The notes below the pieces were generated by a model. The model was not told the origin of the DNA. It did no database searches and saw nothing but the letters and a program-made list of their open reading frames with translations. Source: a virus. From it: 64,000 nucleotides of DNA. The DNA is taken from the IMG/VR virus record IMGVR_UViG_3300036939_000021, positions 32,001 to 96,000 of that record; one strand, 5' to 3'. Every line of letters begins with the position of its first letter. The first letter of the stretch is position 1. A program made the translations under genes and the position numbers. Positions 1-64,000 of the stretch are shown here, one piece after another.

Positions 1-636
1 AGGTAATCTAGTATTATCGTACTCTTTAAATTCATATTCGTCTTCCTCATATTCTGATGATTCCGGTGTTTTCTCTTCCTTCTGCTTTACGTAGGCTTGA
101 ACAAATACTTTTTTAGTAGACTCATCCCATCCGGCTAAGTCTGTTTGCTTCTTAGGGAGTTTTGCTAGAATCTTAGCGAGTTTAGCTGGATTATCTTGAC
201 CGTCCTTAGCTGTATTATTGAGACGTATAAGAGCGGCTTGACTGGAATCATCATCAAGACTTGTGAGAACTACTGGACACTTTTCCCAGAATTTTTTATT
301 AAAACGTTGTCTATGAAGAGTCTGTAATTCTTCCCTCTCTCCGGCTTTTAACCATTTCTGCCATTCATTCTCCCACCATTCGGAATCATCGATAGTTCTT
401 AAATTATCGGCAACTAACACTCTACCGTGACCTGATAACAGATAATCATAATCTCCGGTAGATTTTGTATTGAGAGTAGGATATGTGAGCCAACCAAATG
501 CGATTAACGATTTTTTTATTTCTTCTAAATCTTCTCCATTTTCCCAAGAATGTTCTCTAGGATTATCTGGATGAAACCTATCTATTAGTAAATTTGTTGG
601 TAGCCATATTAATGATGTATCTTGTTTACTAGGCAT
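1..636 (-). CDS. ParB/Sulfiredoxin-like N-terminal domain protein (runs off window start)
   Basis: Not in the ORF track; manual translation from ATG 636: MPSKQD...HPDNPREH...IKKSLIAFGW...LLSGHGRVLVA, the ParB N-terminal NPR/GHGR signature typical of phage packaging-region genes. Confidence 0.75.
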   Translation of the reverse strand, partial: MPSKQDTSLIWLPTNLLIDRFHPDNPREHSWENGEDLEEIKKSLIAFGWLTYPTLNTKSTGDYDYLLSGHGRVLVADNLRTIDDSEWWENEWQKWLKAGEREELQTLHRQRFNKKFWEKCPVVLTSLDDDSSQAALIRLNNTAKDGQDNPAKLAKILAKLPKKQTDLAGWDESTKKVFVQAYVKQKEEKTPESSEYEEDEYEFKEYDNTRLP

Positions 637-1324
637 TTTTATTACAATATTCGTGTTGTAAATGTATTATGGCTTGCTTTTCTAATTTCTTTACAGTCGC
701 AGGTTTTAATTGTAAAACTATTGCTGTGTCTTTTATAGTCATTTCCTGAAGTATTCGACATGAGATTACATGACGTTCTTCCTCTGTAAGTATCGATAAC
801 ACCTCATAAATGCAGATTTTAGAAGGTTCTTCATATAACTTTTCTTCTATATCTTCTACTATAGGTTTAAATTTTTGTATATAAATATTATTAAGCTCTA
901 CAGCTTGTTCTTTAGATATACCTAATTCCAGTGCTGCTTTCCTATATGATATTTTATTTTGTAAAGAATATTTTTTTATTTTTTGGTGGAGTTCTTGAGT
1001 TTTTGGGGGAATACGGATTAAATGTCCTTTATCCCGTAACCAGTGTAAAATCTCTCCTCTAATTTTAGGGAGTGCAAAAGGTGTAAATTTTATCTTTAGA
1101 TCGGGATTATAATTTTCTACCGCTTTTATTAAGCCTATTGTACCGATTTGAAATAAATCCTCAAAACTCTCTTTACAGCGTGTACGATAATAATTAGCTA
1201 CTTGGGTAACAAATCTTAAATTAGTTTTTACAATTTTATTACGAGTTTCAATATCCCTTGTAAGTTGATATTGTTGAAAAAGTTCTACATTATATAAATT
1301 TTTTGTTAATCTAAGTTTTCTCAC
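629..1324 (-). CDS. RNA polymerase sigma factor, group 3 (SigF/SigB-like)
   Basis: NLRFV...EDLFQIGTIGLIKAVENY...FALPKIRGEILHWLRD (region 2) and a C-terminal region 4 HTH. Confidence 0.92.
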   Translation of the reverse strand: MRKLRLTKNLYNVELFQQYQLTRDIETRNKIVKTNLRFVTQVANYYRTRCKESFEDLFQIGTIGLIKAVENYNPDLKIKFTPFALPKIRGEILHWLRDKGHLIRIPPKTQELHQKIKKYSLQNKISYRKAALELGISKEQAVELNNIYIQKFKPIVEDIEEKLYEEPSKICIYEVLSILTEEERHVISCRILQEMTIKDTAIVLQLKPATVKKLEKQAIIHLQHEYCNKNA

Positions 1325-1330
1325 AGAATC

Positions 1331-1768
1331 ATGACTAAAATATTTATTGCTAATCTAATAATTAACTTTAACGTAGAAATTACTAAGGATGAAATAGAGA
1401 TCGATGAGATTACAGGAAATCCGGTAATTATCGATTCAGAGTCTATTTATAAAGTAAAAGCACATATTCGAGGATTGCCTAGTATTCTTCAGGAAATGGG
1501 GAGCAATCCAAATCAAGTTAATGTAGAAGGAAAAATAGTAGAAACATGGAATCAGAAATTAAAACGCTGGGAAAATAACAAAATATTGCCAACACATATT
1601 ATAAGGTATCAGACTGAAGCAACAGCTGTCTACCTTAATCCTGATGAAGGCTTTGAACAAAACTGTTATTTTACTCTTCAACCTGATGTTGACTCGAAAC
1701 GCCCTAGAGTCGCAAGACGATTAGCAAAACGTTTAGGTAGCGATATTAAAGGAATTTTAAGATTCTGA
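1331..1768 (+). CDS. putative head-closure / head-tail joining protein
   Basis: 145 aa, beta-rich, DEITGNP motif near the N-terminus as in head-closure proteins; close to other neck genes. Confidence 0.45.
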   Translation: MTKIFIANLIINFNVEITKDEIEIDEITGNPVIIDSESIYKVKAHIRGLPSILQEMGSNPNQVNVEGKIVETWNQKLKRWENNKILPTHIIRYQTEATAVYLNPDEGFEQNCYFTLQPDVDSKRPRVARRLAKRLGSDIKGILRF

Positions 1769-1973
1769 AGAAAAATAAATCACTAGGTAATTATTGCAAA
1801 TTTTGTTATAAAAAAGTTTTCTATAAAAGAACTATAGCTAAACTATGCGAACTTAATCGAAAAAATTATAAATTTATGAAAGTTGAAGGTGTTATCTGTG
1901 ATTCTTGTATTAATGGTTTTGATGATGGTGATAATAGAGATTATATAGAAATTTAAATTTGAGACACCTTTGA

Positions 1974-2016
1974 ATAAGAAAAAAGCTAGATTTAAAAAAT
2001 CTAGCTTTTTTCTTAT
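1974..2016. terminator. bidirectional intrinsic terminator
   Basis: ATAAGAAAAAAGCTAGATTT/AAATCTAGCTTTTTTCTTAT inverted repeat between convergent units; a related hairpin lies at ~33273-33311. Confidence 0.8.
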
Positions 2017-2155
2017 GATTTTTTATTTAACGAATTTTAGGGAACCGTTTATTTTTACCATGTTCTTGAGATTTGAAATATGTCATGGCTTCTATTACAA
2101 GAGATTCTGGGAGTTCCTCTACAGATAGTTCCTTAATTCATGGACAAATATCCAA

Positions 2156-3364
2156 TCAATTAAGTTTATAAGGAGTAATCCTTACTGGCTGAACTACAAC
2201 AGCCTGTATTCCTTCTACAAACGCATTAGGAAATACTTTTCTGATTATATTTAAACTACCGTTGATATCAGCATTTATAAATTTGTTGTCAGCAGTTCTA
2301 AACAGCCCTCTTTTGACTCGCTTTCCCAAATACAACTCATGTTTACAAATAGGTTCATTATCCAAAGCACTACATTTTGAAGTGTAGCTTTCCTCTGTAA
2401 TGAAAACTTCAATGCCAACTAACTCACATTTGTACTGAAGCATTTCAATAAACTTGGCATGAGGAATTTGTACAAAGTTTTGGTTATTCCGCTTACCTAA
2501 ATTTATTTCTTGCTTCCAACCATCGTTTTTACCTATCACAAGGTTGCCAACTCGATGCTTAAGTAAGTAATTAACAATGAATCGACTTGCATTGTGTAGG
2601 TAATTATCTACTTTGCAGTTACGCTTATGAGTCAGTTTTTGAATCTGATTTGATGTGTAAATTTTACCCTTTAGTTTAGATTGCAGGCTAGCACGTTTCT
2701 TATTGAAATATACGTTGATTGACTTAAGAGGTCTTCCGTTAACCAGTACAGGTTTAAAGCCTTTAAGATTTGATGTTAAAGCCCCTAATGTATTCAGCCC
2801 GATATCTAAACCAGCAACAGTATTAGAGTCTAACTCGTGTTGTTCAGTTTCTTTCTCATAGACTACCTCAATAACATAATATTTGATTTTTGGAACTATT
2901 CTAACTTGACAAACATTATCAACTTTTGTAGGAATAAATATGTCTGTTTTAGATGGGTTAATTAAACCTTTTTTCAAGGCTTTCTTGCTAATTGCTTGAT
3001 TGGTGTAAGTGACTAAGTTTCTACCTTCCGTTTTATGTTTATAGCCAGGTAACTTAGGTCTGCCCTTAAACTTAGCAGGATTCTTGTAATATTCTTTATT
3101 TATCACAGCGAATGACTTCCAAGCTTCATCAAGCTTCATTAACACTTGCTGAGATACCTTGGCAGGCAAAGCAAGATAGTCAGGTGTATTCTGACACTGC
3201 TTTTGAACAGTGTTGTAACTTAGCCTAGTTCTGTCATTTATAAACGGTTGCCTAATTAGATAATTTGCATAGTTAAACAAATTTTTAGACAAAAAGCAGA
3301 ATTTGTCACATTCTTTATAAAATTTATGACTTTGTTTGATGATATGTCGTTCGACTAGCTGCAT
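2156..3364 (-). CDS. tnpB: RNA-guided endonuclease TnpB
   Basis: Likely start MQLVERH at 3364; RuvC motifs AGLDIG, VIGKN...EESYTSK and NADING. Confidence 0.93.
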   Translation of the reverse strand: MQLVERHIIKQSHKFYKECDKFCFLSKNLFNYANYLIRQPFINDRTRLSYNTVQKQCQNTPDYLALPAKVSQQVLMKLDEAWKSFAVINKEYYKNPAKFKGRPKLPGYKHKTEGRNLVTYTNQAISKKALKKGLINPSKTDIFIPTKVDNVCQVRIVPKIKYYVIEVVYEKETEQHELDSNTVAGLDIGLNTLGALTSNLKGFKPVLVNGRPLKSINVYFNKKRASLQSKLKGKIYTSNQIQKLTHKRNCKVDNYLHNASRFIVNYLLKHRVGNLVIGKNDGWKQEINLGKRNNQNFVQIPHAKFIEMLQYKCELVGIEVFITEESYTSKCSALDNEPICKHELYLGKRVKRGLFRTADNKFINADINGSLNIIRKVFPNAFVEGIQAVVVQPVRITPYKLN

Positions 3365-3410
3365 ATCTGTTATAGTTGTACTAACACTAGTATAGCAAGA
3401 GTTAGTAGAA

Positions 3411-3557
3411 ATGACACGTTTATCAGAGAAAATTTTGACGATTCGCATACCAGATATAGAGATGCAACTGTTAACTGAGTATTGCAAGCAAACAAAAAGG
3501 ACAAAGACCGATGTGGTAAGGGAACTTATTCGATCCTTGTCACAAAAAGGTACTTGA
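3411..3557 (+). CDS. CopG/ribbon-helix-helix protein (48 aa)
   Basis: Manual translation MTRLSEKILTIRIPDIEMQLLTEYCKQTKRTKTDVVRELIRSL; divergent from tnpB. Confidence 0.85.
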   Translation: MTRLSEKILTIRIPDIEMQLLTEYCKQTKRTKTDVVRELIRSLSQKGT

Positions 3558-3660
3558 CTAAATATGTCTATATTTGACTACATTTTCAGCAAAGTTTTGC
3601 AATACTCAAAATTATCTAATACTATTTTTATTAAATAATTAACGAATAATCTTTAATACT

Positions 3661-3951
3661 ATGGCACGTTTAGATTGGACTCCACCACAGATAACAGAAT
3701 ATGCAGAGTTTCAATATAATGTGGATTATGCTGCTGAAGTACACGAACTTACAGGTAATCGCTGGACTGATAGAGGATTAAATGGATCTAATCTACCTGA
3801 TGTTATGGCTAGCGAATATGCTAGTACTCAGGATTTAATTCAAGCTTTTAAAAATACTGCTGAATACTTGGGAGAACGTTTTCAAAATGAAGCACCAGTA
3901 AATTCAGGAAAACTTAAAGCTAGTTTTAATATTGAATGGAAAAATTTATGA
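3661..3951 (+). CDS. HK97 gp10-like tail-completion/neck protein (motif order permuted)
   Basis: YNVDYAAEVHE and APVNSGKLKAS motifs. Confidence 0.65.
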   Translation: MARLDWTPPQITEYAEFQYNVDYAAEVHELTGNRWTDRGLNGSNLPDVMASEYASTQDLIQAFKNTAEYLGERFQNEAPVNSGKLKASFNIEWKNL

Positions 3952-4383
3952 TTCCAGGGGGTAAACTCTAGTATTAAATACTATATTATCAGGAATTCTA
4001 AAAGTTGCTAAAAGTGTTTCGTATTCAGTAAAATTATTGATTGTTTCCCGACGATACGGAAAATTTAAACGCATTATTTCTATGGCGGTATCAAATTTAG
4101 TATATATTTCGGGTGTTCTCTCATTAGTTTTGAGTGTAATCATCCACTCAACAATATCCATTGATTGCGAATTTAATAATAAATCTGTGGATAAAGTATT
4201 TTTATACCTTCCGATAACACACTCAAGACCCCCTGTAACAGGTTCTTTTGGTGTAGATGGTGGCTCTACCCATATCGCCTTAATCTTAGTTCCATAAGTG
4301 CCTAGATACGGTGTGAGAATAGCTTCTAGCTTCTTACGTAATGGTAAAACTTGGGGGTAATAGGGATTAGGAAAAATTTCCAT
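3946..4383 (-). CDS. putative tail terminator protein
   Basis: LRKKLEAILTPYLGTY...AIWVEPP...GLECVI pattern; likely start MEIFPN at 4383. Confidence 0.5.
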   Translation of the reverse strand: MEIFPNPYYPQVLPLRKKLEAILTPYLGTYGTKIKAIWVEPPSTPKEPVTGGLECVIGRYKNTLSTDLLLNSQSMDIVEWMITLKTNERTPEIYTKFDTAIEIMRLNFPYRRETINNFTEYETLLATFRIPDNIVFNTRVYPLES

Positions 4384-4620
4384 ACCGGAATAATATTTTA
4401 TTAAAAAATCTGCTTCAGTTTCGAGACACCAAAGCAGATAGTACAAACAAATTGTAACTGAGAGTGCTTTTAAATTTTAACAAAAAATCTTAAAAAATTT
4501 GTGTTTTTGTTATCACATCGAAGTATTTTTGAAAAATAATAAACTAACGTGTGGAAAACTATGTTGAATATGTGAATTATTCCAGTGATGAAATTATTAT
4601 ATAGAAATTTAAATATAGTC

Positions 4621-4687
4621 TTGACATATTAGATTTTTATAATTATAATAGAGGAGTCGGGAAAGAAAAGCTAAGGAAATCGAAAAA
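4621..4687 (+). promoter_or_regulatory. repeated early promoter/RBS module
   Basis: TTGACA-17nt-TATAAT-AGAGGAGTCGGGAAAGAAAAGCTAAGGAAATCGAAAAA-ATG. Confidence 0.9.
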
Positions 4688-4927
4688 ATGCTAAATAAAC
4701 CAGAATTGCTTGAGCATCTTAAGTCTTCTTTAGAAAAAGCTTCAAAAGCTACATCTAAAAAAGAATTAAGACAATATTTAAGCTTGGCTCGATCATATGC
4801 AGGAGCGCTCGATCATCCTTGTTCAGAAGAACTTCAAACTCAAATAAATTTTCTGGATAATTTCAAAGGACACTTACCAAAGATCCATCTAAAAAATATT
4901 CAGAATCTCTGCAAAACAATTCTCTAA
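4688..4927 (+). CDS. hypothetical protein (cassette cargo)
   Basis: ORF directly after the promoter module and followed by a terminator at 4961-4989. Confidence 0.75.
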   Translation: MLNKPELLEHLKSSLEKASKATSKKELRQYLSLARSYAGALDHPCSEELQTQINFLDNFKGHLPKIHLKNIQNLCKTIL

Positions 4928-4987
4928 TAAAACACTTTCGATTATTCCATGTCTTCTTTCTCTCCTCACCTTCGAGGAGATTTTTTT

Positions 4988-5263
4988 TTATCTAAGCGTT
5001 CCATCAAATATTCTTACAAAACCGCCATACTGTACAACTCGTACTACTACCTTTTTTGGTACAGAATTTAAACTCTGAAGACTTGCCACAGGTTTAAAAT
5101 CCCAATCGGAATTATGAGTACACAAATTTGTAAGAAATTCTAGAGATATAGAATTTTTTGTTGTGCGTTCTATCCAATAATAATTTTGTAAATAATTTAA
5201 ACCGTTAGGATCTGATTCTGATGATTGTGACATTTTCAACAAAATAAAATAATATGCTAACAC
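4988..5263 (-). CDS. hypothetical protein
   Basis: ORF track; start probably at MSQSS. Confidence 0.45.
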   Translation of the reverse strand: MLAYYFILLKMSQSSESDPNGLNYLQNYYWIERTTKNSISLEFLTNLCTHNSDWDFKPVASLQSLNSVPKKVVVRVVQYGGFVRIFDGTLR

Positions 5264-5302
5264 ATCTATTATAATTATTGTTGAAAAAATATTAGGGCAT
5301 CT

Positions 5303-5596
5303 ATGATCTATTTCGCGTATAAACCTGGTTTTGTAAAAATAGGATATTCAAAAGACCCAAGTAAACGTTTGAAACAATTGCAAACTGGATGCCCAGAACG
5401 ATTAAAGATTATTTGTAAAATACCGGGAGATAAGAAACTTGAACGAAAATTACAGAAATTATTTTGGCGTAATCTTTTAGATGATGAATGGTTTTATTTT
5501 ACAACGGGTTTAAAACTATATATAAAACGTCTCACGGAATCATCGAAATTTGTTGAGCCGAATTATATAGAACTTTTTTGTGTTCCAGATATTTAA
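5303..5596 (+). CDS. GIY-YIG nuclease family protein (T5orf172/MUG113-like)
   Basis: IYF...VKIGYSKDPSKRLKQLQTGCP...LERKLQ...EWF. Confidence 0.88.
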   Translation: MIYFAYKPGFVKIGYSKDPSKRLKQLQTGCPERLKIICKIPGDKKLERKLQKLFWRNLLDDEWFYFTTGLKLYIKRLTESSKFVEPNYIELFCVPDI

Positions 5597-5617
5597 AAAA
5601 TATTTTTAAAATATATC

Positions 5618-5682
5618 TTGACATCTTAGATTTTTATTATTAAAATAAAGGAGTAGGAAAGAAAAGCTAAGGAAAGCGAAAA
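5618..5682 (+). promoter_or_regulatory. repeated early promoter/RBS module
   Basis: TTGACATCTTAGATTTTTATTATTAAAAT...GCTAAGGAAA; 5597-5647 is identical to 6956-7006 (51 bp). Confidence 0.9.
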
Positions 5683-6135
5683 ATGCCTAAACAAAATATT
5701 CTTTTTCTCTGCCATGTAGAAGAAAGCTTTAGATCATTTTTTCCTGATAAACTCTACGTCACACGATTAATAAAAGCTTGTCAATCTGTCAAATACGATC
5801 AAGTAATTGCACTAGTCAGCAATATTATGGATTATGATCCAATTCCTGAAATAGCTGATTTAGTAACAGATAGAATAGATTTTAGTTGGGGATATGAGCC
5901 AGAACAATTTGAAGATGAACCGGAAGAAGAAAAATTTATTATAGACGCTAGCTATAAATCCGCTCATGATTGGACTTGGATACCTCCAGAACTTAGAGAT
6001 AAATCATGGGCAACTAATAAAAATATCTATATCGGTGGTGGATGTAACGGAGAATGTCTAGCAGATTTTGAAGTAGTACTAGAAACACTAGATATAGATT
6101 ACAAACGAATAGAAGGATATATCTACGGAGTCTAA
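5683..6135 (+). CDS. putative cysteine-hydrolase (isochorismatase-like) fold protein
   Basis: N-terminal LFLCHVE strand and IYIGGGCNGECL motif. Confidence 0.5.
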   Translation: MPKQNILFLCHVEESFRSFFPDKLYVTRLIKACQSVKYDQVIALVSNIMDYDPIPEIADLVTDRIDFSWGYEPEQFEDEPEEEKFIIDASYKSAHDWTWIPPELRDKSWATNKNIYIGGGCNGECLADFEVVLETLDIDYKRIEGYIYGV

Positions 6136-6194
6136 ACACTCTCGATTATTCCAGGGATGCATCTACTCTCTTACCCCATTCATCTTCTAAAATC

Positions 6195-6623
6195 ATGCAA
6201 ACATTTCTTCCTTATCCTGACTTTGTTAAATCTGCTGAATGTCTTGATAGACAAAGATTAGGTAAACAACGAGTCGAGTGTTTACAACTTCTTAATGCTA
6301 TTGCGGGAACTTCTAAAGGTTGGATTAATCATCCTTGTACCAAAATGTGGAAAGATTACCCAGAAGCATTAGTGCATTATTCCGTTGTAATTTGTTTTGA
6401 GTGGCGATCTAGAGGTTATAAAGATTCTTGTTTAGAAAAAATAGAAAATTTAGGACAGCAACAAAACTGGAAAATAGAACAAGATATTTTAAAATATCCT
6501 TCTTGGATAGGTAGAGAAGACGTACACGCTTCACATCGATCGAATTTACTTAGAAAACTTCCTGATCATTATCAGCAGTTTGGATGGAGTGAACCGGATA
6601 ATCTACCTTATATCTGGGTTTAA
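6195..6623 (+). CDS. pyrimidine-dimer DNA glycosylase/endonuclease V-like (MSMEG_6728 family)
   Basis: MQTFLPYPDF..SA..LD.QRLGKQRVE...HPCTKMW...HASHRSNLLRK. Confidence 0.88.
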   Translation: MQTFLPYPDFVKSAECLDRQRLGKQRVECLQLLNAIAGTSKGWINHPCTKMWKDYPEALVHYSVVICFEWRSRGYKDSCLEKIENLGQQQNWKIEQDILKYPSWIGREDVHASHRSNLLRKLPDHYQQFGWSEPDNLPYIWV

Positions 6624-6706
6624 TATCTAAAACATTCTCGATGATACTCTCCTCTCCTTAGAGGAGATTTTTTTTATAATAATATTGTTGAATTCTCAAA
6701 AAATTT

Positions 6707-6850
6707 ATGATGATTCTGAGTAAACAAGATTCAAAAGTTTTTGTAGAAGTTTTGCTTAATCCTCCGGACGTATCAGAAAAACTACAAAAATCTTCTGAAA
6801 ACTATAAACAGAAAATTCTAAATAAAAGTAGTCCATCTAAAATCGCCTAG
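6707..6850 (+). CDS. DUF1778 (TacA/AtaR-type antitoxin) C-terminal-domain-only protein, 47 aa
   Basis: Manual translation MMILSKQDSKVFVEVLLNPPDVSEKLQKSSENYKQK; upstream TATAAT. Confidence 0.65.
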   Translation: MMILSKQDSKVFVEVLLNPPDVSEKLQKSSENYKQKILNKSSPSKIA

Positions 6851-6976
6851 AAGACCTCTCTAATTTTTAGGCTATCTAGCCCTAGCCGCAAGCTTTTCGA
6901 GTCTTATAGACTCACCTAGACCATAATAAAAAGCCCTCCAGGATTCTCGAAGGCTAAAATATTTTTAAAATATATC

Positions 6977-7042
6977 TTGACATCTTAGATTTTTATTATT
7001 AAAATAGAGGAGTCGGGAAAGAAAAGCTAAGGAAATCGAAAA
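6977..7042 (+). promoter_or_regulatory. repeated early promoter/RBS module
   Basis: TTGACATCTTAGATTTTTATTATTAAAATAGAGGAGTCGGGAAAGAAAAGCTAAGGAAATCGAAAA. Confidence 0.9.
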
Positions 7043-7243
7043 ATGCTAAAACCTAACCAAGTCATTCAATACAAAGGTCTACAAATCGCTATCTTTGCTA
7101 CAAAATCAATGAAATATGTAGCAACAGTAGGACAATACGACCACTACATGACAAATGATGTAGCGGCTCTAGGCTTAGAGAACGCTGAAACTGCTACAAA
7201 GAGCGCTAAAGCTTATATTGATGATTTGAAAAAGACAGCATAG
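7043..7243 (+). CDS. hypothetical protein (cassette cargo)
   Basis: ORF after the promoter module; terminator at 7264-7295. Confidence 0.75.
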   Translation: MLKPNQVIQYKGLQIAIFATKSMKYVATVGQYDHYMTNDVAALGLENAETATKSAKAYIDDLKKTA

Positions 7244-7315
7244 AAGCTAACCTAGACCATAATAAAAAGCCCTCTAGAATCCTAGAGGGCTTTTTATTTT
7301 ACTTAAATTTTGATT

Positions 7316-8317
7316 TTAAGCGGCTAATGTTTCCTTAGCGAATAGATATGATTCCAGTTGTTCTTTCTTTTCTGGTACATACTCAAGCCATACCTTACCA
7401 CATTCTTGTTTCATCTCTATAGAAAACTGAAAGTCTATAAAATTCTCGCTAGGTGCTGGATGTTGTTTTTTAGAATAATCCTGATAAGGATTGGTTAGTA
7501 CACGATAGAGTTTTTCTGGAAGTGTCTTTTGAAATTGTTGATAAGACTTTTCCCAATTTGCAATTGCTGTTTGAATGTCTTCCTCATAGTCTTCATCTTC
7601 TAATTGCTCTTGTGTGACTTGAGTGAAGCCATAGGAAAAGAGATCAATTTGTTCGCCAGTAAATAAAGTATCGATGAGTTTTAGAAATAATCCTTGTCGC
7701 TTTTGCTCTAATTGGTGTTCCTCGTATTCTTCTTGAGTCATATTTTCAACGGATTTAAATCCATTTTGACTGAGAAAGGGTGAGTACTCATCGCCTCTGT
7801 AATTGATGATTTCTAAGAAACGCATTTTATGGAGAGGCATAGGATACGCCCAAGGTTCAATAGTTTTGATTTGATTGTCTTTAGCTGCAAGAGCTTTTTG
7901 TAGTTCTACTACCGTTTGTCGTAATTCCTCAAGTTCACCTCCAACGTTCTGATACTCAGTAACAACAGCTTGCGATGATACACCCTCAAGCATAACTACT
8001 TTATCTTTACCGAGTTTCTTAATGACATCGATAACCCATAAACGTAATTCAATATTTGACCAGTAACCAAAATCAATCACCATTTCTTCCGTTCCCCAAG
8101 TCCCTCCATATTTGCCTTTTTGGACATCTAAAACTTTACCTTTAGTTTTTTCTAAAGCTCTTGTTAACGCTAAAGTATTCTCATTTCGTAAATAATTTCC
8201 TATTAAAGTATTGGTACTTTTTGCCATATCTGTTAAACATCCCCAAATAGAACCATCATCTCTTGTTTCAAAACGGATATTTTTACCTTGAAATTCTTGT
8301 GTAATAATATTTGACAC
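7316..8317 (-). CDS. KilA-N domain protein
   Basis: IRFETRDDGSIWGCLTDMAK...YLRNENT...GGTWG...IDFGYW. Confidence 0.85.
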   Translation of the reverse strand: MSNIITQEFQGKNIRFETRDDGSIWGCLTDMAKSTNTLIGNYLRNENTLALTRALEKTKGKVLDVQKGKYGGTWGTEEMVIDFGYWSNIELRLWVIDVIKKLGKDKVVMLEGVSSQAVVTEYQNVGGELEELRQTVVELQKALAAKDNQIKTIEPWAYPMPLHKMRFLEIINYRGDEYSPFLSQNGFKSVENMTQEEYEEHQLEQKRQGLFLKLIDTLFTGEQIDLFSYGFTQVTQEQLEDEDYEEDIQTAIANWEKSYQQFQKTLPEKLYRVLTNPYQDYSKKQHPAPSENFIDFQFSIEMKQECGKVWLEYVPEKKEQLESYLFAKETLAA

Positions 8318-8321
8318 TATT

Positions 8322-8510
8322 TTAGTTTCCTTGTTGTTTTTGTGAAGTTTGAGTGAGATTGTTACGAAATTGCTCTAAAGCAACCTTAATAACAGCATTA
8401 GCGGAAATCTGATGATCAATTGAGTAAGACTTTAACCATTCTTTAAGTTCAGCCGTAAGTCTTACCGACATAGTTGGAACCAAATGTCCGGATGAATCTT
8501 TTTTGTTCAT
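8322..8510 (-). CDS. Arc/ribbon-helix-helix regulator
   Basis: MSVRLTAELKEWLKSYS...SANAVIKVALEQF. Confidence 0.8.
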   Translation of the reverse strand: MNKKDSSGHLVPTMSVRLTAELKEWLKSYSIDHQISANAVIKVALEQFRNNLTQTSQKQQGN

Positions 8511-8519
8511 ATCTAAATA

Positions 8520-9900
8520 CTAACAAATGGTGTTTCCGGTGTCACCAATTTCTAGATATTCGTTACATAAGTTAAATGTGTTAGTTCACATAAATTGAAC
8601 TACTATACCCTGTAAGGCTTTCAGCCATTTAACCTTTTCTGATATGACCAGTTTTTCTATCCCCTAATCTCTAAATTACCTCAAAACCTTAACTTTTAGC
8701 CCTCCCAAGAAGCCTGAACCCTATACAGAGCATGAAATAGCGGTTTTTAGCCGTTCTTCAGAATCTCAAATAAGTATAAATACTTATGAATAGTTGAATC
8801 CTTGATTATATAAGGCTTTGAACCCTACACTACCCCAAAAAATCGAGGGTAAAACCTTCATTTCAGCCTTTGAAAAGCCTTAGTGACAAGTTGAAATTCG
8901 TAATATGACGTATTTTAAGATAATTTTTGGAAAGCCTGAATCGTTGATGGTTCTTAAGGTCTAGCGATTTGACCCCTTAAGAATCCCCATAGTTATTATT
9001 CCATTAGTGGCTTTCTCTCTAAAGACCCCCAAGTTAGTGCTAATCTTGATTTTTTTCTAGATTTTTGCAACTGGGCTGAAAGTATTGATTTTCCGTTGTT
9101 TTTAGTAGGTTCTGTAATAGAGTGTATAGTCTCTAATCAAATATCATATGAATTTAGTAGTGATATATCTGACCTAATTGCGGTTCAGTTAACCCACATA
9201 GGTCATATGCCAAAACGTTCATAGGAGTAATGTCCGAATAGAGTATGCACGTCTTAAAGCTCAGGGCATAAAGCCCTACTGGAATAATTCATAGATTTTT
9301 GGGGGTGTGGGGGAGAATCTAGATTGCTATTGAGGCGTAGGGGATTGGATAGGAGTCTTGAGGATTCTCTAGGTGCCATCTAGGAGGGCTGTAGAGCCTT
9401 AAAAGCTATCTTGGATGATGAATGACTCCTCTTAGAGACTCTCAGGGGCTTGTAGGAGCATGGACAGATTTAGTGACTAGTTTGGGTGAGAGGGTTAGGA
9501 TTTGTTACTAAGTAACTATAGTTATGTAGTTTGATGTTTTTGGATGGATTTTGAGTATACTACCTATCTTACTAGTTCCAAAAGTCTAGGATGACGTTAG
9601 AGTCAAGCATTCAGCTATTAGAGAAAAAAGAACACTAGAATGATACTTTCAGCGACTAGCTAAGTTAAGTAACAAGTTACTTTGTATTTTGGAGTAGTAG
9701 ATCGGTATTATATGCTTTCCAAAAATTCAAAGAAATTCTAAAAACATACTACATAGGCAGATTTCTATATAGAATCAATCCTCCAGCGTTTTTTATTGAG
9801 AATCGACCTAGCTTATCGCTAGAACCTTGATTCTATATAGAGGTTTTTGGAAAATAGGTACTAAAAAAACCTCTCAGAAGTCCTGAGAGGTTTTGAATGA
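8520..9900. other. long non-coding region, candidate replication origin or genome terminus
   Basis: ~1.4 kb without ORFs; top strand switches from C-rich to G-rich near 9200; many palindromes. Confidence 0.5.
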
Positions 9901-9917
9901 TTTTATTTGGCGATAGG

Positions 9918-10067
9918 CTAGGTGATGCCTCTTGCTAGCCGTTCTAGAGTGTCGGATAGACTAGTAGCGTTTATTTCTGTTTGTTTTTCTTCAAGCCACT
10001 TGAGTACTGTTGGAGTAACGGTAAGGGTGAGTTTTTGCTTAGATTCTTTATATACATTTTTTCTCAT
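9918..10067 (-). CDS. CopG/RHH protein (49 aa)
   Basis: Manual translation MRKNVYKESKQKLTLTVTPTVLKWLEEKQTEINATSLSDTLERLARGIT; terminator at 9864-9896. Confidence 0.75.
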   Translation of the reverse strand: MRKNVYKESKQKLTLTVTPTVLKWLEEKQTEINATSLSDTLERLARGIT

Positions 10068-10137
10068 AAGTAGTGTAATACCCGTTTAAAATACGTGCTA
10101 TAATTAAAGAGTAACGCAAATAGAAGGATTTTGCAAG

Positions 10138-10857
10138 ATGTCAGTTATTCAACAATGGCAGGGATCGGATATAAGATTTGAGACGCGTAAGGATGGACGT
10201 GTTTGGGGATGCCTTACAGATATGGCACAAGCAACAGGCAAACTAGTAGCCGATTATCTACGTCTTGTATCTACCCAAGATTATTTACAAGCTTTATCAG
10301 ATGATATGGGAATCCCCATAGCTAACATACTTTATGCTATTCCAGGTCAAAAAACAGGAACTTGGGCTATTGATGAAGTAGTAATAGATTTTGCACAGTG
10401 GTGCAATGTAAAGTTTCGGATTTGGGTGAATCGTGTTATTCGGAGTTTGATTATAGAGAAATCAGCATCATTTTTAGATGATTCTGTAGAAGAAAAAGCT
10501 TTATCGATGATTAGCAATTTAATTAATCAGATGGAAGCAAGTGTGAGTGATCCGTTAGCTGTTAGTCGTTATGGTAAGGCTATTGATGTTTTGAATGTAA
10601 CATTACATCGTAATCAAACGGCAATGTTAAAGGATATCAAAACTAACTCTGTTTCTGATTTCTTAGAACAACACGTAGAAGAGTTTAAAGGAGAGAAGAT
10701 GATAGCGAAAGACTTGTATCACAGTTATTGCCGTTTTTGCTTAAAAAATAAATATACAAAAGAGACATTAACATCTTTTGGTAAATATGTTAGTACAGTG
10801 TATGAAAAACATCGTACAAATAAAGGAGTAATTTATTTAGATATGCGGTTAAAATAA
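10138..10857 (+). CDS. KilA-N protein with C-terminal D5/P4-primase-type winged helix
   Basis: KilA-N N-terminus; C-terminal DLYHSYCRFC...TSFGKYV...RTNKGVIYLDMRLK. Confidence 0.8.
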   Translation: MSVIQQWQGSDIRFETRKDGRVWGCLTDMAQATGKLVADYLRLVSTQDYLQALSDDMGIPIANILYAIPGQKTGTWAIDEVVIDFAQWCNVKFRIWVNRVIRSLIIEKSASFLDDSVEEKALSMISNLINQMEASVSDPLAVSRYGKAIDVLNVTLHRNQTAMLKDIKTNSVSDFLEQHVEEFKGEKMIAKDLYHSYCRFCLKNKYTKETLTSFGKYVSTVYEKHRTNKGVIYLDMRLK

Positions 10858-10931
10858 AAATTGAAATGCGGTTTTTTGTCAAGTATACAAATCTGACTTT
10901 CCCAGAGGTCAGATTTTTTTTTAATATTTTA

Positions 10932-10995
10932 TTGACATCTTAGATTTTTATTACCATAATAGAGGAGTCGAAAGAGAAAGCTAAGGAAAACCAAA
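10932..10995 (+). promoter_or_regulatory. repeated early promoter/RBS module
   Basis: TTGACATCTTAGATTTTTATTACCATAATAGAGGAGTCG...GCTAAGGAAA. Confidence 0.9.
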
Positions 10996-11217
10996 ATGAG
11001 CTTATACATTAAGAATGCTGACCCTCTTTTATTTGTCTATGAGACTAGCGATCCAGAATCGGGAGAACCTGATTATCTTTTGACTACAACTTGCCCTTGT
11101 CTGGTAGGAAAGACTTCAATAGAACAAGCGATTATTCGAGATTCGTATGTAAATGAAACGGATGAAGATGAAGAAAAAGGAATAGCTTTAGTTTCTGAAT
11201 GGCTTAGAACACACTAA
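10996..11217 (+). CDS. hypothetical acidic protein
   Basis: First ORF of a cassette operon, with RBS. Confidence 0.75.
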   Translation: MSLYIKNADPLLFVYETSDPESGEPDYLLTTTCPCLVGKTSIEQAIIRDSYVNETDEDEEKGIALVSEWLRTH

Positions 11218-11279
11218 GAAATTTTCAATAATTCCAGGGATGCATCTACTAGGACAAAACACATAACTAAGGAAAAAAG

Positions 11280-11540
11280 ATGACATATATACCACAAAAA
11301 ATAATAGTCATAGATTTATATGGATCAGGATATGCTGTCTTAATAGATGCTAAGAGAGAACATGAAAAAGTTTGGTTTTCACATTCAGGTTTAACAGCTT
11401 GTGTAAGGAATAGACATCGAGTCAATGGGATTATAGAAAAAACAAGAATGAAAAATCCCAATATAGAGATTATTGAACACTATCATGATGGACATAATGA
11501 ATATATGCCATTAACTGAAGAAAGCAGACGTATTTTATAA
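11280..11540 (+). CDS. hypothetical protein
   Basis: TAAGGA RBS; same operon. Confidence 0.7.
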   Translation: MTYIPQKIIVIDLYGSGYAVLIDAKREHEKVWFSHSGLTACVRNRHRVNGIIEKTRMKNPNIEIIEHYHDGHNEYMPLTEESRRIL

Positions 11541-11592
11541 ATTATTAGAATGCATATACTAAGACAAAAAACCTCACATGGAATAATTCAAA

Positions 11593-11850
11593 ATGACAAC
11601 GACACAACAGACAGAACAAGATCAAGCAGAACATTACAAACGGTTATTTAACAAGTTTGCTGAAGGTGTCATAATGCTTTACAAACAAGCACTTGTTCTA
11701 AAAACACCTGAAGCATATCGATTCTGGAACTTACGAGAAGAAAACCTCTACAAGCAAATTACAGAGAATTTGAATGAGACAGACAAAAAGGAATTGCTCC
11801 GAATTCTGGTAATTGCTAATGAACGAGCGGTCAAAGTAATTCGTAAGTAA
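11593..11850 (+). CDS. hypothetical helical protein
   Basis: ORF track; same operon. Confidence 0.7.
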   Translation: MTTTQQTEQDQAEHYKRLFNKFAEGVIMLYKQALVLKTPEAYRFWNLREENLYKQITENLNETDKKELLRILVIANERAVKVIRK

Positions 11851-11909
11851 TTTAATAATAAAAATTAGGGAGCATCTACTATTAAAAGTGAACACCCAAT
11901 GGAATAATC

Positions 11910-12095
11910 ATAAAATTTGCAAAATTAGCTCTAGGTTTAACTCTTACGTTTTCTATCATTGTTGGTAATATTTATATTGTTGTAAAACCTTTGATAGCTT
12001 CTGAGACTCAAAGTTAGTGTAAAAAAGAAAAATCTAGTCCTTGTCCTGGTATGGGTAGGAGAGAGTACAATAGAATGATGTTTTCTTTTTCTTAG
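11910..12095 (+). pseudogene. decayed secreted peptide gene, PatX-like layout
   Basis: ATA start, signal-peptide-like N-terminus, internal TAG at 12015, C-terminal SSPCPGMGRRE. Confidence 0.4.
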
Positions 12096-12355
12096 CTACC
12101 ACAGTCTGACTTTTTATCAGGTCAGACTTTTTTTGTTTTAAATATTTTAATATTTTACTAATTTAGACTTTTCTAGAAGCCTCAATAATATTGGATAAGG
12201 GAATAGGTCATTTTCTTTATTTTTAAGGCTCTAGAGCCATTCTAGAGGGCACCTAGAAGATTAGAAAAGTCTGCTAGCTTTCGAGATTTTTCGAAATTTA
12301 TATATTTTCTAATAAAACAAAACAAAAAAAAATGGGGGATAGCTCCCCCAAGTCT

Positions 12356-12709
12356 TTATTCTTTTGTTTCCATCCAGTCTGCTAGTTTGGCTTTTCCTCC
12401 TTTTTTAATTATTCTCGTGTATTCTTTGTATTTTTCTTTGTCAGCTTTGCAAATTTCGGTCAAGTCTTTCAGAGTCATTTTAGAGAAGTTTGTCGGTTTT
12501 TCTGGAGGACTTTCTATAGGAATAATTTCTTGTTTTGGTTCTGGTTTTTTGATGATTTCTTTTGGCTTTTCTTCTGGTGTGTAGGGCTTGACTGGTGGAC
12601 AGTAAGTAGCCATCCAGGTTATGTGAGAGTGGTAGAAAGCATGAGCGATGATTCCAGAGAATCCTATGATTGCAATAGACTCGATTGCTGAGGTGAGAAG
12701 TGCTTGCAT
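12356..12709 (-). CDS. membrane-anchored protein with C-terminal Rho_N/HeH-like motif
   Basis: Hydrophobic N-terminus, P/E/K linker, FSKMTLKDLTEICK. Confidence 0.6.
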   Translation of the reverse strand: MQALLTSAIESIAIIGFSGIIAHAFYHSHITWMATYCPPVKPYTPEEKPKEIIKKPEPKQEIIPIESPPEKPTNFSKMTLKDLTEICKADKEKYKEYTRIIKKGGKAKLADWMETKE

Positions 12710-12827
12710 TGTCTATTTCCTTAGATTTTCTTAGCTAGGCGATTTAGAGAGGTTTTAGAGCTTTTTGAGGCGTCGCTCTTTTTCTTCCCTACTCTTCTAT
12801 TTTATTAATAAAAATCTAAGATGTCAA
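12710..12827 (-). promoter_or_regulatory. repeated early promoter/RBS module (with a longer leader)
   Basis: Reverse complement TTGACATCTTAGATTTTTATTAATAAAATAGAAGAGTAGG...CTAAGGAAATAGACA-ATG. Confidence 0.88.
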
Positions 12828-12912
12828 TAAATATAATATAAAGTTTTTATGAATAATTTTTTTTAAACTAATAGATTCACGATAAGATATTAAAAATAGA
12901 TTTGATGAATAA

Positions 12913-13659
12913 ATGGTTGAATTATTAAAAGATCCATATTTTCGAGTACAACTAGATAAAGATGCAAGTTCACCTAATCCGGAAGCTGCGATATGGAATG
13001 CACAACATATTTGTGTAGCTGAGAAAGATTCTTATCATGATCAGCTACCTTTAGAACCTGGAAAAGCAATAATAAAACATCAATTAGAAGGTGGAAAGGG
13101 TCACTATTCAGTAGCTGCTTTTGCTTTTGCAAAAATAGATTTTTATGGTTTCTCGCATGATGCTATTATGCAGATGAGAACTCATCACACTAGTGGTAGT
13201 GATGTAAGATTTCTAGTACAAAGTTCTCGTTATACTTCTCAGAGATTTATAGATGTAGCTGAAGGAAAACTAAAACCAGAGGAAGTATTTTATTGGCGTC
13301 CTTTAGGAAAATATACAAGTCGTAATGGTTGGTATGAAAATAGTGATTTAGTACAGAATATTTTTTATGAGCAATGTAGAGAAAATTGTAAAGTCTATGC
13401 TGATTTAGTTTTAGAGTACAATCAACCTTATGAACAGGCAAGAAACGTACTTTCACAAGGAATACGACAAGATTTCACAATAGCAGCAACGTTAAAAGGA
13501 TTTTGGCATTTACTCGATCAAAGAACAAAAAAAGATTCTCAACTAGAAATTCAAACTTTAGCAGAAATGTTACAGCAAGAATTAGAAAAATGGTGTCCTA
13601 CACTTTCTTATTGGTACAGAGAGAATCATATTAAAAAATCTAAGAAATTATTACCTTAA
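12913..13659 (+). CDS. thyX: flavin-dependent thymidylate synthase
   Basis: GHYSV, QMRTH, VQSSRY, EQAR, HLLDQRTKKDSQLEIQ motifs. Confidence 0.92.
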   Translation: MVELLKDPYFRVQLDKDASSPNPEAAIWNAQHICVAEKDSYHDQLPLEPGKAIIKHQLEGGKGHYSVAAFAFAKIDFYGFSHDAIMQMRTHHTSGSDVRFLVQSSRYTSQRFIDVAEGKLKPEEVFYWRPLGKYTSRNGWYENSDLVQNIFYEQCRENCKVYADLVLEYNQPYEQARNVLSQGIRQDFTIAATLKGFWHLLDQRTKKDSQLEIQTLAEMLQQELEKWCPTLSYWYRENHIKKSKKLLP

Positions 13660-13665
13660 AACAAG

Positions 13666-14196
13666 ATGACTATATTAGTTGACTGGCAGATAAGACAAGA
13701 AGCCTTACGAAATAATTTAGTAGTGCCTTTTGATGAGGAGATGCTCAATCCTTGTTCTATTGATGTGAGAGTAGGACATACAGCAAAACTTCGGATAGTT
13801 GGAGGATGGCAAGATATAGAATTAGCACATTATGGGGAAACATTTCCTTATATGCTTTATCCAGGAGATAGAGTTTTAATAGCTAGTTTAGAGACTTATA
13901 ATTTTTCTGAAAATTTAGCTGGACAGTTTAAATTAAAATCTAGTCGAGGTAGAGAATGGTATGAACATTTAGAAGCGGGATGGATAGATCCAGGATGGCA
14001 CGGAAGTAAATTAACAATGGAAATTATTGCAATGGATGTATCACCATTGCCTTTATATCCAGGTTTAAGAATGGGTCAAATAATATTTTTTAAATTAGAT
14101 GAAATACCAGAGAAATCTTATAGTGTGACTGGAAAGTATAATAATGATGTAACGGTACAAGAGAGTAAAGATAATATTTTTAGTATAAAATATTGA
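13666..14196 (+). CDS. dcd: dCTP deaminase
   Basis: LNPCSIDV...LKSSRGR...AGWIDPGWHG..LTMEI...GKY. Confidence 0.92.
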   Translation: MTILVDWQIRQEALRNNLVVPFDEEMLNPCSIDVRVGHTAKLRIVGGWQDIELAHYGETFPYMLYPGDRVLIASLETYNFSENLAGQFKLKSSRGREWYEHLEAGWIDPGWHGSKLTMEIIAMDVSPLPLYPGLRMGQIIFFKLDEIPEKSYSVTGKYNNDVTVQESKDNIFSIKY

Positions 14197-14618
14197 TTAT
14201 ATTTTCTCTAACTCTTCTTCTAAATCTAATAAAGTTCCCCAAGTTCTAGCATTTAACACACCGGAATCGTAAAGCATTTTTATAATCCTGGCTGTTTGTT
14301 TGCTGAGTTCTTGGGGATTATTTTCTTTAAGTGCTTCGGGAAAAGGTAAGAAATCCTCAAAAGTTGCATTCTCACCTGCCAACATTAGAGCAACTTTTGC
14401 TATCGACTTTGCATTAATATTTGCGTTAAGTCTCTCTAATTTTCCTATTTCTTTAAGCGTTTCCCTGATGATGTGACAGGGACATCTATGATAGATTCTT
14501 CTGTGGAAGATTGGATCGCTAATATTTCTGGCTGTAAGTTTGTAGTATCCGGTTCTGTAAAATTCTTGTTGCTCTCTGACGGAATCGCGATAACTTCGTA
14601 ACCGTTCAAGTATTGTTT
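14197..14618 (-). CDS. tail assembly chaperone frameshift extension (gpT-like), -1 frame
   Basis: The -1 frame is open from the slippery site GGAAAAAAAAC (14625-14615) through TILERLRSY...DPIFHRR...DFLPFP to the stop at 14197. Confidence 0.8.
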
Positions 14619-15278
14619 TTTTTCCTGTGGAACTGTATCATCTACCGATTCCCATTCTCTCTCCTCAGCTAGAGCAAAACCAGCTAGTTCTCGAATATCA
14701 GACATAGGAAGTTTAGAAATTATTCTATTAAAAATCGCAATACGTTTTTCAGAACTTAACCACTGTTCCTCAGGAATTGCTAATAATTCTGATGTTTCTT
14801 TAGGTTCTAGGGATAATCTGTAAGTTTTATTTATTTTAGTAAGATTTTCTACAAGCCATTGTGAATCTAGACGGCTAGAAAGAATCATTAAAGCTACTGC
14901 TTTAGTTTGTATAGTATTTATTTTTTCAGGATTATTTTGTTGAGAAAGTACAGTCATATGCTCTTTAAATTTTATCGAGAATGACATGAGCTTCAGTTGT
15001 TCATTCTCATCAGCTATTACTTTATTTTCTAAAATTTTTGAAATAAAACTTAAAGCTTCTTCTAGCGGTATATTTTCTTTTTCTGATACTGCTATTGCAA
15101 ACTTTTCAATAGCATCGAGTTTTTGGAGTTCATGACCTCTAACTTTATCAGCCATGTATTCTGTTTCTTCTACTGTGAGACTTCCCATTTTTGCTAGAGG
15201 AAAGGGGAAAGAACCAACAGGGTAAAGAGAAGAGAAAACACTGGAATCATTCATACAAAAGTAATATAAATTGTTCAA
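14445..15278 (-). CDS. tail assembly chaperone (gpG-like)
   Basis: Downstream of the major tail genes; contains an A-run slippery site with an open -1 frame; start may be MNDSS. Confidence 0.75.
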   Translation of the reverse strand: MNNLYYFCMNDSSVFSSLYPVGSFPFPLAKMGSLTVEETEYMADKVRGHELQKLDAIEKFAIAVSEKENIPLEEALSFISKILENKVIADENEQLKLMSFSIKFKEHMTVLSQQNNPEKINTIQTKAVALMILSSRLDSQWLVENLTKINKTYRLSLEPKETSELLAIPEEQWLSSEKRIAIFNRIISKLPMSDIRELAGFALAEEREWESVDDTVPQEKKQYLNGYEVIAIPSESNKNFTEPDTTNLQPEILAIQSSTEESIIDVPVTSSGKRLKK

Positions 15279-15347
15279 TATATTAATTTAACACATATAG
15301 AAGTTAAAAATATTAAAATAAAGATTTTATAAATTTTTTAATAGATA

Positions 15348-15407
15348 TTGACAGCATATTAGATTTTAGCTATTATAGAGAAGTCGAGCTAAGAGAAGCA
15401 AAGAAAA
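15348..15407 (+). promoter_or_regulatory. repeated early promoter module (variant)
   Basis: TTGACAGCATATTAGATTTTAGCTATTATAGAGAAGTCGAGCTAAG. Confidence 0.8.
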
Positions 15408-15629
15408 ATGAAATTAACTTACTGGGTAGCTGTCAATAAGCAGGATGCTTCTTGCTATAATCTTCGAGCTAAAACTAAGAAACGGGTTTTAGAATTAATA
15501 AAACTTTCAGGGCATGATGATGAACACTATGGAACACCGAAAAAAGTAGAAATAGAGTATGATGATGGATTTGATTTATTAACACAAGCTTTAGGAGAAG
15601 GAGGACTAAGCTATTTAGAAGAAGATTAA
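15408..15629 (+). CDS. hypothetical protein (moron inserted antisense in the tail operon)
   Basis: Own promoter and terminator (15640-15680). Confidence 0.75.
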   Translation: MKLTYWVAVNKQDASCYNLRAKTKKRVLELIKLSGHDDEHYGTPKKVEIEYDDGFDLLTQALGEGGLSYLEED

Positions 15630-15698
15630 GATGATTAAAAAACAAAAAATCTCTTAGATAGCTCTAAGAGATTTTTTGTTTAATAGTTTCATATGGAA

Positions 15699-15968
15699 TC
15701 ATTCATTTAGTTTTTCAAAATAAACTTTAATATTATTGTTTATATCACATAATCGAGCATATGTTTCTACTTGTAGTTCTTTTGGTACAAGTAATCTACG
15801 ACCATCTTTAATTAATTCTGAGCCGTAAAATAAACGTTGTGGATTTTTAGTAAAAAAGAGAGCGCAACCACAAGTTACATGATTTTCAAAAAGTTTACAA
15901 TTTATTAATATTATTGTTTGTCCTTTAGAAGCTAAATAATTATAGAAATTATTATCCATATTAAACAA
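15699..15968 (-). CDS. hypothetical protein
   Basis: ORF overlapping the stop of the upstream tail gene. Confidence 0.55.
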   Translation of the reverse strand: MFNMDNNFYNYLASKGQTIILINCKLFENHVTCGCALFFTKNPQRLFYGSELIKDGRRLLVPKELQVETYARLCDINNNIKVYFEKLNE

Positions 15969-16656
15969 TATTTAAGGAGTTGTAAGTATTAGGTTGAACT
16001 CTTGCATCAATACGGAAACTCCTCAAACTTTGCATATTTGCGGTAGGACTACAACTAGTAACTATAGCAGCACCACGTTTATAATTACCATCCGGATAAG
16101 TATGTAAAAACCAAAATTCGTGATTTCTAAAACTTAAATCTTCGCATAGTTTTATAAGTAAAGCCCCACCAACATCACCGTAAATTTCAATAAGGTCTAT
16201 ATTTATTTTTTTAGAATTAAAAGTTTGTTTTTCTTCTCGTTCTGCTCCATGAGATACATTACTGGTATCAGTTGTTTGTATTTCTGGACTAATTATAAAA
16301 TTTTTACATCCTGCCACTAACCATAAAGCCTGAGTAGTAGAGGTTGTATTTATTGGAATAATAACTCCACTAGATTGATCTAAAATGCTTACTGGTGTTG
16401 ATGTTGTAGTTAAATTAACATCTTCAGCAATTTCTATGATTATTCCATTGAATATTAATTGTGTTTCTGCTGTTAAATATGTTTCTAAATTTGATTTTAA
16501 AAATATTATTCCAGGATTAGTATTACTATTAAATTCTTGAGTTACGGTAATATTGTGATTTTTAGGTATTCTAACGCCAAGAGGCAAGAGAGCTATACGC
16601 AATCTTGCCCCTAATGTAGTTTTTCGAGTAGATGGGTAAGTATGGGATTTAGCCAT
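15961..16656 (-). CDS. major tail protein paralog
   Basis: Shares PSTRKTT, GC.N..ISP.IQ, IYGD.GG and EF.F motifs with 16656..17426. Confidence 0.7.
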   Translation of the reverse strand: MAKSHTYPSTRKTTLGARLRIALLPLGVRIPKNHNITVTQEFNSNTNPGIIFLKSNLETYLTAETQLIFNGIIIEIAEDVNLTTTSTPVSILDQSSGVIIPINTTSTTQALWLVAGCKNFIISPEIQTTDTSNVSHGAEREEKQTFNSKKINIDLIEIYGDVGGALLIKLCEDLSFRNHEFWFLHTYPDGNYKRGAAIVTSCSPTANMQSLRSFRIDARVQPNTYNSLNIV

Positions 16657-17426
16657 TAAACAACAGCAACAGCGGTTACAGTAGCCTTAGTATGTACATA
16701 GGAGTCACCTTGTACCTGAGCAGAACCTGAAATATTTACAAGTTGTTGAACTCCACCTTGAGGCGATGCAGAATTAAGAATTGCCACACCTTCGTGAATT
16801 TCTCCTGAACTTTCTCGAACTTCAAAATAAAATTCACGTCCAATGTCGCTGTCTTCATACATGATGTCATAAAGAACGTCTCCACCTCTATCACCATATA
16901 TTGCACGAAATTCAAATGCAAGTTCTTTAGCATTTGAAACTGTTACCATTTCTTTTCCTGTTCCTGAAAGATAAGTTGTTCCGTCTTCATTCTGTATCTG
17001 AGGACTTACAGTAGCGTTAGAGCAACCATTTACAAAAATAAGAGCTTTTGTAATAGTTGTATCTGTTGTAGCGAGAGTAACTGGAGCATCAGGATCGATA
17101 ATAGTTACAGGTGTAGCAGTAGTGCCAACTTCTTTACCTTCAGCAACTTTTACCACTTTATTAGTTCCAAAATTTAAGATTAATCCACCATCAACATATA
17201 CTTTAGTACCAGCTGTAGGAGCTGTACCATTAACTTGGGTAAGAGTTAATGAAAGTTGATCAGAACTCGCACTAGTAAAAGCTGAAGCAACTGTTAAAGT
17301 ATATAATGGCGCTTTACGAATAGTAGAAATTTGTTCACCATATAAAATAATAGGTAGTCTACCAATTGCAAAAGTTTTGCCGATGGTAGTTCTACGTGTA
17401 GATGGTCTAACTACTGTCTTAGCCAT
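16656..17426 (-). CDS. major tail (tube) protein
   Basis: Tail-tube-like pattern, upstream of the chaperone, preceded by the late motif. Confidence 0.75.
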   Translation of the reverse strand: MAKTVVRPSTRRTTIGKTFAIGRLPIILYGEQISTIRKAPLYTLTVASAFTSASSDQLSLTLTQVNGTAPTAGTKVYVDGGLILNFGTNKVVKVAEGKEVGTTATPVTIIDPDAPVTLATTDTTITKALIFVNGCSNATVSPQIQNEDGTTYLSGTGKEMVTVSNAKELAFEFRAIYGDRGGDVLYDIMYEDSDIGREFYFEVRESSGEIHEGVAILNSASPQGGVQQLVNISGSAQVQGDSYVHTKATVTAVAVV

Positions 17427-17456
17427 TTTAATAAATAAAAATAGTACGGTACTATT

Positions 17457-17469
17457 TACAATATTCCAC
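17457..17469 (-). promoter_or_regulatory. putative late promoter GTGGAATATTGTA
   Basis: 30 nt upstream of the major tail gene; same motif before scaffold, capsid and tape measure. Confidence 0.7.
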
Positions 17470-17471
17470 TA

Positions 17472-19400
17472 GTGGAAGTCTCAGAAAGTATGGAAGATTT
17501 TAAGAATAAAAACATCCCCGGAATAATCGAAGGTGCTGGTATTGGAGGTAAAGGAGGTGGCACTCCTGATCAAGATAGGATTTCTGGTACTTCTACAGCA
17601 TATGTATACGCTCTTTTTGGTATAGGTGAAGGCACTATTGAAGGTTTAAAAGCGGGTGCAAAGTCTATTCAACTTGATGGCACACCTATAGAGAATGCTG
17701 ATGGCACTAAAAATTTTAGTGATTTTAAATTTATATTTACTCCAGGTTTGCAAAGTCAAGCTAATATACCATCAGAAGCAAATGAAGTAAGTTCTGAATC
17801 TGCTGTAGGTGTAGAAGTTCTAAAATTATTTCCTGTAACTCGACAAATAACAAATCCAGATATTAATGGTATTCGTATAAGACTCGGTTTTCAATTACAA
17901 GAACAAGAAAAAGAAAGTGGTGATATTAATTCTTTAGCTTGTAATTTTGCAATATATATAAAAGAAGGTAATGGTGCTTTTGTAGAAAGATTAGCTTATA
18001 GAAATAATGAGTTTAAATACCGTTTTACAAGTCTTACAGAATTTACTTATTTTTTTCCTGTTAATTCACAAATAACAGATACCTTTCAAATAAAAGTTGA
18101 AAAAATTTCAGAAGATGCTGTAGATAATGAAGATGTTGTACAGCAACGTACTGTAAGGTGGCAAGCATATGCAGAAGTTATTCAAGATACATTAGAGTAT
18201 CCTTGGACTGCATTATGTTATATGCAATTTCCAGGAAATGCCTTTAAAAGTGTCCCAACACGTAAATATTTAGTTGGGGGTATAAAGTGGCTTATTCCGA
18301 CGGTATTTACTGTAGGTGCTGATAGAGGATTAGATTATAACGGTCAAGCTTGGGGTGGAGGTTTTTACGAACCTGATAAAGCACCAGCTGATGCTGCTTG
18401 GGTAGTATGGGGATTGCTTACAAATAATAGATATGGTTTAGGAAGAAAAATAGCAGGTCGTTTAGGATTAGGTAGAGGATTACAAGAATCTGACATAGAT
18501 AAATTTGCGCTGTATCAGTGTTCTTTGCATAACAACGGTATTATTCCAGACGGATTTGGAAATACTGAAAGACGTTATAGTGCTAACGGAATCTTACAAG
18601 GCTCTCAAGATGCTTGGGAGATGATACAGAGTGTTTGTAGTAATTTTGCTGCAAAAGCTTATTGGAATGGTTCACAGATAAGTTTTTGGCAAGATCGCCC
18701 TTGGATTGGATTACCAAGAGCTATTTTTACTAATGCAAAAGTTGTAGATGGAAGGTTTATATATACAAGTCAGGAATGGAAGGGAATTACAACAGTTGCA
18801 AAAGTAAGTTGGAATGATCCGGCTCAGGATTATGGCTTAGTCCCCGAACCTATAGAATATCAACAAGGTATTTTAGATTGGGGAGTACATGAAGATGAGT
18901 TTTCTGCTTTTCTCTGTACTTCTCGTGGTCAAGCTTATCGATTAGGTTTAAAAAATATTTTAACTTCTTTACTTGAGACTGAAATGGTAAGTTTTCGAGC
19001 ATTACCAGAATCTTTTTATTGCCGTCCTGGAGATGTAATTCAAGTTCAAGATAATCGTAGAACACAAACTAGAAAGGGTGGATTAATAACTTCTGCTACC
19101 ACAACTTCTATTACAGTAGATTTAAAAAATCCAGTAACTCTAGTCGGTACATCTCCATATAAAGTAAGAGTAACTTTACCCAATTTACAAGTAGAAGAAA
19201 GATTTATAAGTAATGGTGCTGGAACGCATTTAACTTTATTACCAACACAGCCTTTTAGTATGCCACCTCTTTCTCATGCAATTTGGTTAGTACAAGATGG
19301 AGCTGCTCTTGAGATGCTATATCGAATTATTTCTATAACTCCTGGTGAAGCAGAAAATAAAATGATTTATGAAATCAGCGCTAAAACTTATGCTGGTTAG
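17472..19400 (+). CDS. tail tip / host-specificity protein J, N-terminal part
   Basis: GEGTIEGL, LDGTPIEN.DG..NF, YPWTAL, NNRYGLG, IDKFALY, CTSRGQA.R.G, PGDVIQVQD; ends YEISAKTY before the fibronectin domains. Confidence 0.9.
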   Translation: MEVSESMEDFKNKNIPGIIEGAGIGGKGGGTPDQDRISGTSTAYVYALFGIGEGTIEGLKAGAKSIQLDGTPIENADGTKNFSDFKFIFTPGLQSQANIPSEANEVSSESAVGVEVLKLFPVTRQITNPDINGIRIRLGFQLQEQEKESGDINSLACNFAIYIKEGNGAFVERLAYRNNEFKYRFTSLTEFTYFFPVNSQITDTFQIKVEKISEDAVDNEDVVQQRTVRWQAYAEVIQDTLEYPWTALCYMQFPGNAFKSVPTRKYLVGGIKWLIPTVFTVGADRGLDYNGQAWGGGFYEPDKAPADAAWVVWGLLTNNRYGLGRKIAGRLGLGRGLQESDIDKFALYQCSLHNNGIIPDGFGNTERRYSANGILQGSQDAWEMIQSVCSNFAAKAYWNGSQISFWQDRPWIGLPRAIFTNAKVVDGRFIYTSQEWKGITTVAKVSWNDPAQDYGLVPEPIEYQQGILDWGVHEDEFSAFLCTSRGQAYRLGLKNILTSLLETEMVSFRALPESFYCRPGDVIQVQDNRRTQTRKGGLITSATTTSITVDLKNPVTLVGTSPYKVRVTLPNLQVEERFISNGAGTHLTLLPTQPFSMPPLSHAIWLVQDGAALEMLYRIISITPGEAENKMIYEISAKTYAG

Positions 19401-19699
19401 CTTAAAACATTATCTGGTAAACTTTTAGTTTTTATTTTAGGTATTGAAATTTTTTGATAGTCTTTTAATTGAGATAAAGCAAAAGATATATCTGAGTTAT
19501 TTGTAGTTTTAGGATTAATAAGATGTCCATACATATTATAACTTTCGGATAATTTTTCTAATAAATCTTCTTCTATTAAATTAGCAAGATAGTTATCAGG
19601 AGTTTCTACAAATATATCAATAGAAGTTTTTGTATCAGATTTGTCGTTATCTGTTAATAATCTAATTGAGATATTGTCTTGTTTTATTATGAATTCCAT
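19397..19699 (-). CDS. hypothetical protein (candidate partner of the upstream peptidase)
   Basis: 100 aa acidic ORF 4 nt downstream of 19704..21185. Confidence 0.6.
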   Translation of the reverse strand: MEFIIKQDNISIRLLTDNDKSDTKTSIDIFVETPDNYLANLIEEDLLEKLSESYNMYGHLINPKTTNNSDISFALSQLKDYQKISIPKIKTKSLPDNVLS

Positions 19700-19703
19700 A
19701 AAA

Positions 19704-21185
19704 TTAGTTATTTAAGAGATGTCCTAAAACTAAATTAAAATGTTCAGGATCTTTATTATATAAAGATCTCATAGTTTGTGGTGAATGGAAATGTTCCATA
19801 CCAACTGCGTGTACTTCGGTAGCTTCAACGTCTGAAGTATAAACTCTTCCTACATAAGGAGTTATATAATTACCTCTATAAGCTATTTCATCATTTCTAT
19901 ATTTGCTACTATTAGTTATATCATTAAGTTTTTCTGCATTTTGAGTTAGACTTCTCTCTTCTCGCCATTTTTCATTTGCTCTTAATATATTTTTATTTTC
20001 AGTTTCAGCATGATGGGATACTTCATGCCATAAAGCATAAGATGGGGCATTTTTACCAACTTCAATTAATTTTTTATTTTTATCGGCATAGGCTCTGTCG
20101 CCCTCTGCTTTAATTGATTGAAGTAGAGATTGACCTTTACCGCCTGTGTGATAATAATAGTCAGTTAGATCATCTAAAACTCTTTGTTTAATTTGAGGAT
20201 CTTTAATATCTATATCTACTTTTTCTGCTAAAGCTCTGGCTTCTTGTTTTGATAAAGGAGTAGATTTGCCTAAATCTTCTCTTAAATTTATAAAAGCTTG
20301 CTCTTGTTCTTTTTTTAATTTTTCTTGTTCTTGCTGTAAATTTTCTATATTTTTTTGTATATTTTTACGATCTTTAACAGATGCTTTAGGTAGACGCTTT
20401 TTTTCGTTTCTTAATTTAATACTAATATCTACTAATTTTTTTCCATGATCTTTAATACTATCTAAATGTTTATTAGATAAAGTAGCACCAATACTAATAA
20501 TTTCTTTTGGTGATGATTTTATCGATTTAGAAGAAGACTCTAGAGAAACTTCAACAGCTTTTTTAATTTCTGTTTTTTGTCTTTTGGGTATTTCATCGTT
20601 ATTTAGTAATTTACTGACTTTTTCTTTTAATACTGTTTTTTTCGTTTTACTAGGAAGTTCATCAGCAAATAAGGTTTTTTTAACATCTTTAACGTCTTGA
20701 GCTATAGGTTTACCTATTTTAGATATTTCATCTAATTTACTTTTTAAAGTATCTAATTTTGTTTTTTGTTTTAATATAGACGACGTTTCAGGCTTAGGAT
20801 GTGTTTTAGTAGAAGTTGTAGGAAGTATAGATTTTTTGGATCTAGCTTCTTCTATAGCTTCACGCCAACTATCAGTTTTTCTACCATCTTTAGCTTTAAC
20901 ACCATATTCAGCAGCAACTTTTTTAAGAGTTGCTAATTTCATTCCTTTTAAATCATTATCAGCATTATTAGAAGAAACTGTAGAAGTTTTAGAAGTAGTA
21001 TTTTTTGTAGTAGATGCTTTAGTTTCAGTTTTTTTAGTAGATTTAGTTGTACTTTTTTTTGTTTTATCTCCTCCTTTAGGCATAAACTGACCACCTAAAG
21101 GATGTCCTGGAGGATAACGAGGATGCTCACTCTCTTTAAAAGAACTTGCTATTTTCTTTCTTGTTGATCCTAATTTTGTAGGCAT
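19704..21185 (-). CDS. putative virion-packaged protein with C-terminal zincin metallopeptidase
   Basis: N-terminal FKESEHPR...GGQF motif, Rho_N-like helix pair, HEVSH (HExxH) plus downstream EVHAVGME. Confidence 0.65.
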   Translation of the reverse strand: MPTKLGSTRKKIASSFKESEHPRYPPGHPLGGQFMPKGGDKTKKSTTKSTKKTETKASTTKNTTSKTSTVSSNNADNDLKGMKLATLKKVAAEYGVKAKDGRKTDSWREAIEEARSKKSILPTTSTKTHPKPETSSILKQKTKLDTLKSKLDEISKIGKPIAQDVKDVKKTLFADELPSKTKKTVLKEKVSKLLNNDEIPKRQKTEIKKAVEVSLESSSKSIKSSPKEIISIGATLSNKHLDSIKDHGKKLVDISIKLRNEKKRLPKASVKDRKNIQKNIENLQQEQEKLKKEQEQAFINLREDLGKSTPLSKQEARALAEKVDIDIKDPQIKQRVLDDLTDYYYHTGGKGQSLLQSIKAEGDRAYADKNKKLIEVGKNAPSYALWHEVSHHAETENKNILRANEKWREERSLTQNAEKLNDITNSSKYRNDEIAYRGNYITPYVGRVYTSDVEATEVHAVGMEHFHSPQTMRSLYNKDPEHFNLVLGHLLNN

Positions 21186-21208
21186 GGTTGATAAAAAATA
21201 GATTTAAA

Positions 21209-21221
21209 GTGGAATATTGTA
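21209..21221 (+). promoter_or_regulatory. putative late promoter GTGGAATATTGTA
   Basis: 29 nt upstream of the scaffold ATG. Confidence 0.7.
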
Positions 21222-21250
21222 AATACGGCTTTTATTAGAAAATATCTATT

Positions 21251-22099
21251 ATGGCACTTGATCCAGAAGTATTAGCAGCTATTCAAGAAACTGTCAAGGA
21301 ATCTTTTACTGAGTTTAATTCTACTATAGAATCTAAATTTCGTGAATTAACAAGAAAACAAGACTCAATAAAAAAAGATTTTACAAATATTATTGATACA
21401 CAACTTAATGAACGCTTTGACAGTATTACTCCGAATCTAGCATTTATTGAAGATGTAAGAAAAGAGTATGAAGAGGAAATTAGACAAAATCAGTATAATC
21501 CTGAACCTGAAGTAGAAATTGAAGAAGGTAATAAAAATAACAAACGTTCTAAAGGTAAGCGAGATGTTGTGGAAGAAACCACACTTTTAGAACAAAAATT
21601 AAGAGCAGAGTTCGAGGCTAAATTGATCGAAGATCGTAAACGTGTTACAGAACTTGAAACACAACTTAAAGCCGATCAAGAAAAAACTAGAGAAGAACAA
21701 GAAAAAGCACGTCTTACCAGTTTACGTAATGATGCTCTAAACACTATTCGAGAAATGGGTTTAGTTTCTCCAGGTAAAGAGAATCGTTTGTTTACTCTTT
21801 TAGAGCAAGACGGCAGACTTGTAAAAACAGAAGAAGGTTTTAAGATTGCGGCTAAAGATAAATTTGGTGATGATGTTCAATTAGCTATTTCAGAGCAATT
21901 ACCTGAATTAATTAAAACATCATATGATGAATATTCAATACCTAGAGGTGGAACAGGTACGGGAGGAGTAAACACACCACGGAATAATAATGTACCCACT
22001 CAGGATTTCTCAGGATTGACCGCACAACAAATTTACGAACAAAAAAATTTGCTTGGTGCTGATTTGATTAAAACTCTTGAACAAAATTACTCTGTGTAA
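21251..22099 (+). CDS. capsid scaffolding protein
   Basis: Acidic coiled coil with a GGTGTGG tail, directly upstream of the capsid gene. Confidence 0.8.
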   Translation: MALDPEVLAAIQETVKESFTEFNSTIESKFRELTRKQDSIKKDFTNIIDTQLNERFDSITPNLAFIEDVRKEYEEEIRQNQYNPEPEVEIEEGNKNNKRSKGKRDVVEETTLLEQKLRAEFEAKLIEDRKRVTELETQLKADQEKTREEQEKARLTSLRNDALNTIREMGLVSPGKENRLFTLLEQDGRLVKTEEGFKIAAKDKFGDDVQLAISEQLPELIKTSYDEYSIPRGGTGTGGVNTPRNNNVPTQDFSGLTAQQIYEQKNLLGADLIKTLEQNYSV

Positions 22100-22104
22100 T
22101 TTTT

Positions 22105-22117
22105 GTGGAACATTGTA
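22105..22117 (+). promoter_or_regulatory. putative late promoter GTGGAACATTGTA
   Basis: 25 nt upstream of the capsid ATG. Confidence 0.7.
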
Positions 22118-22142
22118 ATTAAAGGAATATTATTAAAAAATA

Positions 22143-23507
22143 ATGCCACCTACACAAACTCCTAATGCTGGTGCATTGCTTGAGACGGCTATTGCATCAG
22201 CAGCATTAACACAACTTAATCATGTTGCTATATATCCTCGTGTTGCGACTCGTGACTATGAACTGGGAGCATTTGCAAGAGGAAATGTAGTTAGGATTAG
22301 ACGCCCTAAGCGTAGACGTGCTGTAGATTTAGATCCTCGTACTGGTGGATTTAATTTTACAGAAGCAGAATTCTTTTCTGGGGAAGTAAAGCTAGAGCGT
22401 TTGTGGACTGACGGATTTTTGATGTATGGTCATGATTCACAGCAAACAATGGCTTTATATTTGGCTGAAACTGCTAGTCAAATTTCTGATGCTATCATTA
22501 CACCGAATGATGAGTATCTTTATACAAAATTTAGAGATTGGAGTCCCTTCGCTAGTGTTTTAAGCACGGGTGCTTATGCGCTTGGTGATACTCCACCATT
22601 TAATATTTCTTTTTGTATAAAAGATGATGGCACTCTTACAGAATTTAATAATGAAGGACTAAGAGGTGCTAGTGTTTTCTTAGATAAAGAAAATGCAGGT
22701 AATGATCGTTATGCTGTGATCTCTAGTTCTGCTAAAGGTGCTTTTCTTGGAGATAGTATAGCAATCGAAGGATCTAAAGTTGAAGCGGAAAAAGATCCAC
22801 TCTCTCAATTAATTATTGCTGGTATCAGACAAGGGCAATTTGTTGAGAGATATGGATTTAGACTTGCAGGATCTAATACCGTAGGTGGTCAAACAGGTAC
22901 ACCTGATTTAGATACAGTCGCAGGAATTCAGGGGACTTTACCTATTAGTGCTAGTGCTGCGAATACTCAGTTATCGTATGCTGATTTTAGTTCTACCTAT
23001 GGTGTAGGTTCTTTGATTGGTGCCGTAGATATTACTCTGACAGCCGGAACGGCTTTACCTCCAAGTATTGCAGTAGGTAAAATTGCTAGACTTGCACCAG
23101 GAACACCCAATAAGAGTAACGTATTTTATGGTGTTATTCTACGAGTAAATCTTACAACACCAACAGCACCTATTGTAACGATGGTTCCATATAAATGGAA
23201 TGGTCAAAAAATTCCTGCAACGGGAATTATTCCAGGTACTTACGTATTTAGCGTTCCTGACATTCCTAGCGTAAATACTGTAAACACTACTGAAGGTTTG
23301 TTGATGGCAAATCGTTTCTTACGTGAGCCACGTTTAGGAAGTGGAGCGGTTGCAGCAAGTATCCGTGACCCTCAGACTAATAATGTAATTCAAGTCTTTA
23401 CAGGGAATTATGACTTGGGTACTGTGAGCGAAAAGAATGCAGCTTATATGCTAACAGGTGCTAAAATTTCTGATTGTCGTAAGACTGGTTTGATTCTTTC
23501 ACTATAG
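22143..23507 (+). CDS. major capsid protein (P22 coat-like)
   Basis: RDYE...GNVVRIRRP N-terminal signature; follows the scaffold gene. Confidence 0.85.
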   Translation: MPPTQTPNAGALLETAIASAALTQLNHVAIYPRVATRDYELGAFARGNVVRIRRPKRRRAVDLDPRTGGFNFTEAEFFSGEVKLERLWTDGFLMYGHDSQQTMALYLAETASQISDAIITPNDEYLYTKFRDWSPFASVLSTGAYALGDTPPFNISFCIKDDGTLTEFNNEGLRGASVFLDKENAGNDRYAVISSSAKGAFLGDSIAIEGSKVEAEKDPLSQLIIAGIRQGQFVERYGFRLAGSNTVGGQTGTPDLDTVAGIQGTLPISASAANTQLSYADFSSTYGVGSLIGAVDITLTAGTALPPSIAVGKIARLAPGTPNKSNVFYGVILRVNLTTPTAPIVTMVPYKWNGQKIPATGIIPGTYVFSVPDIPSVNTVNTTEGLLMANRFLREPRLGSGAVAASIRDPQTNNVIQVFTGNYDLGTVSEKNAAYMLTGAKISDCRKTGLILSL

Positions 23508-23523
23508 GATTTTAATAATAAAA

Positions 23524-24099
23524 ATGCCTGAATACGAATATACTTTGATGTATGAACCCCGTAATGGGACACCTGTTTCGGTTCCATCTGCTGAGGTTCA
23601 AGCAAGGCTTAATGAAGGTTTTAGAACAGCTAAACCTGATGAAGATACGGTTTTAAAACCTGGTACAGGAATAGCAAGAGTAGATATTTCTCCTAGTGCA
23701 ACTATTGCAGCTAGAGAAATGGTGCCTATTGAAATTAATGCAGCAACTCTTAAAGATTTACAAGTGCGTTTAGGTCTTTCTACTGCTTATGCAAAATTAG
23801 TAAAAGAAAAAAGACCTTACACCGATTTAGAGGATTTAATTGCAAAAGTCCCAGAGATTAACAACTGGGCTAATCTTGAACATATTATTAGCTTTAAGGA
23901 ACAAGAGCAACCTAAAGAGCTTGAGCAAGAAAAGGCAGTAATCCCACAGATTACTCAAAATCAAGATTTAAGTCCTACAGGTACAGATAAAGCAACGCCT
24001 GTTGAAGGTGAACTGAAAGTACTTTCAACAAAAGAAAAACTTGAGACAGATACTCAACAAAAGCTAGAAGCTAAACCAGAAGAAAAATCGAAGAAATAA
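23524..24099 (+). CDS. helix-hairpin-helix (ComEA/HHH_3-like) domain protein
   Basis: IEINAATLKDLQ..LGL....AK.....RPYTDLEDL. Confidence 0.7.
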   Translation: MPEYEYTLMYEPRNGTPVSVPSAEVQARLNEGFRTAKPDEDTVLKPGTGIARVDISPSATIAAREMVPIEINAATLKDLQVRLGLSTAYAKLVKEKRPYTDLEDLIAKVPEINNWANLEHIISFKEQEQPKELEQEKAVIPQITQNQDLSPTGTDKATPVEGELKVLSTKEKLETDTQQKLEAKPEEKSKK

Positions 24100-24104
24100 G
24101 TATT

Positions 24105-24476
24105 ATGGCATTGTCTGAGCGTTCAGTATCTCTATTACATGAAATATATGAGATTACGACAATGCCTAACACGGTTTTTGCCGGAGGTGAAGGTACATCT
24201 CGTTTAGTACCAGATTTATTTAATGCTGGTTTGAGTGTTAGAGAACAACTTGAAAAAGCAATAGAGCAAATAAATCAGAATCCTTCTGTTATTACTAGAA
24301 TTGAAGAAATTCTAGCAGAATGGGAAGAGTTATCTATTGACCCTAGTAAAATAGAACAAGAGGGTTATTTTTTAAAACCCGAAAAAAATATAAAAGCAAT
24401 AAGAAAAAGACTCTACACATACACTGGAATAATATTTTCTGGTGATATTTCTTTTAATAGAATACCGTTAGGTTAA
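24105..24476 (+). CDS. putative head-tail connector
   Basis: 123 aa helical protein after the capsid locus. Confidence 0.45.
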   Translation: MALSERSVSLLHEIYEITTMPNTVFAGGEGTSRLVPDLFNAGLSVREQLEKAIEQINQNPSVITRIEEILAEWEELSIDPSKIEQEGYFLKPEKNIKAIRKRLYTYTGIIFSGDISFNRIPLG

Positions 24477-24488
24477 AGGAAGATATTA

Positions 24489-27146
24489 ATGCCTTTACCT
24501 ACAACAGCTAAAAAAGGTACTACATTTAACTTTGAAATAGTGGCAGTGTTAGATAAAGATTATCCTAACGCTATTTTAGTTTATTATGGTGAAGCTACAG
24601 AATATAATCATAAAAAACGTGAAACATTTACTTTAGGTTCTGTACCTAATCAAGGTATTACATTAAAATCAAAAGTTCAATCTTTAGGGCAATATACTTA
24701 TATCTGGAAAGTTGAAATAGTTGATAGCATTACTTCTAATTTAACAAAAACAGAATTTCAAACTTACTGTAAAATATTTTTAGATCAATATCGTTCTATT
24801 GAGATTGAGCGACAAATTTTAACATTAGAAGATAGTAAACCTTATATCAATCCTTTTATTATTTTTGATGTCGTTGTTCCTGATGTTCCTATTAATCAAA
24901 ATCCTTTAATTTCTATTACATCGCCTATATCCGGTGTTTCAATTGTTGCAGGAACATTAATAACAATTACAGCACAAGCATCTGATTCAGATGGGACAGT
25001 AGCCAGTGTTAGTTTTTATGCTAATAATATTTTAATAGGAACCGATACAACATCACCCTATTTTATACCTTGGACACCTACACAAGGAAATTATAATTTA
25101 ACTGCTAGAGCAACAGACGATAAAGGTGCTATAACAACTTCTGCTATTATTCCGGTTGTTGTTTCTGCTTCTTCTACTCCGACACCTACAGAGCCTATTT
25201 TAAGAAGTGAAGCAAATTTATTAGGAATAAATATTCCTGCAATGGGGGATTATTTTGCACCATATTTTAGAGATGCTGCAAGACAGTCACGACCCTATGA
25301 GGCAATAGGGGGAGGAGTTATAGCAAAAAATGCTAATGGTTATCCGACTGTTGCAAACTTTCAAGTTTATATATGGGCAGGAGGATATAAAAGACATGGA
25401 ACATATTTTATAGAAATATTACATTCAGATTCTTATTCTGGTGAAGGTATTTTAGATAGATTAGGTGGAGAGTTATCTAATATTATTTACGATATAAATA
25501 TTAATAAAACTACAGCAACTTGGATACATACAAATCCTGATGAATCTGTAGGAATGTTAATATTTCAAGGATTTACTGGAGGGATAACACATTTAAAAGT
25601 TTTGCGTCCTTCAAGTTCGGGTAGTAATATACCTTACGATGAATCTAAGATTTTTATGGATTCTATCGTAGATATTATGGGTAAGTTTGATGGAGCAAGA
25701 TTTTTAGATACAACGGGCGTAAATAGTTCTAGTATTCGTACTTGGAATCAAAGAACTTTAATTACCGATTATTCGCAAGCTAGAGATCAAGGAGAACCTG
25801 AATCAGGTTTTGGATTTGCTGGACGTGGATTAGCTTGGGAATACGTTGCAGATTTAGCCAATGAAGTAAAAGCAAAATATCCAAGTTTTAAAGCAATATG
25901 GATAAATATTCCGGTACTTGCTGATAATGATTATGTACTACAGTTATTTACTTTATTAAAAACTAGATTAAACACCGGAATAATAGTACATTGCGAATTT
26001 GGTAATGAAAACTGGAATTATACAAGACCTTTTTTACACGCTGAATATAATAAAAATGAAGCAGTTTTAGATGCACAGAAACCAGGTAGTTTATTAGTTT
26101 TTGATGGAAATACTGGTGAGTACACATTATCTTGGAGAAGGCAAGCTTTAAGAACTATTGAATTTTATTCTATTGCTCAAACAGTATGGGGAGCTGATGT
26201 AGATAATAAAATTCAATTTCAACTTCAATGGCAACAAAGAAATGGGCAAAACACTGCTGGTGTGATGCTCTCTTTTGTTGATAAAGCTTTGAATGCTCTT
26301 GATATTATTGGAAAATTTGGTTTAGGTGGAAGTTGGTATTATAACCCTATTCATAACGATCCAAATTTAACTATAGATAATATTTGGAATTCAGGTACTA
26401 TGAATTCTGAAACATGGGCAAATGAATGGTTACAGACTGATGTAGATTGGGTTACCGCATATTCTAAACCTAATGGTTTTTTACAATGGAATGGGTATGA
26501 GGGTGGTACAAGTTTTGATAAAGTATTTGAAAGTTTAGAGACGACTAAAGAAGTTGCAGATAAAAATAATGCAATAATGAAACTTGCAAATTATGATTCC
26601 AGAATGACAACTAATCATGTAGAACATATAGATATGGGTTCAAAACATGGTCGTAACTGGAATTATTGTTATAAGTTAGGGGGTGCAAGAGAAAATCAAT
26701 ATGAATGGGCATATTTATATAATCACGATGACTTTAATACACCTAAAATCAATGCAATAGATATTCTTAGATCTAGAAACAGGGCTGCTTTAACATATGG
26801 TAGAATTGTACCTTTTATTATTAATGCTGGATTGTATTCTATCAACGACAAAGGATATGGTGATAGAATTGATGGTGATTATAAATTAGATGGTGAGGAA
26901 ACTGTTAGTTATACGTTTAGGGTAGTAACAGCAGGAAACTATACATTCAGTTTTGTTTCTAATGATACTAATAGTTATAAGATTTTATTTGGTACAACAG
27001 TTTTAAATAATAATATTAATGCATTAGCAAATCAGAGTATAGAACCTATTATTATTAATTGTCCAAATAGTGGATTATATGCAATTAGAATAAAAAATTT
27101 ATCAACAGGTCAAGCATATTTAAAAGAAATTTCTATACAGGTTTAA
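24489..27146 (+). CDS. Ig-like (Big_7) domain plus clan GH-A-like glycoside hydrolase
   Basis: ASDSDGTVASVSFY...ARATDDKG Ig domain; WINIP, EFGNENWN and YEGG motifs. Confidence 0.7.
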   Translation: MPLPTTAKKGTTFNFEIVAVLDKDYPNAILVYYGEATEYNHKKRETFTLGSVPNQGITLKSKVQSLGQYTYIWKVEIVDSITSNLTKTEFQTYCKIFLDQYRSIEIERQILTLEDSKPYINPFIIFDVVVPDVPINQNPLISITSPISGVSIVAGTLITITAQASDSDGTVASVSFYANNILIGTDTTSPYFIPWTPTQGNYNLTARATDDKGAITTSAIIPVVVSASSTPTPTEPILRSEANLLGINIPAMGDYFAPYFRDAARQSRPYEAIGGGVIAKNANGYPTVANFQVYIWAGGYKRHGTYFIEILHSDSYSGEGILDRLGGELSNIIYDININKTTATWIHTNPDESVGMLIFQGFTGGITHLKVLRPSSSGSNIPYDESKIFMDSIVDIMGKFDGARFLDTTGVNSSSIRTWNQRTLITDYSQARDQGEPESGFGFAGRGLAWEYVADLANEVKAKYPSFKAIWINIPVLADNDYVLQLFTLLKTRLNTGIIVHCEFGNENWNYTRPFLHAEYNKNEAVLDAQKPGSLLVFDGNTGEYTLSWRRQALRTIEFYSIAQTVWGADVDNKIQFQLQWQQRNGQNTAGVMLSFVDKALNALDIIGKFGLGGSWYYNPIHNDPNLTIDNIWNSGTMNSETWANEWLQTDVDWVTAYSKPNGFLQWNGYEGGTSFDKVFESLETTKEVADKNNAIMKLANYDSRMTTNHVEHIDMGSKHGRNWNYCYKLGGARENQYEWAYLYNHDDFNTPKINAIDILRSRNRAALTYGRIVPFIINAGLYSINDKGYGDRIDGDYKLDGEETVSYTFRVVTAGNYTFSFVSNDTNSYKILFGTTVLNNNINALANQSIEPIIINCPNSGLYAIRIKNLSTGQAYLKEISIQV

Positions 27147-27150
27147 ATTA

Positions 27151-28848
27151 ATGGTTATTCTATACAATAAACAAGGTATTTCGGTTGATGTTCCTGAAGG
27201 AGCGGTTGAACAGGCTTTAAATGAAGGTTTTACTAGAGATTTTCCTACTTTAGCTGTTTTAATAAAAAACTATAATCCTAATGTTAATCAGGATGAAATA
27301 CCTGTAGATATACAAGGAACGTTAAAACAAGTAGAATTTATTTTACAAAATCGTTCGGATACTGTTATTAATGTTCGTTATGGCGATACAGGTAGTGAAA
27401 CTAATATACCTGGAGGTGTACCTGCTAATGGTAAATTAAGATTTACTGCTTTTTCTGGTACAACACAAGTAAGTAGTTTACCTACGGTCTTAGTAACTTC
27501 TTCTGATTCTGATAATTTTGTAGAGTTAGAAAAATTTATTATATTTACAGCTACGCAACAAAAAAGTGGAACTATAACAAAAGTTGAGTTTTATTCTGGT
27601 GCAAGATTATTAGGTACTGTAGTATCAGCACCTTATACACTACAGCATACTTTTACAGCTACAGGAAAATATAAAATATACGCACGTTGTTATAGTGGTA
27701 CTGATTATACAACGAGTAATTTTTTAGATGTTTTTGCCATACCTAATAGAAGACAAGATCGAAATTTTACTCCTACCGTAACGCTAACAGCACCAAACAC
27801 CGGAATAATAAATCAAGCTGTTTTATTACAAGCGATTGCTACAGATTTAGATGGTACGGTTAATAAAGTTGAATTTTATTCTAATGATTTAAAAATAGGC
27901 GAAGATATAACAACACCATATTCTTTAAGTTATACTTTTGTTACTGGTGGAACTTATGTAGTAAAAGCAAGAGTTTATGATAATTTAGGTGCAACATCAG
28001 AATCTAATATTATACAGATTGTTATTTCAGCACCTTCTGTTCCTATTCCTACAATTTCTGTAACAGCACCAAGTACAGCTAATACAAATACCGCTCTTAC
28101 TTTAAATGCTACTGCAAGTATTACAGGAGATACGATAGCAGGTGTTCAATTTTTAGTAAATGGTATTAATCAAGGTAGTGCTGATACAACATCACCTTAT
28201 TCCATAAGTTGGACTCCTACCACACCGGGAAATTATACAATTACTGCTATTGCAACCGGAGTTTTAGGAGGTAGTGCTACAAGTGCAGGAGTAACGGTAA
28301 CGGTAACAACCCCAGCTGTACCAACTCCTACAATATCTATTGCTAATACAACACCAAAAGCAGGATTAATAAATGAAGTTTTTATAATAACCGCAACAGC
28401 AGCTTTAACAGGAGATACATTAACTTCTGTTCAATTTAGAGTTGATGGATCGAATATAGGAAGTCCGGATACAGTAGCACCTTATAGTTTAAGTCATACT
28501 TTTACAACAAAAGGTATTAAGCAATTATCAGCTATTGCTTTAGGTTCTCAAGGTGGAACAGCAACATCAGCTAACTACTCTATACAAATATTTGACTCAA
28601 AGGTCGTTGGTGGAGGTGCTGGTGCTGGTGGTGCTTCCTTAGGTGCTGATCCTGCCGATTTTATGTTATTTGACACTAATTTAGCTGGGGGCAATGCTTC
28701 AACTATGGCGATATTCGTAGGAGCAACACAAGTGGGGGCATTTAATTATGATGATACAAGTTATGCAGGTAAACCTTTTGCTTATTTTCATAATGCAACT
28801 AGCACTATGTACACAGGAACTATTCAACCTACTGTTAACTTTTCCTAA
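27151..28848 (+). CDS. multi-Ig-domain virion decoration protein
   Basis: Four Big_7-like repeats (V.FY/QF...G.D...PYS). Confidence 0.8.
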   Translation: MVILYNKQGISVDVPEGAVEQALNEGFTRDFPTLAVLIKNYNPNVNQDEIPVDIQGTLKQVEFILQNRSDTVINVRYGDTGSETNIPGGVPANGKLRFTAFSGTTQVSSLPTVLVTSSDSDNFVELEKFIIFTATQQKSGTITKVEFYSGARLLGTVVSAPYTLQHTFTATGKYKIYARCYSGTDYTTSNFLDVFAIPNRRQDRNFTPTVTLTAPNTGIINQAVLLQAIATDLDGTVNKVEFYSNDLKIGEDITTPYSLSYTFVTGGTYVVKARVYDNLGATSESNIIQIVISAPSVPIPTISVTAPSTANTNTALTLNATASITGDTIAGVQFLVNGINQGSADTTSPYSISWTPTTPGNYTITAIATGVLGGSATSAGVTVTVTTPAVPTPTISIANTTPKAGLINEVFIITATAALTGDTLTSVQFRVDGSNIGSPDTVAPYSLSHTFTTKGIKQLSAIALGSQGGTATSANYSIQIFDSKVVGGGAGAGGASLGADPADFMLFDTNLAGGNASTMAIFVGATQVGAFNYDDTSYAGKPFAYFHNATSTMYTGTIQPTVNFS

Positions 28849-29171
28849 TGGCAACTCTTACGGCTAACGCTCAAAGACTAGGAACTAATTATAAAAACGC
28901 TGCTTTTGTTTCTACTGGTAGTGTTTTTGCTGTAGGAACTACTACAGTTTTTATCAGAGAAGCTAACGGTACTTTAAGAAGTTGGCAAAATGGCAGAGCA
29001 TCTTTTTTGAATACCTTGCCTGGAACTAATAAAGATGAAATTCCAGCCTACACAGCTTTTCAAGTACTGCCAAGTCAGGAAATAATAACAGATGATAGTT
29101 TATTATCATTTGGAACCACCATTGCTACGGGTGGCGGCACGACTGTAAATGCTAACGGATTTATTCTCTAA
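28848..29171 (+). CDS. hypothetical virion protein
   Basis: Translationally coupled in the structural operon. Confidence 0.6.
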   Translation: MATLTANAQRLGTNYKNAAFVSTGSVFAVGTTTVFIREANGTLRSWQNGRASFLNTLPGTNKDEIPAYTAFQVLPSQEIITDDSLLSFGTTIATGGGTTVNANGFIL

Positions 29172-29173
29172 TC

Positions 29174-29902
29174 ATGACTCAAAATACTAGACCAGTTGAC
29201 GTTTCAGCAAATGGCAGCACTTCACAGGTTAATCTAATCGTAGATAGAAACGCATCAGGACACGAGGCAATGGGACGAGCGTTAGTTCACAACGAAAACC
29301 TGGTCAGTGCCGCAAATCCTTTGCCTATCACCAATGCAAGCTTGCCTAGTACATTAGGTGCTAAAATAGCTGCTCAAAGTTTTGCGGTAACTCTTTCTAC
29401 TGACGGTGCGTTTGCTACTGCTTTCGGTGCTGCGACTGACGCTGCGTCTGCAACAGATACGGGAAACACTGGATTTATATCGCTTTTTAAACGTTTGTTT
29501 TCCAAGCTCCCAGCTGCTTTGGTAAACAATAGATTTGCTGTAGATTCAGTTGTCCGTACTGCTGTAACAAATCCATTGCAATATGCCGCCATAGGTACTA
29601 GTGCAGGCGCAAATATTAAAAATACAACAGGCTCACTTTATTCGTTGTCTTGTTTGAATTCAAATGCAAGCACTCGCTATGTTCAGCTTTTTAATAAGAA
29701 TACTGCTCCAGTGGCTAGTGATATACCGTTAGAAAGTTTTGCTGTCTACGGAAATGATGGTCAATTAGTGCTAGGTCAAGACTATTTTACGTTGAATGGT
29801 ATTGATTTTTCTACTGGTATTAGTTGGGGAATATCAACTACGCGTAACTTATATACAGCAGCTACAGCAGCAGATACTATTTTTACAGCGAGGTATTTAT
29901 GA
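29174..29902 (+). CDS. putative fibre/virion protein
   Basis: AATD...GFISLFKRL helix plus C-terminal beta domain (RYVQLFNK...FSTGISW). Confidence 0.6.
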   Translation: MTQNTRPVDVSANGSTSQVNLIVDRNASGHEAMGRALVHNENLVSAANPLPITNASLPSTLGAKIAAQSFAVTLSTDGAFATAFGAATDAASATDTGNTGFISLFKRLFSKLPAALVNNRFAVDSVVRTAVTNPLQYAAIGTSAGANIKNTTGSLYSLSCLNSNASTRYVQLFNKNTAPVASDIPLESFAVYGNDGQLVLGQDYFTLNGIDFSTGISWGISTTRNLYTAATAADTIFTARYL

Positions 29903-30768
29903 GCGGTTCTTTCCCTCCTCCATCTCTTGATCCTGTTGCTTTAACTTACGCGGCTCCTGGAACTTTTACTCTGACGATTCCTGCAAATGCAAAGTTGTTG
30001 CGCTTGATTGCAATAGCTTCCGGTAGTGGCGGTGCTAGCGGTCGTAGAGGTGCAGCGGGTACAGCCAGATTCGGTGGTGGTTCCGGTGCTTCTGGAAACA
30101 CTTCTGACGTAACCTATTCAGTCTCCTCTTTGGAATCCAGGATTCTCACAATTACTGTTCCTGCTGGTGGTGTTGGAGGAGCTGCTGTAACAACAGATGA
30201 TACTAATGGTGCTAATAGCGTAGCTGGAAGTTCTGCTTTTGTGACTATACCTGAACGAACTCTAATAGCCGCCAGTGGTAACGGGTTAGCGTCTGGTGGT
30301 ACTAACGCCGCTGGTGCGGGTGCGAGTATGTTCGCAGCCACTCAGCCCGGTACATTTTCAGGAGTGGCAGGAGTTTCAGCAATTGTCAATGGTACATCTA
30401 CGACAGGGCTATCTAATGCAAACGGCGCTGCTTCTGGTGGTGCCGGGGGGGGGATCGATGCAAGTAATGTCGTCAGAGCTGGAGGAAACGGAGGACTAGG
30501 TGGAAGAACTAATGCTCGGTCGTTAGCCGATGCTGGCAGTGGTGGTGCGATAGATACACCTGGAACTTCAGCAGGTGTACGACAGCCCGGAAATCTCGGA
30601 GGTTCTGGTGGTGGTGGCGGTGGGGCAAGTATCACTGCTGCTGGCGGCAATGGCGGTGACGGAATACTAGGTGGTGGCGGTGGCGGTGGCGGTGCCTCTG
30701 CTAACGGATTCAATTCTGGTGCTGGCGGTAAGGGTGGAGACGGAGCTGTGTATATTTACTACTGGTAA
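29899..30768 (+). CDS. glycine-rich fibre protein
   Basis: GSGGASG...GGGGGGG...GGKGGDGAVYIYYW; high GC. Confidence 0.75.
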   Translation: MSGSFPPPSLDPVALTYAAPGTFTLTIPANAKLLRLIAIASGSGGASGRRGAAGTARFGGGSGASGNTSDVTYSVSSLESRILTITVPAGGVGGAAVTTDDTNGANSVAGSSAFVTIPERTLIAASGNGLASGGTNAAGAGASMFAATQPGTFSGVAGVSAIVNGTSTTGLSNANGAASGGAGGGIDASNVVRAGGNGGLGGRTNARSLADAGSGGAIDTPGTSAGVRQPGNLGGSGGGGGGASITAAGGNGGDGILGGGGGGGGASANGFNSGAGGKGGDGAVYIYYW

Positions 30769-30774
30769 CAAATT

Positions 30775-32697
30775 ATGAGTGGATCGTTTAGTTCGCCTTC
30801 AACAGCATCAGCAGGGTCTACTAACTTTAAACAACCGCAAACAGGAACTATTACTAGAACCCTGTCTGCGAAATTAGCTGAAAGCGTAAGTGTTAAAGAC
30901 TTCGGGGCTGTAGGCAATAATATTGCTGATGATACCGCAGCTATTCAAGCAGCTATTGATGCCGTTAAAAATACGGGAGTAAAACTTGTTATTCCCGCTG
31001 GAAACTACAAAATTACCGATACCATCAAGATTGGATACGGAAATAGCCAATATGTAGCTATCCATATTGAAGGTGCCGGACGGAATCAAGACTTTGGTAC
31101 GTGTCGATTTATTGCAACCTTCAATGATAGACCCGCAATTAATATCCAGGGAGCTAGAGGGGTAACACTTTCTGGAATATCTGTAAAAGGTGTAAATGTT
31201 GCCCCAGAGTCAAGAAGTGATTTTCTAACTAATCCTGACTATCTCGACTGGATAACGGCAGGTTGCACTTTTGGCACTTACAACCCTTATTGTGGGATTG
31301 CTATTGACGCTTACTCAGGTGCCGATCCTGGAGCAGGCATTGATTATCCTAACGATCCTTACGGACGTTTTCACACAAGTAGAGTAACTGTCAAAGAGGT
31401 TGAGGTTCGTAACTTTGTTGTAGGATATTGTGTCAAACCAGCGAATGACGACAACAACGCCGAGGATATTGCCTTTAGAGATTGTGTGGCAAAGGGATGT
31501 ACATTTGGTTTGACAACAGGAGGAAAACAAAACAAAGGAATTAGCTATACCGATGGAGCGATGATTAATTGCTTCTGTGCTTATTCTGGCTTGCGCTATG
31601 GCAAACAAAATGGTTCAATCCCCAGATTATTTAATTTAGATATTGTAGTATGCCATCGGATTCTAGAAGTTGCACATACTGTATACTCAGGTTCTATAAC
31701 AGGACTGTATTGTGAAAATATCTGTGAACTAGGGTATTTTGGAAGTGGTTATGCTAGCGCTAGCAATACTCTGTCTATAACAGGCTGTACATTCAACAGA
31801 ACAGAATACAATAGTGGGGTTTTCGCAGCTTTCTACATGAACGTAGCTTTTCATGGCTGTTCATTTCAAGCTGCCGATCCCGAAGGTGTAATCAACTTTT
31901 ATCTTGACCCTTTAAACGTATATATCGCTTTTAATAACTGTACTTTTGGTCACACTCAAGGAAACGCAAATACTAAGCGTGTTGTCTATTCCGGCACCAA
32001 TCAACTGAGTATGGCTCAAGGGTGCAAGATGATTTATGGCTCACAATTTCTTTGTGACAACACCTTGCGCTTATCAAGTATTCCGAATAGACAAATTATT
32101 TACGAAACTATTTGGGAACTAGTCACAAGGACAACTACAACCACAAATAGATATAAGATTACTCGTGGCTTCACTCCTACGGTATTTTTTGGAGATGCAC
32201 GAAGCATTTCTGCTGACAAAACAACTGTAACTATTACGGCAAGTAGCGGTAGCTTTCCCTCTTACATGATTGGCGATTTTATTCTTTGGAACATCAAAGT
32301 TAAAAGCCCTGTAGGGACTCTTGTTAACTGGTTGGCTCCAGCTTTTAAAGTATCTGCAATAGATACGGGGACACTTACCGTCACAGCAACTTGTTTTATT
32401 TTGCCTGCAAATATCAGCGACACAGTTCCTAGTAATACCGTGTTATATAGAGAAACGTTTTTTAATGCAACCCTTTCAACTGCGACTGTGACAGCTGGCA
32501 GCAATGTTCTTACGAGTGTTACTGGTTTAGCCACAAACTTTCAACCAGGAGACTGGATAAGGGGAACGGGTTTACCAGGCTCTACAAGAGTAGTCAGTGT
32601 TGATTCTTCAGCAGGAACACTGACTATGAATGTTAACGCTACAGCTAGCGGGACTGGAGTCACAATTGACAATTCTACAGTAACTTTAACTAATTAA
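30775..32697 (+). CDS. tailspike / pectate-lyase-like beta-helix depolymerase
   Basis: SVKDFGAVGN..DDTAAIQAAID...IPAGNYKIT. Confidence 0.82.
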   Translation: MSGSFSSPSTASAGSTNFKQPQTGTITRTLSAKLAESVSVKDFGAVGNNIADDTAAIQAAIDAVKNTGVKLVIPAGNYKITDTIKIGYGNSQYVAIHIEGAGRNQDFGTCRFIATFNDRPAINIQGARGVTLSGISVKGVNVAPESRSDFLTNPDYLDWITAGCTFGTYNPYCGIAIDAYSGADPGAGIDYPNDPYGRFHTSRVTVKEVEVRNFVVGYCVKPANDDNNAEDIAFRDCVAKGCTFGLTTGGKQNKGISYTDGAMINCFCAYSGLRYGKQNGSIPRLFNLDIVVCHRILEVAHTVYSGSITGLYCENICELGYFGSGYASASNTLSITGCTFNRTEYNSGVFAAFYMNVAFHGCSFQAADPEGVINFYLDPLNVYIAFNNCTFGHTQGNANTKRVVYSGTNQLSMAQGCKMIYGSQFLCDNTLRLSSIPNRQIIYETIWELVTRTTTTTNRYKITRGFTPTVFFGDARSISADKTTVTITASSGSFPSYMIGDFILWNIKVKSPVGTLVNWLAPAFKVSAIDTGTLTVTATCFILPANISDTVPSNTVLYRETFFNATLSTATVTAGSNVLTSVTGLATNFQPGDWIRGTGLPGSTRVVSVDSSAGTLTMNVNATASGTGVTIDNSTVTLTN

Positions 32698-32710
32698 AAA
32701 TATAGATCAA

Positions 32711-32911
32711 ATGGCATGATTAGCTAAATTTGATAATACCGAAAAAATATTATATTTTCGAGAAAGTTCTAATTTGCCTTGGAGAGTATATAACACAACA
32801 CCTTATGCAACTCTTGGTTATAAAATTTCAAAAGGTTCTAAAGGTTGGACAACATACCAAAAGCTAAAAAAACTTAATTGGAAATTAATAGCAACCGAAA
32901 AAATAGAATAA
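32711..32911 (+). pseudogene. small cyanobacterial-type conserved hypothetical gene with TGA at codon 3
   Basis: MA*LAKFD...LYFR...PWR.Y...GSKGWTTYQKL.K..WKLI. Confidence 0.5.
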
Positions 32912-32922
32912 GAAATTAAAAA

Positions 32923-33270
32923 TTATATTCCTGTATAATTCCGATGGGAATGTTCTAGTTTTAACGAAAGTTTCCAAATATCGGAAGCATCCCAACTCCA
33001 AGAACGCTCTATAACTTTATAGAGTCTAGCCTCAAACCAAAACGGTTTTCCGGCACGTTCTTTTAAAAAATTATCTATTGCTGTCTTGTCAGTAAAAGAT
33101 TTTATTGTTAGATTTAACGACCAATCATCATCTACTGTATTTATTGCTGTTAAATTTGAGCGTGTCTCAATACCTCCATTACGTCTAGAAGATTGCACAT
33201 CCAAGGAATAATTTTGAGAATCACCAAAGCTACGTTTTAGGGCTGTAGGTGCGAAAGGATAAGTAGACAT
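32923..33270 (-). CDS. minor tail (distal tail, gpM-like) protein
   Basis: GGIETR...INT..DDWSL...IDNFLKERAGKPFWF. Confidence 0.75.
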   Translation of the reverse strand: MSTYPFAPTALKRSFGDSQNYSLDVQSSRRNGGIETRSNLTAINTVDDDWSLNLTIKSFTDKTAIDNFLKERAGKPFWFEARLYKVIERSWSWDASDIWKLSLKLEHSHRNYTGI

Positions 33271-33330
33271 ACAAAAAAGAAGCTAGATTTTTTAAGTCTA
33301 GCTTCTTTTTTATTCCGGGGGGATTGAATT

Positions 33331-33567
33331 TTAGCCTTGTTCTATAAGTCTAATCATGTAATTCATTGCTTTCCATGCTTTTTCGTTACGGGCATCTAGA
33401 AAGCAATTTTGAAAAATAATTTTTTGCTCTTGTGTCAGATTGTTTGTATTAATTCTTTGACTAATAAAAATTTGAAGATCTCTAGCTGTTTTGAGTTTTT
33501 TATTAAAATATTTTTCAACTAAAGTTAAAGTCTCTTGTCTAGCTACTCTTAGATTTTTAGAAGTCAT
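33331..33567 (-). CDS. hypothetical protein (moron between two gpM-like genes)
   Basis: Own promoter module at 33568-33632 and terminator at ~33273-33311. Confidence 0.7.
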   Translation of the reverse strand: MTSKNLRVARQETLTLVEKYFNKKLKTARDLQIFISQRINTNNLTQEQKIIFQNCFLDARNEKAWKAMNYMIRLIEQG

Positions 33568-33632
33568 TTTTCTTAGTCCTTAGCTTTTTTTTCCGACTCC
33601 TATATCATAACTAAAATCTAAGATGTTGTCAA
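33568..33632 (-). promoter_or_regulatory. repeated early promoter/RBS module
   Basis: Reverse complement TTGACAACATCTTAGATTTTAGTTATGATATAGGAGTCGGAAAAAAAAGCTAAGGA. Confidence 0.85.
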
Positions 33633-33682
33633 GCATATAGTAAAAATAAATTTTAAAGAAAAGCACACACCGGAATAATAAA

Positions 33683-34012
33683 TTATCTTGCTTCTTGGAT
33701 ACTCAGTGATATTTTCCATAATCCGGGTGATTCTTCTACAGTATTAAAATTAGAACACCAAAAATTTTTAAGAGGCATAAAATTATAGGGACGCCATTGA
33801 AAAGGGATTACACCAGCATGATTTTCTATAAATAATATATAAGTTTCAATTTCTAAATCAGATAAACCATTACATGAAAGACTCCATTCTTCACGTTCAC
33901 TATCTGTAACAGTAATATCTAAACTATAGCCATCACCTAATTTTATTCGATTACTTACTGGTTTATTAGTTTGAGAAAATCCCCAATTAGGAGAAAGTAC
34001 AAGTTCAGTCAT
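33683..34012 (-). CDS. minor tail protein gpM-like
   Basis: P.WG.S....P...IKLGDGY...FIENHAGVIPFQWRP. Confidence 0.82.
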   Translation of the reverse strand: MTELVLSPNWGFSQTNKPVSNRIKLGDGYSLDITVTDSEREEWSLSCNGLSDLEIETYILFIENHAGVIPFQWRPYNFMPLKNFWCSNFNTVEESPGLWKISLSIQEAR

Positions 34013-34017
34013 AATTT

Positions 34018-34671
34018 TTAATCATATCGTCTAACTCCAGGGAATCCTCCATAACGTCTAACATGACCATGATAAAGTTTACACATATCTAAATCATGAC
34101 GACATTCTCTGATTCCATTACTTGTTACTTGTCCAGCAAGATTATAATTAATATCTAATCGTGCTTGACAGTTTCCATCATCATATGTAGAAGTTCTAAG
34201 AATCCATTGACAACGTCTAAAGTAGCCTCTAGCTGGTACAGTTAAGCGTTGAAAATCCATTCCACCTATACAGTCAAATTCGATTTGTACTTGTGGTTCC
34301 CAAGTACGTTGATTTATTATTAGTTTTAAATCTCCTTGAAATTGTGTAGGATCGCTTGTAATTTGATTATCAAGGTAAGCTTTCCAAGTACGTTTTACAC
34401 TTAAAATAGTGCCTATAAATCCCCCCATACTTTGAATGAGTCCACCAAGATAACCTGATTCATCGGATACTGTTAATTTAGATCCAGGTACAGCACCATC
34501 AGCCGTTAAACCTGTCCAGTTAAAACTTATAGGTACTGGTTCGTATTCTTGACCATTAAAACTTACTCCGGCAATATTACAGAAAAAGATAGTTTGATTT
34601 CTTCCATTAATTTGAAAAAGATCTATACCATCCTCTAAGTCCAGTCCTTGTACATCTTCAATAATCGGCAT
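34018..34671 (-). CDS. minor tail protein gpL-like
   Basis: FNGQEYEPVPI...KRTWKAYLD...CQW...C...C.H....C...YGGFPG. Confidence 0.88.
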   Translation of the reverse strand: MPIIEDVQGLDLEDGIDLFQINGRNQTIFFCNIAGVSFNGQEYEPVPISFNWTGLTADGAVPGSKLTVSDESGYLGGLIQSMGGFIGTILSVKRTWKAYLDNQITSDPTQFQGDLKLIINQRTWEPQVQIEFDCIGGMDFQRLTVPARGYFRRCQWILRTSTYDDGNCQARLDINYNLAGQVTSNGIRECRHDLDMCKLYHGHVRRYGGFPGVRRYD

Positions 34672-34676
34672 AATCT

Positions 34677-35132
34677 ATGAATAAATATGAAATGTTAGAT
34701 AATGTTCAAGATCGAATTACTCATTATAGAGAAATAAGTAAACCTCCTGTAATAGTACCATCACCTAGAAATATAAGACTTAATATTATTTCTATAAAAA
34801 TAGAAGAAAATTATACCTATACTTTAGAAGTTCTTTGGGGAAAACCTTTAAAACATGATAATACTACAGAAGATTATATTTCTAGTTATATTGTAGAAAT
34901 ATCAAAAAATGGAAACAATTATAGTAATAGGCAAGAGATTGAGGAAAACTCTCAACGAATAGCACGATTTGAAAATATGATGATTGGTGACTATAAAGCT
35001 CGTGTAGCTGCTGTTGTAGCGACTTCAGACAAAATGAGTAGTTGGGAATATTCTAAAACACTTTTTAATCACTTTCCTAATAATGCCAGATTAAATTATA
35101 ATAATCCAGATACATATTGGTGGGAATTATAA
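34677..35132 (+). CDS. fibronectin-III protein; C-terminal part of split tail tip J
   Basis: NKYEMLDN...PSPRNIRL...LWGKP...YIVE...GDYKARVAAV...SSW. Confidence 0.7.
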   Translation: MNKYEMLDNVQDRITHYREISKPPVIVPSPRNIRLNIISIKIEENYTYTLEVLWGKPLKHDNTTEDYISSYIVEISKNGNNYSNRQEIEENSQRIARFENMMIGDYKARVAAVVATSDKMSSWEYSKTLFNHFPNNARLNYNNPDTYWWEL

Positions 35133-35135
35133 ATT

Positions 35136-36080
35136 ATGGGTAGTCGTAGATATAGAGCGCCAAAAGACGATAACACTTTAGATTATTTTTATAAAGATAT
35201 AGAAGGTGAAGGAACAAAAGAAAATCCTGATAAAACAGGAGTAGTTATAAGACCAAATAACTTAACAGGAGATGTAACAGATGTAGCTAACAAAGATGGT
35301 AATTTTATTGAAGTTCTAAAATACATTGCAAATACTCAATTTCAATTAAATAATAATTCTACGGCAAATAAAGACGGTGACTTACTAGGAGTTTTGCGTT
35401 ATATATCAAATAATCTAGCTGTTAGCAATAATCAATCAGCTCCCAATAAAGATGGAGATTTACTTGGAGTTTTACGTTATATTGCCAATAATTTAGTAAC
35501 AACTACAAATAATTCTATACCTAATAAAGATGGTGATGTTTTAGCTATACTTCGATACATCTCTAATAATTTAGCTTTAAATAATAGTAATTCTACAGCT
35601 AACAAAGATGGTGATTTATTAGGAACTTTAAGATATATAAGCAATAATCTAACTTTGATAAGTTCTCAAAATAGATCATCTAAAGTAACTACTGTAACTA
35701 ATAGGACTGTATCAACAACTTTAACTACAATTTTTGATACTGTTTGTGCTAATCATAATCAGCTTTCATTAAGATTACAAAACACTGGTAGTGTAGCTTT
35801 AAATGCTTTACAAGTACACGGCTTTGAGTCAGAAGATTTTCCTAATGATTTTCAAATAATTGCCGATACAGGTGCTAGTTATACTAGTCAAAATGGAAGA
35901 CAAACAAATAATAATATTATTCCAGTGGTAGATGCATCTGGCACTTTTCCCGGAGTGCCAGGAAATCAAGGAAAAGCCGGAATTTTATTAAATGTCAGAT
36001 TTTATCAAAGAATACGCTTACAAGCTAGTGTAAGCGCAGGAACTACAACAATGTCAGTAGGAGGTACTTTAATGTGCTAA
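35136..36080 (+). CDS. repeat-containing virion/fibre protein
   Basis: Five 26-aa repeats (NKDGDLLGVLRYISNNL) followed by a beta domain. Confidence 0.65.
   Translation: MGSRRYRAPKDDNTLDYFYKDIEGEGTKENPDKTGVVIRPNNLTGDVTDVANKDGNFIEVLKYIANTQFQLNNNSTANKDGDLLGVLRYISNNLAVSNNQSAPNKDGDLLGVLRYIANNLVTTTNNSIPNKDGDVLAILRYISNNLALNNSNSTANKDGDLLGTLRYISNNLTLISSQNRSSKVTTVTNRTVSTTLTTIFDTVCANHNQLSLRLQNTGSVALNALQVHGFESEDFPNDFQIIADTGASYTSQNGRQTNNNIIPVVDASGTFPGVPGNQGKAGILLNVRFYQRIRLQASVSAGTTTMSVGGTLMC
35286..35660 (+). repeat. intragenic 78-bp-period tandem repeat x5
   Basis: AAY AAA GAY GGN recurring every 78 nt. Confidence 0.8.
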
Positions 36081-36922
36081 ATATTCAAGATATTTTCAAA
36101 AAAGATTTAGATAAGCTTATTCGTGGATATAGTTGTTCCGCTGCAAACAATCAAAAAGAATCCTGTGGAATAATAACCAAAGATTTTGATTATATACATT
36201 GTGATAATCAACATTTAGAGCCTAATAATTATTTTGCTTTTAATCCTGGATTAATTAAAGGTTTAAAATCTGAAGATATTTTATTAGTCTGGCATTCACA
36301 TATTTTAGAATCTAGTCCTAGTTTTCTTAGTTTTCAAGATTTAGAGGCTTGTAGAGGTTTTGGTAAATCTCCAGATAAATATCCCTATTTGGTTTATCAT
36401 ACGTTATTTAATGAATGGGATTTTTATGATTCCATGTCACCTAATCCCTATCTTTTATCGCCCTATAAGCCTAAGCCCTCTAAAATGGCTTTAAGCGATG
36501 ACCCTAAGCGATATGACTTCTATATGGGCTTGCCTTTTGTATGGGGTCGTACCGACTGTTTTGGGGTCATTAGACATTATTTTTTAGGGGTCTTAGGATT
36601 AGATATCGGAGATTTCCGACGCCCTACGGAAGAAGAACAGAAAAACTTTCCGGGTGGGGATTGGATAAACCCTTGGGATTATTCTAAAAATAATTTTGAG
36701 TTAATGCCTAGAGGAGAAGATATTAGATTACATGATGTTTTCGAGATTGCACAAAATGGAGGAAAAGAAAGTAATCATATAGCTGTTGTGGTAGATGCGG
36801 TAAATATGCAAATATTACATTCCCCTGGAATAATTACTAGTAATGTAAGTAATGTCGAATTTTACGGTAAACATTGGCAAGTAAGAACAACACGACATTT
36901 GAGGCATAAAAGTTTAATATGA
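36074..36922 (+). CDS. tail assembly protein gpK-like (JAB + NlpC/P60)
   Basis: ESCG...VWHSH...S..D and FVWGRTDC...NHIAV...ILH. Confidence 0.88.
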   Translation: MLNIQDIFKKDLDKLIRGYSCSAANNQKESCGIITKDFDYIHCDNQHLEPNNYFAFNPGLIKGLKSEDILLVWHSHILESSPSFLSFQDLEACRGFGKSPDKYPYLVYHTLFNEWDFYDSMSPNPYLLSPYKPKPSKMALSDDPKRYDFYMGLPFVWGRTDCFGVIRHYFLGVLGLDIGDFRRPTEEEQKNFPGGDWINPWDYSKNNFELMPRGEDIRLHDVFEIAQNGGKESNHIAVVVDAVNMQILHSPGIITSNVSNVEFYGKHWQVRTTRHLRHKSLI

Positions 36923-37098
36923 ATATTTTTTATAATTGTGATTTTTGCTTAAATACAGGTTTTACTAAAAAATATCAATTAAATAATAAGCCGTTTTATA
37001 TAGCACCTAATATTTTAAGTTGGGGTTTTTATCAAATAAAAAAAGATTTTTGTGAATGCTTATACGGTAAACAACAGAAATGTCTAAAAAGCCTGTAA
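36919..37098 (+). CDS. small Cys-rich protein (59 aa)
   Basis: Manual translation MNIFYNCDFCLNTG...FCECLYG; overlaps the gpK stop. Confidence 0.5.
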   Translation: MNIFYNCDFCLNTGFTKKYQLNNKPFYIAPNILSWGFYQIKKDFCECLYGKQQKCLKSL

Positions 37099-37649
37099 AA
37101 ATAGTACTTTGGGGTGTATTAGGAGAGTTAGTAGTACCAGAAATTGAAGCGGAAGTTTCTACAGTAAAAGAAGCGCTTCTATGTTTAGACGCTAACTATC
37201 CTCATTTCTTTCAAACAATTTTAGATTTATCAGCACAAGGATATCATTATCAAGTTGTACTTAGCGATGAAAATATTTGTTTAGAATTTGATGGCACTAA
37301 ACCAGAAGTTTATGCAAACTTTCAAATAGAAGGAAAAACTTTAACAATATCTCCAGTAATAGCTGGTGCTGGTGGATTAGGAAAGTTATTTATGGGTTTA
37401 GCATTAATTGGTATTGGAATTGCTACAGGAGGTACTGGATTTATTCTTGCTGGTATAGCAATGGGATTACAAAGTATCTTTAGTGGTAATCCTGATAAAC
37501 CTAAAGAAAATGATCCAGAGAGTTTAGTTGTTAGTGGTCAAACAAATACAACTTCTGAAGGTACAAGAATACCTATTATTATTGGAGAATATTTAGTAGG
37601 TGATATGGTATTGAGTGCTACATATAAGACGGAATATAAAGCGTTATAA
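37080..37649 (+). CDS. tail assembly protein gpI-like
   Basis: ISPVIAGAGG...NTTSEGTRIPIIIGE..VG. Confidence 0.88.
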   Translation: MSKKPVKIVLWGVLGELVVPEIEAEVSTVKEALLCLDANYPHFFQTILDLSAQGYHYQVVLSDENICLEFDGTKPEVYANFQIEGKTLTISPVIAGAGGLGKLFMGLALIGIGIATGGTGFILAGIAMGLQSIFSGNPDKPKENDPESLVVSGQTNTTSEGTRIPIIIGEYLVGDMVLSATYKTEYKAL

Positions 37650-37712
37650 AAATAAACCATAGAATTATTTATATAATTCTATGGTTTATTTTTAATATAA
37701 AAAACAAACTAG

Positions 37713-37862
37713 TTATTGATGATTTTCTGCTAATCCCGATCCTCCACAAGTTTTACAATCTCCTACTTCTTGCCAACCGTCATCCTTATAATTATATTCT
37801 GTTCCTGTACCTCCACAATCTTGACAAGTATCTAAATCGTCATCATCATAAGTTGAAGGCAT
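37713..37862 (-). CDS. DnaJ-type zinc-finger miniprotein (49 aa)
   Basis: Manual translation MPSTYDDDDLDTCQDCGGTG...CKTCGGSG; TAAGGA RBS and promoter-module-like leader. Confidence 0.75.
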   Translation of the reverse strand: MPSTYDDDDLDTCQDCGGTGTEYNYKDDGWQEVGDCKTCGGSGLAENHQ

Positions 37863-37953
37863 TTTTTGAAGTCCTTAATTTTCTACTTCTCTAATATAGC
37901 AATTTTACTAGATGCTTGACAGCATATAGTAAAAATTATTTTTAATTAAAATA

Positions 37954-39510
37954 ATGGTAACACTCGATTCTCTCAAATACAGACACGCTGAACATCGGAA
38001 TAATGCAGCATATTGGCAATTGTTAGAAGCCACAATCGAAGGTGGTGATAAAGTATCTGATTCCATAAAAAGAGAACTTCTGCCAAATCCAGACGGAAGA
38101 CCGGAAGCGGTTATAAGAGAACGAATAAAATTAGCAACTTTTATAAATAAAATTTCTCCTATTCTTAATCGTTTTAATTCAGAATTATTTTCTCGTCCTG
38201 GTATACCTACAGGTAGTAATGATCCGTGGTGGAAAGAGAAATTCTTTGCAATGGGAGGTTTATTAGATGATGATGATGACGCTAGAGCTAATTTTAACAA
38301 TTATTTGCAACGATCTATGCATAATGCATTGGCAACAGGAAAAGCAATTGCACAGATCGATACACGAGTTAGTGCGTACCCGAACAATAAAGGCACTCAA
38401 CAAAGAATAGGTGAATTAGATCCCTATGTAATTTTGCATCCTCGTACTGCTTTATGGGATTGGGATAATTCTAGTGAAGGATTTAATTTTGTAAAATTAC
38501 AACAATTTCGATTAGTTCGAGAAAATTGGGAAAACTCTCCAATACCTGAACATATTTTTACAATTTATTTTCGTAATGGCTCAAGAGTTTTAGTATCAAA
38601 ATATCGAGTGCGACTACGAAATAATAAAGAAAAATTAGTAACACCTTTTATAGAACGTGTAGAAGAAAAAGATATAGTAATTATTCCAGATAATGCTAAC
38701 GGTGTTAGTTTAGAGAATCAGGAGATTTTTAATATTGGCGGATATTTTAAATTTCCTGTTGTAACGCTTACTCTACCGACTCCTCTTTGGATGGGGTCAC
38801 AATTATTTGAGTGTCAGAAAAGTTATTTTAGACAAACAGCAGCTATTGAGTATGCACTTTATACAGGGAATTACGGTATTCTTACAATAAATAATGTTGA
38901 AGATGAAACTGAAGATCCATTAGCAGGTAGACAAATAGGAGACGGTTATTATCTGTGTCTAAAAGAAGGTCAGAGTATCAATTGGTTAGAGCGAAGTGGA
39001 GGGACTGTAACGACAGCAATAAATTATCGTGCCGAAATCAAGAGAGATATTTACGACACATTACAACAAATAGCCATGAGTGCTGCTGATGGAGCTAGCA
39101 TTTTAAGTCGTAGTGGTGAAAGTAAAAAAGAAGATCGTAGACCAGAAGAAATTTTATTATTAAAATATGGAGAACTTGTTAAAGAATATTCTAAAAATAT
39201 TTTAGATTGTGCAAGTGTAGCTAGAGGAGAACGTGTAGAGTGGGAAGTAAAAGGATATGATGATTTTCTTACCGCAGGTCTTACAGATGTTTTAGCTGAT
39301 TATGCCGGAATAGCAACCGCTAATATACAATCACAAACATTTAAAAAAGAGCTTCAAAAGCATCTTATTACACAAGCAGCTAAAGCAATGGATATGAACC
39401 CTGATGCTGTGCAAAAAAGTATTGATGAAATAGATCAAGCAAAAAATATATCATTATTACCAGAAGCACAAGAAGCGTCACCAGTAAATATGAATGGGAA
39501 TGGTTTATAA
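37954..39510 (+). CDS. portal protein
   Basis: 518 aa; LLP...R...A...N..SPI...LF and SGESKKED motifs typical of siphovirus portals. Confidence 0.82.
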   Translation: MVTLDSLKYRHAEHRNNAAYWQLLEATIEGGDKVSDSIKRELLPNPDGRPEAVIRERIKLATFINKISPILNRFNSELFSRPGIPTGSNDPWWKEKFFAMGGLLDDDDDARANFNNYLQRSMHNALATGKAIAQIDTRVSAYPNNKGTQQRIGELDPYVILHPRTALWDWDNSSEGFNFVKLQQFRLVRENWENSPIPEHIFTIYFRNGSRVLVSKYRVRLRNNKEKLVTPFIERVEEKDIVIIPDNANGVSLENQEIFNIGGYFKFPVVTLTLPTPLWMGSQLFECQKSYFRQTAAIEYALYTGNYGILTINNVEDETEDPLAGRQIGDGYYLCLKEGQSINWLERSGGTVTTAINYRAEIKRDIYDTLQQIAMSAADGASILSRSGESKKEDRRPEEILLLKYGELVKEYSKNILDCASVARGERVEWEVKGYDDFLTAGLTDVLADYAGIATANIQSQTFKKELQKHLITQAAKAMDMNPDAVQKSIDEIDQAKNISLLPEAQEASPVNMNGNGL

Positions 39511-39515
39511 ATATT

Positions 39516-40043
39516 ATGGGTAAACTTTCTACTTTAAAAAGAAAAACTGCTGCAAAATGGGCAGAATCAAAACACGCTAGAAATCGATTAGGACAATTTG
39601 CTAGAAAAAATGCACCTGATTTAATTGTTAATACTGGTGGTACTGTTGGATCAATTATTGGAGGAAAGTTAGGAGGTGCTGTTGGTGCATATGCTGGCGA
39701 TTTAATTGGTGGATTAGTTACAAGACAAGTTGTAAATGTTTCTACTTCAGCTTTAAGTGCTAGACAAAAATTAAAAGCTAATGAAGTCTACCAAAAAGCG
39801 AAACGTTTACAAAAACTTAAGATGCTTGGAGCTGCAACAAAAAGTGAACTTAAAAATCGTACAGAACAATTAGGAGACGATATAACCGGAGATGTTACAG
39901 GATGGGCAATAGGTAATACAGCTGCTAATGTAGTAACAAATACTTTAGGTCGTAGTATTCCTTTAAGTGGTGCTGGTGTAGCAATGGCAACAGTTCCAAA
40001 ACTTGTAAAACTTAGACGAAAGATAGCAAATAGTACAAAATAG
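39516..40043 (+). CDS. putative virion-packaged glycine-zipper protein
   Basis: WAESKHARNRLGQF motif plus GxxxG hydrophobic helices. Confidence 0.55.
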   Translation: MGKLSTLKRKTAAKWAESKHARNRLGQFARKNAPDLIVNTGGTVGSIIGGKLGGAVGAYAGDLIGGLVTRQVVNVSTSALSARQKLKANEVYQKAKRLQKLKMLGAATKSELKNRTEQLGDDITGDVTGWAIGNTAANVVTNTLGRSIPLSGAGVAMATVPKLVKLRRKIANSTK

Positions 40044-40102
40044 AAAACCACTGGAATTATATAGATTATTCCAGTGGTTTTCTATTTTGTACTATTTGCT
40101 AT
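40023..40102. repeat. 35-bp perfect inverted repeat / bidirectional terminator with GGAAT..ATTCC core
   Basis: 40023-40057 is the exact reverse complement of 40068-40102. Confidence 0.85.
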
Positions 40103-40362
40103 TATTGTATTTCGATTTCTAGGTCACGTTCAGAGACATCGCTACCATCACTCTGACGATATTCCATATCATCAAAACCAGATCTTACAGCATCTAGAAT
40201 AAAAGCTTTTGCAATATCTTGTATAGAAGCTTCTGCTGTTAAACCTAAATTTAAAGCTAATTTTTTGAGTTTAGCTTTATTAGCAGGAAGTTCTAACGGA
40301 ACACTAACATCAATTTGACCTGTTACAATAATCTCTAAAGTTTTTTCTGTTTTAGTTGCCAT
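40102..40362 (-). CDS. hypothetical protein (cassette cargo)
   Basis: Promoter module at 40363-40417. Confidence 0.7.
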   Translation of the reverse strand: MATKTEKTLEIIVTGQIDVSVPLELPANKAKLKKLALNLGLTAEASIQDIAKAFILDAVRSGFDDMEYRQSDGSDVSERDLEIEIQ

Positions 40363-40473
40363 TTTTTAGATTTCTTAGCGACTCCTCTATTATGGCTATA
40401 AATTTAATAGATGTCAAGTATTGACAGATGTTAATTTTTGTTATATATTTAAAGAGTCGAGTTAAACAATCTT
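40363..40473. promoter_or_regulatory. back-to-back early promoter modules
   Basis: TGTCAA (40412) and TTGACA (40421), each followed by a -10 and GAGTCG. Confidence 0.82.
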
Positions 40474-40716
40474 ATGCTACATCTCTCAAATATTTCCATA
40501 CATCCAGAATATATTATTTGTATAAAATGGTTAGTGACAAAAAAACATACTGGTGATGATATTCAACCAAGTGTTGCAATATTTTTAGATATTACCGAAA
40601 GTCATGCTTTAGATTCTGTTCTCTACTTTCCTATAGATTCGCCAAATGCTAAGTTATTAAGATATGCCGCTGATACAGGTTTATTAGGAACATCAATCGA
40701 ATCTTTTGATTTATAA
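40474..40716 (+). CDS. hypothetical protein
   Basis: ORF after promoter. Confidence 0.65.
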   Translation: MLHLSNISIHPEYIICIKWLVTKKHTGDDIQPSVAIFLDITESHALDSVLYFPIDSPNAKLLRYAADTGLLGTSIESFDL

Positions 40717-40948
40717 GAAAATGAAAAAAGTACAAGAAGAAGCTGATCAACTTTTAAAAGAGATGGTAAAGGATTTAAACGATCTTTTACCTGAAGGTTC
40801 TAGGTGCATGGAACTTCTCTATCAAGATGTTTTAAAAGAAAATATTTGGGTAGGTCGTTACTACGGATATCATAAAGGAGAAAAAGGACATTTTCAGTTT
40901 TCGGTAAATTTACTTAAAGATTCTATAACAGTGGCTAAAGAAGTATAA
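40706..40948 (+). CDS. hypothetical protein
   Basis: ORF track; likely start MKKVQ. Confidence 0.65.
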   Translation: MIYKKMKKVQEEADQLLKEMVKDLNDLLPEGSRCMELLYQDVLKENIWVGRYYGYHKGEKGHFQFSVNLLKDSITVAKEV

Positions 40949-40979
40949 AAAGCAAAAACATAATCGGATAACAACAGTT

Positions 40980-41025
40980 AAAAAGAAACCTCGGAATAAT
41001 AAAGATTATTCCGAGGTTTCTTTTT
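40980..41025. terminator. hairpin with GGAATAAT-AAAG-ATTATTCC core
   Basis: 21-bp perfect arms with a T tail. Confidence 0.8.
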
Positions 41026-41050
41026 TGCTAAAACTTTTTTATATATGCTC

Positions 41051-41111
41051 TTGACATCTAGTATTTTTATAAGCATAATAGAGGAGTAGCTAAAGAAAAG
41101 GAAAAAATCAA
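41051..41111 (+). promoter_or_regulatory. repeated early promoter module
   Basis: TTGACATCTAGTATTTTTATAAGCATAATAGAGGAGTAGCTAAAG. Confidence 0.85.
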
Positions 41112-41339
41112 ATGAGTCTTCAAGAAGTCGCACAAATAGCTCAAGCTTCTCAGAATATTCAGCTAGTAGTCGATACTATGTCTAATGCTATGGTCTATCA
41201 TCCCGAACTTTACACAAACAGAAAATGCTACACGGATGGCTATTTTGTAATGGATAAGACATCCGGGCGAATTTGGAGCTTTCAAACTCTAGATGAGACT
41301 GTTCGCTTTATTTATGGTTTAACATACTGGACACATTAA
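41112..41339 (+). CDS. hypothetical protein (cassette cargo)
   Basis: Between promoter and hairpin 41357-41406. Confidence 0.72.
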   Translation: MSLQEVAQIAQASQNIQLVVDTMSNAMVYHPELYTNRKCYTDGYFVMDKTSGRIWSFQTLDETVRFIYGLTYWTH

Positions 41340-41356
41340 GCTGACGAAAAGTAAAT

Positions 41357-41406
41357 AAAAAATCAAACACCGGAATAAGTAATATTATTCCGGTGTTTGA
41401 TTTTTT
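41357..41406. terminator. hairpin with CACCGGAATAA/TTATTCCGGTG arms
   Basis: 22-bp perfect arms. Confidence 0.8.
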
Positions 41407-41446
41407 GTTAGTTTAAATAAAATAAAAATTAAATTTAAATATACTA

Positions 41447-41500
41447 TTGACATCTATTAATTTTATAGCTAAAATAGAGAAAAGCTAGAAAATTAGGAAA
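41447..41500 (+). promoter_or_regulatory. repeated early promoter module
   Basis: TTGACATCTATTAATTTTATAGCTAAAATAGAGAAAAGCTAG. Confidence 0.82.
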
Positions 41501-41896
41501 ATGAAAGCAAAATACAAAACTACAGAAATTACTGCTTATCCTTCTGGATATAAAGCTGAAAGAGAATTCAATAAGATTTTTACAGATGCTAATTATCAGA
41601 AAGGATTAGAACTTATAAAAGAGAGGATAGGAGAAATAGAGGAGGATTTGATTAAAGAAGATTACAACTCTATTAAATCTCGCTCTACTAAACGGCTTTA
41701 CCCGCATTATGATAGACCTTTAGCCGGATATTTTTATCTAGCTTTATCTACTTATCGAGATAGCTTTAATAAATTAATTATCATGCAATCACCAGAGACT
41801 TTAGAATGGGATAGCTTTGATAGAGATGAAGTCATATACAAAAATCCTGAAGGAGAGACAAAAGCTTTAGAAATTTTAAATCTGATGCTAGCTTAA
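41501..41896 (+). CDS. hypothetical protein (cassette cargo)
   Basis: Between promoter and hairpin ~41912-41955. Confidence 0.72.
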   Translation: MKAKYKTTEITAYPSGYKAEREFNKIFTDANYQKGLELIKERIGEIEEDLIKEDYNSIKSRSTKRLYPHYDRPLAGYFYLALSTYRDSFNKLIIMQSPETLEWDSFDRDEVIYKNPEGETKALEILNLMLA

Positions 41897-41955
41897 AGAT
41901 TGAGAAAAACAAAAAGAATCTCCTAAATAATGTATTATTTAGGAGATTCTTTTTG

Positions 41956-44900
41956 TTAAAAATAGCATATGTCTTTGATATATGTACAGCAATCTGATAT
42001 CCTTAAATTATTGACATTTGTTTTTAGAAGTGCTATACTTTCTACTGCTTCCAAATGCCAGAAACCAAAGTATTCAAATAGTTGCATACTATTAAAATTG
42101 AATATTGGTTGACCTCTACTGAAAGATCCTTCCATCAAACCTGAAGTAACAAAATTGCATTTAAGAAAATCGTAAGAAGCTTTTATTCCTCTTAAAGTTA
42201 CAGATGAATTTCTACCAGAGATATCAGCTATATTTGCATAAATAAACATTCTAAGAGCTATTGCAGCAAAATGAATAGTTCGATAATTACTTACTGGATC
42301 AATTTCAGCATAAAAGTCTGTTGGAGGTTGAAACTTTTTATTTCTTAAATAGTAACTACTTAACCAATTAATAAAGCCCATACTAATTTTTTTAGCTTGT
42401 GCTTTTAATTTTTCAAAATCAGTAGGTAGCGGAATATTAGTAGGAAATTCACCGATAGCCATTCTGTACCAAGCATGAGCTACACTTTCAGCTGGTCTAA
42501 TTTGATAACCTTCCCAATTTGTATTAGGGTCAACACCCTGAAAAGAGAAAAAGTCATATTGACCTTTTTCAAGTTGAAGTGAGTCCCAATACCCCCAGAC
42601 GTAGGTAGGAGCAAAAACACCATAAGTTTTATTTTTATTTTGTTGTCGATAAGCTTCTTGTGCGTCTTCTAAAAATTGTAAAACTTGTCGAAGTCGATCC
42701 CAATAACCCATTTTGACGTACCAACCCGGATATTGATAACCTGTTGCTGGCGCGCCTCTCCAACCTTCTACAGTTTGTCGAGTACCACTACCATCATCAA
42801 AAACATTTACAGTAAACGGAACAACACCGGGATTATAAGGAAGAATATCGCTAGGACTTCCTATAGGTTTAAAATCTCCTATCCATAGAGTATGAGCAAC
42901 TTTAAGACGGCTAACTATGACAGCTTTATAACTTTTAAGTGTTCCAAGTAATCTATAAGGTTCTTGACCTACCCAAAATATCCAAACTTGGCTAGCTGTT
43001 GGGCTAGCTACAAATTCAAAATTTGTAATAATATTTCCGCTGGGTGTTTTATTATCAAAATCTTTAAATTCGTTAGATTGAAAACTAGATTTTACCCAAT
43101 CAGTAGTCTGAATTGTTTTTCGATATTCTTTACCTGCAATCGTAAGTTTTATTATTGCAGTACCCTGTACTTTGTATTCCATCGTAAAAGGTAACGTTGG
43201 CAATCTTCCTAATAAATCTGGTGCAATACCTTTTGTTACTAAACCAGCACCAGCAAAATTACCATTAGCTGATAAGGTTATCTTAAAAACTTCATTTCTT
43301 ATTCCGTTTATTTCTGGATACTCCTTTACAATATTTGCTACACCATCATCACCTTTATAGGTGTAAATAGGATTATCAGCGATCCTAGTATGCCAGACAG
43401 TTTGTGCCTCATCCCATAAAATAAATTCATTTTTATTAAAATTTGCAATAGTTGTTACATTAGCAACTACAGGTAAATATCTTTTATAATATTGTGAAAA
43501 ATCAAAAGGATTGGGTTTAAGACTAATAATTAATTCTAATTCTGTTGTAATACTACAAGCTACTTCTACATATACTGTAGTATCGTCATCAAGTGTCGCA
43601 GTAACAGCATAGTTAGAAAATTCAATACTTGGATATTGAGCGGTAGAAGTTGGTATAACAACTTGTAAAAAATCTTTTTTATCTCCAGATATTACTCTGG
43701 AATTATTAACAATTCGATCATTTTTTGGAACTATTACAATTTGAGAACCCGGATAAGCAAAAGGATTTAATACATCATCTTTTTTATACCAATGTGTTAA
43801 ATTTATGACTTCTGCTGAGATTGCCTCTGTATATTTATTACAGTTATAGGCTACTGCCCAAATAGGATTAGTAGGCTCTATTTGAGTCATACTCTCATAA
43901 GCATCAGATGCCCAGGGGAAAACATCAATAGCACCAAGAGCTTCTATAGGTCTTAAAAGTCTCCACATCGGATAAGCTTCAAAACCTGTATTAGCGGGTA
44001 CTACAGCACCAACATATGCAGCATAAACAACTTTAGCAGTACCAGTATAATTAGTTTTTAATTTTATTATTCCAGGGTTTTCGTTTGTTTGTGTAGGTGC
44101 TTTTCCTCCAGGTTGTGAAGATTCTGGATAATATCGAACTATTACACCTTCTAATAAAATATTGCTAGTCCAATATTCGATATCCCACCAAAATCCTCCT
44201 AGCGGTTCAGCATAAACATTTTGCCAAAGTAATTGATCTGTTTCTGGATAAACTCGATAGACATCACTAAGCAATTCTCCAAAATTAGGAGAACCATTAG
44301 GAATAGTAGTAATCCCATTATTAAAATTTAGTATTAAATCAAAAAAGCCATAGTTTAAAGGATCGCTTGAAACTTTACCTTTAGTAACAAAAGATTCTGT
44401 TGTTATCAACCAATGAGGTACTCTAATACCTTTGTCGGGTGTCCAATTGGATTCTATTTTTAATGGATAAAAATAATTTAATAACGCATTACCACAAGCA
44501 ATTGCTAAATTTTTATATCGGACATCTCCCGTAACTTGGAAAGCATAAGCACAAGCTCTAGTAATAACAGCTTGTGCCTCTGTAGGAGCGCCAGAACTAG
44601 GAAAATATCCACCACGACCTAAAACCTTGTGGAAACTATTTCTAAGTACATATTGAGCATTAAGAATATATGGATAATCAGCTTTTTGCCATCTTAACAA
44701 CCAACTAATAGCACCATTTAAATGCAAATCTAAATTTGTATCATTAACCGATTCTTGTAATTTTGCTAGAGTTTCTTCTTTAGTTTTTGTTATATCGTAA
44801 TCCTCAGCAGCTTGTTTAAGAGCTGATTTTCTAAAAGGTTGATAGCTTCTTTTAAAACTTAAATCTATTTGCCAAAAATAGGGAGCAATGTAAGTATTAC

Positions 44901-45558
44901 TCCAAGCCATACAAGTGTATATATTATTACGAAATCTAAACGGGCGTGATGCCAAATCACGCATAAAATTGTTAGTAAGCTGTCTCTCTGACTCCGAGAC
45001 AGTTTTTGACAAAGACCAAGTATCAACACTGGAATTATAACCATATCTTGTTCTTGTTTCTATTCCACCATTTTTACGAGTTGTAAGAGTTTTTATATTA
45101 AAACTTCTATTAGAATTATATGTAATTTCAAAAGGAAAATTAGGATAATCTTCTAATAAATCAATATCTTTAATAGAACATTCATCAATATACCAATGAT
45201 TCCACTTAGAAAATGTAAATTGTACTTTCCATAATCCAGATGCAATCTGATTAATATTCCATTTATCAGCTATATATTCTCCTAAATTATCGATGCCCAA
45301 TTCCCAATTGTATGTTGTTTCTCCTACAGGTTTAGGTTTACGTAATCGCCATTCTAAAGGATTAATACCCTGATAGTTTTGAATAATATCTACAGAACTT
45401 AGATCGGTTACGGTTCCTGATAAATTCCAAGATTCCTCTATAATTTTTCCTGTTGGTATTCCAAGAATTTCAAAACAATCACCAAGTTCTTTATTATTAG
45501 AAAAGATACTATAATTTACCGATACTCCATATTCAGGGTTAAATTGAAATTCTGGCAT
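41956..45558 (-). CDS. large tail protein: two gpM-like domains plus putative (alpha/alpha)6 glycosidase-like region
   Basis: N-terminal ~240 aa parallel 33683 and 32923; PTEAQAV...AFQVTGD.RY resembles the GH8 SEGQ motif. Confidence 0.65.
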   Translation of the reverse strand: MPEFQFNPEYGVSVNYSIFSNNKELGDCFEILGIPTGKIIEESWNLSGTVTDLSSVDIIQNYQGINPLEWRLRKPKPVGETTYNWELGIDNLGEYIADKWNINQIASGLWKVQFTFSKWNHWYIDECSIKDIDLLEDYPNFPFEITYNSNRSFNIKTLTTRKNGGIETRTRYGYNSSVDTWSLSKTVSESERQLTNNFMRDLASRPFRFRNNIYTCMAWSNTYIAPYFWQIDLSFKRSYQPFRKSALKQAAEDYDITKTKEETLAKLQESVNDTNLDLHLNGAISWLLRWQKADYPYILNAQYVLRNSFHKVLGRGGYFPSSGAPTEAQAVITRACAYAFQVTGDVRYKNLAIACGNALLNYFYPLKIESNWTPDKGIRVPHWLITTESFVTKGKVSSDPLNYGFFDLILNFNNGITTIPNGSPNFGELLSDVYRVYPETDQLLWQNVYAEPLGGFWWDIEYWTSNILLEGVIVRYYPESSQPGGKAPTQTNENPGIIKLKTNYTGTAKVVYAAYVGAVVPANTGFEAYPMWRLLRPIEALGAIDVFPWASDAYESMTQIEPTNPIWAVAYNCNKYTEAISAEVINLTHWYKKDDVLNPFAYPGSQIVIVPKNDRIVNNSRVISGDKKDFLQVVIPTSTAQYPSIEFSNYAVTATLDDDTTVYVEVACSITTELELIISLKPNPFDFSQYYKRYLPVVANVTTIANFNKNEFILWDEAQTVWHTRIADNPIYTYKGDDGVANIVKEYPEINGIRNEVFKITLSANGNFAGAGLVTKGIAPDLLGRLPTLPFTMEYKVQGTAIIKLTIAGKEYRKTIQTTDWVKSSFQSNEFKDFDNKTPSGNIITNFEFVASPTASQVWIFWVGQEPYRLLGTLKSYKAVIVSRLKVAHTLWIGDFKPIGSPSDILPYNPGVVPFTVNVFDDGSGTRQTVEGWRGAPATGYQYPGWYVKMGYWDRLRQVLQFLEDAQEAYRQQNKNKTYGVFAPTYVWGYWDSLQLEKGQYDFFSFQGVDPNTNWEGYQIRPAESVAHAWYRMAIGEFPTNIPLPTDFEKLKAQAKKISMGFINWLSSYYLRNKKFQPPTDFYAEIDPVSNYRTIHFAAIALRMFIYANIADISGRNSSVTLRGIKASYDFLKCNFVTSGLMEGSFSRGQPIFNFNSMQLFEYFGFWHLEAVESIALLKTNVNNLRISDCCTYIKDICYF

Positions 45559-45625
45559 ATTTTATAATAAAAAAATACTAGCTCCCTAAAGCTAGTATAG
45601 AAGTGTTACCACATATTAGAACATT

Positions 45626-45838
45626 TTATCTTTTTATTGGCAAATTACAACAGGGTGTTACTAATAAAAAACAAGATTCTCTATAATATCCATAAACTCT
45701 AAGAGAAGCATACCCAACACCACTAAGAGAGCCTAGGGGTTTATAAGAAACCTGATTAGGTATTTCAGCATCATTTATTACAGCATAGCAATCTGTTTTT
45801 TCTAAATCTATAATTCGTTTGTGTTCTGTTGTGTGCAT
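45626..45838 (-). CDS. hypothetical protein
   Basis: ORF track. Confidence 0.4.
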   Translation of the reverse strand: MHTTEHKRIIDLEKTDCYAVINDAEIPNQVSYKPLGSLSGVGYASLRVYGYYRESCFLLVTPCCNLPIKR

Positions 45839-46233
45839 AATTCCAGTGTTTGATTTTTCGTAAATCGATTTCCTGAGTATTCTAATTTATTAACTTTTTC
45901 TATAAAATTTTTAAGAGGTCGTACCCAAGCTAAAGACTCTCTATTAGTTTGAGCAGCTGGATATAAAATCCAATGATTTTTTTCTTCAATCTGAACTAAA
46001 TATAAATCTTCTGTTTCGCTATCTCTAGCAATAAAGTTACCGTAAATTGATATCTCTTTAAATGTGTTAAACCAGTTATCTGTATATATTACAGGAAATT
46101 TTTTAGTAAGTTCTATATAAAAGAAATTTGCAGAGTAACTTCCAATACCAATTATCCAGTAATTTGTACCTTTAAAATGTTTCCAGTTTTCCCCGGATTT
46201 TGGAATTTCACGATCAAACATAAAAGCTATCAT
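45808..46233 (-). CDS. DUF1653-like protein
   Basis: WKHFKG..Y...ARDSETE...WVRPL.NF...RF. Confidence 0.7.
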   Translation of the reverse strand: MIAFMFDREIPKSGENWKHFKGTNYWIIGIGSYSANFFYIELTKKFPVIYTDNWFNTFKEISIYGNFIARDSETEDLYLVQIEEKNHWILYPAAQTNRESLAWVRPLKNFIEKVNKLEYSGNRFTKNQTLELCTQQNTNEL

Positions 46234-46283
46234 ATATTATTTTTATTATTATAACAGATAAGAAACACTGGAATAATACATTA

Positions 46284-46296
46284 GTGGAATATTGTA
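46284..46296 (+). promoter_or_regulatory. putative late promoter GTGGAATATTGTA
   Basis: 28 nt upstream of the tape measure ATG. Confidence 0.7.
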
Positions 46297-46324
46297 TTTA
46301 TATATTTTAATTTTTTATTGTTAA

Positions 46325-49300
46325 ATGTCTACATCTCTTGGACGGTTAACACTAGATTTAGCCGCAGATCCGACACAACTTAATAATGATTTAAATGCTG
46401 TTAAAGCTCATGCTCAACAGATAGCAAAAGATATAGAAAATAGTTTAAGACAAGCTTTTCAAACAGCAGGATCAGCAGCAACTAATGCAGCAAACCAAGC
46501 TAACCGAAATAATAATACGGGTACGAGTAATAATTTTTTTTCTGGTTTAAATAATAGTTTAACAAGTTTTACTACAAATATTAGAACTACTTTTGCATCT
46601 TTACGTACTTTAAATTTTACTAATATTTTTAGAGGCTTAAAAACTTCATTTCAAAATATACCACAAATAGCCCAAAATGCTATTAGAAATTTACCAAGAA
46701 TATTAAAAGCGGGTGTAGCAACTTTACCTATTGTTTTAGCTGCTGTCGGAATAGAGGCAGGAAAACGTTTAGGTCAAGGAGTATTAAGTGCAACAAGAAC
46801 AGGATTAAGCGGTTTAGGACGTTTAGCACAAAAAGCAGGAAGTACAGTAGCTAGTAGTTTTAATGCAGGTTTGGGTGCTATAGCTTTTGGTGCTTTTACA
46901 AGTGCTGGAGTTTCTGCATTTAATACCGTTACAGGTGTTATAGGAGGTGCAATTAATCAAGTTAAAGGATTTGGAGGAGAGTTATTTAACACTTTAAAAG
47001 AAGTTCAAAAATTTGATGCACGTCTTAAAACTTTTGTAACCGATACAGAAAAACGAGCTGAACTAAATAAACGTTTAAATTCTTTTGCTGCAACCACACC
47101 TTTTGAATTAAAAGATATTCGTGAATCTGCAATAAAAAATCTCAGCACTATGGCTGATCCGTCTAAATTAAATTTAGATAAATATATGGCAGATTTAAAA
47201 GCACTAGGAGATGTTGCAGCAGGTTCTCAACAACCAGTTGGAGAATTAGCGGATAAATTTGCTAAAGCACGTTCAGAAGGAAAAGCACAAAATGAAGATT
47301 TACAAGAATGGGCAGGTAGAGGCATACCCATTTATCAAGAGTTAGGAAAACTCTTAGGAGCTACAGCAGCAGAAGTCAGACAAATGGCTACAGATGGAAA
47401 AGTAGATTTTGAAATGCTTTCTGCTGCTGTTAGTTCAATGACTCAAGAAGGAGGAGTATTTTTCAAAAGTATGGAAAATCAAGCTGGAACATTAGAAGGT
47501 AAAATTTCTAATATTTCAGATACTTTCTACCAATTTAAAGAACAATTAGGTAAAGCTTTTGAGCCTCTAGCTAATTTAGGCGTTGATATCTTTGGTGAAA
47601 TAGTCTCAAGCCTTAAAGATTCTAAAGGTGTAATGGAAGATATTACAAAAGAAACTCAAAAACTTGCAGATTATTTTAAAGAAAATCCAGAAATAGCAAA
47701 ATCTTTAAACAAGGCACTACAAGACATTATTCGTGGTGCAATGAAAGGTCTAGTTAATGGTGTTAAAAGTTTTACAGAATTTCTAAAAGATAATCCAGAT
47801 ATTATAAAACAAATTGCAACCGGAATAGCTACAGTATCTAAAACTATTGCACAAGTCGTTGGATATGTTGTAGATTTAGCTTCTACTTTTGGTGGTGCTG
47901 TTGCCGATAATATAGCAAAAAACCAGGATTTAATTACTGGAATAATAAATATAATTCGGGATATTGTTGATAAAGCAATAGAAATTGCTTCAGTTTTTGG
48001 TAACACGATTCTTAATGCTGTAAATGAAAATAATTTTCTCATTGAAGGAATGAGAAATATTGTTACAGCCATTTTAGATTTATGGTATCAACATAAAGAT
48101 ACTTTATTATTAATTGCACAATCTATCGGCTCTCTTGTAGTAACAGCTTTAAAAGTTGTTATAGATTTAGTTTTAGGTATTCTTAATTATCTTAAAGAAC
48201 ATCCAGCAATTATACAAACTATAGTTAAAACAGTACAATTTCTTTCTGCAATATTTGAAGGAATTCTTAAAACTATTGGTTTATTACTTCAGGGTTTAGG
48301 TTGGGTGATAGAGAAAGTTACTCAATGGGTAGCAGCTAATCAACCAATACAAACATTTTTTGATGGTGTTAGTACAGCAGTCACCGGAATAATAACCGGA
48401 ATGGATAATATTATTGCAAAAACTTTTGATTGGTTAAAAAAATTAGAACCTGTTCAAAAAGCTTTAGAGTGGATAGGTAATTTAAGTAATAGTGGTGGTG
48501 ATAATAGTGGTAATGAGAATAATGGAGAAGTTCAAGATATAGGTAATTCCATGAATGGGATGCTTAATACTATGGGAGGGAGTTTTGATCCTTTTGCTGG
48601 TGGTTCTAATTCTTTTGCTGCCAAAGTTGTAGGACATAGCGAAGGGAACAGAACTGCTACAGGCGGTTTTAATGCTAGTTATAAAGGACATAGCGATCCT
48701 GGTAATGCTCAACATAACGTGGGTAGTTTCAGTATGCAAACTGGAACTCATGGAATGAAATCACCCGAACAAGCTGATATATATTGGCAAGGAAAACTAA
48801 AAGGTGTATGGAATCAGTTCGTACAAGCCGCACAAAAAGCAGGATTAGATCCAAACAATCCAACACTTGCAGCAAATTTTTTAGATTTGTATACTCAATC
48901 TCCTGCTGCTGCTGTAGAAGGTATGACATCTTTTATTAATAATCTTGACAAAATTAAAGCAGGTGGAGGAACAGAAGAAGCAATATTAAAAACACGATTA
49001 GCGGCATTTCATAATAGTGCTGGAAGATTAGAAGCATGGACAGATATAGGAGGTTTAACAGCAGATCAAAAAAGAAGAATGTCAGCATTACAAGCAGCGA
49101 TGCCTAATGCCACTAAAGGTATGCAAATGAGTAGTAGTGGAGGATTAGAAAATTTTCCTGAAAAAAATACAGGTAGCAGACGTGGTGGGAAAACTATAGC
49201 TCATCCAAGTGGTGGATTAACTATACATGATTCCGCTGGTGGAACTATCGATAAATATAGTCAGCTAACGGTACATCATCCTAGTAGAGGAACTAGAGGT

Positions 49301-52300
49301 AGAGAATCCGGACGGAATTATTTAGATATTGGTGGACGTTTAGAAGAAGCAAGAATAGGTGGTGATGTAGCTGGTGGTGTTCCTCATATTAAAAAAGATT
49401 TTGTATTAGAGGATAAAAATGGAAGTCTTGATGTAGGTATGCCAGCACCTACATCAGGTATTGTTTCTGCTATTTATCCAGAAGTAGGAGCTGTTGTAAT
49501 TGGAGACGGTAAAGGAGGACGTAAAGGTGCTGCTCTACATATGAAAAATATTAGAGTAAAAGTAGGGGATAGAGTTTCTTATGGTCAGATAATTGGTACA
49601 CAGTCTTATACAGGTAGTGAAGCTGTACACGCTCACGTAGAACTACCATTAAATGAATTTCCTAGATATATTGCAGATTTAAGATCAGGTCGTTTTGGTT
49701 CAGCTCCAGAATCTTCTAATTCCGATGATAAAAGTTTAGGTAACTTTAACGAAAGAGGTACTGGTAGTAACAAACCTTCTAATAAAACTACACCAAAAGT
49801 TAGCAGTTCAAGTGGAGGTTCTAGAGTTGCTGCTGCTACGAGTACAAGTAATGTTAGTGGTACTTCTTCTAGTAAAAGTTCTGTTTCTAGCTCTAGCACT
49901 ACAAGTAATAGCAGTGGAGGTCTTGTAGCACCTAAAGTAAGCTCTATCACAGTATCGCCTCAAGCTAAAAGAGATTTACTTACCGCTCGTCAAAAAGAAC
50001 AAGAAAAATCTTATAAAGAGATTGCTGATGAAATAGCATTCTCTCAACGTACTGGTAATGCTCAACAAAAACAACAACGAGAATTAGAAGATACAGCAAG
50101 AAAGCGTCAAACAGAAGAAGTAAAAGCCAGATTACAATTACAGATAGCTAAAGCAGAATCACCGGAAGCTAAGAAAATTTTAGAGAAAAATCTTCAACAG
50201 TTTGATGTTGACACTAAATATGAAGACGAACTCAAAAAATTACAACGTCAACGAGAAGATTTAGTAAAATCTCAACAAAATAAAATAGCCGCTATTAAAA
50301 AAGCAGAAGAACGTAAAAACGAATTTATAGAACAAAAACGAAAAGCGGGTGAAGAATATACACCAGCAGATTTAGAAAAATTCAAAGTAACACCTGATGA
50401 AGGTGCAATGATGGATTTCTCAAAAGCAATCAAAGACGTTGATAAAATGATTGCTTCTCAGAAAACTTTAAAAGAATTAGAACTCCAAACCCTTGGAATA
50501 AGTGAATCTATCGAAGAACGTCAGGAACGACGTGCTAAACAACGAGAACGTGATATAGAACAACTTAAACGTCAAAGTGCTATTGAAATTGATAGTTTGA
50601 AAAAACTGGAATCTTCGGTAACTGATGAAGATTTAAAAAAACAAATACAAGAAAAATTATCTAAAACTGAATTACAACTTAATGCAAAAATAGAGCTAAT
50701 GCCAATTGATGACCAATTGGAAGATTTACAGTTAGCATTATCAGAAGTACTTGCAGCAGGAATTAAAAAAGATGCACCAGAAGCACAAGAAATACAAAAA
50801 CAAATAGACGAATTAAATAAACAAAAAGCAGAAATAGCTAGAAAATCAGGATTAGATTTAACCCTCTTAGAAAACGAGCGTAAGCAAGCTGATATAGAAC
50901 GAGAACGTGAAAAGAAAGCCGAAACTAATGCTTTAACACATCGTACTAAAATAGCTGAAATTGATAGTAAAATTACTTCAGCTCGTTCTGATACGGAAAG
51001 AGCTACTTTAGAATTTGAAAAAGAAAGATTAAGTTTATTACAAGAACAATCAGAAGAACAACAACCTCTATTAGATAAATTAGCTGATTTACAAAAAGAT
51101 AAATCAACACTCTTAGGAAACGGTATTAAAGAATCATCGGAGGAAATGAAAATCCTTAATGATTCCATTGGTACTGTTACTCAGCAATTACTTTTATTAC
51201 AAAAAGAAGGTAAGACAGCTTTAGGCACTCTTACTAAAGAATCTCAAAAAGCTATAGATGAAGCTAAACGTGCTGACTCTAGCAGATTATTAGAAAAAGA
51301 ATCTTTACTATCAGGTAGCGATCTCAAATCTTCACGTTTAGAACAAATGCGTGAAAGAGATGCTGATCCATATAAAACATCAGCTTTCGAGAAAGAGATA
51401 GCAGCATCACAAGAAGCATTACGCTATCGTCAAGAAATGTTAGACATTGAAGAGAGAATAGCAAGTTTTCGTGATACTAATGCAGAATTATCGGTAACAG
51501 AAGAAAACCAACTCCGGAATAATGCAAGAGCAATTCATGAAATTAATTTAGAAAAAGTAAATGATAACGTCAGAACACTTGGAAAAGATTTAAGTAGTAT
51601 AGGTAAAGGTGCTGTTAAAGATTTTTTTGGTCAGTTAGTTTCTGGCAGTATGGACTTTAACAGTATTATGCAAAATATAATTTCTCAAATAGGTAATCTT
51701 GCGGTAGAACTTATTCAATCACATATTTTCGGAGAAGATGGATGGTTTGGTAAAAAATCTAAAAAAGAAGAAAAATCTGGGGGTGGTTTCTTAAGTGGGT
51801 TATTAGATGGCTCTCAAACACCCTCTAGCTTATTAGGTGGAAGTGGAGCGGGTGCAAGTCCTCTACAACCTGCTTTTGTGTCTGTAGTAGGCAGTGGAGG
51901 AGGTATAGGAGGATTGATAGGAGGTGCTACAGGTACAAGTAGCTTTGGAGGTGGAACCGATTTTATTAGTGCAATATTTGGTGGAGGAGGTTCTATTAAT
52001 AAAACCAATCCCTTACCGATAGATATGGTTAGCGCTGATAAAAATGCCTTTAGCGGTCTAGGGGATATCTTCTCTGGTATCTTTGGAGGTGGCTCTAGTG
52101 GAGGTCTAGGAGGGATGCTAGGGGGATTATTCGGAGGAGCTACCGGGGGATCTACAAGCTCACCTGGAGGAGGATTATTTGGAAGTATTCTTGGAATCTT
52201 ACCTAGTATTTTTGGATTTGCTGATGGTGGAAGAGTTCAAGGTGTAAAAATAGATAAACTTCCTAATCCAAGCGAAAATCCTATTGCAAAAGCTCTTAGA

Positions 52301-52624
52301 GCCGAAAGTATCGCAAGTGGTCAAAAACCTATTCTTGCTGTACTTCATGAAGGCGAATTAGTTCTTAATCGAGAACAACAACAAAGAGCAGGTATTTTTG
52401 ATGTTCCTAGATTTGATAATGGTGGACGTGTTGGTAATAATAGTATGAGTTTTGGAAATACAAATAATAATAATATTAATATGAGTTTTAATGTCGGTGA
52501 AGGTGTTGATAATTCCGGATTAGACGTAAATATGATCCGTGCTGTCGTAAATAACGAAATTATTAGACAGCAAGGATCAGGAGGAAGTTTAGGACGTGGT
52601 TCTTATTCCAGACGTGGGAGATAA
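46325..52624 (+). CDS. tape measure protein with embedded lysozyme-like and M23 peptidase-like domains
   Basis: FAATTPF...LGDVAAG...GIPIYQEL tape-measure domain; VKVGDRV..GQIIG...TG....HAHVE (M23); C-terminal FADGG...LHEGELV. Confidence 0.93.
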   Translation: MSTSLGRLTLDLAADPTQLNNDLNAVKAHAQQIAKDIENSLRQAFQTAGSAATNAANQANRNNNTGTSNNFFSGLNNSLTSFTTNIRTTFASLRTLNFTNIFRGLKTSFQNIPQIAQNAIRNLPRILKAGVATLPIVLAAVGIEAGKRLGQGVLSATRTGLSGLGRLAQKAGSTVASSFNAGLGAIAFGAFTSAGVSAFNTVTGVIGGAINQVKGFGGELFNTLKEVQKFDARLKTFVTDTEKRAELNKRLNSFAATTPFELKDIRESAIKNLSTMADPSKLNLDKYMADLKALGDVAAGSQQPVGELADKFAKARSEGKAQNEDLQEWAGRGIPIYQELGKLLGATAAEVRQMATDGKVDFEMLSAAVSSMTQEGGVFFKSMENQAGTLEGKISNISDTFYQFKEQLGKAFEPLANLGVDIFGEIVSSLKDSKGVMEDITKETQKLADYFKENPEIAKSLNKALQDIIRGAMKGLVNGVKSFTEFLKDNPDIIKQIATGIATVSKTIAQVVGYVVDLASTFGGAVADNIAKNQDLITGIINIIRDIVDKAIEIASVFGNTILNAVNENNFLIEGMRNIVTAILDLWYQHKDTLLLIAQSIGSLVVTALKVVIDLVLGILNYLKEHPAIIQTIVKTVQFLSAIFEGILKTIGLLLQGLGWVIEKVTQWVAANQPIQTFFDGVSTAVTGIITGMDNIIAKTFDWLKKLEPVQKALEWIGNLSNSGGDNSGNENNGEVQDIGNSMNGMLNTMGGSFDPFAGGSNSFAAKVVGHSEGNRTATGGFNASYKGHSDPGNAQHNVGSFSMQTGTHGMKSPEQADIYWQGKLKGVWNQFVQAAQKAGLDPNNPTLAANFLDLYTQSPAAAVEGMTSFINNLDKIKAGGGTEEAILKTRLAAFHNSAGRLEAWTDIGGLTADQKRRMSALQAAMPNATKGMQMSSSGGLENFPEKNTGSRRGGKTIAHPSGGLTIHDSAGGTIDKYSQLTVHHPSRGTRGRESGRNYLDIGGRLEEARIGGDVAGGVPHIKKDFVLEDKNGSLDVGMPAPTSGIVSAIYPEVGAVVIGDGKGGRKGAALHMKNIRVKVGDRVSYGQIIGTQSYTGSEAVHAHVELPLNEFPRYIADLRSGRFGSAPESSNSDDKSLGNFNERGTGSNKPSNKTTPKVSSSSGGSRVAAATSTSNVSGTSSSKSSVSSSSTTSNSSGGLVAPKVSSITVSPQAKRDLLTARQKEQEKSYKEIADEIAFSQRTGNAQQKQQRELEDTARKRQTEEVKARLQLQIAKAESPEAKKILEKNLQQFDVDTKYEDELKKLQRQREDLVKSQQNKIAAIKKAEERKNEFIEQKRKAGEEYTPADLEKFKVTPDEGAMMDFSKAIKDVDKMIASQKTLKELELQTLGISESIEERQERRAKQRERDIEQLKRQSAIEIDSLKKLESSVTDEDLKKQIQEKLSKTELQLNAKIELMPIDDQLEDLQLALSEVLAAGIKKDAPEAQEIQKQIDELNKQKAEIARKSGLDLTLLENERKQADIEREREKKAETNALTHRTKIAEIDSKITSARSDTERATLEFEKERLSLLQEQSEEQQPLLDKLADLQKDKSTLLGNGIKESSEEMKILNDSIGTVTQQLLLLQKEGKTALGTLTKESQKAIDEAKRADSSRLLEKESLLSGSDLKSSRLEQMRERDADPYKTSAFEKEIAASQEALRYRQEMLDIEERIASFRDTNAELSVTEENQLRNNARAIHEINLEKVNDNVRTLGKDLSSIGKGAVKDFFGQLVSGSMDFNSIMQNIISQIGNLAVELIQSHIFGEDGWFGKKSKKEEKSGGGFLSGLLDGSQTPSSLLGGSGAGASPLQPAFVSVVGSGGGIGGLIGGATGTSSFGGGTDFISAIFGGGGSINKTNPLPIDMVSADKNAFSGLGDIFSGIFGGGSSGGLGGMLGGLFGGATGGSTSSPGGGLFGSILGILPSIFGFADGGRVQGVKIDKLPNPSENPIAKALRAESIASGQKPILAVLHEGELVLNREQQQRAGIFDVPRFDNGGRVGNNSMSFGNTNNNNINMSFNVGEGVDNSGLDVNMIRAVVNNEIIRQQGSGGSLGRGSYSRRGR

Positions 52625-52626
52625 AG

Positions 52627-52869
52627 CTATTTTAAATATATAGCTTTAACGATGTCTAAAGATTGTTTTTGTTTTTCATCAAGCCAATCTATATTTTCAT
52701 GCTCACCTTGATAAGTTCCTGATAAAGCATTAAGTCCTATTTCTACGAGATCACATCCAGAAATATCATCATATCCTGTTCCATTATTTCCAGAAACAAC
52801 AATTCGAGTCTCCGAGTCTAAACCTTCAAGCAATTTTTGTAATTTACCAACTGTTAGATATTCTTTCAT
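52627..52869 (-). CDS. hypothetical protein (cassette cargo)
   Basis: Promoter module at 52870-52933. Confidence 0.72.
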   Translation of the reverse strand: MKEYLTVGKLQKLLEGLDSETRIVVSGNNGTGYDDISGCDLVEIGLNALSGTYQGEHENIDWLDEKQKQSLDIVKAIYLK

Positions 52870-52933
52870 TTTCTATAATCCTTCGATTTTCTACTTACTT
52901 CTTAATTTTAACTATAAAAATCTAAGATGTCAA
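52870..52933 (-). promoter_or_regulatory. repeated early promoter module
   Basis: Reverse complement TTGACATCTTAGATTTTTATAGTTAAAAT. Confidence 0.85.
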
Positions 52934-53041
52934 CAAAAGCTATAATTTTTATTTTATTCCCATTTTATTTCTAAATTCTTACGTTTTAACATTTTTATCA
53001 ATTCTTAAAAAAAATATCTTGATGATAACAGCTAGAAGTAA

Positions 53042-53224
53042 TTATTTTATGTAATCACTAAAAGTTTTATTCAATAAATAATATTTCATATCATAACTTT
53101 TAATCTCTTTTAAATGCTTTTTACAGCAATGTAATAAATTTATCTCTCCCTCATATTCAGCAACAGCCAGAGATAGCCTACCGTCTTCTTTACAGATATC
53201 ACAAAAAGGTATAGTAACTTTCAT
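53042..53224 (-). CDS. small zinc-binding protein, paralog A
   Basis: CDIC...GRLSL.VAEY...HCC..HL.EIK. Confidence 0.65.
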   Translation of the reverse strand: MKVTIPFCDICKEDGRLSLAVAEYEGEINLLHCCKKHLKEIKSYDMKYYLLNKTFSDYIK

Positions 53225-53226
53225 AT

Positions 53227-53418
53227 TTATTTTAGATAATTAATAAGAGTTTTATTCAATAACCAATAATAGGAGTATTTTTCTTTAATTTCGATTAAAT
53301 GTGTTATACAACAATGTAAAACTTTTAGATCATTATCGTATTCTGTATATTCAGCAACGCCTAAAGATAAACGTCCTTTTATTGCACATTGATTACAAAT
53401 TGGAATGTTAACCTGCAT
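53227..53418 (-). CDS. small zinc-binding protein, paralog B
   Basis: CNQC...GRLSL.VAEY...HCC..HL.EIK. Confidence 0.65.
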   Translation of the reverse strand: MQVNIPICNQCAIKGRLSLGVAEYTEYDNDLKVLHCCITHLIEIKEKYSYYWLLNKTLINYLK

Positions 53419-53819
53419 TATTCTTTTAATCCTCGATTAGCTATAATACTCCCTCTTCCTGCACAAGATTGGGAGCAATATTTATCTTGTTTTCCTTTTA
53501 AATCTCTACAGCAAACTACACAACTTTTACCATTAAATTTTCTATTAATTGCTATTGCTTCTCCATAACATTTTTTTGAACAATACTTATTCTTAAGAAC
53601 TTTATTTTCTTCTCCACATATTAAACATTTTGGCTTTTCTTTTGGTATGCGTCTTTCTTTTCGTATTTGTTGTTTAAACTTTTTTTTATCTTTTTTCTTC
53701 AAAATTACTTTTTCTTGTGATAAAACTTTTATTTTAACAGGCTCTTGATTTGTTTTCTTTTTTGCTTCTATCCGCTCTAGAGCATCTAACTTGCGAATTT
53801 CTGTATAATCAATATTCAT
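53418..53819 (-). CDS. basic protein with two CxxC...YCSxxC zinc fingers
   Basis: CLICG...KYCSKKC and CVVC...KYCSQSC. Confidence 0.7.
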   Translation of the reverse strand: MNIDYTEIRKLDALERIEAKKKTNQEPVKIKVLSQEKVILKKKDKKKFKQQIRKERRIPKEKPKCLICGEENKVLKNKYCSKKCYGEAIAINRKFNGKSCVVCCRDLKGKQDKYCSQSCAGRGSIIANRGLKE

Positions 53820-53823
53820 AGTC

Positions 53824-54270
53824 TTAATTCTCCAAAAATCCCGATTCTGTTATAAAAGTAGCAAGCCCAAAAGCTTGCCATAAATGTGATTTTAAATATT
53901 TTGTAGTTTGCTTACCATACTTTTCTATAAGACACTTACGCATACCGGAATCATTAGTAACACCATGATGTTTTTTAATGGTTGTTCTTAAAATCATAGT
54001 ATCGTCTATATCTGTTATAATATCAGCTTTTTTCTTTTCCCAAACTTGATAAAATCTCCCACTCCAAAAAGCCGTATCTAAGATTTCACGTCCAATAACT
54101 TGCCCCATATTTGCAAGTTTCTCAATGAATAAATATTCAGCTTGTGATGATTCCAGTAGTGTTACTATTTGTCCATTTGTGGTAATGCAAGCCTTATATA
54201 TTTGTGTTCCATCCCATTCAAGATAGGCTGATATTTTATTACCCGGATCGATTGCGATTATTAAAGGCAT
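53824..54270 (-). CDS. RuvC-like Holliday junction resolvase
   Basis: IIAIDPG...FIE...HLWQAFGLA. Confidence 0.75.
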   Translation of the reverse strand: MPLIIAIDPGNKISAYLEWDGTQIYKACITTNGQIVTLLESSQAEYLFIEKLANMGQVIGREILDTAFWSGRFYQVWEKKKADIITDIDDTMILRTTIKKHHGVTNDSGMRKCLIEKYGKQTTKYLKSHLWQAFGLATFITESGFLEN

Positions 54271-54331
54271 AAAAAACTAGGTAAGTCTTACTGTGAGCTT
54301 ACCTAGTTTTTTAGTATATGTCAAGAGTATA

Positions 54332-55234
54332 TTAAAAATTAAATTCTTTATCGAGTGATTCTAGATAATGCTGAATCTCTTCATTAGATGGTTTTAAGCT
54401 GTCTCGATCACTAATAATTTTAAACTGCGTAGTTGCTTTAGATTTTGATGTTCCTAATTGTGGCAGGTCTAAAGCTAATTTAACCTCATGACACGCTAAC
54501 CAAATGCTATGAGTTAAAGAAGGCTTACGTCCTAAACTTAAAGCACCGTCATAATAATAAGCAGCTAACTCTTCAGCACGTCCTACAGCGTGTATTTGTA
54601 AAGCTTCTGGTATGTGATTACGTCCTATTTGGATAATGCCATTTATTACAGGCATTGATCGTAATTTATCAGCGGTTGTACCAAGTAAAAACTGATAAGT
54701 CATATTAGTATACTTGGCATAAGCTCTTTCATCGTGTCCACAATGAGCTTTAATTACATCTGTAAAACTTCTACGGTGAATCTTACGTTTAGCTCTTTCT
54801 TCTTCCCAGGTGCCTATAATAAACTTTTGATGATCTGTTAAATCTACTGGCTGATTATCTTTAATACCTATTTGATATCCAGCCATCCGATAAAGGAATT
54901 GGTTAGCACCTGCATCGATCATCTCATCAAATAACTCTGGGTTATCTTTAGCTAACCAACGTCCCATAATCTTTGCTGGTATTAAAATAACCTGAGATGA
55001 TCCTTTACCAATACCATGTTGAATGCTTGCTTTCACTAACTTTGTGAATTTTTTCACAGTGCCCTCAAACTCATTTATATCAATAGTTTCAAGATTTTGA
55101 CAACGTTTAGTTACAGTAGTACGATCAATATTTTGCCAACGTGAATAACTAGATTGTGTACAAAAAGCTTGACCATTATTTAAAATTACTACTTCAAGAC
55201 CAGAATCACTGCGAGAATATGTTAAACTAGACAT
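54332..55234 (-). CDS. antirepressor-like DNA-binding protein
   Basis: GLEV....G.AF..QS.Y.R N-terminus and RRSFTDVIK...YTN..Y..LLG C-terminal domain. Confidence 0.5.
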   Translation of the reverse strand: MSSLTYSRSDSGLEVVILNNGQAFCTQSSYSRWQNIDRTTVTKRCQNLETIDINEFEGTVKKFTKLVKASIQHGIGKGSSQVILIPAKIMGRWLAKDNPELFDEMIDAGANQFLYRMAGYQIGIKDNQPVDLTDHQKFIIGTWEEERAKRKIHRRSFTDVIKAHCGHDERAYAKYTNMTYQFLLGTTADKLRSMPVINGIIQIGRNHIPEALQIHAVGRAEELAAYYYDGALSLGRKPSLTHSIWLACHEVKLALDLPQLGTSKSKATTQFKIISDRDSLKPSNEEIQHYLESLDKEFNF

Positions 55235-55323
55235 ACAACAATTTTCCTTAGATTATCTACATGGGGCTAGCAACCGTTAATTGCTAGCCTTCTTTTTTAT
55301 TTTAACATATTATATCGACATCT

Positions 55324-55383
55324 AGCAAAAAGAAACATACACCGGAATCATAAAGATTATTCCGGTGTATGTTTCTTTTTGCT
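55324..55383. terminator. hairpin with GGAATCAT-AAAG-ATTATTCC core
   Basis: 25-bp perfect outer arms. Confidence 0.8.
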
Positions 55384-55391
55384 TTCTACTA

Positions 55392-57011
55392 TTACCGTCT
55401 AGTAAAAACCCATAAGTCCTCAGATGCTCTTGTAATAGCCGTATAGAGCAATCGATATATCACCGAATTATTCTCGTATGGCGTTAGATTAGGATTGCGA
55501 GAGAAGCAATCCGCATAGTTGTAAAAGACTTTATTAAGTGTCGTTCCTTGGGATTTGTGGACAGTAATTACCCAAGAACTATAAAGCTTATTTGTTACTT
55601 TGTATGTTTTATTACCGTCTTCAAAACAATAAGGTTTGTCTGATTCTGCTGTCCAATGCTGAAACTCAAATTGTGTATTAAAAGTATTATTGAGCAAAGA
55701 TTTATATTTTACTAAAATAGGTTCTGGTATTCGATATTGTTTCCAAAAATCAAGGACATATTGCATAAATCTTGCATAAGCTTTACGTTGAGAATCTGTA
55801 AGTACTGCTACCTCATATTCTCTACCTTTATAAGTTAGAGTAAGCAAGCAATATTCAATACATATTTGAGGTTCCCAATATTGAAAATATTTTAAAAATT
55901 CAGCATGATTATTAGATCTTGTTAAAGGAGAGAAAAAATAATGCTCTTTTATTTCGCAAGATTTTACATAAAAATCCTCAGAGTTTGCTAAACGTTTTCT
56001 TGCTTTATCACGCTCATCTACTAAATATTTTGTTTTATTTGTTTGTTCTTCTGTCCGTCTAGATACCCAACTTAAATCAAATAGTTCTAAATGTTTAGTC
56101 AAACTATAATAAGCATGAAAAGGTTGATGACTGAAAAGACACTCACCAGGTACATACTGGAATAATGCTGTTTCCCCATAGACAGCTGTTCTAATAAGAG
56201 TTGAAAATGTTTCTAGTGTTCGGCGTTTATAGACAAGCATTCTTAAATAATCCGGGCGAGGATTACCCATAAAATTTGCTTCCTGTAAAGCCATATGTAA
56301 GAAGTCAGCAAACCAGTGAGAATTCTCCGGTGCTACTTTTTCCTTACAAACTGTTATGGATTCTACTGATTTAGGGAATACATAAGCGTAATCTATTTCC
56401 TCATTTTCTATGCGTTCTCTAATACGAGAAGCTGTTTTTAAAATATTTCCTTGATATCTTACTATTCCCTCTAAATAAAATACTTTTTTAATTTGTCTAA
56501 AAGGTGCTGAAACTCTATTCTCTTTGACTGGATATAATTGATAAGGATCACCAATAAATAATAATTTACCTTTTATAGATTCCATAATCATTTCAAAAAG
56601 CAAATTATTAATCATGCTTGCTTCATCTACAAAAACATAATCATATAAACCATACGGTCTTGTTTCTACAGGATCAGACGTAAATTCTAATTCAGAATCG
56701 TCTTCCTCTTCTTCTGTGGGAATAGATTTTAAAAATTTATGAATAGTACCTAGTGCTATAGTTTTATACTGAGGTTTTCCTACTAATTTATTAATATTAA
56801 ATTGTGATAATTTTTCTTCTAAAACTCTTACAGCTTTATTTGTTGGAGCGCTAACACCTATAAGAGCATCAGGATCTTTATCTAAAATATCGTCTATTAA
56901 AGTTGCAACTAGAAAGGTCTTACCACTACCAGCAGCACCTATAAGAGTACCTGTACCTTCTAGTTGAAAAAACCATTCTCTAGCTTGCTGCTGACTTTCT
57001 GTAAGTTGCAT
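55392..57011 (-). CDS. SF1B (Dda/RecD-like) helicase
   Basis: GAAGSGKT, APTNKA, DEASM, GDPYQL, TVHKSQG, YTAITRA. Confidence 0.92.
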   Translation of the reverse strand: MQLTESQQQAREWFFQLEGTGTLIGAAGSGKTFLVATLIDDILDKDPDALIGVSAPTNKAVRVLEEKLSQFNINKLVGKPQYKTIALGTIHKFLKSIPTEEEEDDSELEFTSDPVETRPYGLYDYVFVDEASMINNLLFEMIMESIKGKLLFIGDPYQLYPVKENRVSAPFRQIKKVFYLEGIVRYQGNILKTASRIRERIENEEIDYAYVFPKSVESITVCKEKVAPENSHWFADFLHMALQEANFMGNPRPDYLRMLVYKRRTLETFSTLIRTAVYGETALFQYVPGECLFSHQPFHAYYSLTKHLELFDLSWVSRRTEEQTNKTKYLVDERDKARKRLANSEDFYVKSCEIKEHYFFSPLTRSNNHAEFLKYFQYWEPQICIEYCLLTLTYKGREYEVAVLTDSQRKAYARFMQYVLDFWKQYRIPEPILVKYKSLLNNTFNTQFEFQHWTAESDKPYCFEDGNKTYKVTNKLYSSWVITVHKSQGTTLNKVFYNYADCFSRNPNLTPYENNSVIYRLLYTAITRASEDLWVFTRR

Positions 57012-57075
57012 CTTCTTTTTAGGCTATAAATCTATATCTCTACTATATGCCTAAAAATGCAATATGTCAATAAAA

Positions 57076-57435
57076 TTATTTTCTTAAAACATCTCGAATA
57101 GTACCAAGTATATCTGAGATACTGTAAGGCTTAGTAATATAACGATCAGCACCTAATTTAAAACCTATTTTTTGATCTACATAACGAACGTGAGCAGAAA
57201 CAAAAATAAAAGGTGTTTTTGGATATAATTCTTTTGCTTCAGTTATTACGTTATATCCTGTAATACCTGGCATCGTTATATCACAAAGTATTAAATCAAA
57301 TTCTTTTTTTCTTATTACATCAATTGCATCACGTCCACCAGATACAGATACTACCTCGTATCCCTCCATTTTTAAAAGTTCTTCTAAAGCAAACCTATTA
57401 CCCTCGTCATCTTCAACAACTAAAATTACACACAT
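57076..57435 (-). CDS. single-domain response regulator receiver
   Basis: ILVVEDD...DLILCDITMPG..G...FIFVSA...GADRYITKPY. Confidence 0.92.
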   Translation of the reverse strand: MCVILVVEDDEGNRFALEELLKMEGYEVVSVSGGRDAIDVIRKKEFDLILCDITMPGITGYNVITEAKELYPKTPFIFVSAHVRYVDQKIGFKLGADRYITKPYSISDILGTIRDVLRK

Positions 57436-57698
57436 TTCTTTTTAAAAATTACTATATTTTTCTCTTCTATTTGCTTATTCTTTTGTTCTAAAATTTGTAA
57501 CTCTTTTTCAAACGATTGCTCTATAATATCTAAATGTTTTTGTATTTGTTCTGAAGTAAGTTTTCCTGAATCTAAGTATTTTTTTAAAATAGCTACAGAT
57601 GTTAAACCGGAAGTTATCACATTTCTAGATTCATGATTACGTGCTTGTATAAGTTGCAAAGGACATTGTTCCTCGTATTCGCAATTTATCTTAATCAT
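57426..57698 (-). CDS. HisKA (DHp)-only protein
   Basis: NHESRNVITSGLTSVAILKKY...EQIQKHLDII resembles a kinase H-box helix pair; no ATPase domain. Confidence 0.65.
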   Translation of the reverse strand: MIKINCEYEEQCPLQLIQARNHESRNVITSGLTSVAILKKYLDSGKLTSEQIQKHLDIIEQSFEKELQILEQKNKQIEEKNIVIFKKKCV

Positions 57699-57784
57699 GA
57701 TTTTGCTTAAGTGAATATTATATCAAGTCTATTGCAAAATAATTATTATTTATCTCAATCGCTCGATAGTTGTTATTTAAAAAA

Positions 57785-59884
57785 TTACCAGTTAACACCA
57801 GACCAATTATGTTTTACTATCATTTGTTCCCAAGTCTCTTCAGGTTCATAATCTGGTATGTAATACTGCATTTCTTCAGTTATTACATCAACGGCTATAG
57901 GTGCTATCTCAGGTAATAATTCTTTTCTAATCTCTAACATCAAAGAATCATGAGAAAAATTTACAAGATGTGCATTATCTATTCCCCAAGTAAACTGACA
58001 TAACTCATCTATTATTCCAAGTGAGTTTTTCATAACCGTTGCTTCAGGTCGTAACCATTGACAAGAAACAACATCAGAAATTTTTAATTTATATTTTGTT
58101 TGTCCATACCAGTTTTCTTGTGCTTGCGCTCTATGCCAAATAAGACCTCCATCTAATGTTTCAGAATATCCGAATACTCCTAAACAATCTTGATTACCTG
58201 TTAGTTTATTATCAATATAAATAGTTTCTAGAGTATTCTGAGCTTTAGCGTAAATGCCATCCTGGAATAATCGCAAATCTTCGTAAGCTTCAGCACAAGC
58301 TTCTAAATAATTTTTACAATCTTCAAGACTTACAGAAAGTTCATAACCATAAAAAGATTGTTGAAGCCTAGCACCTCCAGAATAGTTTAAGAAAGAGTAA
58401 ATTACAGTTTTAGCTAATTTATAAAGATGTTTATAGTGAGATTGTTTATTTGAAGGTTTTTCTACTAATTCCTTTGCCTCTAACGGTGTTACCGTTAAAT
58501 CTTCAAACTTAAGCATTGCGGCTAAAGTAATGTAATGTAATTTAATTCCCTCTTTTTTTGCTTTCTGAAGATTTTTATCATTACTAAGAATACGTGCAAA
58601 CTGTAAATGACTTGCTGCTAAATCTATTTCTAAAAGTTGATAACCAGGTCTAGCTGATACTATAGAACGTACTGGTGGAAGATTTTGCGATTGATGACTT
58701 GGAAGATGTTTACTAAAATTTTGAGTGTTATGTAAATGCTTATCTCTTTTAGAGCCACTGGAACTTCTTCCCATTCCTTGAGTAGCAAGAATAGAAAACG
58801 TAGTTTGAATACATTTTCTATTTCTATCTAAAGTATCTATATAACCTTTAATTGTTGATGCTGCACGATTTATACCACGAAAATTAATAAGTTCTCTTAT
58901 CTCATAATCATCAGGAAATTTCTCTGTAATAATATAGAGATTTTCCTTACCACTAGATTCTTTCCATTCTTTAGTTTTAGTATCAAATTTTAAAAGCATA
59001 TCCTCACCAAATTTATTACGAATGTAATATCTAATCTGATCAGGACTGTTAGGGTTAAATACAGAGGGCTTAGGTATCTTTATTGGTTGACCTTTTTTAC
59101 CTAAAATAGGATTCTTCCAATATTCTTGTATTTTCTCTCGTTGACATGGATTTTCTGGTAATAATTTCTCTAATTTTTCTTTTAAATATTGAGCAGCTTG
59201 TTGATAACCTTCTAATACAAATTCAGCTTTTCTAATATCTCCTACAGGTAAACCCTGATGAATAAGTTCTATAAAAGCAGGTATGCAAGACATCTCTGCT
59301 TCTAATACTTCTTTTTGTGATATTACTAATTCTTTATACTGAGCATCACCTATTTTATATGTTACTATTGCATCTTTACCCGCATACATAAACTGTTCAT
59401 CTGATAATTCCAGTTGTGACCAGTCACTCTTCTGATATTGTTTATCATGAATATATCCATATTCTTCGCACAAATACTCTAAACTATTAGAATTTTGTAT
59501 CCCTAGCTCATATACATAACCATCATATCTTCCAGCTTTTAGAATTTGAGACATTAATCTAGTGTCTCTAATATTTCTAATTTTTATGTTATATTTTGCC
59601 CTAAACCATAAGGCGTCAAATACAGCATTCTGAATATACTTAACAACTTTAGGATTATCAAGAACTTGTAATAATTTTTGAAACCATATTTCTTGTTCTT
59701 CGGTCATAAACCACAAATCTATTATGGCTACTTGCGCTATTTTTGGTAAATATATTTGCACCAATCTTAAGTCATCTACATAAGCATTTAATCCCGTTGT
59801 TTCAGTATCTAATGCTAATTCTGGAGTATCGAGAATACTAAGATTAGACCAATCTTGGAATAATATAACTTTAAGTTCTTTCAT
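57785..59884 (-). CDS. polA: family A DNA polymerase with 3'-5' exonuclease
   Basis: LDTETTG, NAVFD, YAGKD; GRSSS, IDLAASH, AKTVIY, SHDS. Confidence 0.9.
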   Translation of the reverse strand: MKELKVILFQDWSNLSILDTPELALDTETTGLNAYVDDLRLVQIYLPKIAQVAIIDLWFMTEEQEIWFQKLLQVLDNPKVVKYIQNAVFDALWFRAKYNIKIRNIRDTRLMSQILKAGRYDGYVYELGIQNSNSLEYLCEEYGYIHDKQYQKSDWSQLELSDEQFMYAGKDAIVTYKIGDAQYKELVISQKEVLEAEMSCIPAFIELIHQGLPVGDIRKAEFVLEGYQQAAQYLKEKLEKLLPENPCQREKIQEYWKNPILGKKGQPIKIPKPSVFNPNSPDQIRYYIRNKFGEDMLLKFDTKTKEWKESSGKENLYIITEKFPDDYEIRELINFRGINRAASTIKGYIDTLDRNRKCIQTTFSILATQGMGRSSSGSKRDKHLHNTQNFSKHLPSHQSQNLPPVRSIVSARPGYQLLEIDLAASHLQFARILSNDKNLQKAKKEGIKLHYITLAAMLKFEDLTVTPLEAKELVEKPSNKQSHYKHLYKLAKTVIYSFLNYSGGARLQQSFYGYELSVSLEDCKNYLEACAEAYEDLRLFQDGIYAKAQNTLETIYIDNKLTGNQDCLGVFGYSETLDGGLIWHRAQAQENWYGQTKYKLKISDVVSCQWLRPEATVMKNSLGIIDELCQFTWGIDNAHLVNFSHDSLMLEIRKELLPEIAPIAVDVITEEMQYYIPDYEPEETWEQMIVKHNWSGVNW

Positions 59885-59956
59885 TACTTTTATTAGTAAA
59901 ATAGGGTAAAAACAACAGAATCATAAATATAATATTTATGATTCTGTTGTGAGTTT

Positions 59957-60175
59957 TTAAAAAGTATCTTTCGCTTGCTCTAATAATTTTGCTAAATATT
60001 CATCAAAAATATCTACCGGAAAATCAAAAGCCTTATCATTATCATCATGTGTTGTTACTAATAAGCCCTCTTCATTATCATAATCAAAATCCCATAAACC
60101 TAGATTTGGGTTTCTTTCTAGTATTTCTGGATATTTTTCTTTTAGGTAATTATAAAAAATTTCTACATCGTTCAT
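59957..60175 (-). CDS. hypothetical acidic protein
   Basis: Likely start MNDVE after TAAGGA; promoter module at ~60200-60231. Confidence 0.6.
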   Translation of the reverse strand: MNDVEIFYNYLKEKYPEILERNPNLGLWDFDYDNEEGLLVTTHDDNDKAFDFPVDIFDEYLAKLLEQAKDTF

Positions 60176-60227
60176 GATAAATTCCTTAAAAGCTTCATTT
60201 CTACTATATGTCAAAATTTAATAGATG

Positions 60228-61670
60228 TCAACCTAAATACATCTCTATTGTTTGCTCATTTAATCCCAAAACTTTAAGAGCTTTTTGTTTCGTATTCACT
60301 CCTATTTTTTTATGCTCAATAATACGTTTTACCTTTTTTTGGTGAAGCATATTTGTTGATTCCATAATTCTTTTAATATATTGCCAGTCGTCTAGTTCCT
60401 CTTTATACTCTACTAATTCTCCGTCTACTTCTATTGGTGCTTCTCTTTTTTCTCGTTTTTCTGGAATAATTAACCACTCATTTAAAGTTCCACATTCACA
60501 TAATTTTTTATAGCCTTCTTCTCCTTTCATTACTACAACATTTTTAAAAACTAAAGGTAAACCACATCCAGAACATTTAAGCTTTTCTGGACTTCCTTTA
60601 GTTGTTATATCAGGGAATAATGAGTATTCTCGTTGAAATCTAGGACTACCATGAAAATGAGCATTTCCAGCATGATCTAATATTGTTAGCCTCTTACCAT
60701 TAGGCTTTGGTCTTAGACCTCTACCCCATATCTGAGTAAGCAATCCAGGACTACCCACAAAGCGCTGTAAGCTCAAGCAAGACACCAATGGAATATCGAT
60801 ACCCTCGGTAATTAGAGAGACATTTACAAGTCCTGTAAGCTCACCATAAAGATATGATTCCAGTGTGTCTCTTCTTTGTGTAGCTGTAAGAGTACTGCCG
60901 ATATATGCAAACTTATATTTACCATCAAAATAAGTATTAAATTTTTCTACAATAGCGTAGCAATGCTCAGTGGTTGTTGCATATACTAATGTTTTTTCTC
61001 CTAATGCAAATCGTTCCCACTCTTTACAAGCATCTGCTATCAACTCGCCTCTATTGAAGTGTAAATCTTGTTCGACTAAATCATCTTTAGAACTCTTAGC
61101 TTTGTAATCTGTTTTCCAAGATTTCAAATAATAATCAGCTAAATATCCTTGATCTATAAACCAACCAATATCATTATTTTCATAAGAATTTATATAATCA
61201 TAATAATGTCCTAAAGGTTGTCCGTCAGTACGCTCTGGAGTAGCTGTATAACCAATATGCCAAGCATTAGGAAAATATTTAAGAATTTTTGAATAGGTGT
61301 TAGATGGTGATCGATGAATCTCATCACCTATAACAATGTCATACTCTGGAATAACATCAAGACGGTTAGCAATACTTTTATAAACACCAATACTAATTTT
61401 ATTAAAAGTATTTTCTTTACCCATACCTAATCGGCTAACAAAAGGTTTTAAATAAGGTTTAGGTGAAGTAATACGTGCATATAGGTCTTCTACAAGCTCC
61501 CCCATAGGCACAACTATCAAAACACTTAAACCTTTTTTATAGGCATCCCATACATTTTTTGTTATTAAAGTTCCTTTTCCTGTACCAGTTGGTAGTAGTT
61601 GTAAAACTTTTTTACCTTGTAGTTCCCAAAGTTTTGTATCTATTGCAATTTGATAATCTCTAAGCTTCAT
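60228..61670 (-). CDS. SF2 DEAD/DEAH helicase with Zn ribbon
   Basis: PTGTGK, DEIH, TATPER.DG, EGIDIP, Q..GRGLRP, LDHAGN...HG. Confidence 0.92.
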   Translation of the reverse strand: MKLRDYQIAIDTKLWELQGKKVLQLLPTGTGKGTLITKNVWDAYKKGLSVLIVVPMGELVEDLYARITSPKPYLKPFVSRLGMGKENTFNKISIGVYKSIANRLDVIPEYDIVIGDEIHRSPSNTYSKILKYFPNAWHIGYTATPERTDGQPLGHYYDYINSYENNDIGWFIDQGYLADYYLKSWKTDYKAKSSKDDLVEQDLHFNRGELIADACKEWERFALGEKTLVYATTTEHCYAIVEKFNTYFDGKYKFAYIGSTLTATQRRDTLESYLYGELTGLVNVSLITEGIDIPLVSCLSLQRFVGSPGLLTQIWGRGLRPKPNGKRLTILDHAGNAHFHGSPRFQREYSLFPDITTKGSPEKLKCSGCGLPLVFKNVVVMKGEEGYKKLCECGTLNEWLIIPEKREKREAPIEVDGELVEYKEELDDWQYIKRIMESTNMLHQKKVKRIIEHKKIGVNTKQKALKVLGLNEQTIEMYLG

Positions 61671-61818
61671 CTGGAATAATATAGAAACCTATATCTACTA
61701 TATGCCATATTTTAATAGATGTCAATATTACAAAAAAAAAATAACCGCTAGTTTGCTCAAGACTAACGGTTAATAGTAGAGATTCAGTTAAAACTATTCA
61801 AATTTTCAACTATTTCTA

Positions 61819-62952
61819 TTAAAACACAAAATACTCCATATTCTTTTGTTCCTCAAGCAATCGTTGATATTTAGCAGGTAATCCGCTAGTGAAAACTTGA
61901 TGTTCCGGCATTTTATTACCCTTAGCATTTGGAGCAGAAATATAAAGATACCAAGGTTTTAAAGGTGTTGGAGGTTTATCTTTAACTAAATTTGTAGTTG
62001 CAATACTGCCAAGACTGCCACGATCTCCACATTGAATACTTCCAACAGTGTTTAAAGGAATATCATCGCTATCCATACCAAGATAAGCTTTTACTGGTAC
62101 TCCAGGCATATCACTAAGAGAGACTCCAAAAGTTGCCTGGAAGAATTTACCTGTTCCATCTTTTTTCTCGATTTTTCCTGTTTTAATTACCGAAGTAATA
62201 GGAATAATAACCCCTCGTTTAGGAAAAGTACCTTCTTTCATCATGTTTTCAAAAATTGTTTGAATTTTTGCACTAGCTGATATTCCAGAAGATATATTGA
62301 GTTTTAGATCTTTCCAAGCTTCTTGCCGTTCATCTTCATTTAAAGATGTTAAATCATCCCAAGTAGATTTAAAATTACCGTAATCAAAATCAGGTGTTAC
62401 TGAAATCCCTATTTGAAAACTAAGTTTATTAGTTTTCCTTTCTGGATGAGCAATAATAGCTAAAGGAATTCGATAACTTGTATTATCATTTCTTTTAAGT
62501 TCTATAGAATCTAAACCCAAACCATTAATTATAGTTCCTTCAAACGTTAAACGATTTTCAAAAACTTTCAAAGGAAAAAATTGATAATCTTCTACATTCC
62601 CTTTATCATCACCAATTACTAATCCGACTACATCATCAATCTTTTTAATTGTTGGTGCTTTTACATATTTGGGCGTATCTCCCAAATATGTAACAGAAAT
62701 AAATTTTTGAGCAACAGGTAATTCTGTATACTCTTTACCAAAAAGCGCAAGTAAAAGACCATGTACGTTATCAGCAACACTATATAGATCGCCTTCATAA
62801 GTCATATCAAGATTTTCAAGATCTTCAAGACTCACAAAGATATTAGTACGTTCATTATCTTGAGGATCAAAATCTTCCCCCATTTTTTGATATAAAAGAG
62901 AAGCATTAAACAGAGGAGCAAAGTAATTAGCAGTTAAATTGACTAAAGGCAT
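61819..62952 (-). CDS. hypothetical replication-module protein
   Basis: True start likely MPLVNL (62952), since 62953-63020 is a promoter module. Confidence 0.6.
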   Translation of the reverse strand: MPLVNLTANYFAPLFNASLLYQKMGEDFDPQDNERTNIFVSLEDLENLDMTYEGDLYSVADNVHGLLLALFGKEYTELPVAQKFISVTYLGDTPKYVKAPTIKKIDDVVGLVIGDDKGNVEDYQFFPLKVFENRLTFEGTIINGLGLDSIELKRNDNTSYRIPLAIIAHPERKTNKLSFQIGISVTPDFDYGNFKSTWDDLTSLNEDERQEAWKDLKLNISSGISASAKIQTIFENMMKEGTFPKRGVIIPITSVIKTGKIEKKDGTGKFFQATFGVSLSDMPGVPVKAYLGMDSDDIPLNTVGSIQCGDRGSLGSIATTNLVKDKPPTPLKPWYLYISAPNAKGNKMPEHQVFTSGLPAKYQRLLEEQKNMEYFVF

Positions 62953-63020
62953 TTTTCTATTTCCGTTAAGTGGTTTTTCCTCGACTCCTATATAGTAGCT
63001 ATAAAAATCTAAGATGTCAA
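62953..63020 (-). promoter_or_regulatory. repeated early promoter module
   Basis: Reverse complement TTGACATCTTAGATTTTTATAGCTACTATATAGGAGTCG. Confidence 0.85.
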
Positions 63021-63091
63021 GAGTATATAGCAAAAATCTTTAGAAAATAATTTCTAAAGATTTTTAAAGTTGTTTTAATTTTTTAATAAAA

Positions 63092-63544
63092 TTAAGTTTC
63101 ATCCTCATCTACTAAATTTTCTTTTAACCATTCTTCATATAGCCAAGCAGTTAAAGAAACAAGAGAATGATGAGTTTTATTCATCTTTTCTTTCAATTTT
63201 TGGGTAATCGCTTCAGGTTGCCTAATCGCTACCACAGGGCAATTAGTAGGTAACATAACTTTAGGTAGTGAATTCACTTGTTCATATTCACCATCAAGAT
63301 ATCTATCAAACAGATATCTTGTTAAAGCGTTAAAATTCTTCAAGTACGATAATACAATACCTGCTTCCTTCAATCCTCTTCTCGTTTTATCCATCTTAGT
63401 TTTAACCCTAAGTATCAGTTCCTCAGAAACCCTTATAGTTAATTGAGGGTGTAAATTCTTGCCACTACTCCTAACCCTTTTGACAGGCTTAACCCTATAT
63501 GGGGAGTTTTCCAATTTTTTTAATGTTTCTTCTCGAATAAGCAT
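63092..63544 (-). CDS. tandem ribbon-helix-helix regulator
   Basis: LTIRVSEELILRVK and VAIRQPEAITQKLK. Confidence 0.55.
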   Translation of the reverse strand: MLIREETLKKLENSPYRVKPVKRVRSSGKNLHPQLTIRVSEELILRVKTKMDKTRRGLKEAGIVLSYLKNFNALTRYLFDRYLDGEYEQVNSLPKVMLPTNCPVVAIRQPEAITQKLKEKMNKTHHSLVSLTAWLYEEWLKENLVDEDET

Positions 63545-63688
63545 ATTTTTAGGTTTTACGTGATAGTTTAACGTATAGTGATTTTTCTATATGTTAAACC
63601 ATATATTTTGCAATGTCAACAAAAATCTTGTTTGACAGAACCTTCTTTTTTGTTATATGCTGTAAGCATCTTTTATCCTTTTAAGCCT

Positions 63689-64000
63689 GTGAACAATATT
63701 TATTATTCCGATGTTTCCTCTGTGTCTGTTAGACACTCATTAGGTTTAGATGCCGTTTTAGGGAATGAAGGATGTATTAGTCTTTTTTGGAAAATAATTA
63801 AAGATGAAGAGACTAATACACAAACTAATAAAATTATTTATCAAATAAATTTAGGTAGTCGTAGTAGTGCTACAAATCCTAAACCCGTAAGCACTCTAAT
63901 TAATGCCAAATCTTGGGGTAAAAAATACCCTAAAAATGGAAATACTTACGATGGTATTACTTGGGTAACGGTTGAAAGCTCTATAGAAAAATTTACCCAA
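63689..64000 (+). CDS. partial ORF (possibly primase), runs off window end
   Basis: Open frame from GTG 63689 after TTGACA 63632; divergent from the replication block. Confidence 0.45.
   Translation, partial: MNNIYYSDVSSVSVRHSLGLDAVLGNEGCISLFWKIIKDEETNTQTNKIIYQINLGSRSSATNPKPVSTLINAKSWGKKYPKNGNTYDGITWVTVESSIEKFTQ

Follow-up and report, generated by a model that had tools for sequence, protein, structure and literature searches.

Genes of the tail-tip region

The window, i.e. the whole stretch of DNA that was analysed, comprises 64,000 nucleotides (positions 32,001 to 96,000 of the IMG/VR virus record IMGVR_UViG_3300036939_000021). In this cyanophage-like genome of 106 kb, the tail-tip protein J is divided between two intact genes lying 15 kb apart, an observation that was confirmed here. 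The following genes are located at and around the two loci:

15961..17426, minus strand: a tandem pair of major-tail-protein-like paralogues, oriented away from the hub gene (divergent) with a 45-nt spacer in between
17472..19400, plus strand: J hub gene comprising HDII to HDIV and the FNIII-A insertion, ending with TAG
19397..21185, minus strand: two genes (100 aa and 493 aa) with no assigned function, convergent on the hub gene
21251..32697, plus strand: lineage-specific block of ten genes within the 15-kb spacer, encoding, among others, Ig-like (Big_7) proteins, a minor-tail-like protein rich in glycine and a tailspike resembling pectate lyases
32923..33270, minus strand: second, weaker gpM-like gene (M2; PHROG 14, E 6e-5)
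33683..34012, minus strand: gpM-like minor tail protein of 109 aa (PHROG 14, E 7.5e-12)
34018..34671, minus strand: gpL-like tail-tip protein (PF05100, E 1.5e-18; PHROG 18)
34677..35132, plus strand: stand-alone linker and FN3 protein of 151 aa (PHROG 31, alignment with fused homologues, AlphaFold2)
35136..36080, plus strand: 314-aa protein with five 26-aa repeats (NKDGDLLGVLRYI.NNL), encoded by 78-nt DNA repeats
36074..36922, plus strand: gpK-like tail assembly protein with a JAB/MPN-like N-terminal and an NlpC/P60-like C-terminal part
37080..37649, plus strand: gpI-like tail assembly protein (PHROG 32, E 9e-24; synteny in related loci)

The hub gene

A sequence-only reading had described the ORF 17472..19400 as lambda-J-like and ending in YEISAKTYAG, and it is present in exactly this form, the 3' end encoding ...IYEISAKTYAG followed by TAG at 19398-19400. 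Translation probably starts at ATG 17490 rather than at GTG 17472, giving the 636-aa form recorded as P0003. The protein matched PF24801 (FNIII-A_GpJ; E 2.5e-19, 70.1 bits) and PF13550 (Phage-tail_3; E 2.9e-19, 70 bits), passing the respective cut-offs of 27 and 23 bits, as well as positions 253-841 of the PHROG 31 profile 'central tail fiber J' (E 5e-136). In alignments with solved structures, hub residues 23-623 correspond to residues 2-577 of lambda gpJ (8iyk_J) and hub residues 40-640 to residues 27-599 of T1 J (9l9p_S), while residues 18-590 of the F2 pyocin fibre 25vf_A were likewise aligned. The protein is colinear with these three J hubs from the N-terminus through the end of HDIV. The ORF is a complete lambda-J-type hub whose stop codon follows directly on the last hub strand, where the linker between hub and FN3 begins. 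Linker and FN3 domain are absent from the hub polypeptide, being encoded by 34677..35132, and a decayed FN3 remnant was not found 3' of the hub gene. Both the hub gene and the FN3 gene are present in a single copy in the genome.

At its 3' end, the hub gene shares overlapping stop codons (TTAG, 19397-19400) with the convergent 100-aa gene. The 100-aa and 493-aa genes gave no Pfam match and only weak PHROG matches, and a word-based homologue search with the 493-aa protein returned nothing besides its own sequence. A homing endonuclease was not found at the break, the 493-aa protein showing a weak endonuclease VII-like PHROG match (E 1e-4) and none in Pfam. On the other side of the hub gene, the two major-tail-protein-like paralogues revealed a weak match to PHROG 820, and both matched one gene of the 103-kb phage G001 (33% and 43% identity).

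The stand-alone FN3 gene

The ORF 34677..35132 starts with an ATG at 34677 and reads MNKYEMLDN..., as had been noted earlier. Its product consists of an N-terminal helix with the conserved motif KY[DE]x[IL][ED], a proline-rich loop, an FN3 sandwich and a C-terminal tail of about 25 aa. That this ORF forms a fibronectin-III domain was also borne out, since AlphaFold2 predicted a seven-strand beta-sandwich for residues ~28-130 (pLDDT ~90), with which Foldseek retrieved the T1 tail tip as the best match, followed by many classical FN3 domains (probability 1.00). The Pfam FN3 models did not match the 151-aa protein at E <= 0.01, but positions 855-957 of PHROG 31 did (E 2.3e-7). A word-based homologue search yielded its own sequence only; stand-alone homologues of 150-151 aa are P0123-P0125. 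The FN3 core residues and the N-terminal linker motif are kept in the stand-alone forms, in the fused forms and in T1 J, which argues for a retained function. The protein has diverged much faster than the hub (best homologue 42% versus 80% identical). No obvious ribosome-binding site precedes the start codon, which lies 5 nt from the start of the L gene (34671) on the opposite strand. Promoter and terminator scans around both J genes gave counts no better than those of shuffled sequence.

Other tail genes and the spacer

The lambda-type tail-tip partners M, L, K and I are all encoded in the genome, K being recognized by homology to gp042 ('phage tail protein K') of phage CrV-01T (30% identity, E 5e-31) and by synteny. 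The gpK-like protein, for which the Pfam model Prok-JAB gave an E value of only 0.12, is 33-39% identical to the product of a gene located upstream of I and J in at least 20 related loci. The gpM-like protein matched PF05939 with an E value of 5.5e-9, slightly below the curated cut-off. A contiguous M-L-K-I-J cluster on one strand is absent. The hub gene (plus) is followed after 15 kb by M (minus), L (minus), FN3 (plus), the 314-aa protein (plus), K (plus), I (plus) and the portal gene (plus), while the tail genes of the relatives are arranged in the order K-I-J...M-L. Thus, the position 3' of gpI is occupied here by the portal gene and in the relatives by the hub gene.

Within the spacer, the ten-gene block has almost no homologues in CrV-01T or G001, and the part at 28-32 kb shows a G+C content of 40-46%, compared to 32% for the genome. 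A homologue of M2 (36% identity) is located in G001 at 40850-41206, directly after the FN3 gene. The 314-aa repeat protein did not match any family, but its C-terminal third is 39% identical to the product of a G001 gene situated beside FN3 and M2. It is a candidate partner of the FN3 protein that may act as distal fibre or adaptor.

Comparison with undivided homologues

The sequence-only reading had proposed a clean gene fission and an alignment of both ORFs with full-length J proteins as a check. This comparison disclosed two intact ORFs that tile the undivided homologues side by side without overlap. In the fused protein P0128 (765 aa), hub residues 32-640 correspond to positions 34-616 and FN3 residues 2-127 to positions 619-740. 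In the T1 tail tip 9l9p_S, the hub covers residues 27-599 and the FN3 family profile residues 602-716, in the pyocin fibre 25vf_A residues 18-590 and 596-708, respectively. In addition, P0126, a piece of a fused protein, matched both 19191-19397 (E 6e-14) and 34716-35045 (E 2e-20) of the window. Undivided 'J' proteins of this phage clade are short (~750-770 aa), a single FN3 domain and a tail of some 25 aa being all that follows the hub; therefore the two ORFs together make up the whole protein. A C-terminal central fibre or receptor-binding domain is absent, as the fused relatives end about 25 aa past the single FN3 domain.

Distribution of the break among related phages

Among the 121 homologues of the hub, 20 terminate at precisely this residue, 61 run on into a single FN3 domain and 40 represent long forms. 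The six closest homologues (P0004-P0009, 67-80% identity), which stem from separate Logan and ENA assemblies, all end here. Loci with a single fused ORF are L013, L015, L017, L018, L020, L024, L025, L027 and L030, whereas L005 and L026 contain two ORFs with an 8-nt overlap (ATGGTTGA). In CrV-01T (MH636380), the neighbouring genes gp038 and gp039 represent an adjacent split; the hub alignment ends 14 aa ahead of the gp038 stop, and gp039 matched the FN3 profile with 95% probability (E 1.7e-8). The hub and FN3 genes of G001 lie 1.5 kb apart, separated by KilA-N and small RHH-like genes but no endonuclease. The gap of 15.3 kb described here is the extreme of this series of fused, adjacent-split and 1.5-kb-split arrangements. 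A hub tree (FastTree, 86 rows, excluding P0090, which is partial, and 34 of the 40 long forms) requires at least four changes of state. The FN3 gene was kept in every split lineage examined (CrV-01T, G001, L005 and this phage), and no complete genome with a hub homologue was seen to lack the FN3 part.

The fission is older than this phage. Since related phages carry the same break, it is a real and settled gene split and not the result of damage or of an assembly error. Close relatives were not detected by megablast of the region 14-37 kb against phage records, and neither single-protein scans of viral contigs with both halves nor a search of metagenomes with a profile built from the nearest hubs gave any matches. 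CrV-01T and G001 share only about 10 and 22 proteins, respectively, with this genome and are for this reason too distant to reveal single rearrangement steps.

Discussion

Taken as a whole, the data are probably best explained by a fixed fission of a lambda-J-type tail-tip protein, cut at the start of the HDIV-FN3 linker. A fixed fission had already been the preferred interpretation of the sequence-only reading and gained support from the break at the same residue in 20 of the 121 homologues and from the fused, adjacent-split and 1.5-kb-split relatives. The ancestor would have possessed one J gene. After the fission, the hub gene product, in concert with gpL, gpI and gpM, would form the trimeric cone by which the tail tube is closed, while the linker and the FN3 domain would be made as a polypeptide of their own from the 151-aa gene. 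The two products would most likely assemble in trans, the FN3 protein docking non-covalently on the hub by means of the N-terminal linker that it has kept. The helix and proline-rich loop of this linker would then lie in the groove between hub subunits, similar to the covalent linker of T5 pb3 and lambda gpJ, and the FN3 domain and the C-terminal tail may carry the distal fibre or adaptor proteins. Once each half had obtained its own start and stop codon, the junction would have become ordinary intergenic DNA, in which insertions and rearrangements, common in this phage group, could have moved the halves 15.3 kb apart. A non-covalent joint at this place is mechanistically awkward because the covalent HDIV-FN3 linker of T5 and lambda is thought to transmit the opening signal (PMC10038345, PMC11101478).

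It is also conceivable, albeit improbable, that the hub acts alone and that the 151-aa FN3 protein has been co-opted elsewhere, e.g. as an adaptor of the neighbouring fibre genes, or is dispensable. The FN3 gene now leads a different string of genes (FN3, the 314-aa repeat protein, K and I), its product evolves faster than the hub, and Ig-like and FN3 domains on phage tails are frequently accessory adhesion modules (PMC10721106). Set against this are the retention of the FN3 gene in the four split lineages, the observation that no complete genome with a hub homologue was seen to lack the FN3 part, and the conserved hub-proximal linker motif at the N-terminus of the free FN3 proteins.

That the contig is chimeric or mis-joined, and that the ORFs are adjacent or fused in the real genome, is very unlikely. 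The record is derived from a metagenome, and a gap of 15 kb was seen in no other locus among those retrieved. By contrast, the record carries direct repeats at its termini and has a rating of complete, and each of two proteins, FN3 and the 493-aa product encoded beside the hub gene, occurs on two contigs of 105,884 and 105,898 bases (NCBI, JGI, Logan). The hub-only ending recurs in the six close relatives from independent assemblies, and both junctions are tightly packed with intact genes, as is apparent from the stop codons overlapping at 19397-19400 and from the 5-nt distance between the start codons at 34671 and 34677. Moreover, the codons that end the hub ORF and begin the FN3 ORF are genuine, so that there would be two genes even if they were adjacent.

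Least probable of all is that a single J chain is restored, either because the 15-kb segment is excised or inverted site-specifically or through splicing or recoding at the RNA or protein level. Precedents exist elsewhere, namely the tail-fibre segments that undergo inversion in Mu and P1 and the gene-interrupting elements that heterocyst-forming cyanobacteria excise in development, and the hosts of this phage are likely filamentous cyanobacteria. A rejoining of the halves by DNA rearrangement, which the sequence-only reading had kept as an option, has nevertheless been largely refuted. The whole genome gave no match to the serine and tyrosine recombinase families Resolvase (PF00239) and Phage_integrase (PF00589) in searches that included positive controls, direct or inverted repeats were not present at 19400 or 34677, inversion cannot join the halves because both are on the same strand, each half possesses a start and a stop codon of its own, and the genes M and L would be lost on excision along with the fibre block. 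If the halves are joined at their common TATG, a stop follows immediately, as had been predicted, the join reading ACT TAT GAA TAA (T-Y-E-stop). Intein or intron sequence was not found at the break in either half. Hub residue 640 aligns with position 616 and FN3 residue 2 with position 619 of the fused homologue, and the two ORFs together thus equal the fused protein with nothing extra. The GGAATAAT motif, which is enriched in the genome (47 copies versus 4.6 expected), was considered as a recombination site and discarded, occurring at neither junction.

The hub of the fixed fission described here is homologous over its full length to lambda gpJ, T1 J and the F-type pyocin J, and the linker and FNIII-1 of these proteins are homologous to the 151-aa protein. 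What separates them from the arrangement in this phage is that they are single chains of ~1130-1200 aa, which additionally possess FNIII-2 as well as a helical shaft, a central fibre and a receptor-binding domain. In this phage, the cut precedes the linker, the genes are 15 kb apart, the M-L-K-I-J order is scrambled, and the second FN3 domain, the central fibre and the receptor-binding domain are missing, as they are in the fused relatives of the clade. A parallel to the proposed assembly is provided by T5 pb3 and pb4, where the FN3 string of the tail tip is split over two non-covalently held polypeptides, although this comparison is based on the literature and on homology to lambda and not on an alignment of the T5 proteins. 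In T5, a long HDIV-FN3 linker runs along the hub and the FN3 string continues in the second protein pb4 through loop contacts only (PMC10038345). The T5 cut is located between the second and third FN3 domains, so that the linker and two FN3 domains stay covalently attached to the hub, whereas the cut described here separates hub and linker. T5 pb3 corresponds to lambda gpL and gpI plus the N-terminal portion of gpJ, i.e. the hub is apportioned differently among phages (PMC10721106).

The same fission is found in CrV-01T, whose hub-only J (gp038) is 34% identical to that of this phage and is followed by an FN3 protein of 147 aa (gp039). Both phages have a similar genome size and scattered tail genes, but the CrV-01T genes are adjacent with a 1-nt overlap and its hub contains an insertion of ~180 aa. 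CrV-01T is a cultured, infectious cyanophage isolate (PMC12481020). A phage gene in two separately translated parts is also reminiscent of the 'genes in pieces' known from T4-like phages (nrdA of Aeh1, gene 43 of phage 25 and the T4 genes 39/60), in which essential genes are split and the products reassemble (PMC2988022). Those splits, however, are associated with insertions, either of homing endonucleases or of short intercistronic stretches, and their parts remain near each other, while 15 kb of ordinary phage genes intervene here.

Tail-tip hubs close the tube of long-tailed phages and open upon receptor binding. The present finding does not introduce a new kind of machine, as hub functions are already known to be spread over different proteins (T5 pb3 versus lambda gpL, gpI and gpJ). 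For annotation, it implies that cyanophage hub-only 'J' genes of ~610-640 aa are not truncated and that the FN3 partner belonging to them should be looked for in other parts of the genome. It is a tentative and rather speculative further proposal that the hub-FN3 linker is a recurrently selected breakpoint, that the linker-FN3 unit is a freely exchangeable adaptor and that the opening signal passes across a non-covalent joint. If this were true, the distal parts for host recognition could be exchanged or regulated without involving the conserved hub, and these cyanophages would put the 'pull on the covalent linker' trigger model developed for T5 and lambda to a natural test. Since evolution has cut exactly this linker several times, CrV-01T being cultured and infectious, the covalent bond would be dispensable. 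These phages, among them CrV-01T and the genome with the 15-kb gap, may serve as a ready-made system for studying how the trigger signal is transmitted.

The two halves of J

In the window, which spans bases 32001-96000 of a virus record of 105,884 bases, the tail-tip protein J is represented by two separate reading frames:

17472..19400, + strand, lambda-J-type tail-tip hub ORF, 642 aa (form on record 636 aa, start ATG 17490)
34677..35132, + strand, ORF for a linker and a fibronectin-III (FN3) domain, 151 aa, matching positions 855-957 of the same PHROG profile as the hub

The hub ORF contains both Pfam domains typical of lambda gpJ hubs, matches positions 253-841 of PHROG 31 ('central tail fiber J') and ends with ...IYEISAKTYAG, the next codon being TAG. 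Alignment to P0128, an undivided homologue of 765 aa, assigned residues 34-616 to the hub ORF and residues 619-740 to the FN3 ORF. The solved T1 tail-tip structure 9l9p_S (27-599 and 602-716) and an F2 pyocin fibre (18-590 and 596-708) show the same succession. P0126 (215 aa), which is part of a further fused protein, matched the hub and FN3 loci of the window simultaneously. The agreement of the P0128, T1 and pyocin alignments confirmed the assumption of the sequence-only reading that the two ORFs are successive, non-overlapping parts of an undivided J. The 151-aa protein is predicted with good confidence to form an FN3 sandwich with a short helix and a loop on its N-terminal side; the best structural match of this model is the T1 tail-tip protein. 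Both halves occur in one copy each, and a search for a decayed FN3 remnant behind the hub gene revealed none. All sequence tests place the hub in the gpJ family. The locus nevertheless lacks the single chain of lambda J as well as its C-terminal fibre with the receptor-binding domain, both of which are features of the lambda architecture.

Hub-FN3 junctions of related phages

The hub homologues (n=121) range from 353 to 1124 aa. An ending at exactly the position of the window's hub is shown by 20 of the 121, while 61 extend by another ~140-150 aa (one FN3 domain and a short tail) and 40 are long lambda-like forms. The six closest homologues (67-80% identity, separate assemblies) are all hub-only; a metagenome scan for the closest hub relatives gave no match. 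In 26 loci on viral contigs, the lambda-type tail-tip genes have the local order K-I-J...M-L.

Four states of the junction exist among the relatives. Nine loci possess a single hub and FN3 reading frame ending with ...FTGEF. In one clade (J loci L005 and L026), the hub stop is TGA and FN3 starts in another frame within the overlap ATGGTTGA (L005:11780-11800, L026:1045-1065). Skipping one base at this TGA would make the protein colinear with the fused forms (...TAKTYG-DFYALVET versus ...TAKTYSADYYTQIES). The overlap may be nothing more than the 1-nt frameshift behind the fission, and programmed +1 frameshifting seems unlikely because GGT-TGA lacks a slippery site. The FN3 part of this clade also contains an additional inserted domain of ~75 aa. 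The hub gene of CrV-01T, a cyanophage in culture, is gp038; it stops at the same point and adjoins gp039 (147 aa), which matches the FN3 profile at 95% probability. In G001, a related 103-kb phage whose hub is 47% identical, the two genes are 1.5 kb apart, with a KilA-N gene plus small accessory ORFs in between. As the relatives are fused, overlapping, adjacent or 1.5 kb apart, the 15.3-kb spacing of the window marks the extreme of a graded series.

Many J hub homologues of ~885-905 aa (P0016-P0044 and others; L002:19920-22574) carry the Hint-type (intein-like) Pfam domains PF07591, PF13403 and PF01079, and CrV-01T gp038 has a ~180-aa insertion at the corresponding place. An intein within a tail-tip hub would be unusual.

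Fixed fission, rejoining or artefact

The recurrence of the hub-only ending and the graded junction states support the fixed fission that had been preferred for J, whose halves lie 15 kb apart. The alternative, a mechanism restoring one J chain from the two halves, was not corroborated for DNA rearrangement: no serine or tyrosine recombinase was detected in the genome, with positive controls, nor any repeats at the hub and FN3 junctions. Inversion cannot unite the halves since they share one strand, and excision of the spacer would also take out M and L. A join made at the shared TATG runs into a stop codon at once, as had correctly been noticed. Intein or intron sequences are missing as well, because the two ORFs together account for the fused protein without any remainder. 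A mis-joined contig is disfavoured by the direct terminal repeats of the record (105,884 bases, rated complete), by another contig (105,898 bases, different sources) on which this FN3 protein and the 493-aa neighbour of the hub are likewise encoded, by the recurrence of the hub-only ending across independent assemblies and by compact junctions with intact genes.

Gene neighbourhood and probable host

The surroundings of the two genes are organized as follows:

Directly after the hub: pair of genes of unknown function, oriented towards it, with an overlap of stop codons at TTAG
Spacer, after these genes, + strand: 11-kb block encoding tail proteins of Ig-like, glycine-rich and pectate-lyase-like types, G+C partly foreign
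Spacer, last before the FN3 gene, - strand: M-like, M and L gene string
Downstream of the FN3 gene, in this order: 314-aa repeat protein, K, I and portal genes

The position after I is thus occupied by the portal gene, whereas relatives have the hub gene there. The start codons of L (-) and FN3 (+) are 5 nt apart (34669-34679, CAT aatct ATG), so that the promoter and ribosome-binding region of each must lie inside the other's coding sequence. Since the tail genes of CrV-01T and G001 are likewise scattered, rearrangement is a habit of this phage group.

The 314-aa protein, for which no family match was obtained, contains five tandem 78-nt (26-aa) repeats NKDGDLLGVLRYI(A/S)NNL at 35285-35650; its C-terminal third is kept in G001. 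An island of 40-46% G+C (28000-32700; genome 32.6%) encodes a minor-tail-like protein rich in glycine (PF21722) and a tailspike of 640 aa that resembles pectate lyases; it was probably acquired recently, as a cassette for host recognition. Tandem paralogues of 231 and 256 aa (15961-17426, - strand), 33% and 43% identical to the single major-tail-protein-like gene of G001, may reflect the duplication of a tail tube protein. A 1200-aa protein (41956-45558, - strand), one segment of which is weakly gpM-like, shares 40% identity along its entire length with a protein of G001. The tape-measure-like protein (46325-52624, + strand) comprises 2099 aa, compared to 4170 aa in G001 and ~4400 aa in CrV-01T, implying very long tails of differing length in the group. 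The motif GGAATAAT, often extended to ACACCGGAATAATAA, occurs 47 times in the window versus 4.6 expected from shuffles, both within and between genes, with no copy at the hub or FN3 junction.

The best annotated-phage matches of the hub, CrV-01T and Cr-LKS4, are ~100-kb siphoviruses of Cylindrospermopsis/Raphidiopsis, and its named homologues in the protein collection belong to Cyanobacteriota (Sphaerospermopsis, Leptothoe), for which reason the host is probably a filamentous cyanobacterium.

Possible function and origin of the split tip

In T5, the hub-FN3 linker sits between adjacent hub subunits, stabilising the closed cone, and is pulled away upon receptor binding (PMC10038345); the lambda linker behaves similarly (PMC11101478). 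The break in the window's J lies just before this linker, and the 151-aa protein's N-terminus exhibits a conserved KY[DE]x[IL][ED] helix together with a proline-rich loop; T1 and the fused forms retain these two elements. Because the cut precedes the linker and these elements are conserved in free, fused and T1 forms, the linker itself is proposed to act as a docking arm by which the FN3 protein is held to the hub trimer. Distal proteins, encoded beside the FN3 gene, would then be carried by the FN3 domain and the C-terminal tail. In T5, the FN3 string continues over the non-covalent pb3-pb4 joint (PMC10038345), which resembles the split J in principle, although the cut site differs. In lambda, hub functions are divided among gpL, gpI and gpJ (PMC10721106). 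A similar outcome is known from T4-like phages with their 'genes in pieces' (PMC2988022), but unlike there, a homing endonuclease was not detected at the J break of the window.

Undivided J was taken as the ancestral state, since this is the form present in lambda, T1, the pyocins and the majority of the family. On the hub tree (FastTree, 86 sequences), the hub-only label changed at least four times, all changes being forced by well-supported branches, even though the exact number is not firm in this quick, unrooted tree. Given an undivided ancestor and these label changes, the simplest reading would be that J was split several times independently at the same linker.

Follow-up and report, generated by a model that had tools for sequence, protein, structure and literature searches.

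This locus raises the question of how long hairpins with a common core and dissimilar outer arms came to stand at gene ends, and what they do there. The window is the whole stretch of 64,000 nucleotides that was analysed, part of the 105,884-bp record of a siphovirus-like cyanophage (the 106-kb cyanophage) with virus genes for tape measure, portal, tail, PolA and helicase. The four hairpins and three looser ones described in the first-pass annotation were all recovered in place, with arms of 19-38 nt that are 96-100% complementary (Table 1), and the core letters were corrected slightly at three of them. Hairpin 40023 carries GGAATTAT on one arm and GGAATAAT on the other, hairpin 41354 carries GGAATAAG on one arm, and in hairpin 55324 GGAATCAT is paired with GGAATAAT. 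The looser hairpins contain the 7-of-8 core variants AGAATTAT, TAAATAAT and AGAATCAT. We consider it reasonably probable that the hairpins are intrinsic (Rho-independent) terminators of the phage, made of facing pairs of a dispersed word together with site-specific flank.

Table 1. Features of the window, with strand, hairpin arms (length, complementarity) and supporting values.
Feature	Position	Strand	Arms	Support
80-nt palindrome between convergent genes, putative bidirectional terminator	40023..40102	.	40023-40060/40065-40102, 38 nt, 97% (repeat search)	-54.3 (+)/-52.3 (-) kcal/mol, z -16/-15
Last 6 codons and stop of gene 39516-40043, outer left arm, ancestral coding DNA	40023..40043	+		C-terminus conservation
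Mirror-image duplicate (derived) of the 21 nt that end the gene, outer right arm	40082..40102	.		complementarity and protein conservation
Core hairpin 27 nt past stop of ORF 40706-40948	40976..41029	+	40980-41000/41005-41025, 21 nt, 100% (repeat search)	-31.2 kcal/mol, z -9.7
Core hairpin 14 nt past stop of ORF 41112-41339	41354..41409	+	41354-41378/41385-41409, 25 nt, 96% (repeat search)	-33.6 kcal/mol, z -11.5
Core hairpin 8 nt past 3' end of Dda-like helicase gene 55392-57011 (-)	55324..55383	-	55324-55351/55356-55383, 28 nt, 96% (repeat search)	-38.6 kcal/mol, z -10.1
7-of-8-core hairpin between convergent ORF 41501-41896 (+) and tail gene 41956-45558 (-)	41908..41957	.	24 nt, 100%	-29.0 kcal/mol
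7-of-8-core hairpin at stop of tail-assembly gene 37080-37649	37647..37694	+	22 nt, 100%	-24.5 kcal/mol
7-of-8-core hairpin 6 nt past 3' end of ORF 59957-60214 (-)	59912..59950	-	19 nt, 100%	-21.3 kcal/mol
Sigma-70-type promoter, TTGACATCT family, right after hairpin 40976	41051..41079	+		11/12 match
Promoter, TTGACATCT family, after hairpin 41354	41447..41475	+		promoter scan, family of 31
Promoter-like site after hairpin 41908	42011..42039	+		promoter scan
Five small ORFs in promoter-ORF-hairpin cassettes	40102..41896	40102-40362 -; 40474-40716, 40706-40948, 41112-41339, 41501-41896		
Dispersed motif H7-GGAATMAT, 65 sites (47 GGAATAAT, 18 GGAATCAT)	4387..63709	both strands		

Ten second-order Markov simulations of the genome served as the chance model, and hairpins exceeded it clearly: 13 have stems of at least 20 and 37 have stems of at least 14, against 0 and 6-10 per simulation, respectively. 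The core lies at the apex of 10 of 40 hairpins, where 0.15 would be expected at the genome's own inflated motif frequency, and the proposal that hairpins share it far above chance is thereby borne out. RNA folds ranged from -21 to -54 kcal/mol (z -9.5 to -16). The terminator positions suggested earlier were also confirmed, as 10 of 12 core hairpins are located at most 27 nt from a stop codon. A consensus scan marked 41358-41405, 41025-40980 (hairpin 40976, on the minus strand) and 41956-41909 as terminator-like. TTGACA follows 22-43 nt downstream of 4 of the 12 core hairpins, with the promoter 22 nt from hairpin 40976 and 38 nt from hairpin 41354, and the TTGACATCT family comprises 31 promoters with a -10 element. 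Hairpin 59912, located 27 nt upstream of the PolA gene start (57785-59884, -), would terminate ORF 59957-60214. Some features speak less for termination. The U-tract is paired with the A-tract in the longest hairpins, although this is usual for bidirectional terminators. For the hairpin at genome 9281 the nearest stop is 139 nt away, and a short core pair at genome 96149-96188, just past the window, cannot be a terminator since it lies inside a 978-codon ORF. Termination itself is predicted here from hairpin position and fold energy. Since ordinary GC-rich terminators are in use as well, the phage can terminate transcription without the motif pair.

The core that the hairpins share is not confined to them. 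The genome has 115 GGAATMAT sites, distributed evenly over the two strands; 34 are sense, 36 are antisense and 45 lie outside called ORFs, and approximately 92 are single copies. In the window, GGAATAAT is present 47 times against 4.55 expected. Neighbouring sites at most 30 nt apart are convergent in 10 of 10 pairs. The G-free context persists at single sites within ORFs (G makes up 2-9% at -7..-1), and sense sites in frame 2 take the GGAATCAT form in 12 of 12 cases, GGAATAAT there making a TAA stop. Comparable words were found in the Nostoc phages N-1 (CCCCGGAATCA, core CCGGAATCA, 92 sites) and A-1(L) (CCCCGGAGTCA, core CCGGAGTCA, 89 sites), with about 1 expected in each, and the N-1 core GGAATCA is also present in the 106-kb cyanophage. 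Genes in common with these phages encode TnpB (54%), an FtsK-like protein (27%), a helicase (25-26%), a 404-aa protein (25%) and a primase (20%). The three words appear to be homologous, judging from the 7-9-nt core that they share and from remote similarity between genes (19-27%, not counting TnpB). For A-1 and N-1, the motifs have been described as putative promoters or possible stoperators, with 43 and 21 near gene starts compared with the 89 and 92 sites counted here (Chenard, Wirth and Suttle 2016, PMC4916379). The three phages belong to the same group by replication genes and have asymmetric motifs that are not oriented with flanking genes, but the word takes an AT-rich form in the present phage, a siphovirus of 106 kb. 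The portion of that paper drawn on here does not describe intragenic copies, the formation of terminator hairpins by paired copies, the difference of one letter between A-1 and N-1 at orthologous sites, or absence from hosts.

The word is absent from or not enriched in the genomes of potential cyanobacterial hosts that were sampled. The extended core pair occurred in 0 of 401 cyanobacterial genomes and the paired core at most twice per genome. In 26 genomes from a single family of heterocystous cyanobacteria, CCCGGARTCA was counted 3-26 times each. As a point against the terminator-word reading, neither the motif nor long hairpins were present in phages with a related portal (49-59% identity over 22 loci and 157 kb in all).

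Such a word could act mainly in double-stranded DNA, the hairpins being symmetric sites for a dimer of the word's reader (a repressor of the stoperator kind or a ParB/KorB-like protein) or cruciforms cut by a junction resolvase, with termination secondary; we regard this as unlikely. The word is conserved as DNA, irrespective of reading frame and orientation. Of the 29 A-1(L) sites for which an alignment to N-1 spans the motif, 18 have the N-1 letter at the corresponding position, and this repeated change of one letter points to a sequence-specific reader. Stoperators were proposed for the A-1 and N-1 motifs by Chenard et al. (2016, PMC4916379). The phage encodes an HTH_ParB/KorB-domain protein that aligns with an A-1(L) ParB-family protein (257 residues at 19% identity; E 2e-5 when only this pair is compared). 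Furthermore, perfect palindromes extrude as cruciforms more readily when their centre is AT-rich. However, most sites are single and asymmetric, so binding of a dimer to palindromes is not the main mode. Hairpin positions follow stop codons rather than promoters, and arm complementarity of up to 38 bp goes far beyond a plausible protein footprint. The stoperators of cluster A mycobacteriophages, which are oriented with transcription, resemble the present sites in being tens of short asymmetric sites over a phage genome; here, by contrast, sense and antisense sites are equal in number and no repressor was identified in the 106-kb cyanophage. The related suggestion of recombinase sites finds no backing: a scan of 136 ORFs detected no domain of an integrase, a resolvase-type recombinase or a Y1 (TnpA/RAYT) transposase, and the Logan contigs compared, from run X1, showed no inversion of the phage's own sequence.

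The origin of the arms is most readily followed at 40023. Gene 39516-40043 ends within the left arm (stop TAG at 40041-40043), as had been noted, and the convergent gene 40102-40362 (-) ends at the same base as the right arm. The motif's usual context makes up the inner 17 nt of each arm, and the outer 21 nt are the mirrored gene end. The protein terminates in VPKLVKLR[KR]xIAxxTK, ending I-A-x-x-T-K-stop, which is conserved in six homologues of 48-78% identity. The left arm is therefore ancestral coding sequence and the outer 21 nt of the right arm its copy, and the earlier claim that coding DNA was copied in inverted form holds. Most simply, these 21 nt would have arisen when synthesis switched strands once from one arm to the other, in a single templated event. 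Template-switch (quasipalindrome) mutations perfect or extend hairpin stems. They likewise place an inverted copy of adjacent sequence across an existing hairpin, but are sporadic, whereas here the product lies in a functional (putative) terminator overlapping a gene end.

More generally, hairpin arms are copies of one another and not independent motif instances. Over the 18 nt upstream of the core, arm-to-arm matches number 18, 18, 18, 15, 13, 12, 11, 10, 9 and 5, compared with a mean of 6.1 (sd 2.2) between single sites, where at least 14 is reached in 0.1% of pairs. In addition, a 20-mer apex with loop AAAG occurs four times (genome 9291, 27132, 72993 and 87344). These observations, together with the mirrored coding DNA, would fit the first-pass view that the octamer itself starts fold-back or template-switch synthesis and continually makes terminators by mirroring its flanks, which we judge doubtful, even more so than a role in double-stranded DNA. 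A mirrored flank is missing at about 92 of the 115 copies (fewer than 10 pairs at 96 sites; random positions average 5.5), and equally long perfect arms exist around inexact cores, as at 41908-41957 and 37647-37694. A single octamer also provides no inverted repeat for snap-back nucleation. In N-1 and A-1(L), hairpins form by simple pairing of two copies (stems 12-20 bp, no flank copying), motif pairs being flagged in 19 of 29 N-1 hairpins with stems of at least 12. Two of the three hairpins comparable between these phages have two arms in either genome, with the motif letter proper to that phage, and are thus old and maintained. A hairpin of the core only folds at -5.9 or -1.8 kcal/mol compared with -18 to -26 kcal/mol for N-1 motif pairs; at -2 to -6 kcal/mol, pairing of the core by itself is not strong enough in this AT-rich phage, and for this reason the arms carry extra complementary flank.

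Insertion of small mobile palindromes after genes (REP/MITE-like, or IS200/IS605 ends moved with the help of TnpB) is very improbable: the phage has two TnpB genes (window 2156-3487, minus strand; genome 7897-9141), core hairpins at genome 7332 and 9281 flank the second TnpB region, and identical apex units recur (the AAAG-loop unit and, in N-1, a 31-nt unit with loop TTTTAAT), but the Y1 domain is missing from the ORFs scanned, the outer arms differ at each site and include native coding DNA at 40023, and most word copies are single and in frame within conserved genes, without indels in the portal alignment or between A-1(L) and N-1, which insertion could not produce. An assembly artefact of chimeric reads or the assembler can practically be dismissed: the contig graph is interrupted only at the longest palindrome, that of 40023 (contig end 40052, unitig 40028-40097, next start 40073), whereas a second assembly (Logan contigs, run X1) agrees with the record at every hairpin, with 0 differences (four spanned by one 41,959-nt contig, a fifth covered by a 70-nt unitig), although X1 is probably the source sample and so does not supply independent data, and the hairpins are placed exactly between genes, with the same architecture in the isolate genomes A-1(L) and N-1.

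In the terminator reading, each hairpin would be a convergent pair of a word of about 20 nt, composed of an A-rich stretch, seven G-free C-rich positions and GGAATMAT. The word, present roughly once per kilobase in either strand, in genes as well as in intergenic DNA, would represent the AT-rich local form of the lineage-specific motif of N-1 and A-1(L). It is presumably maintained by a putative phage-encoded reader. Inverted pairs of the DUS of Neisseria and the USS of Pasteurellaceae such as Haemophilus are Rho-independent terminators, and DUS spacing is approximately 1,150 nt (Treangen et al. 2008, PMC2397512). As far as the consulted part of that study extends, the likeness includes a short word that recurs about once per kilobase on either strand, within genes and also between them, close inverted copies that terminate (putatively in the phage) and degenerate flanks past the core. 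The phage word differs in being viral, not enriched in the cyanobacterial genomes sampled and without implied uptake machinery, and in its long site-specific complementary flanks. Two inverted copies after a gene would thus, as with DUS/USS pairs, supply word and stop signal in the same short space; since the conserved core pairs weakly, a working terminator would need more flank, site-specific and perfect or nearly so.

A link between the motif and cassette formation would be one of analogy with the PeSL (promoter-early stem-loop) cassettes of T4-type phages, in which strong sigma-70-type promoters stand beside conserved, terminating stem-loops (Arbiol et al. 2010, PMC2839356). In the part of that work considered, promoter and stem-loop likewise flank small orphan ORFs and the stem-loop bears a conserved motif; here, in contrast, a promoter is directly downstream of only 4 of 12 core hairpins and the motif is also scattered in coding DNA. 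The five small ORFs of 40102..41896 matched no Pfam or PHROG family (0 and 0, 5 of 5 ORFs). The hairpin terminators, many of which would be bidirectional, may close such small promoter-ORF cassettes, insulate them and separate convergent genes.

Seven hairpins had been reported for this stretch in the first-pass annotation, and all of them were confirmed at the positions listed in the table below. Folded as RNA they reach -21 to -54 kcal/mol, with z values of -9.5 to -16 against shuffled sequences. A genome-wide count of stems of at least 14 pairs, two mismatches being allowed, gave 40 hairpins, 10 of which bear a GGAAT-type core at the apex; two weaker core pairs (genome 27121 and 96149) raise the number of core hairpins to 12. 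Second-order Markov simulations (n = 10) yielded 6-10 stems of at least 14 and none of at least 20, in comparison with 37 and 13 in the real genome by the same routine. Core-bearing hairpins were expected about 0.15 times against the 10 seen, so that the core is shared far more often than chance allows. The apex 20-mer with loop AAAG occurs four times in the phage (genome 9291, 27132, 72993 and 87344). All hairpins were reproduced with no differences in a second assembly of X1, the one public DNA run listed with the stretch, no RNA run being listed; as X1 is probably the source run, an assembler quirk is ruled out, yet these are not independent data.

The hairpins occupy the terminator positions that the annotation assigned to them. 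The stop codon of the preceding gene, on either strand, is at most 27 nt away in 10 of the 12 core hairpins, three of these ten being flanked by convergent genes, and a TTGACA promoter lies 22-43 nt downstream in four of the 12. By consensus scan, 41358-41405 (both strands), 41025-40980 (minus) and 41956-41909 (minus) are terminator-like. It can be observed that the 3' arms are T-rich, and that the longest hairpins pair this tract with an upstream A-tract, which is the bidirectional type. Two marks of intrinsic terminators are present, namely a stable stem-loop directly 3' of a gene and a U-rich tract after the G+C-richer part of the stem. Ordinary G+C-rich terminators also precede TTGACA-type promoters in this phage. 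Separately, an apex of a different type (AAAAGCTAGATTT) is common to two long hairpins, at window 1974-2016 and 33271-33313, which may form a second small terminator family.

Table. Positions of hairpins, promoters and genes; coordinates refer to the window unless marked as genome (whole record).
Feature	Position	Strand	Remark
Hairpin	40023-40102		core
Hairpin	40976-41029		core
Hairpin	41354-41409		core
Hairpin	55324-55383		core
Hairpin	37647-37694		7-of-8 core variant
Hairpin	41908-41957		7-of-8 core variant
Hairpin	59912-59950		7-of-8 core variant
Promoter	41051-41079	+	sigma-70-type
Promoter	41447-41475	+	sigma-70-type
Promoter	4621	+	sigma-70-type
Promoter	5618	+	sigma-70-type
Promoter	6977	+	sigma-70-type
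Promoter	12821	-	sigma-70-type
Promoter	52927	-	sigma-70-type
Promoter	63014	-	sigma-70-type
Portal	37954-39510		Pfam/PHROG
Tail protein	41956-45558		Pfam/PHROG
Tape measure	46325-52624		Pfam/PHROG
Tail proteins, L, J and assembly kinds			Pfam/PHROG
Dda-like helicase	55392-57011		replication set
PolA	57785-59884		replication set
ResIII/DEAD helicase	60228-61670		replication set
TnpB	2156-3487	-	OrfB_IS605 + TNB
TnpB	genome 7897-9141	+	OrfB_IS605 + TNB

The core is a dispersed word and not a feature of hairpins. Within the window GGAATAAT occurs 47 times against 4.55 expected; over the whole genome GGAATAAT was counted 77 times (about 7 expected) and GGAATCAT 38 times (about 3), a total of 115 sites in 105,884 bp. 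Hairpins of at least 14 pairs account for only 18 of these, while 96 have fewer than 10 pairs, random positions averaging 5.5. The seven positions before the word are almost devoid of G, with a preference for C at -2 and -4; position -1 is a pyrimidine in 107 of 115 sites, and the sequence further upstream is A-rich. This constraint on the context of GGAATMAT implies a word longer than eight letters, and the same G-poor, C-rich context precedes the 66 single copies inside ORFs. In sense frame 2, where GGAATAAT would create a TAA stop, each of the 12 sites has the GGAATCAT form, and both sites in the portal gene fall on residues that vary among relatives. All 10 pairs of neighbouring sites at most 30 nt apart are convergent. 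As side observations, the word opens two ORFs upstream of the window (genome 21615 and 23097), including the Dam methylase gene (ATG-GAA-TCA-TC), and several intergenic single copies hold ATG-GAA-TAA, a two-codon reading frame.

Several roles for such a word were considered. The sites are even along the genome and strand bias appears in no 10-kb bin, on which ground a polar word of the Chi or KOPS kind was rejected. A crude ORF caller assigned 34 sites to the sense and 36 to the antisense strand of ORFs, with the other 45 outside them. Stoperators, in contrast, follow the direction of transcription; a promoter of a phage sigma factor was likewise rejected, given the equal sense and antisense counts and the lack of a conserved -10 element downstream.

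Regarding the long arms, the base composition of the word is of consequence. In the Nostoc/Anabaena phages N-1 and A-1(L), which carry a related word, the G+C-rich word pairs reach -18 to -31 kcal/mol unaided, in comparison with -5.9 or -1.8 kcal/mol for the core pair alone in this phage. Addition of 4-6 pairs brings the latter to about -15 kcal/mol, and full arms to -28 and -38. Since the AT-rich core pairs weakly, a terminator built on it needs extra complementary flank. Over the 18 nt before the core, arm-to-arm identity in the ten exact-core pairs is 18, 18, 18, 15, 13, 12, 11, 10, 9 and 5, whereas single sites compared among themselves average 6.1 of 18 (sd 2.2) and reach at least 14 in 0.1% of pairs. 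The arm flanks are more than two independent draws from a degenerate context. It should be noted that long perfect arms are also found in hairpins lacking the exact core, so that lengthening belongs to the terminators of this genome and not to the octamer. For the same reason, and given the 96 of 115 sites with fewer than 10 pairs, the proposal that the octamer itself triggers fold-back synthesis found no support.

The annotation's further claim, that coding DNA has been copied in inverted form, was borne out at 40023, the one case that shows it clearly. Here, the usual motif context makes up the inner arms of 17 nt, which begin directly after the stop codon; the left outer 21 nt are the last six codons and stop of gene 39516-40043, and are mirrored by the right outer arm, which runs from 40082 to 40102 and adjoins the stop of the convergent gene. 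The 175-aa product of gene 39516-40043 has six homologues of 48-78% identity from Logan assemblies, known as proteins alone; IMG/VR gave no match to it with either the single sequence or the alignment as query. Alignment of the six demonstrates that the C-terminus, VPKLVKLR[KR]xIAxxTK, is conserved up to its end. It follows that the coding DNA in the left outer arm is ancestral and that the right outer arm was derived from it as a mirror copy. To produce a perfect complement of 21 nt, one templated event is a much easier route than point mutations, from which we infer a strand switch; switching between the arms of the pre-existing hairpin would have made the outer right arm. Strand switching between hairpin arms is a known class of mutation, and the likeness to template-switch quasipalindromes lies in the inverted copying of an adjacent, pre-existing coding end. 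The 40023 hairpin is a clean natural case, in which protein conservation reveals the direction of the mirror-copy event.

The promoters form a family of their own. Its word TTGACATC occurs 24 times on the plus strand against 1.1 expected, and 31 TTGACAT sites with a -10 element were found, many with a terminator just before them. The form TTGACATCT-N-TAnAAT is of a strong sigma-70 type. Several promoters carry an identical leader of about 70 nt that reaches the start codon, and about 50 nt of this sequence recur in other X1 contigs. Within 40102-41896, five consecutive small ORFs without family matches each possess their own promoter and hairpin. By analogy, this anatomy is that of putative insulated early-gene cassettes, and it resembles the PeSL of T4-type phages as outlined in PMC2839356; a sigma-70-like promoter within 43 nt of the hairpin accompanies just four of the 12 core hairpins here. 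In one X1 contig of 21,473 nt, which has a depth of about 21 and is not part of this genome, sequences resembling promoter 52887-52933 and, on the opposite strand, the hairpin arm at 55344 are joined. This joint and other short matches stem from other X1 contigs of 85% likeness, and an inversion of this genome was rejected accordingly. A comparable junction of hairpin and promoter is apparently present in a related phage in X1, and our reading of the short matches is that they represent related phages with common promoter and hairpin-arm sequence.

The virus record is a single contig of 105,884 bp with a G+C content of 32.6%, of which the window comprises bases 32001-96000. When 136 ORFs were scanned against Pfam and PHROG, a siphovirus-type structural gene set emerged, together with a sigma factor, Dam methylase, two TnpB, a ParB/KorB-like protein, three KilA-N proteins and an FtsK-like ATPase; searches of the phage found no tRNA genes and no Rfam families. 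The hairpins had alternatively been proposed as recombinase or nuclease sites, for which the gene content offers no support: neither an integrase nor a Y1 (HUH) transposase Pfam domain was detected among the 136 ORFs. REP/RAYT and IS200/IS605 systems differ in the latter respect, since this phage holds two TnpB alone. Integrons differ in the former, and their attC sites are conserved at the outer ends with a variable centre, whereas these hairpins share the centre and differ in the outer arms. The portal relatives found are 53-59% identical in IMG/VR and 49-59% in JGI metagenomes; they are rich in HIP1 and are therefore cyanophages. PolA matches Nodularia and Pseudanabaena phages weakly, the best TnpB matches (62-67% identical) are from filamentous cyanobacteria, and no DNA match to 39000-46000 was found in the phage collection.

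Relatives of the word were observed in A-1(L) and N-1. A-1(L) contains 89-90 CCGGAGTC(A) sites against 0.6 expected (46 on plus, 44 on minus; 26 sense, 29 antisense, 35 intergenic), with C at three preceding positions, and N-1 contains 92 CCGGAATCA sites. GGAATCA is the core of both the N-1 word and the GGAATCAT form here; 34 sites of this phage match CMCYGGAATMA and eight match the exact N-1 9-mer. The character of the A-1/N-1 motif, a C-rich run followed by GGA[A/G]TCA in tens of asymmetric copies, is thus found in this phage also. Examples of word pairs forming terminator-like hairpins have stems of 13-20 bp in A-1(L); in N-1, of 29 hairpins with stems of at least 12, 19 were flagged as pairs of the motif, and their stems measure 12-16 bp. 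Pairs in both phages are convergent and divergent, as against convergent alone (within 30 nt) here. Four times, at 21797-21827, 27736-27768, 43248-43278 and 39597-39627, N-1 repeats a near-identical hairpin of about 31 nt in which loop TTTTAAT separates two motif copies, and the flanks of three of 18 N-1 hairpins could be aligned in A-1(L). In the account of Chenard et al. 2016 (PMC4916379), the A-1 and N-1 repeat motifs, 43 and 21 in number, are asymmetric and do not follow gene direction, and promoters or stoperators were proposed for them. A-1(L) also has, over its whole genome, a second over-represented word, AGTGACTC / GAGTCACTCTAAAA-like, with 48 sites; it often directly precedes the CCCCGGAGTCA word and is sometimes palindromic itself.

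When 89 A-1(L) sites were compared with N-1, 35 had no alignment, 25 were aligned with the motif uncovered and 29 were covered. Among the covered sites, 18 had the N-1 letter, two the A-1(L) letter and nine no motif, two of these nine resembling the N-1 form split by alignment gaps. Two phages with the same recorded host thus differ by one letter at many orthologous sites, a concerted change that argues for a co-evolving, sequence-specific reader. Structural genes are unrelated, this phage being a siphovirus and A-1/N-1 myoviruses, and the common replication and TnpB genes are 20-54% identical: by tblastn, TnpB 54%, the FtsK-like protein 27%, the ResIII helicase 25-26%, a 404-aa protein 25% and the primase 20%; part of the tape measure is also matched. 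The TnpB identical at 54% to the A-1(L) transposase gene is the second one, with a core hairpin on either side (genome 7332 and 9281). For the A-1(L) cluster, a 2026 preprint (10.64898/2026.02.14.705889) describes tnpB as adjoining a 30-kb invertible segment. A putative reader of the word is a protein of 324 aa with HTH_ParB and KorB domains, encoded upstream of the window (genome 5870-6844). Its similarity to the ParB-family protein of A-1(L) is weak (19% over 257 residues).

Counts were also made in samples of cyanobacterial genomes. The paired core was present in 39 of 401 such genomes, at most twice in each, and the extended pair in none of 401 genomes of one order. In 26 genomes of one heterocystous family, CCCGGARTCA was counted 3-26 times each. 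By these counts the word is no host trait in the genomes searched. The portal relatives show no excess of GGAATMAT, and their excess of CCTGATGG is a coding tandem repeat; in 22 of their loci (157 kb), all stems are at most 14 bp with no shared apex. YGGAATMAT-N4-ATKATTCCR was matched once each in 35 IMG/VR contigs, which is the chance level. No comparable word was found in 80 IMG/VR loci around distant helicase relatives. A scan with the single helicase protein gave no matches, and literature searches by literal motif strings returned unrelated papers alone.

DUS/USS count among the nearest known systems. At about one per kb, on both strands, within and between genes, the word is far over chance, and its inverted pairs lie at terminator positions in this phage; inverted pairs of a dispersed word serving as terminators are textbook knowledge for competent bacteria. 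The DUS/USS word, however, is the cell's own and is read by uptake machinery, whereas here it is viral and the sampled cyanobacteria are not enriched.

Our preferred reading of the hairpins is as terminators made from facing copies of a dispersed word owned by the phage lineage and lengthened in this AT-rich phage; alongside termination, they may be double binding sites for a putative reader at the DNA level. A wider proposal is offered tentatively, as a possibility that falls short of probable: the word would be a virus-owned signal of self-recognition with a drifting, phage-encoded reader, and the hairpins both a doubled signal and a terminator, lengthened by mirror-copying, coding DNA included. 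Such a reader would come from the gene set common with A-1(L)/N-1, as a helicase, FtsK-like motor, primase or ParB/KorB-like protein. Its specificity would drift, towards G in A-1(L), A in N-1 and the AT-rich form here, and the roughly 90-115 sites per genome would follow; in the AT-rich member, hairpins would lengthen by templated mirror-copying of their flanks, including coding DNA. What sets this case apart is a word owned by a virus lineage and enriched in no sampled host genome. A-1(L) and N-1 are culturable sister phages with a model host, Anabaena/Nostoc PCC 7120, and owing to their single-letter difference at orthologous sites, these long-unexplained "promoter-like" repeats become directly testable.
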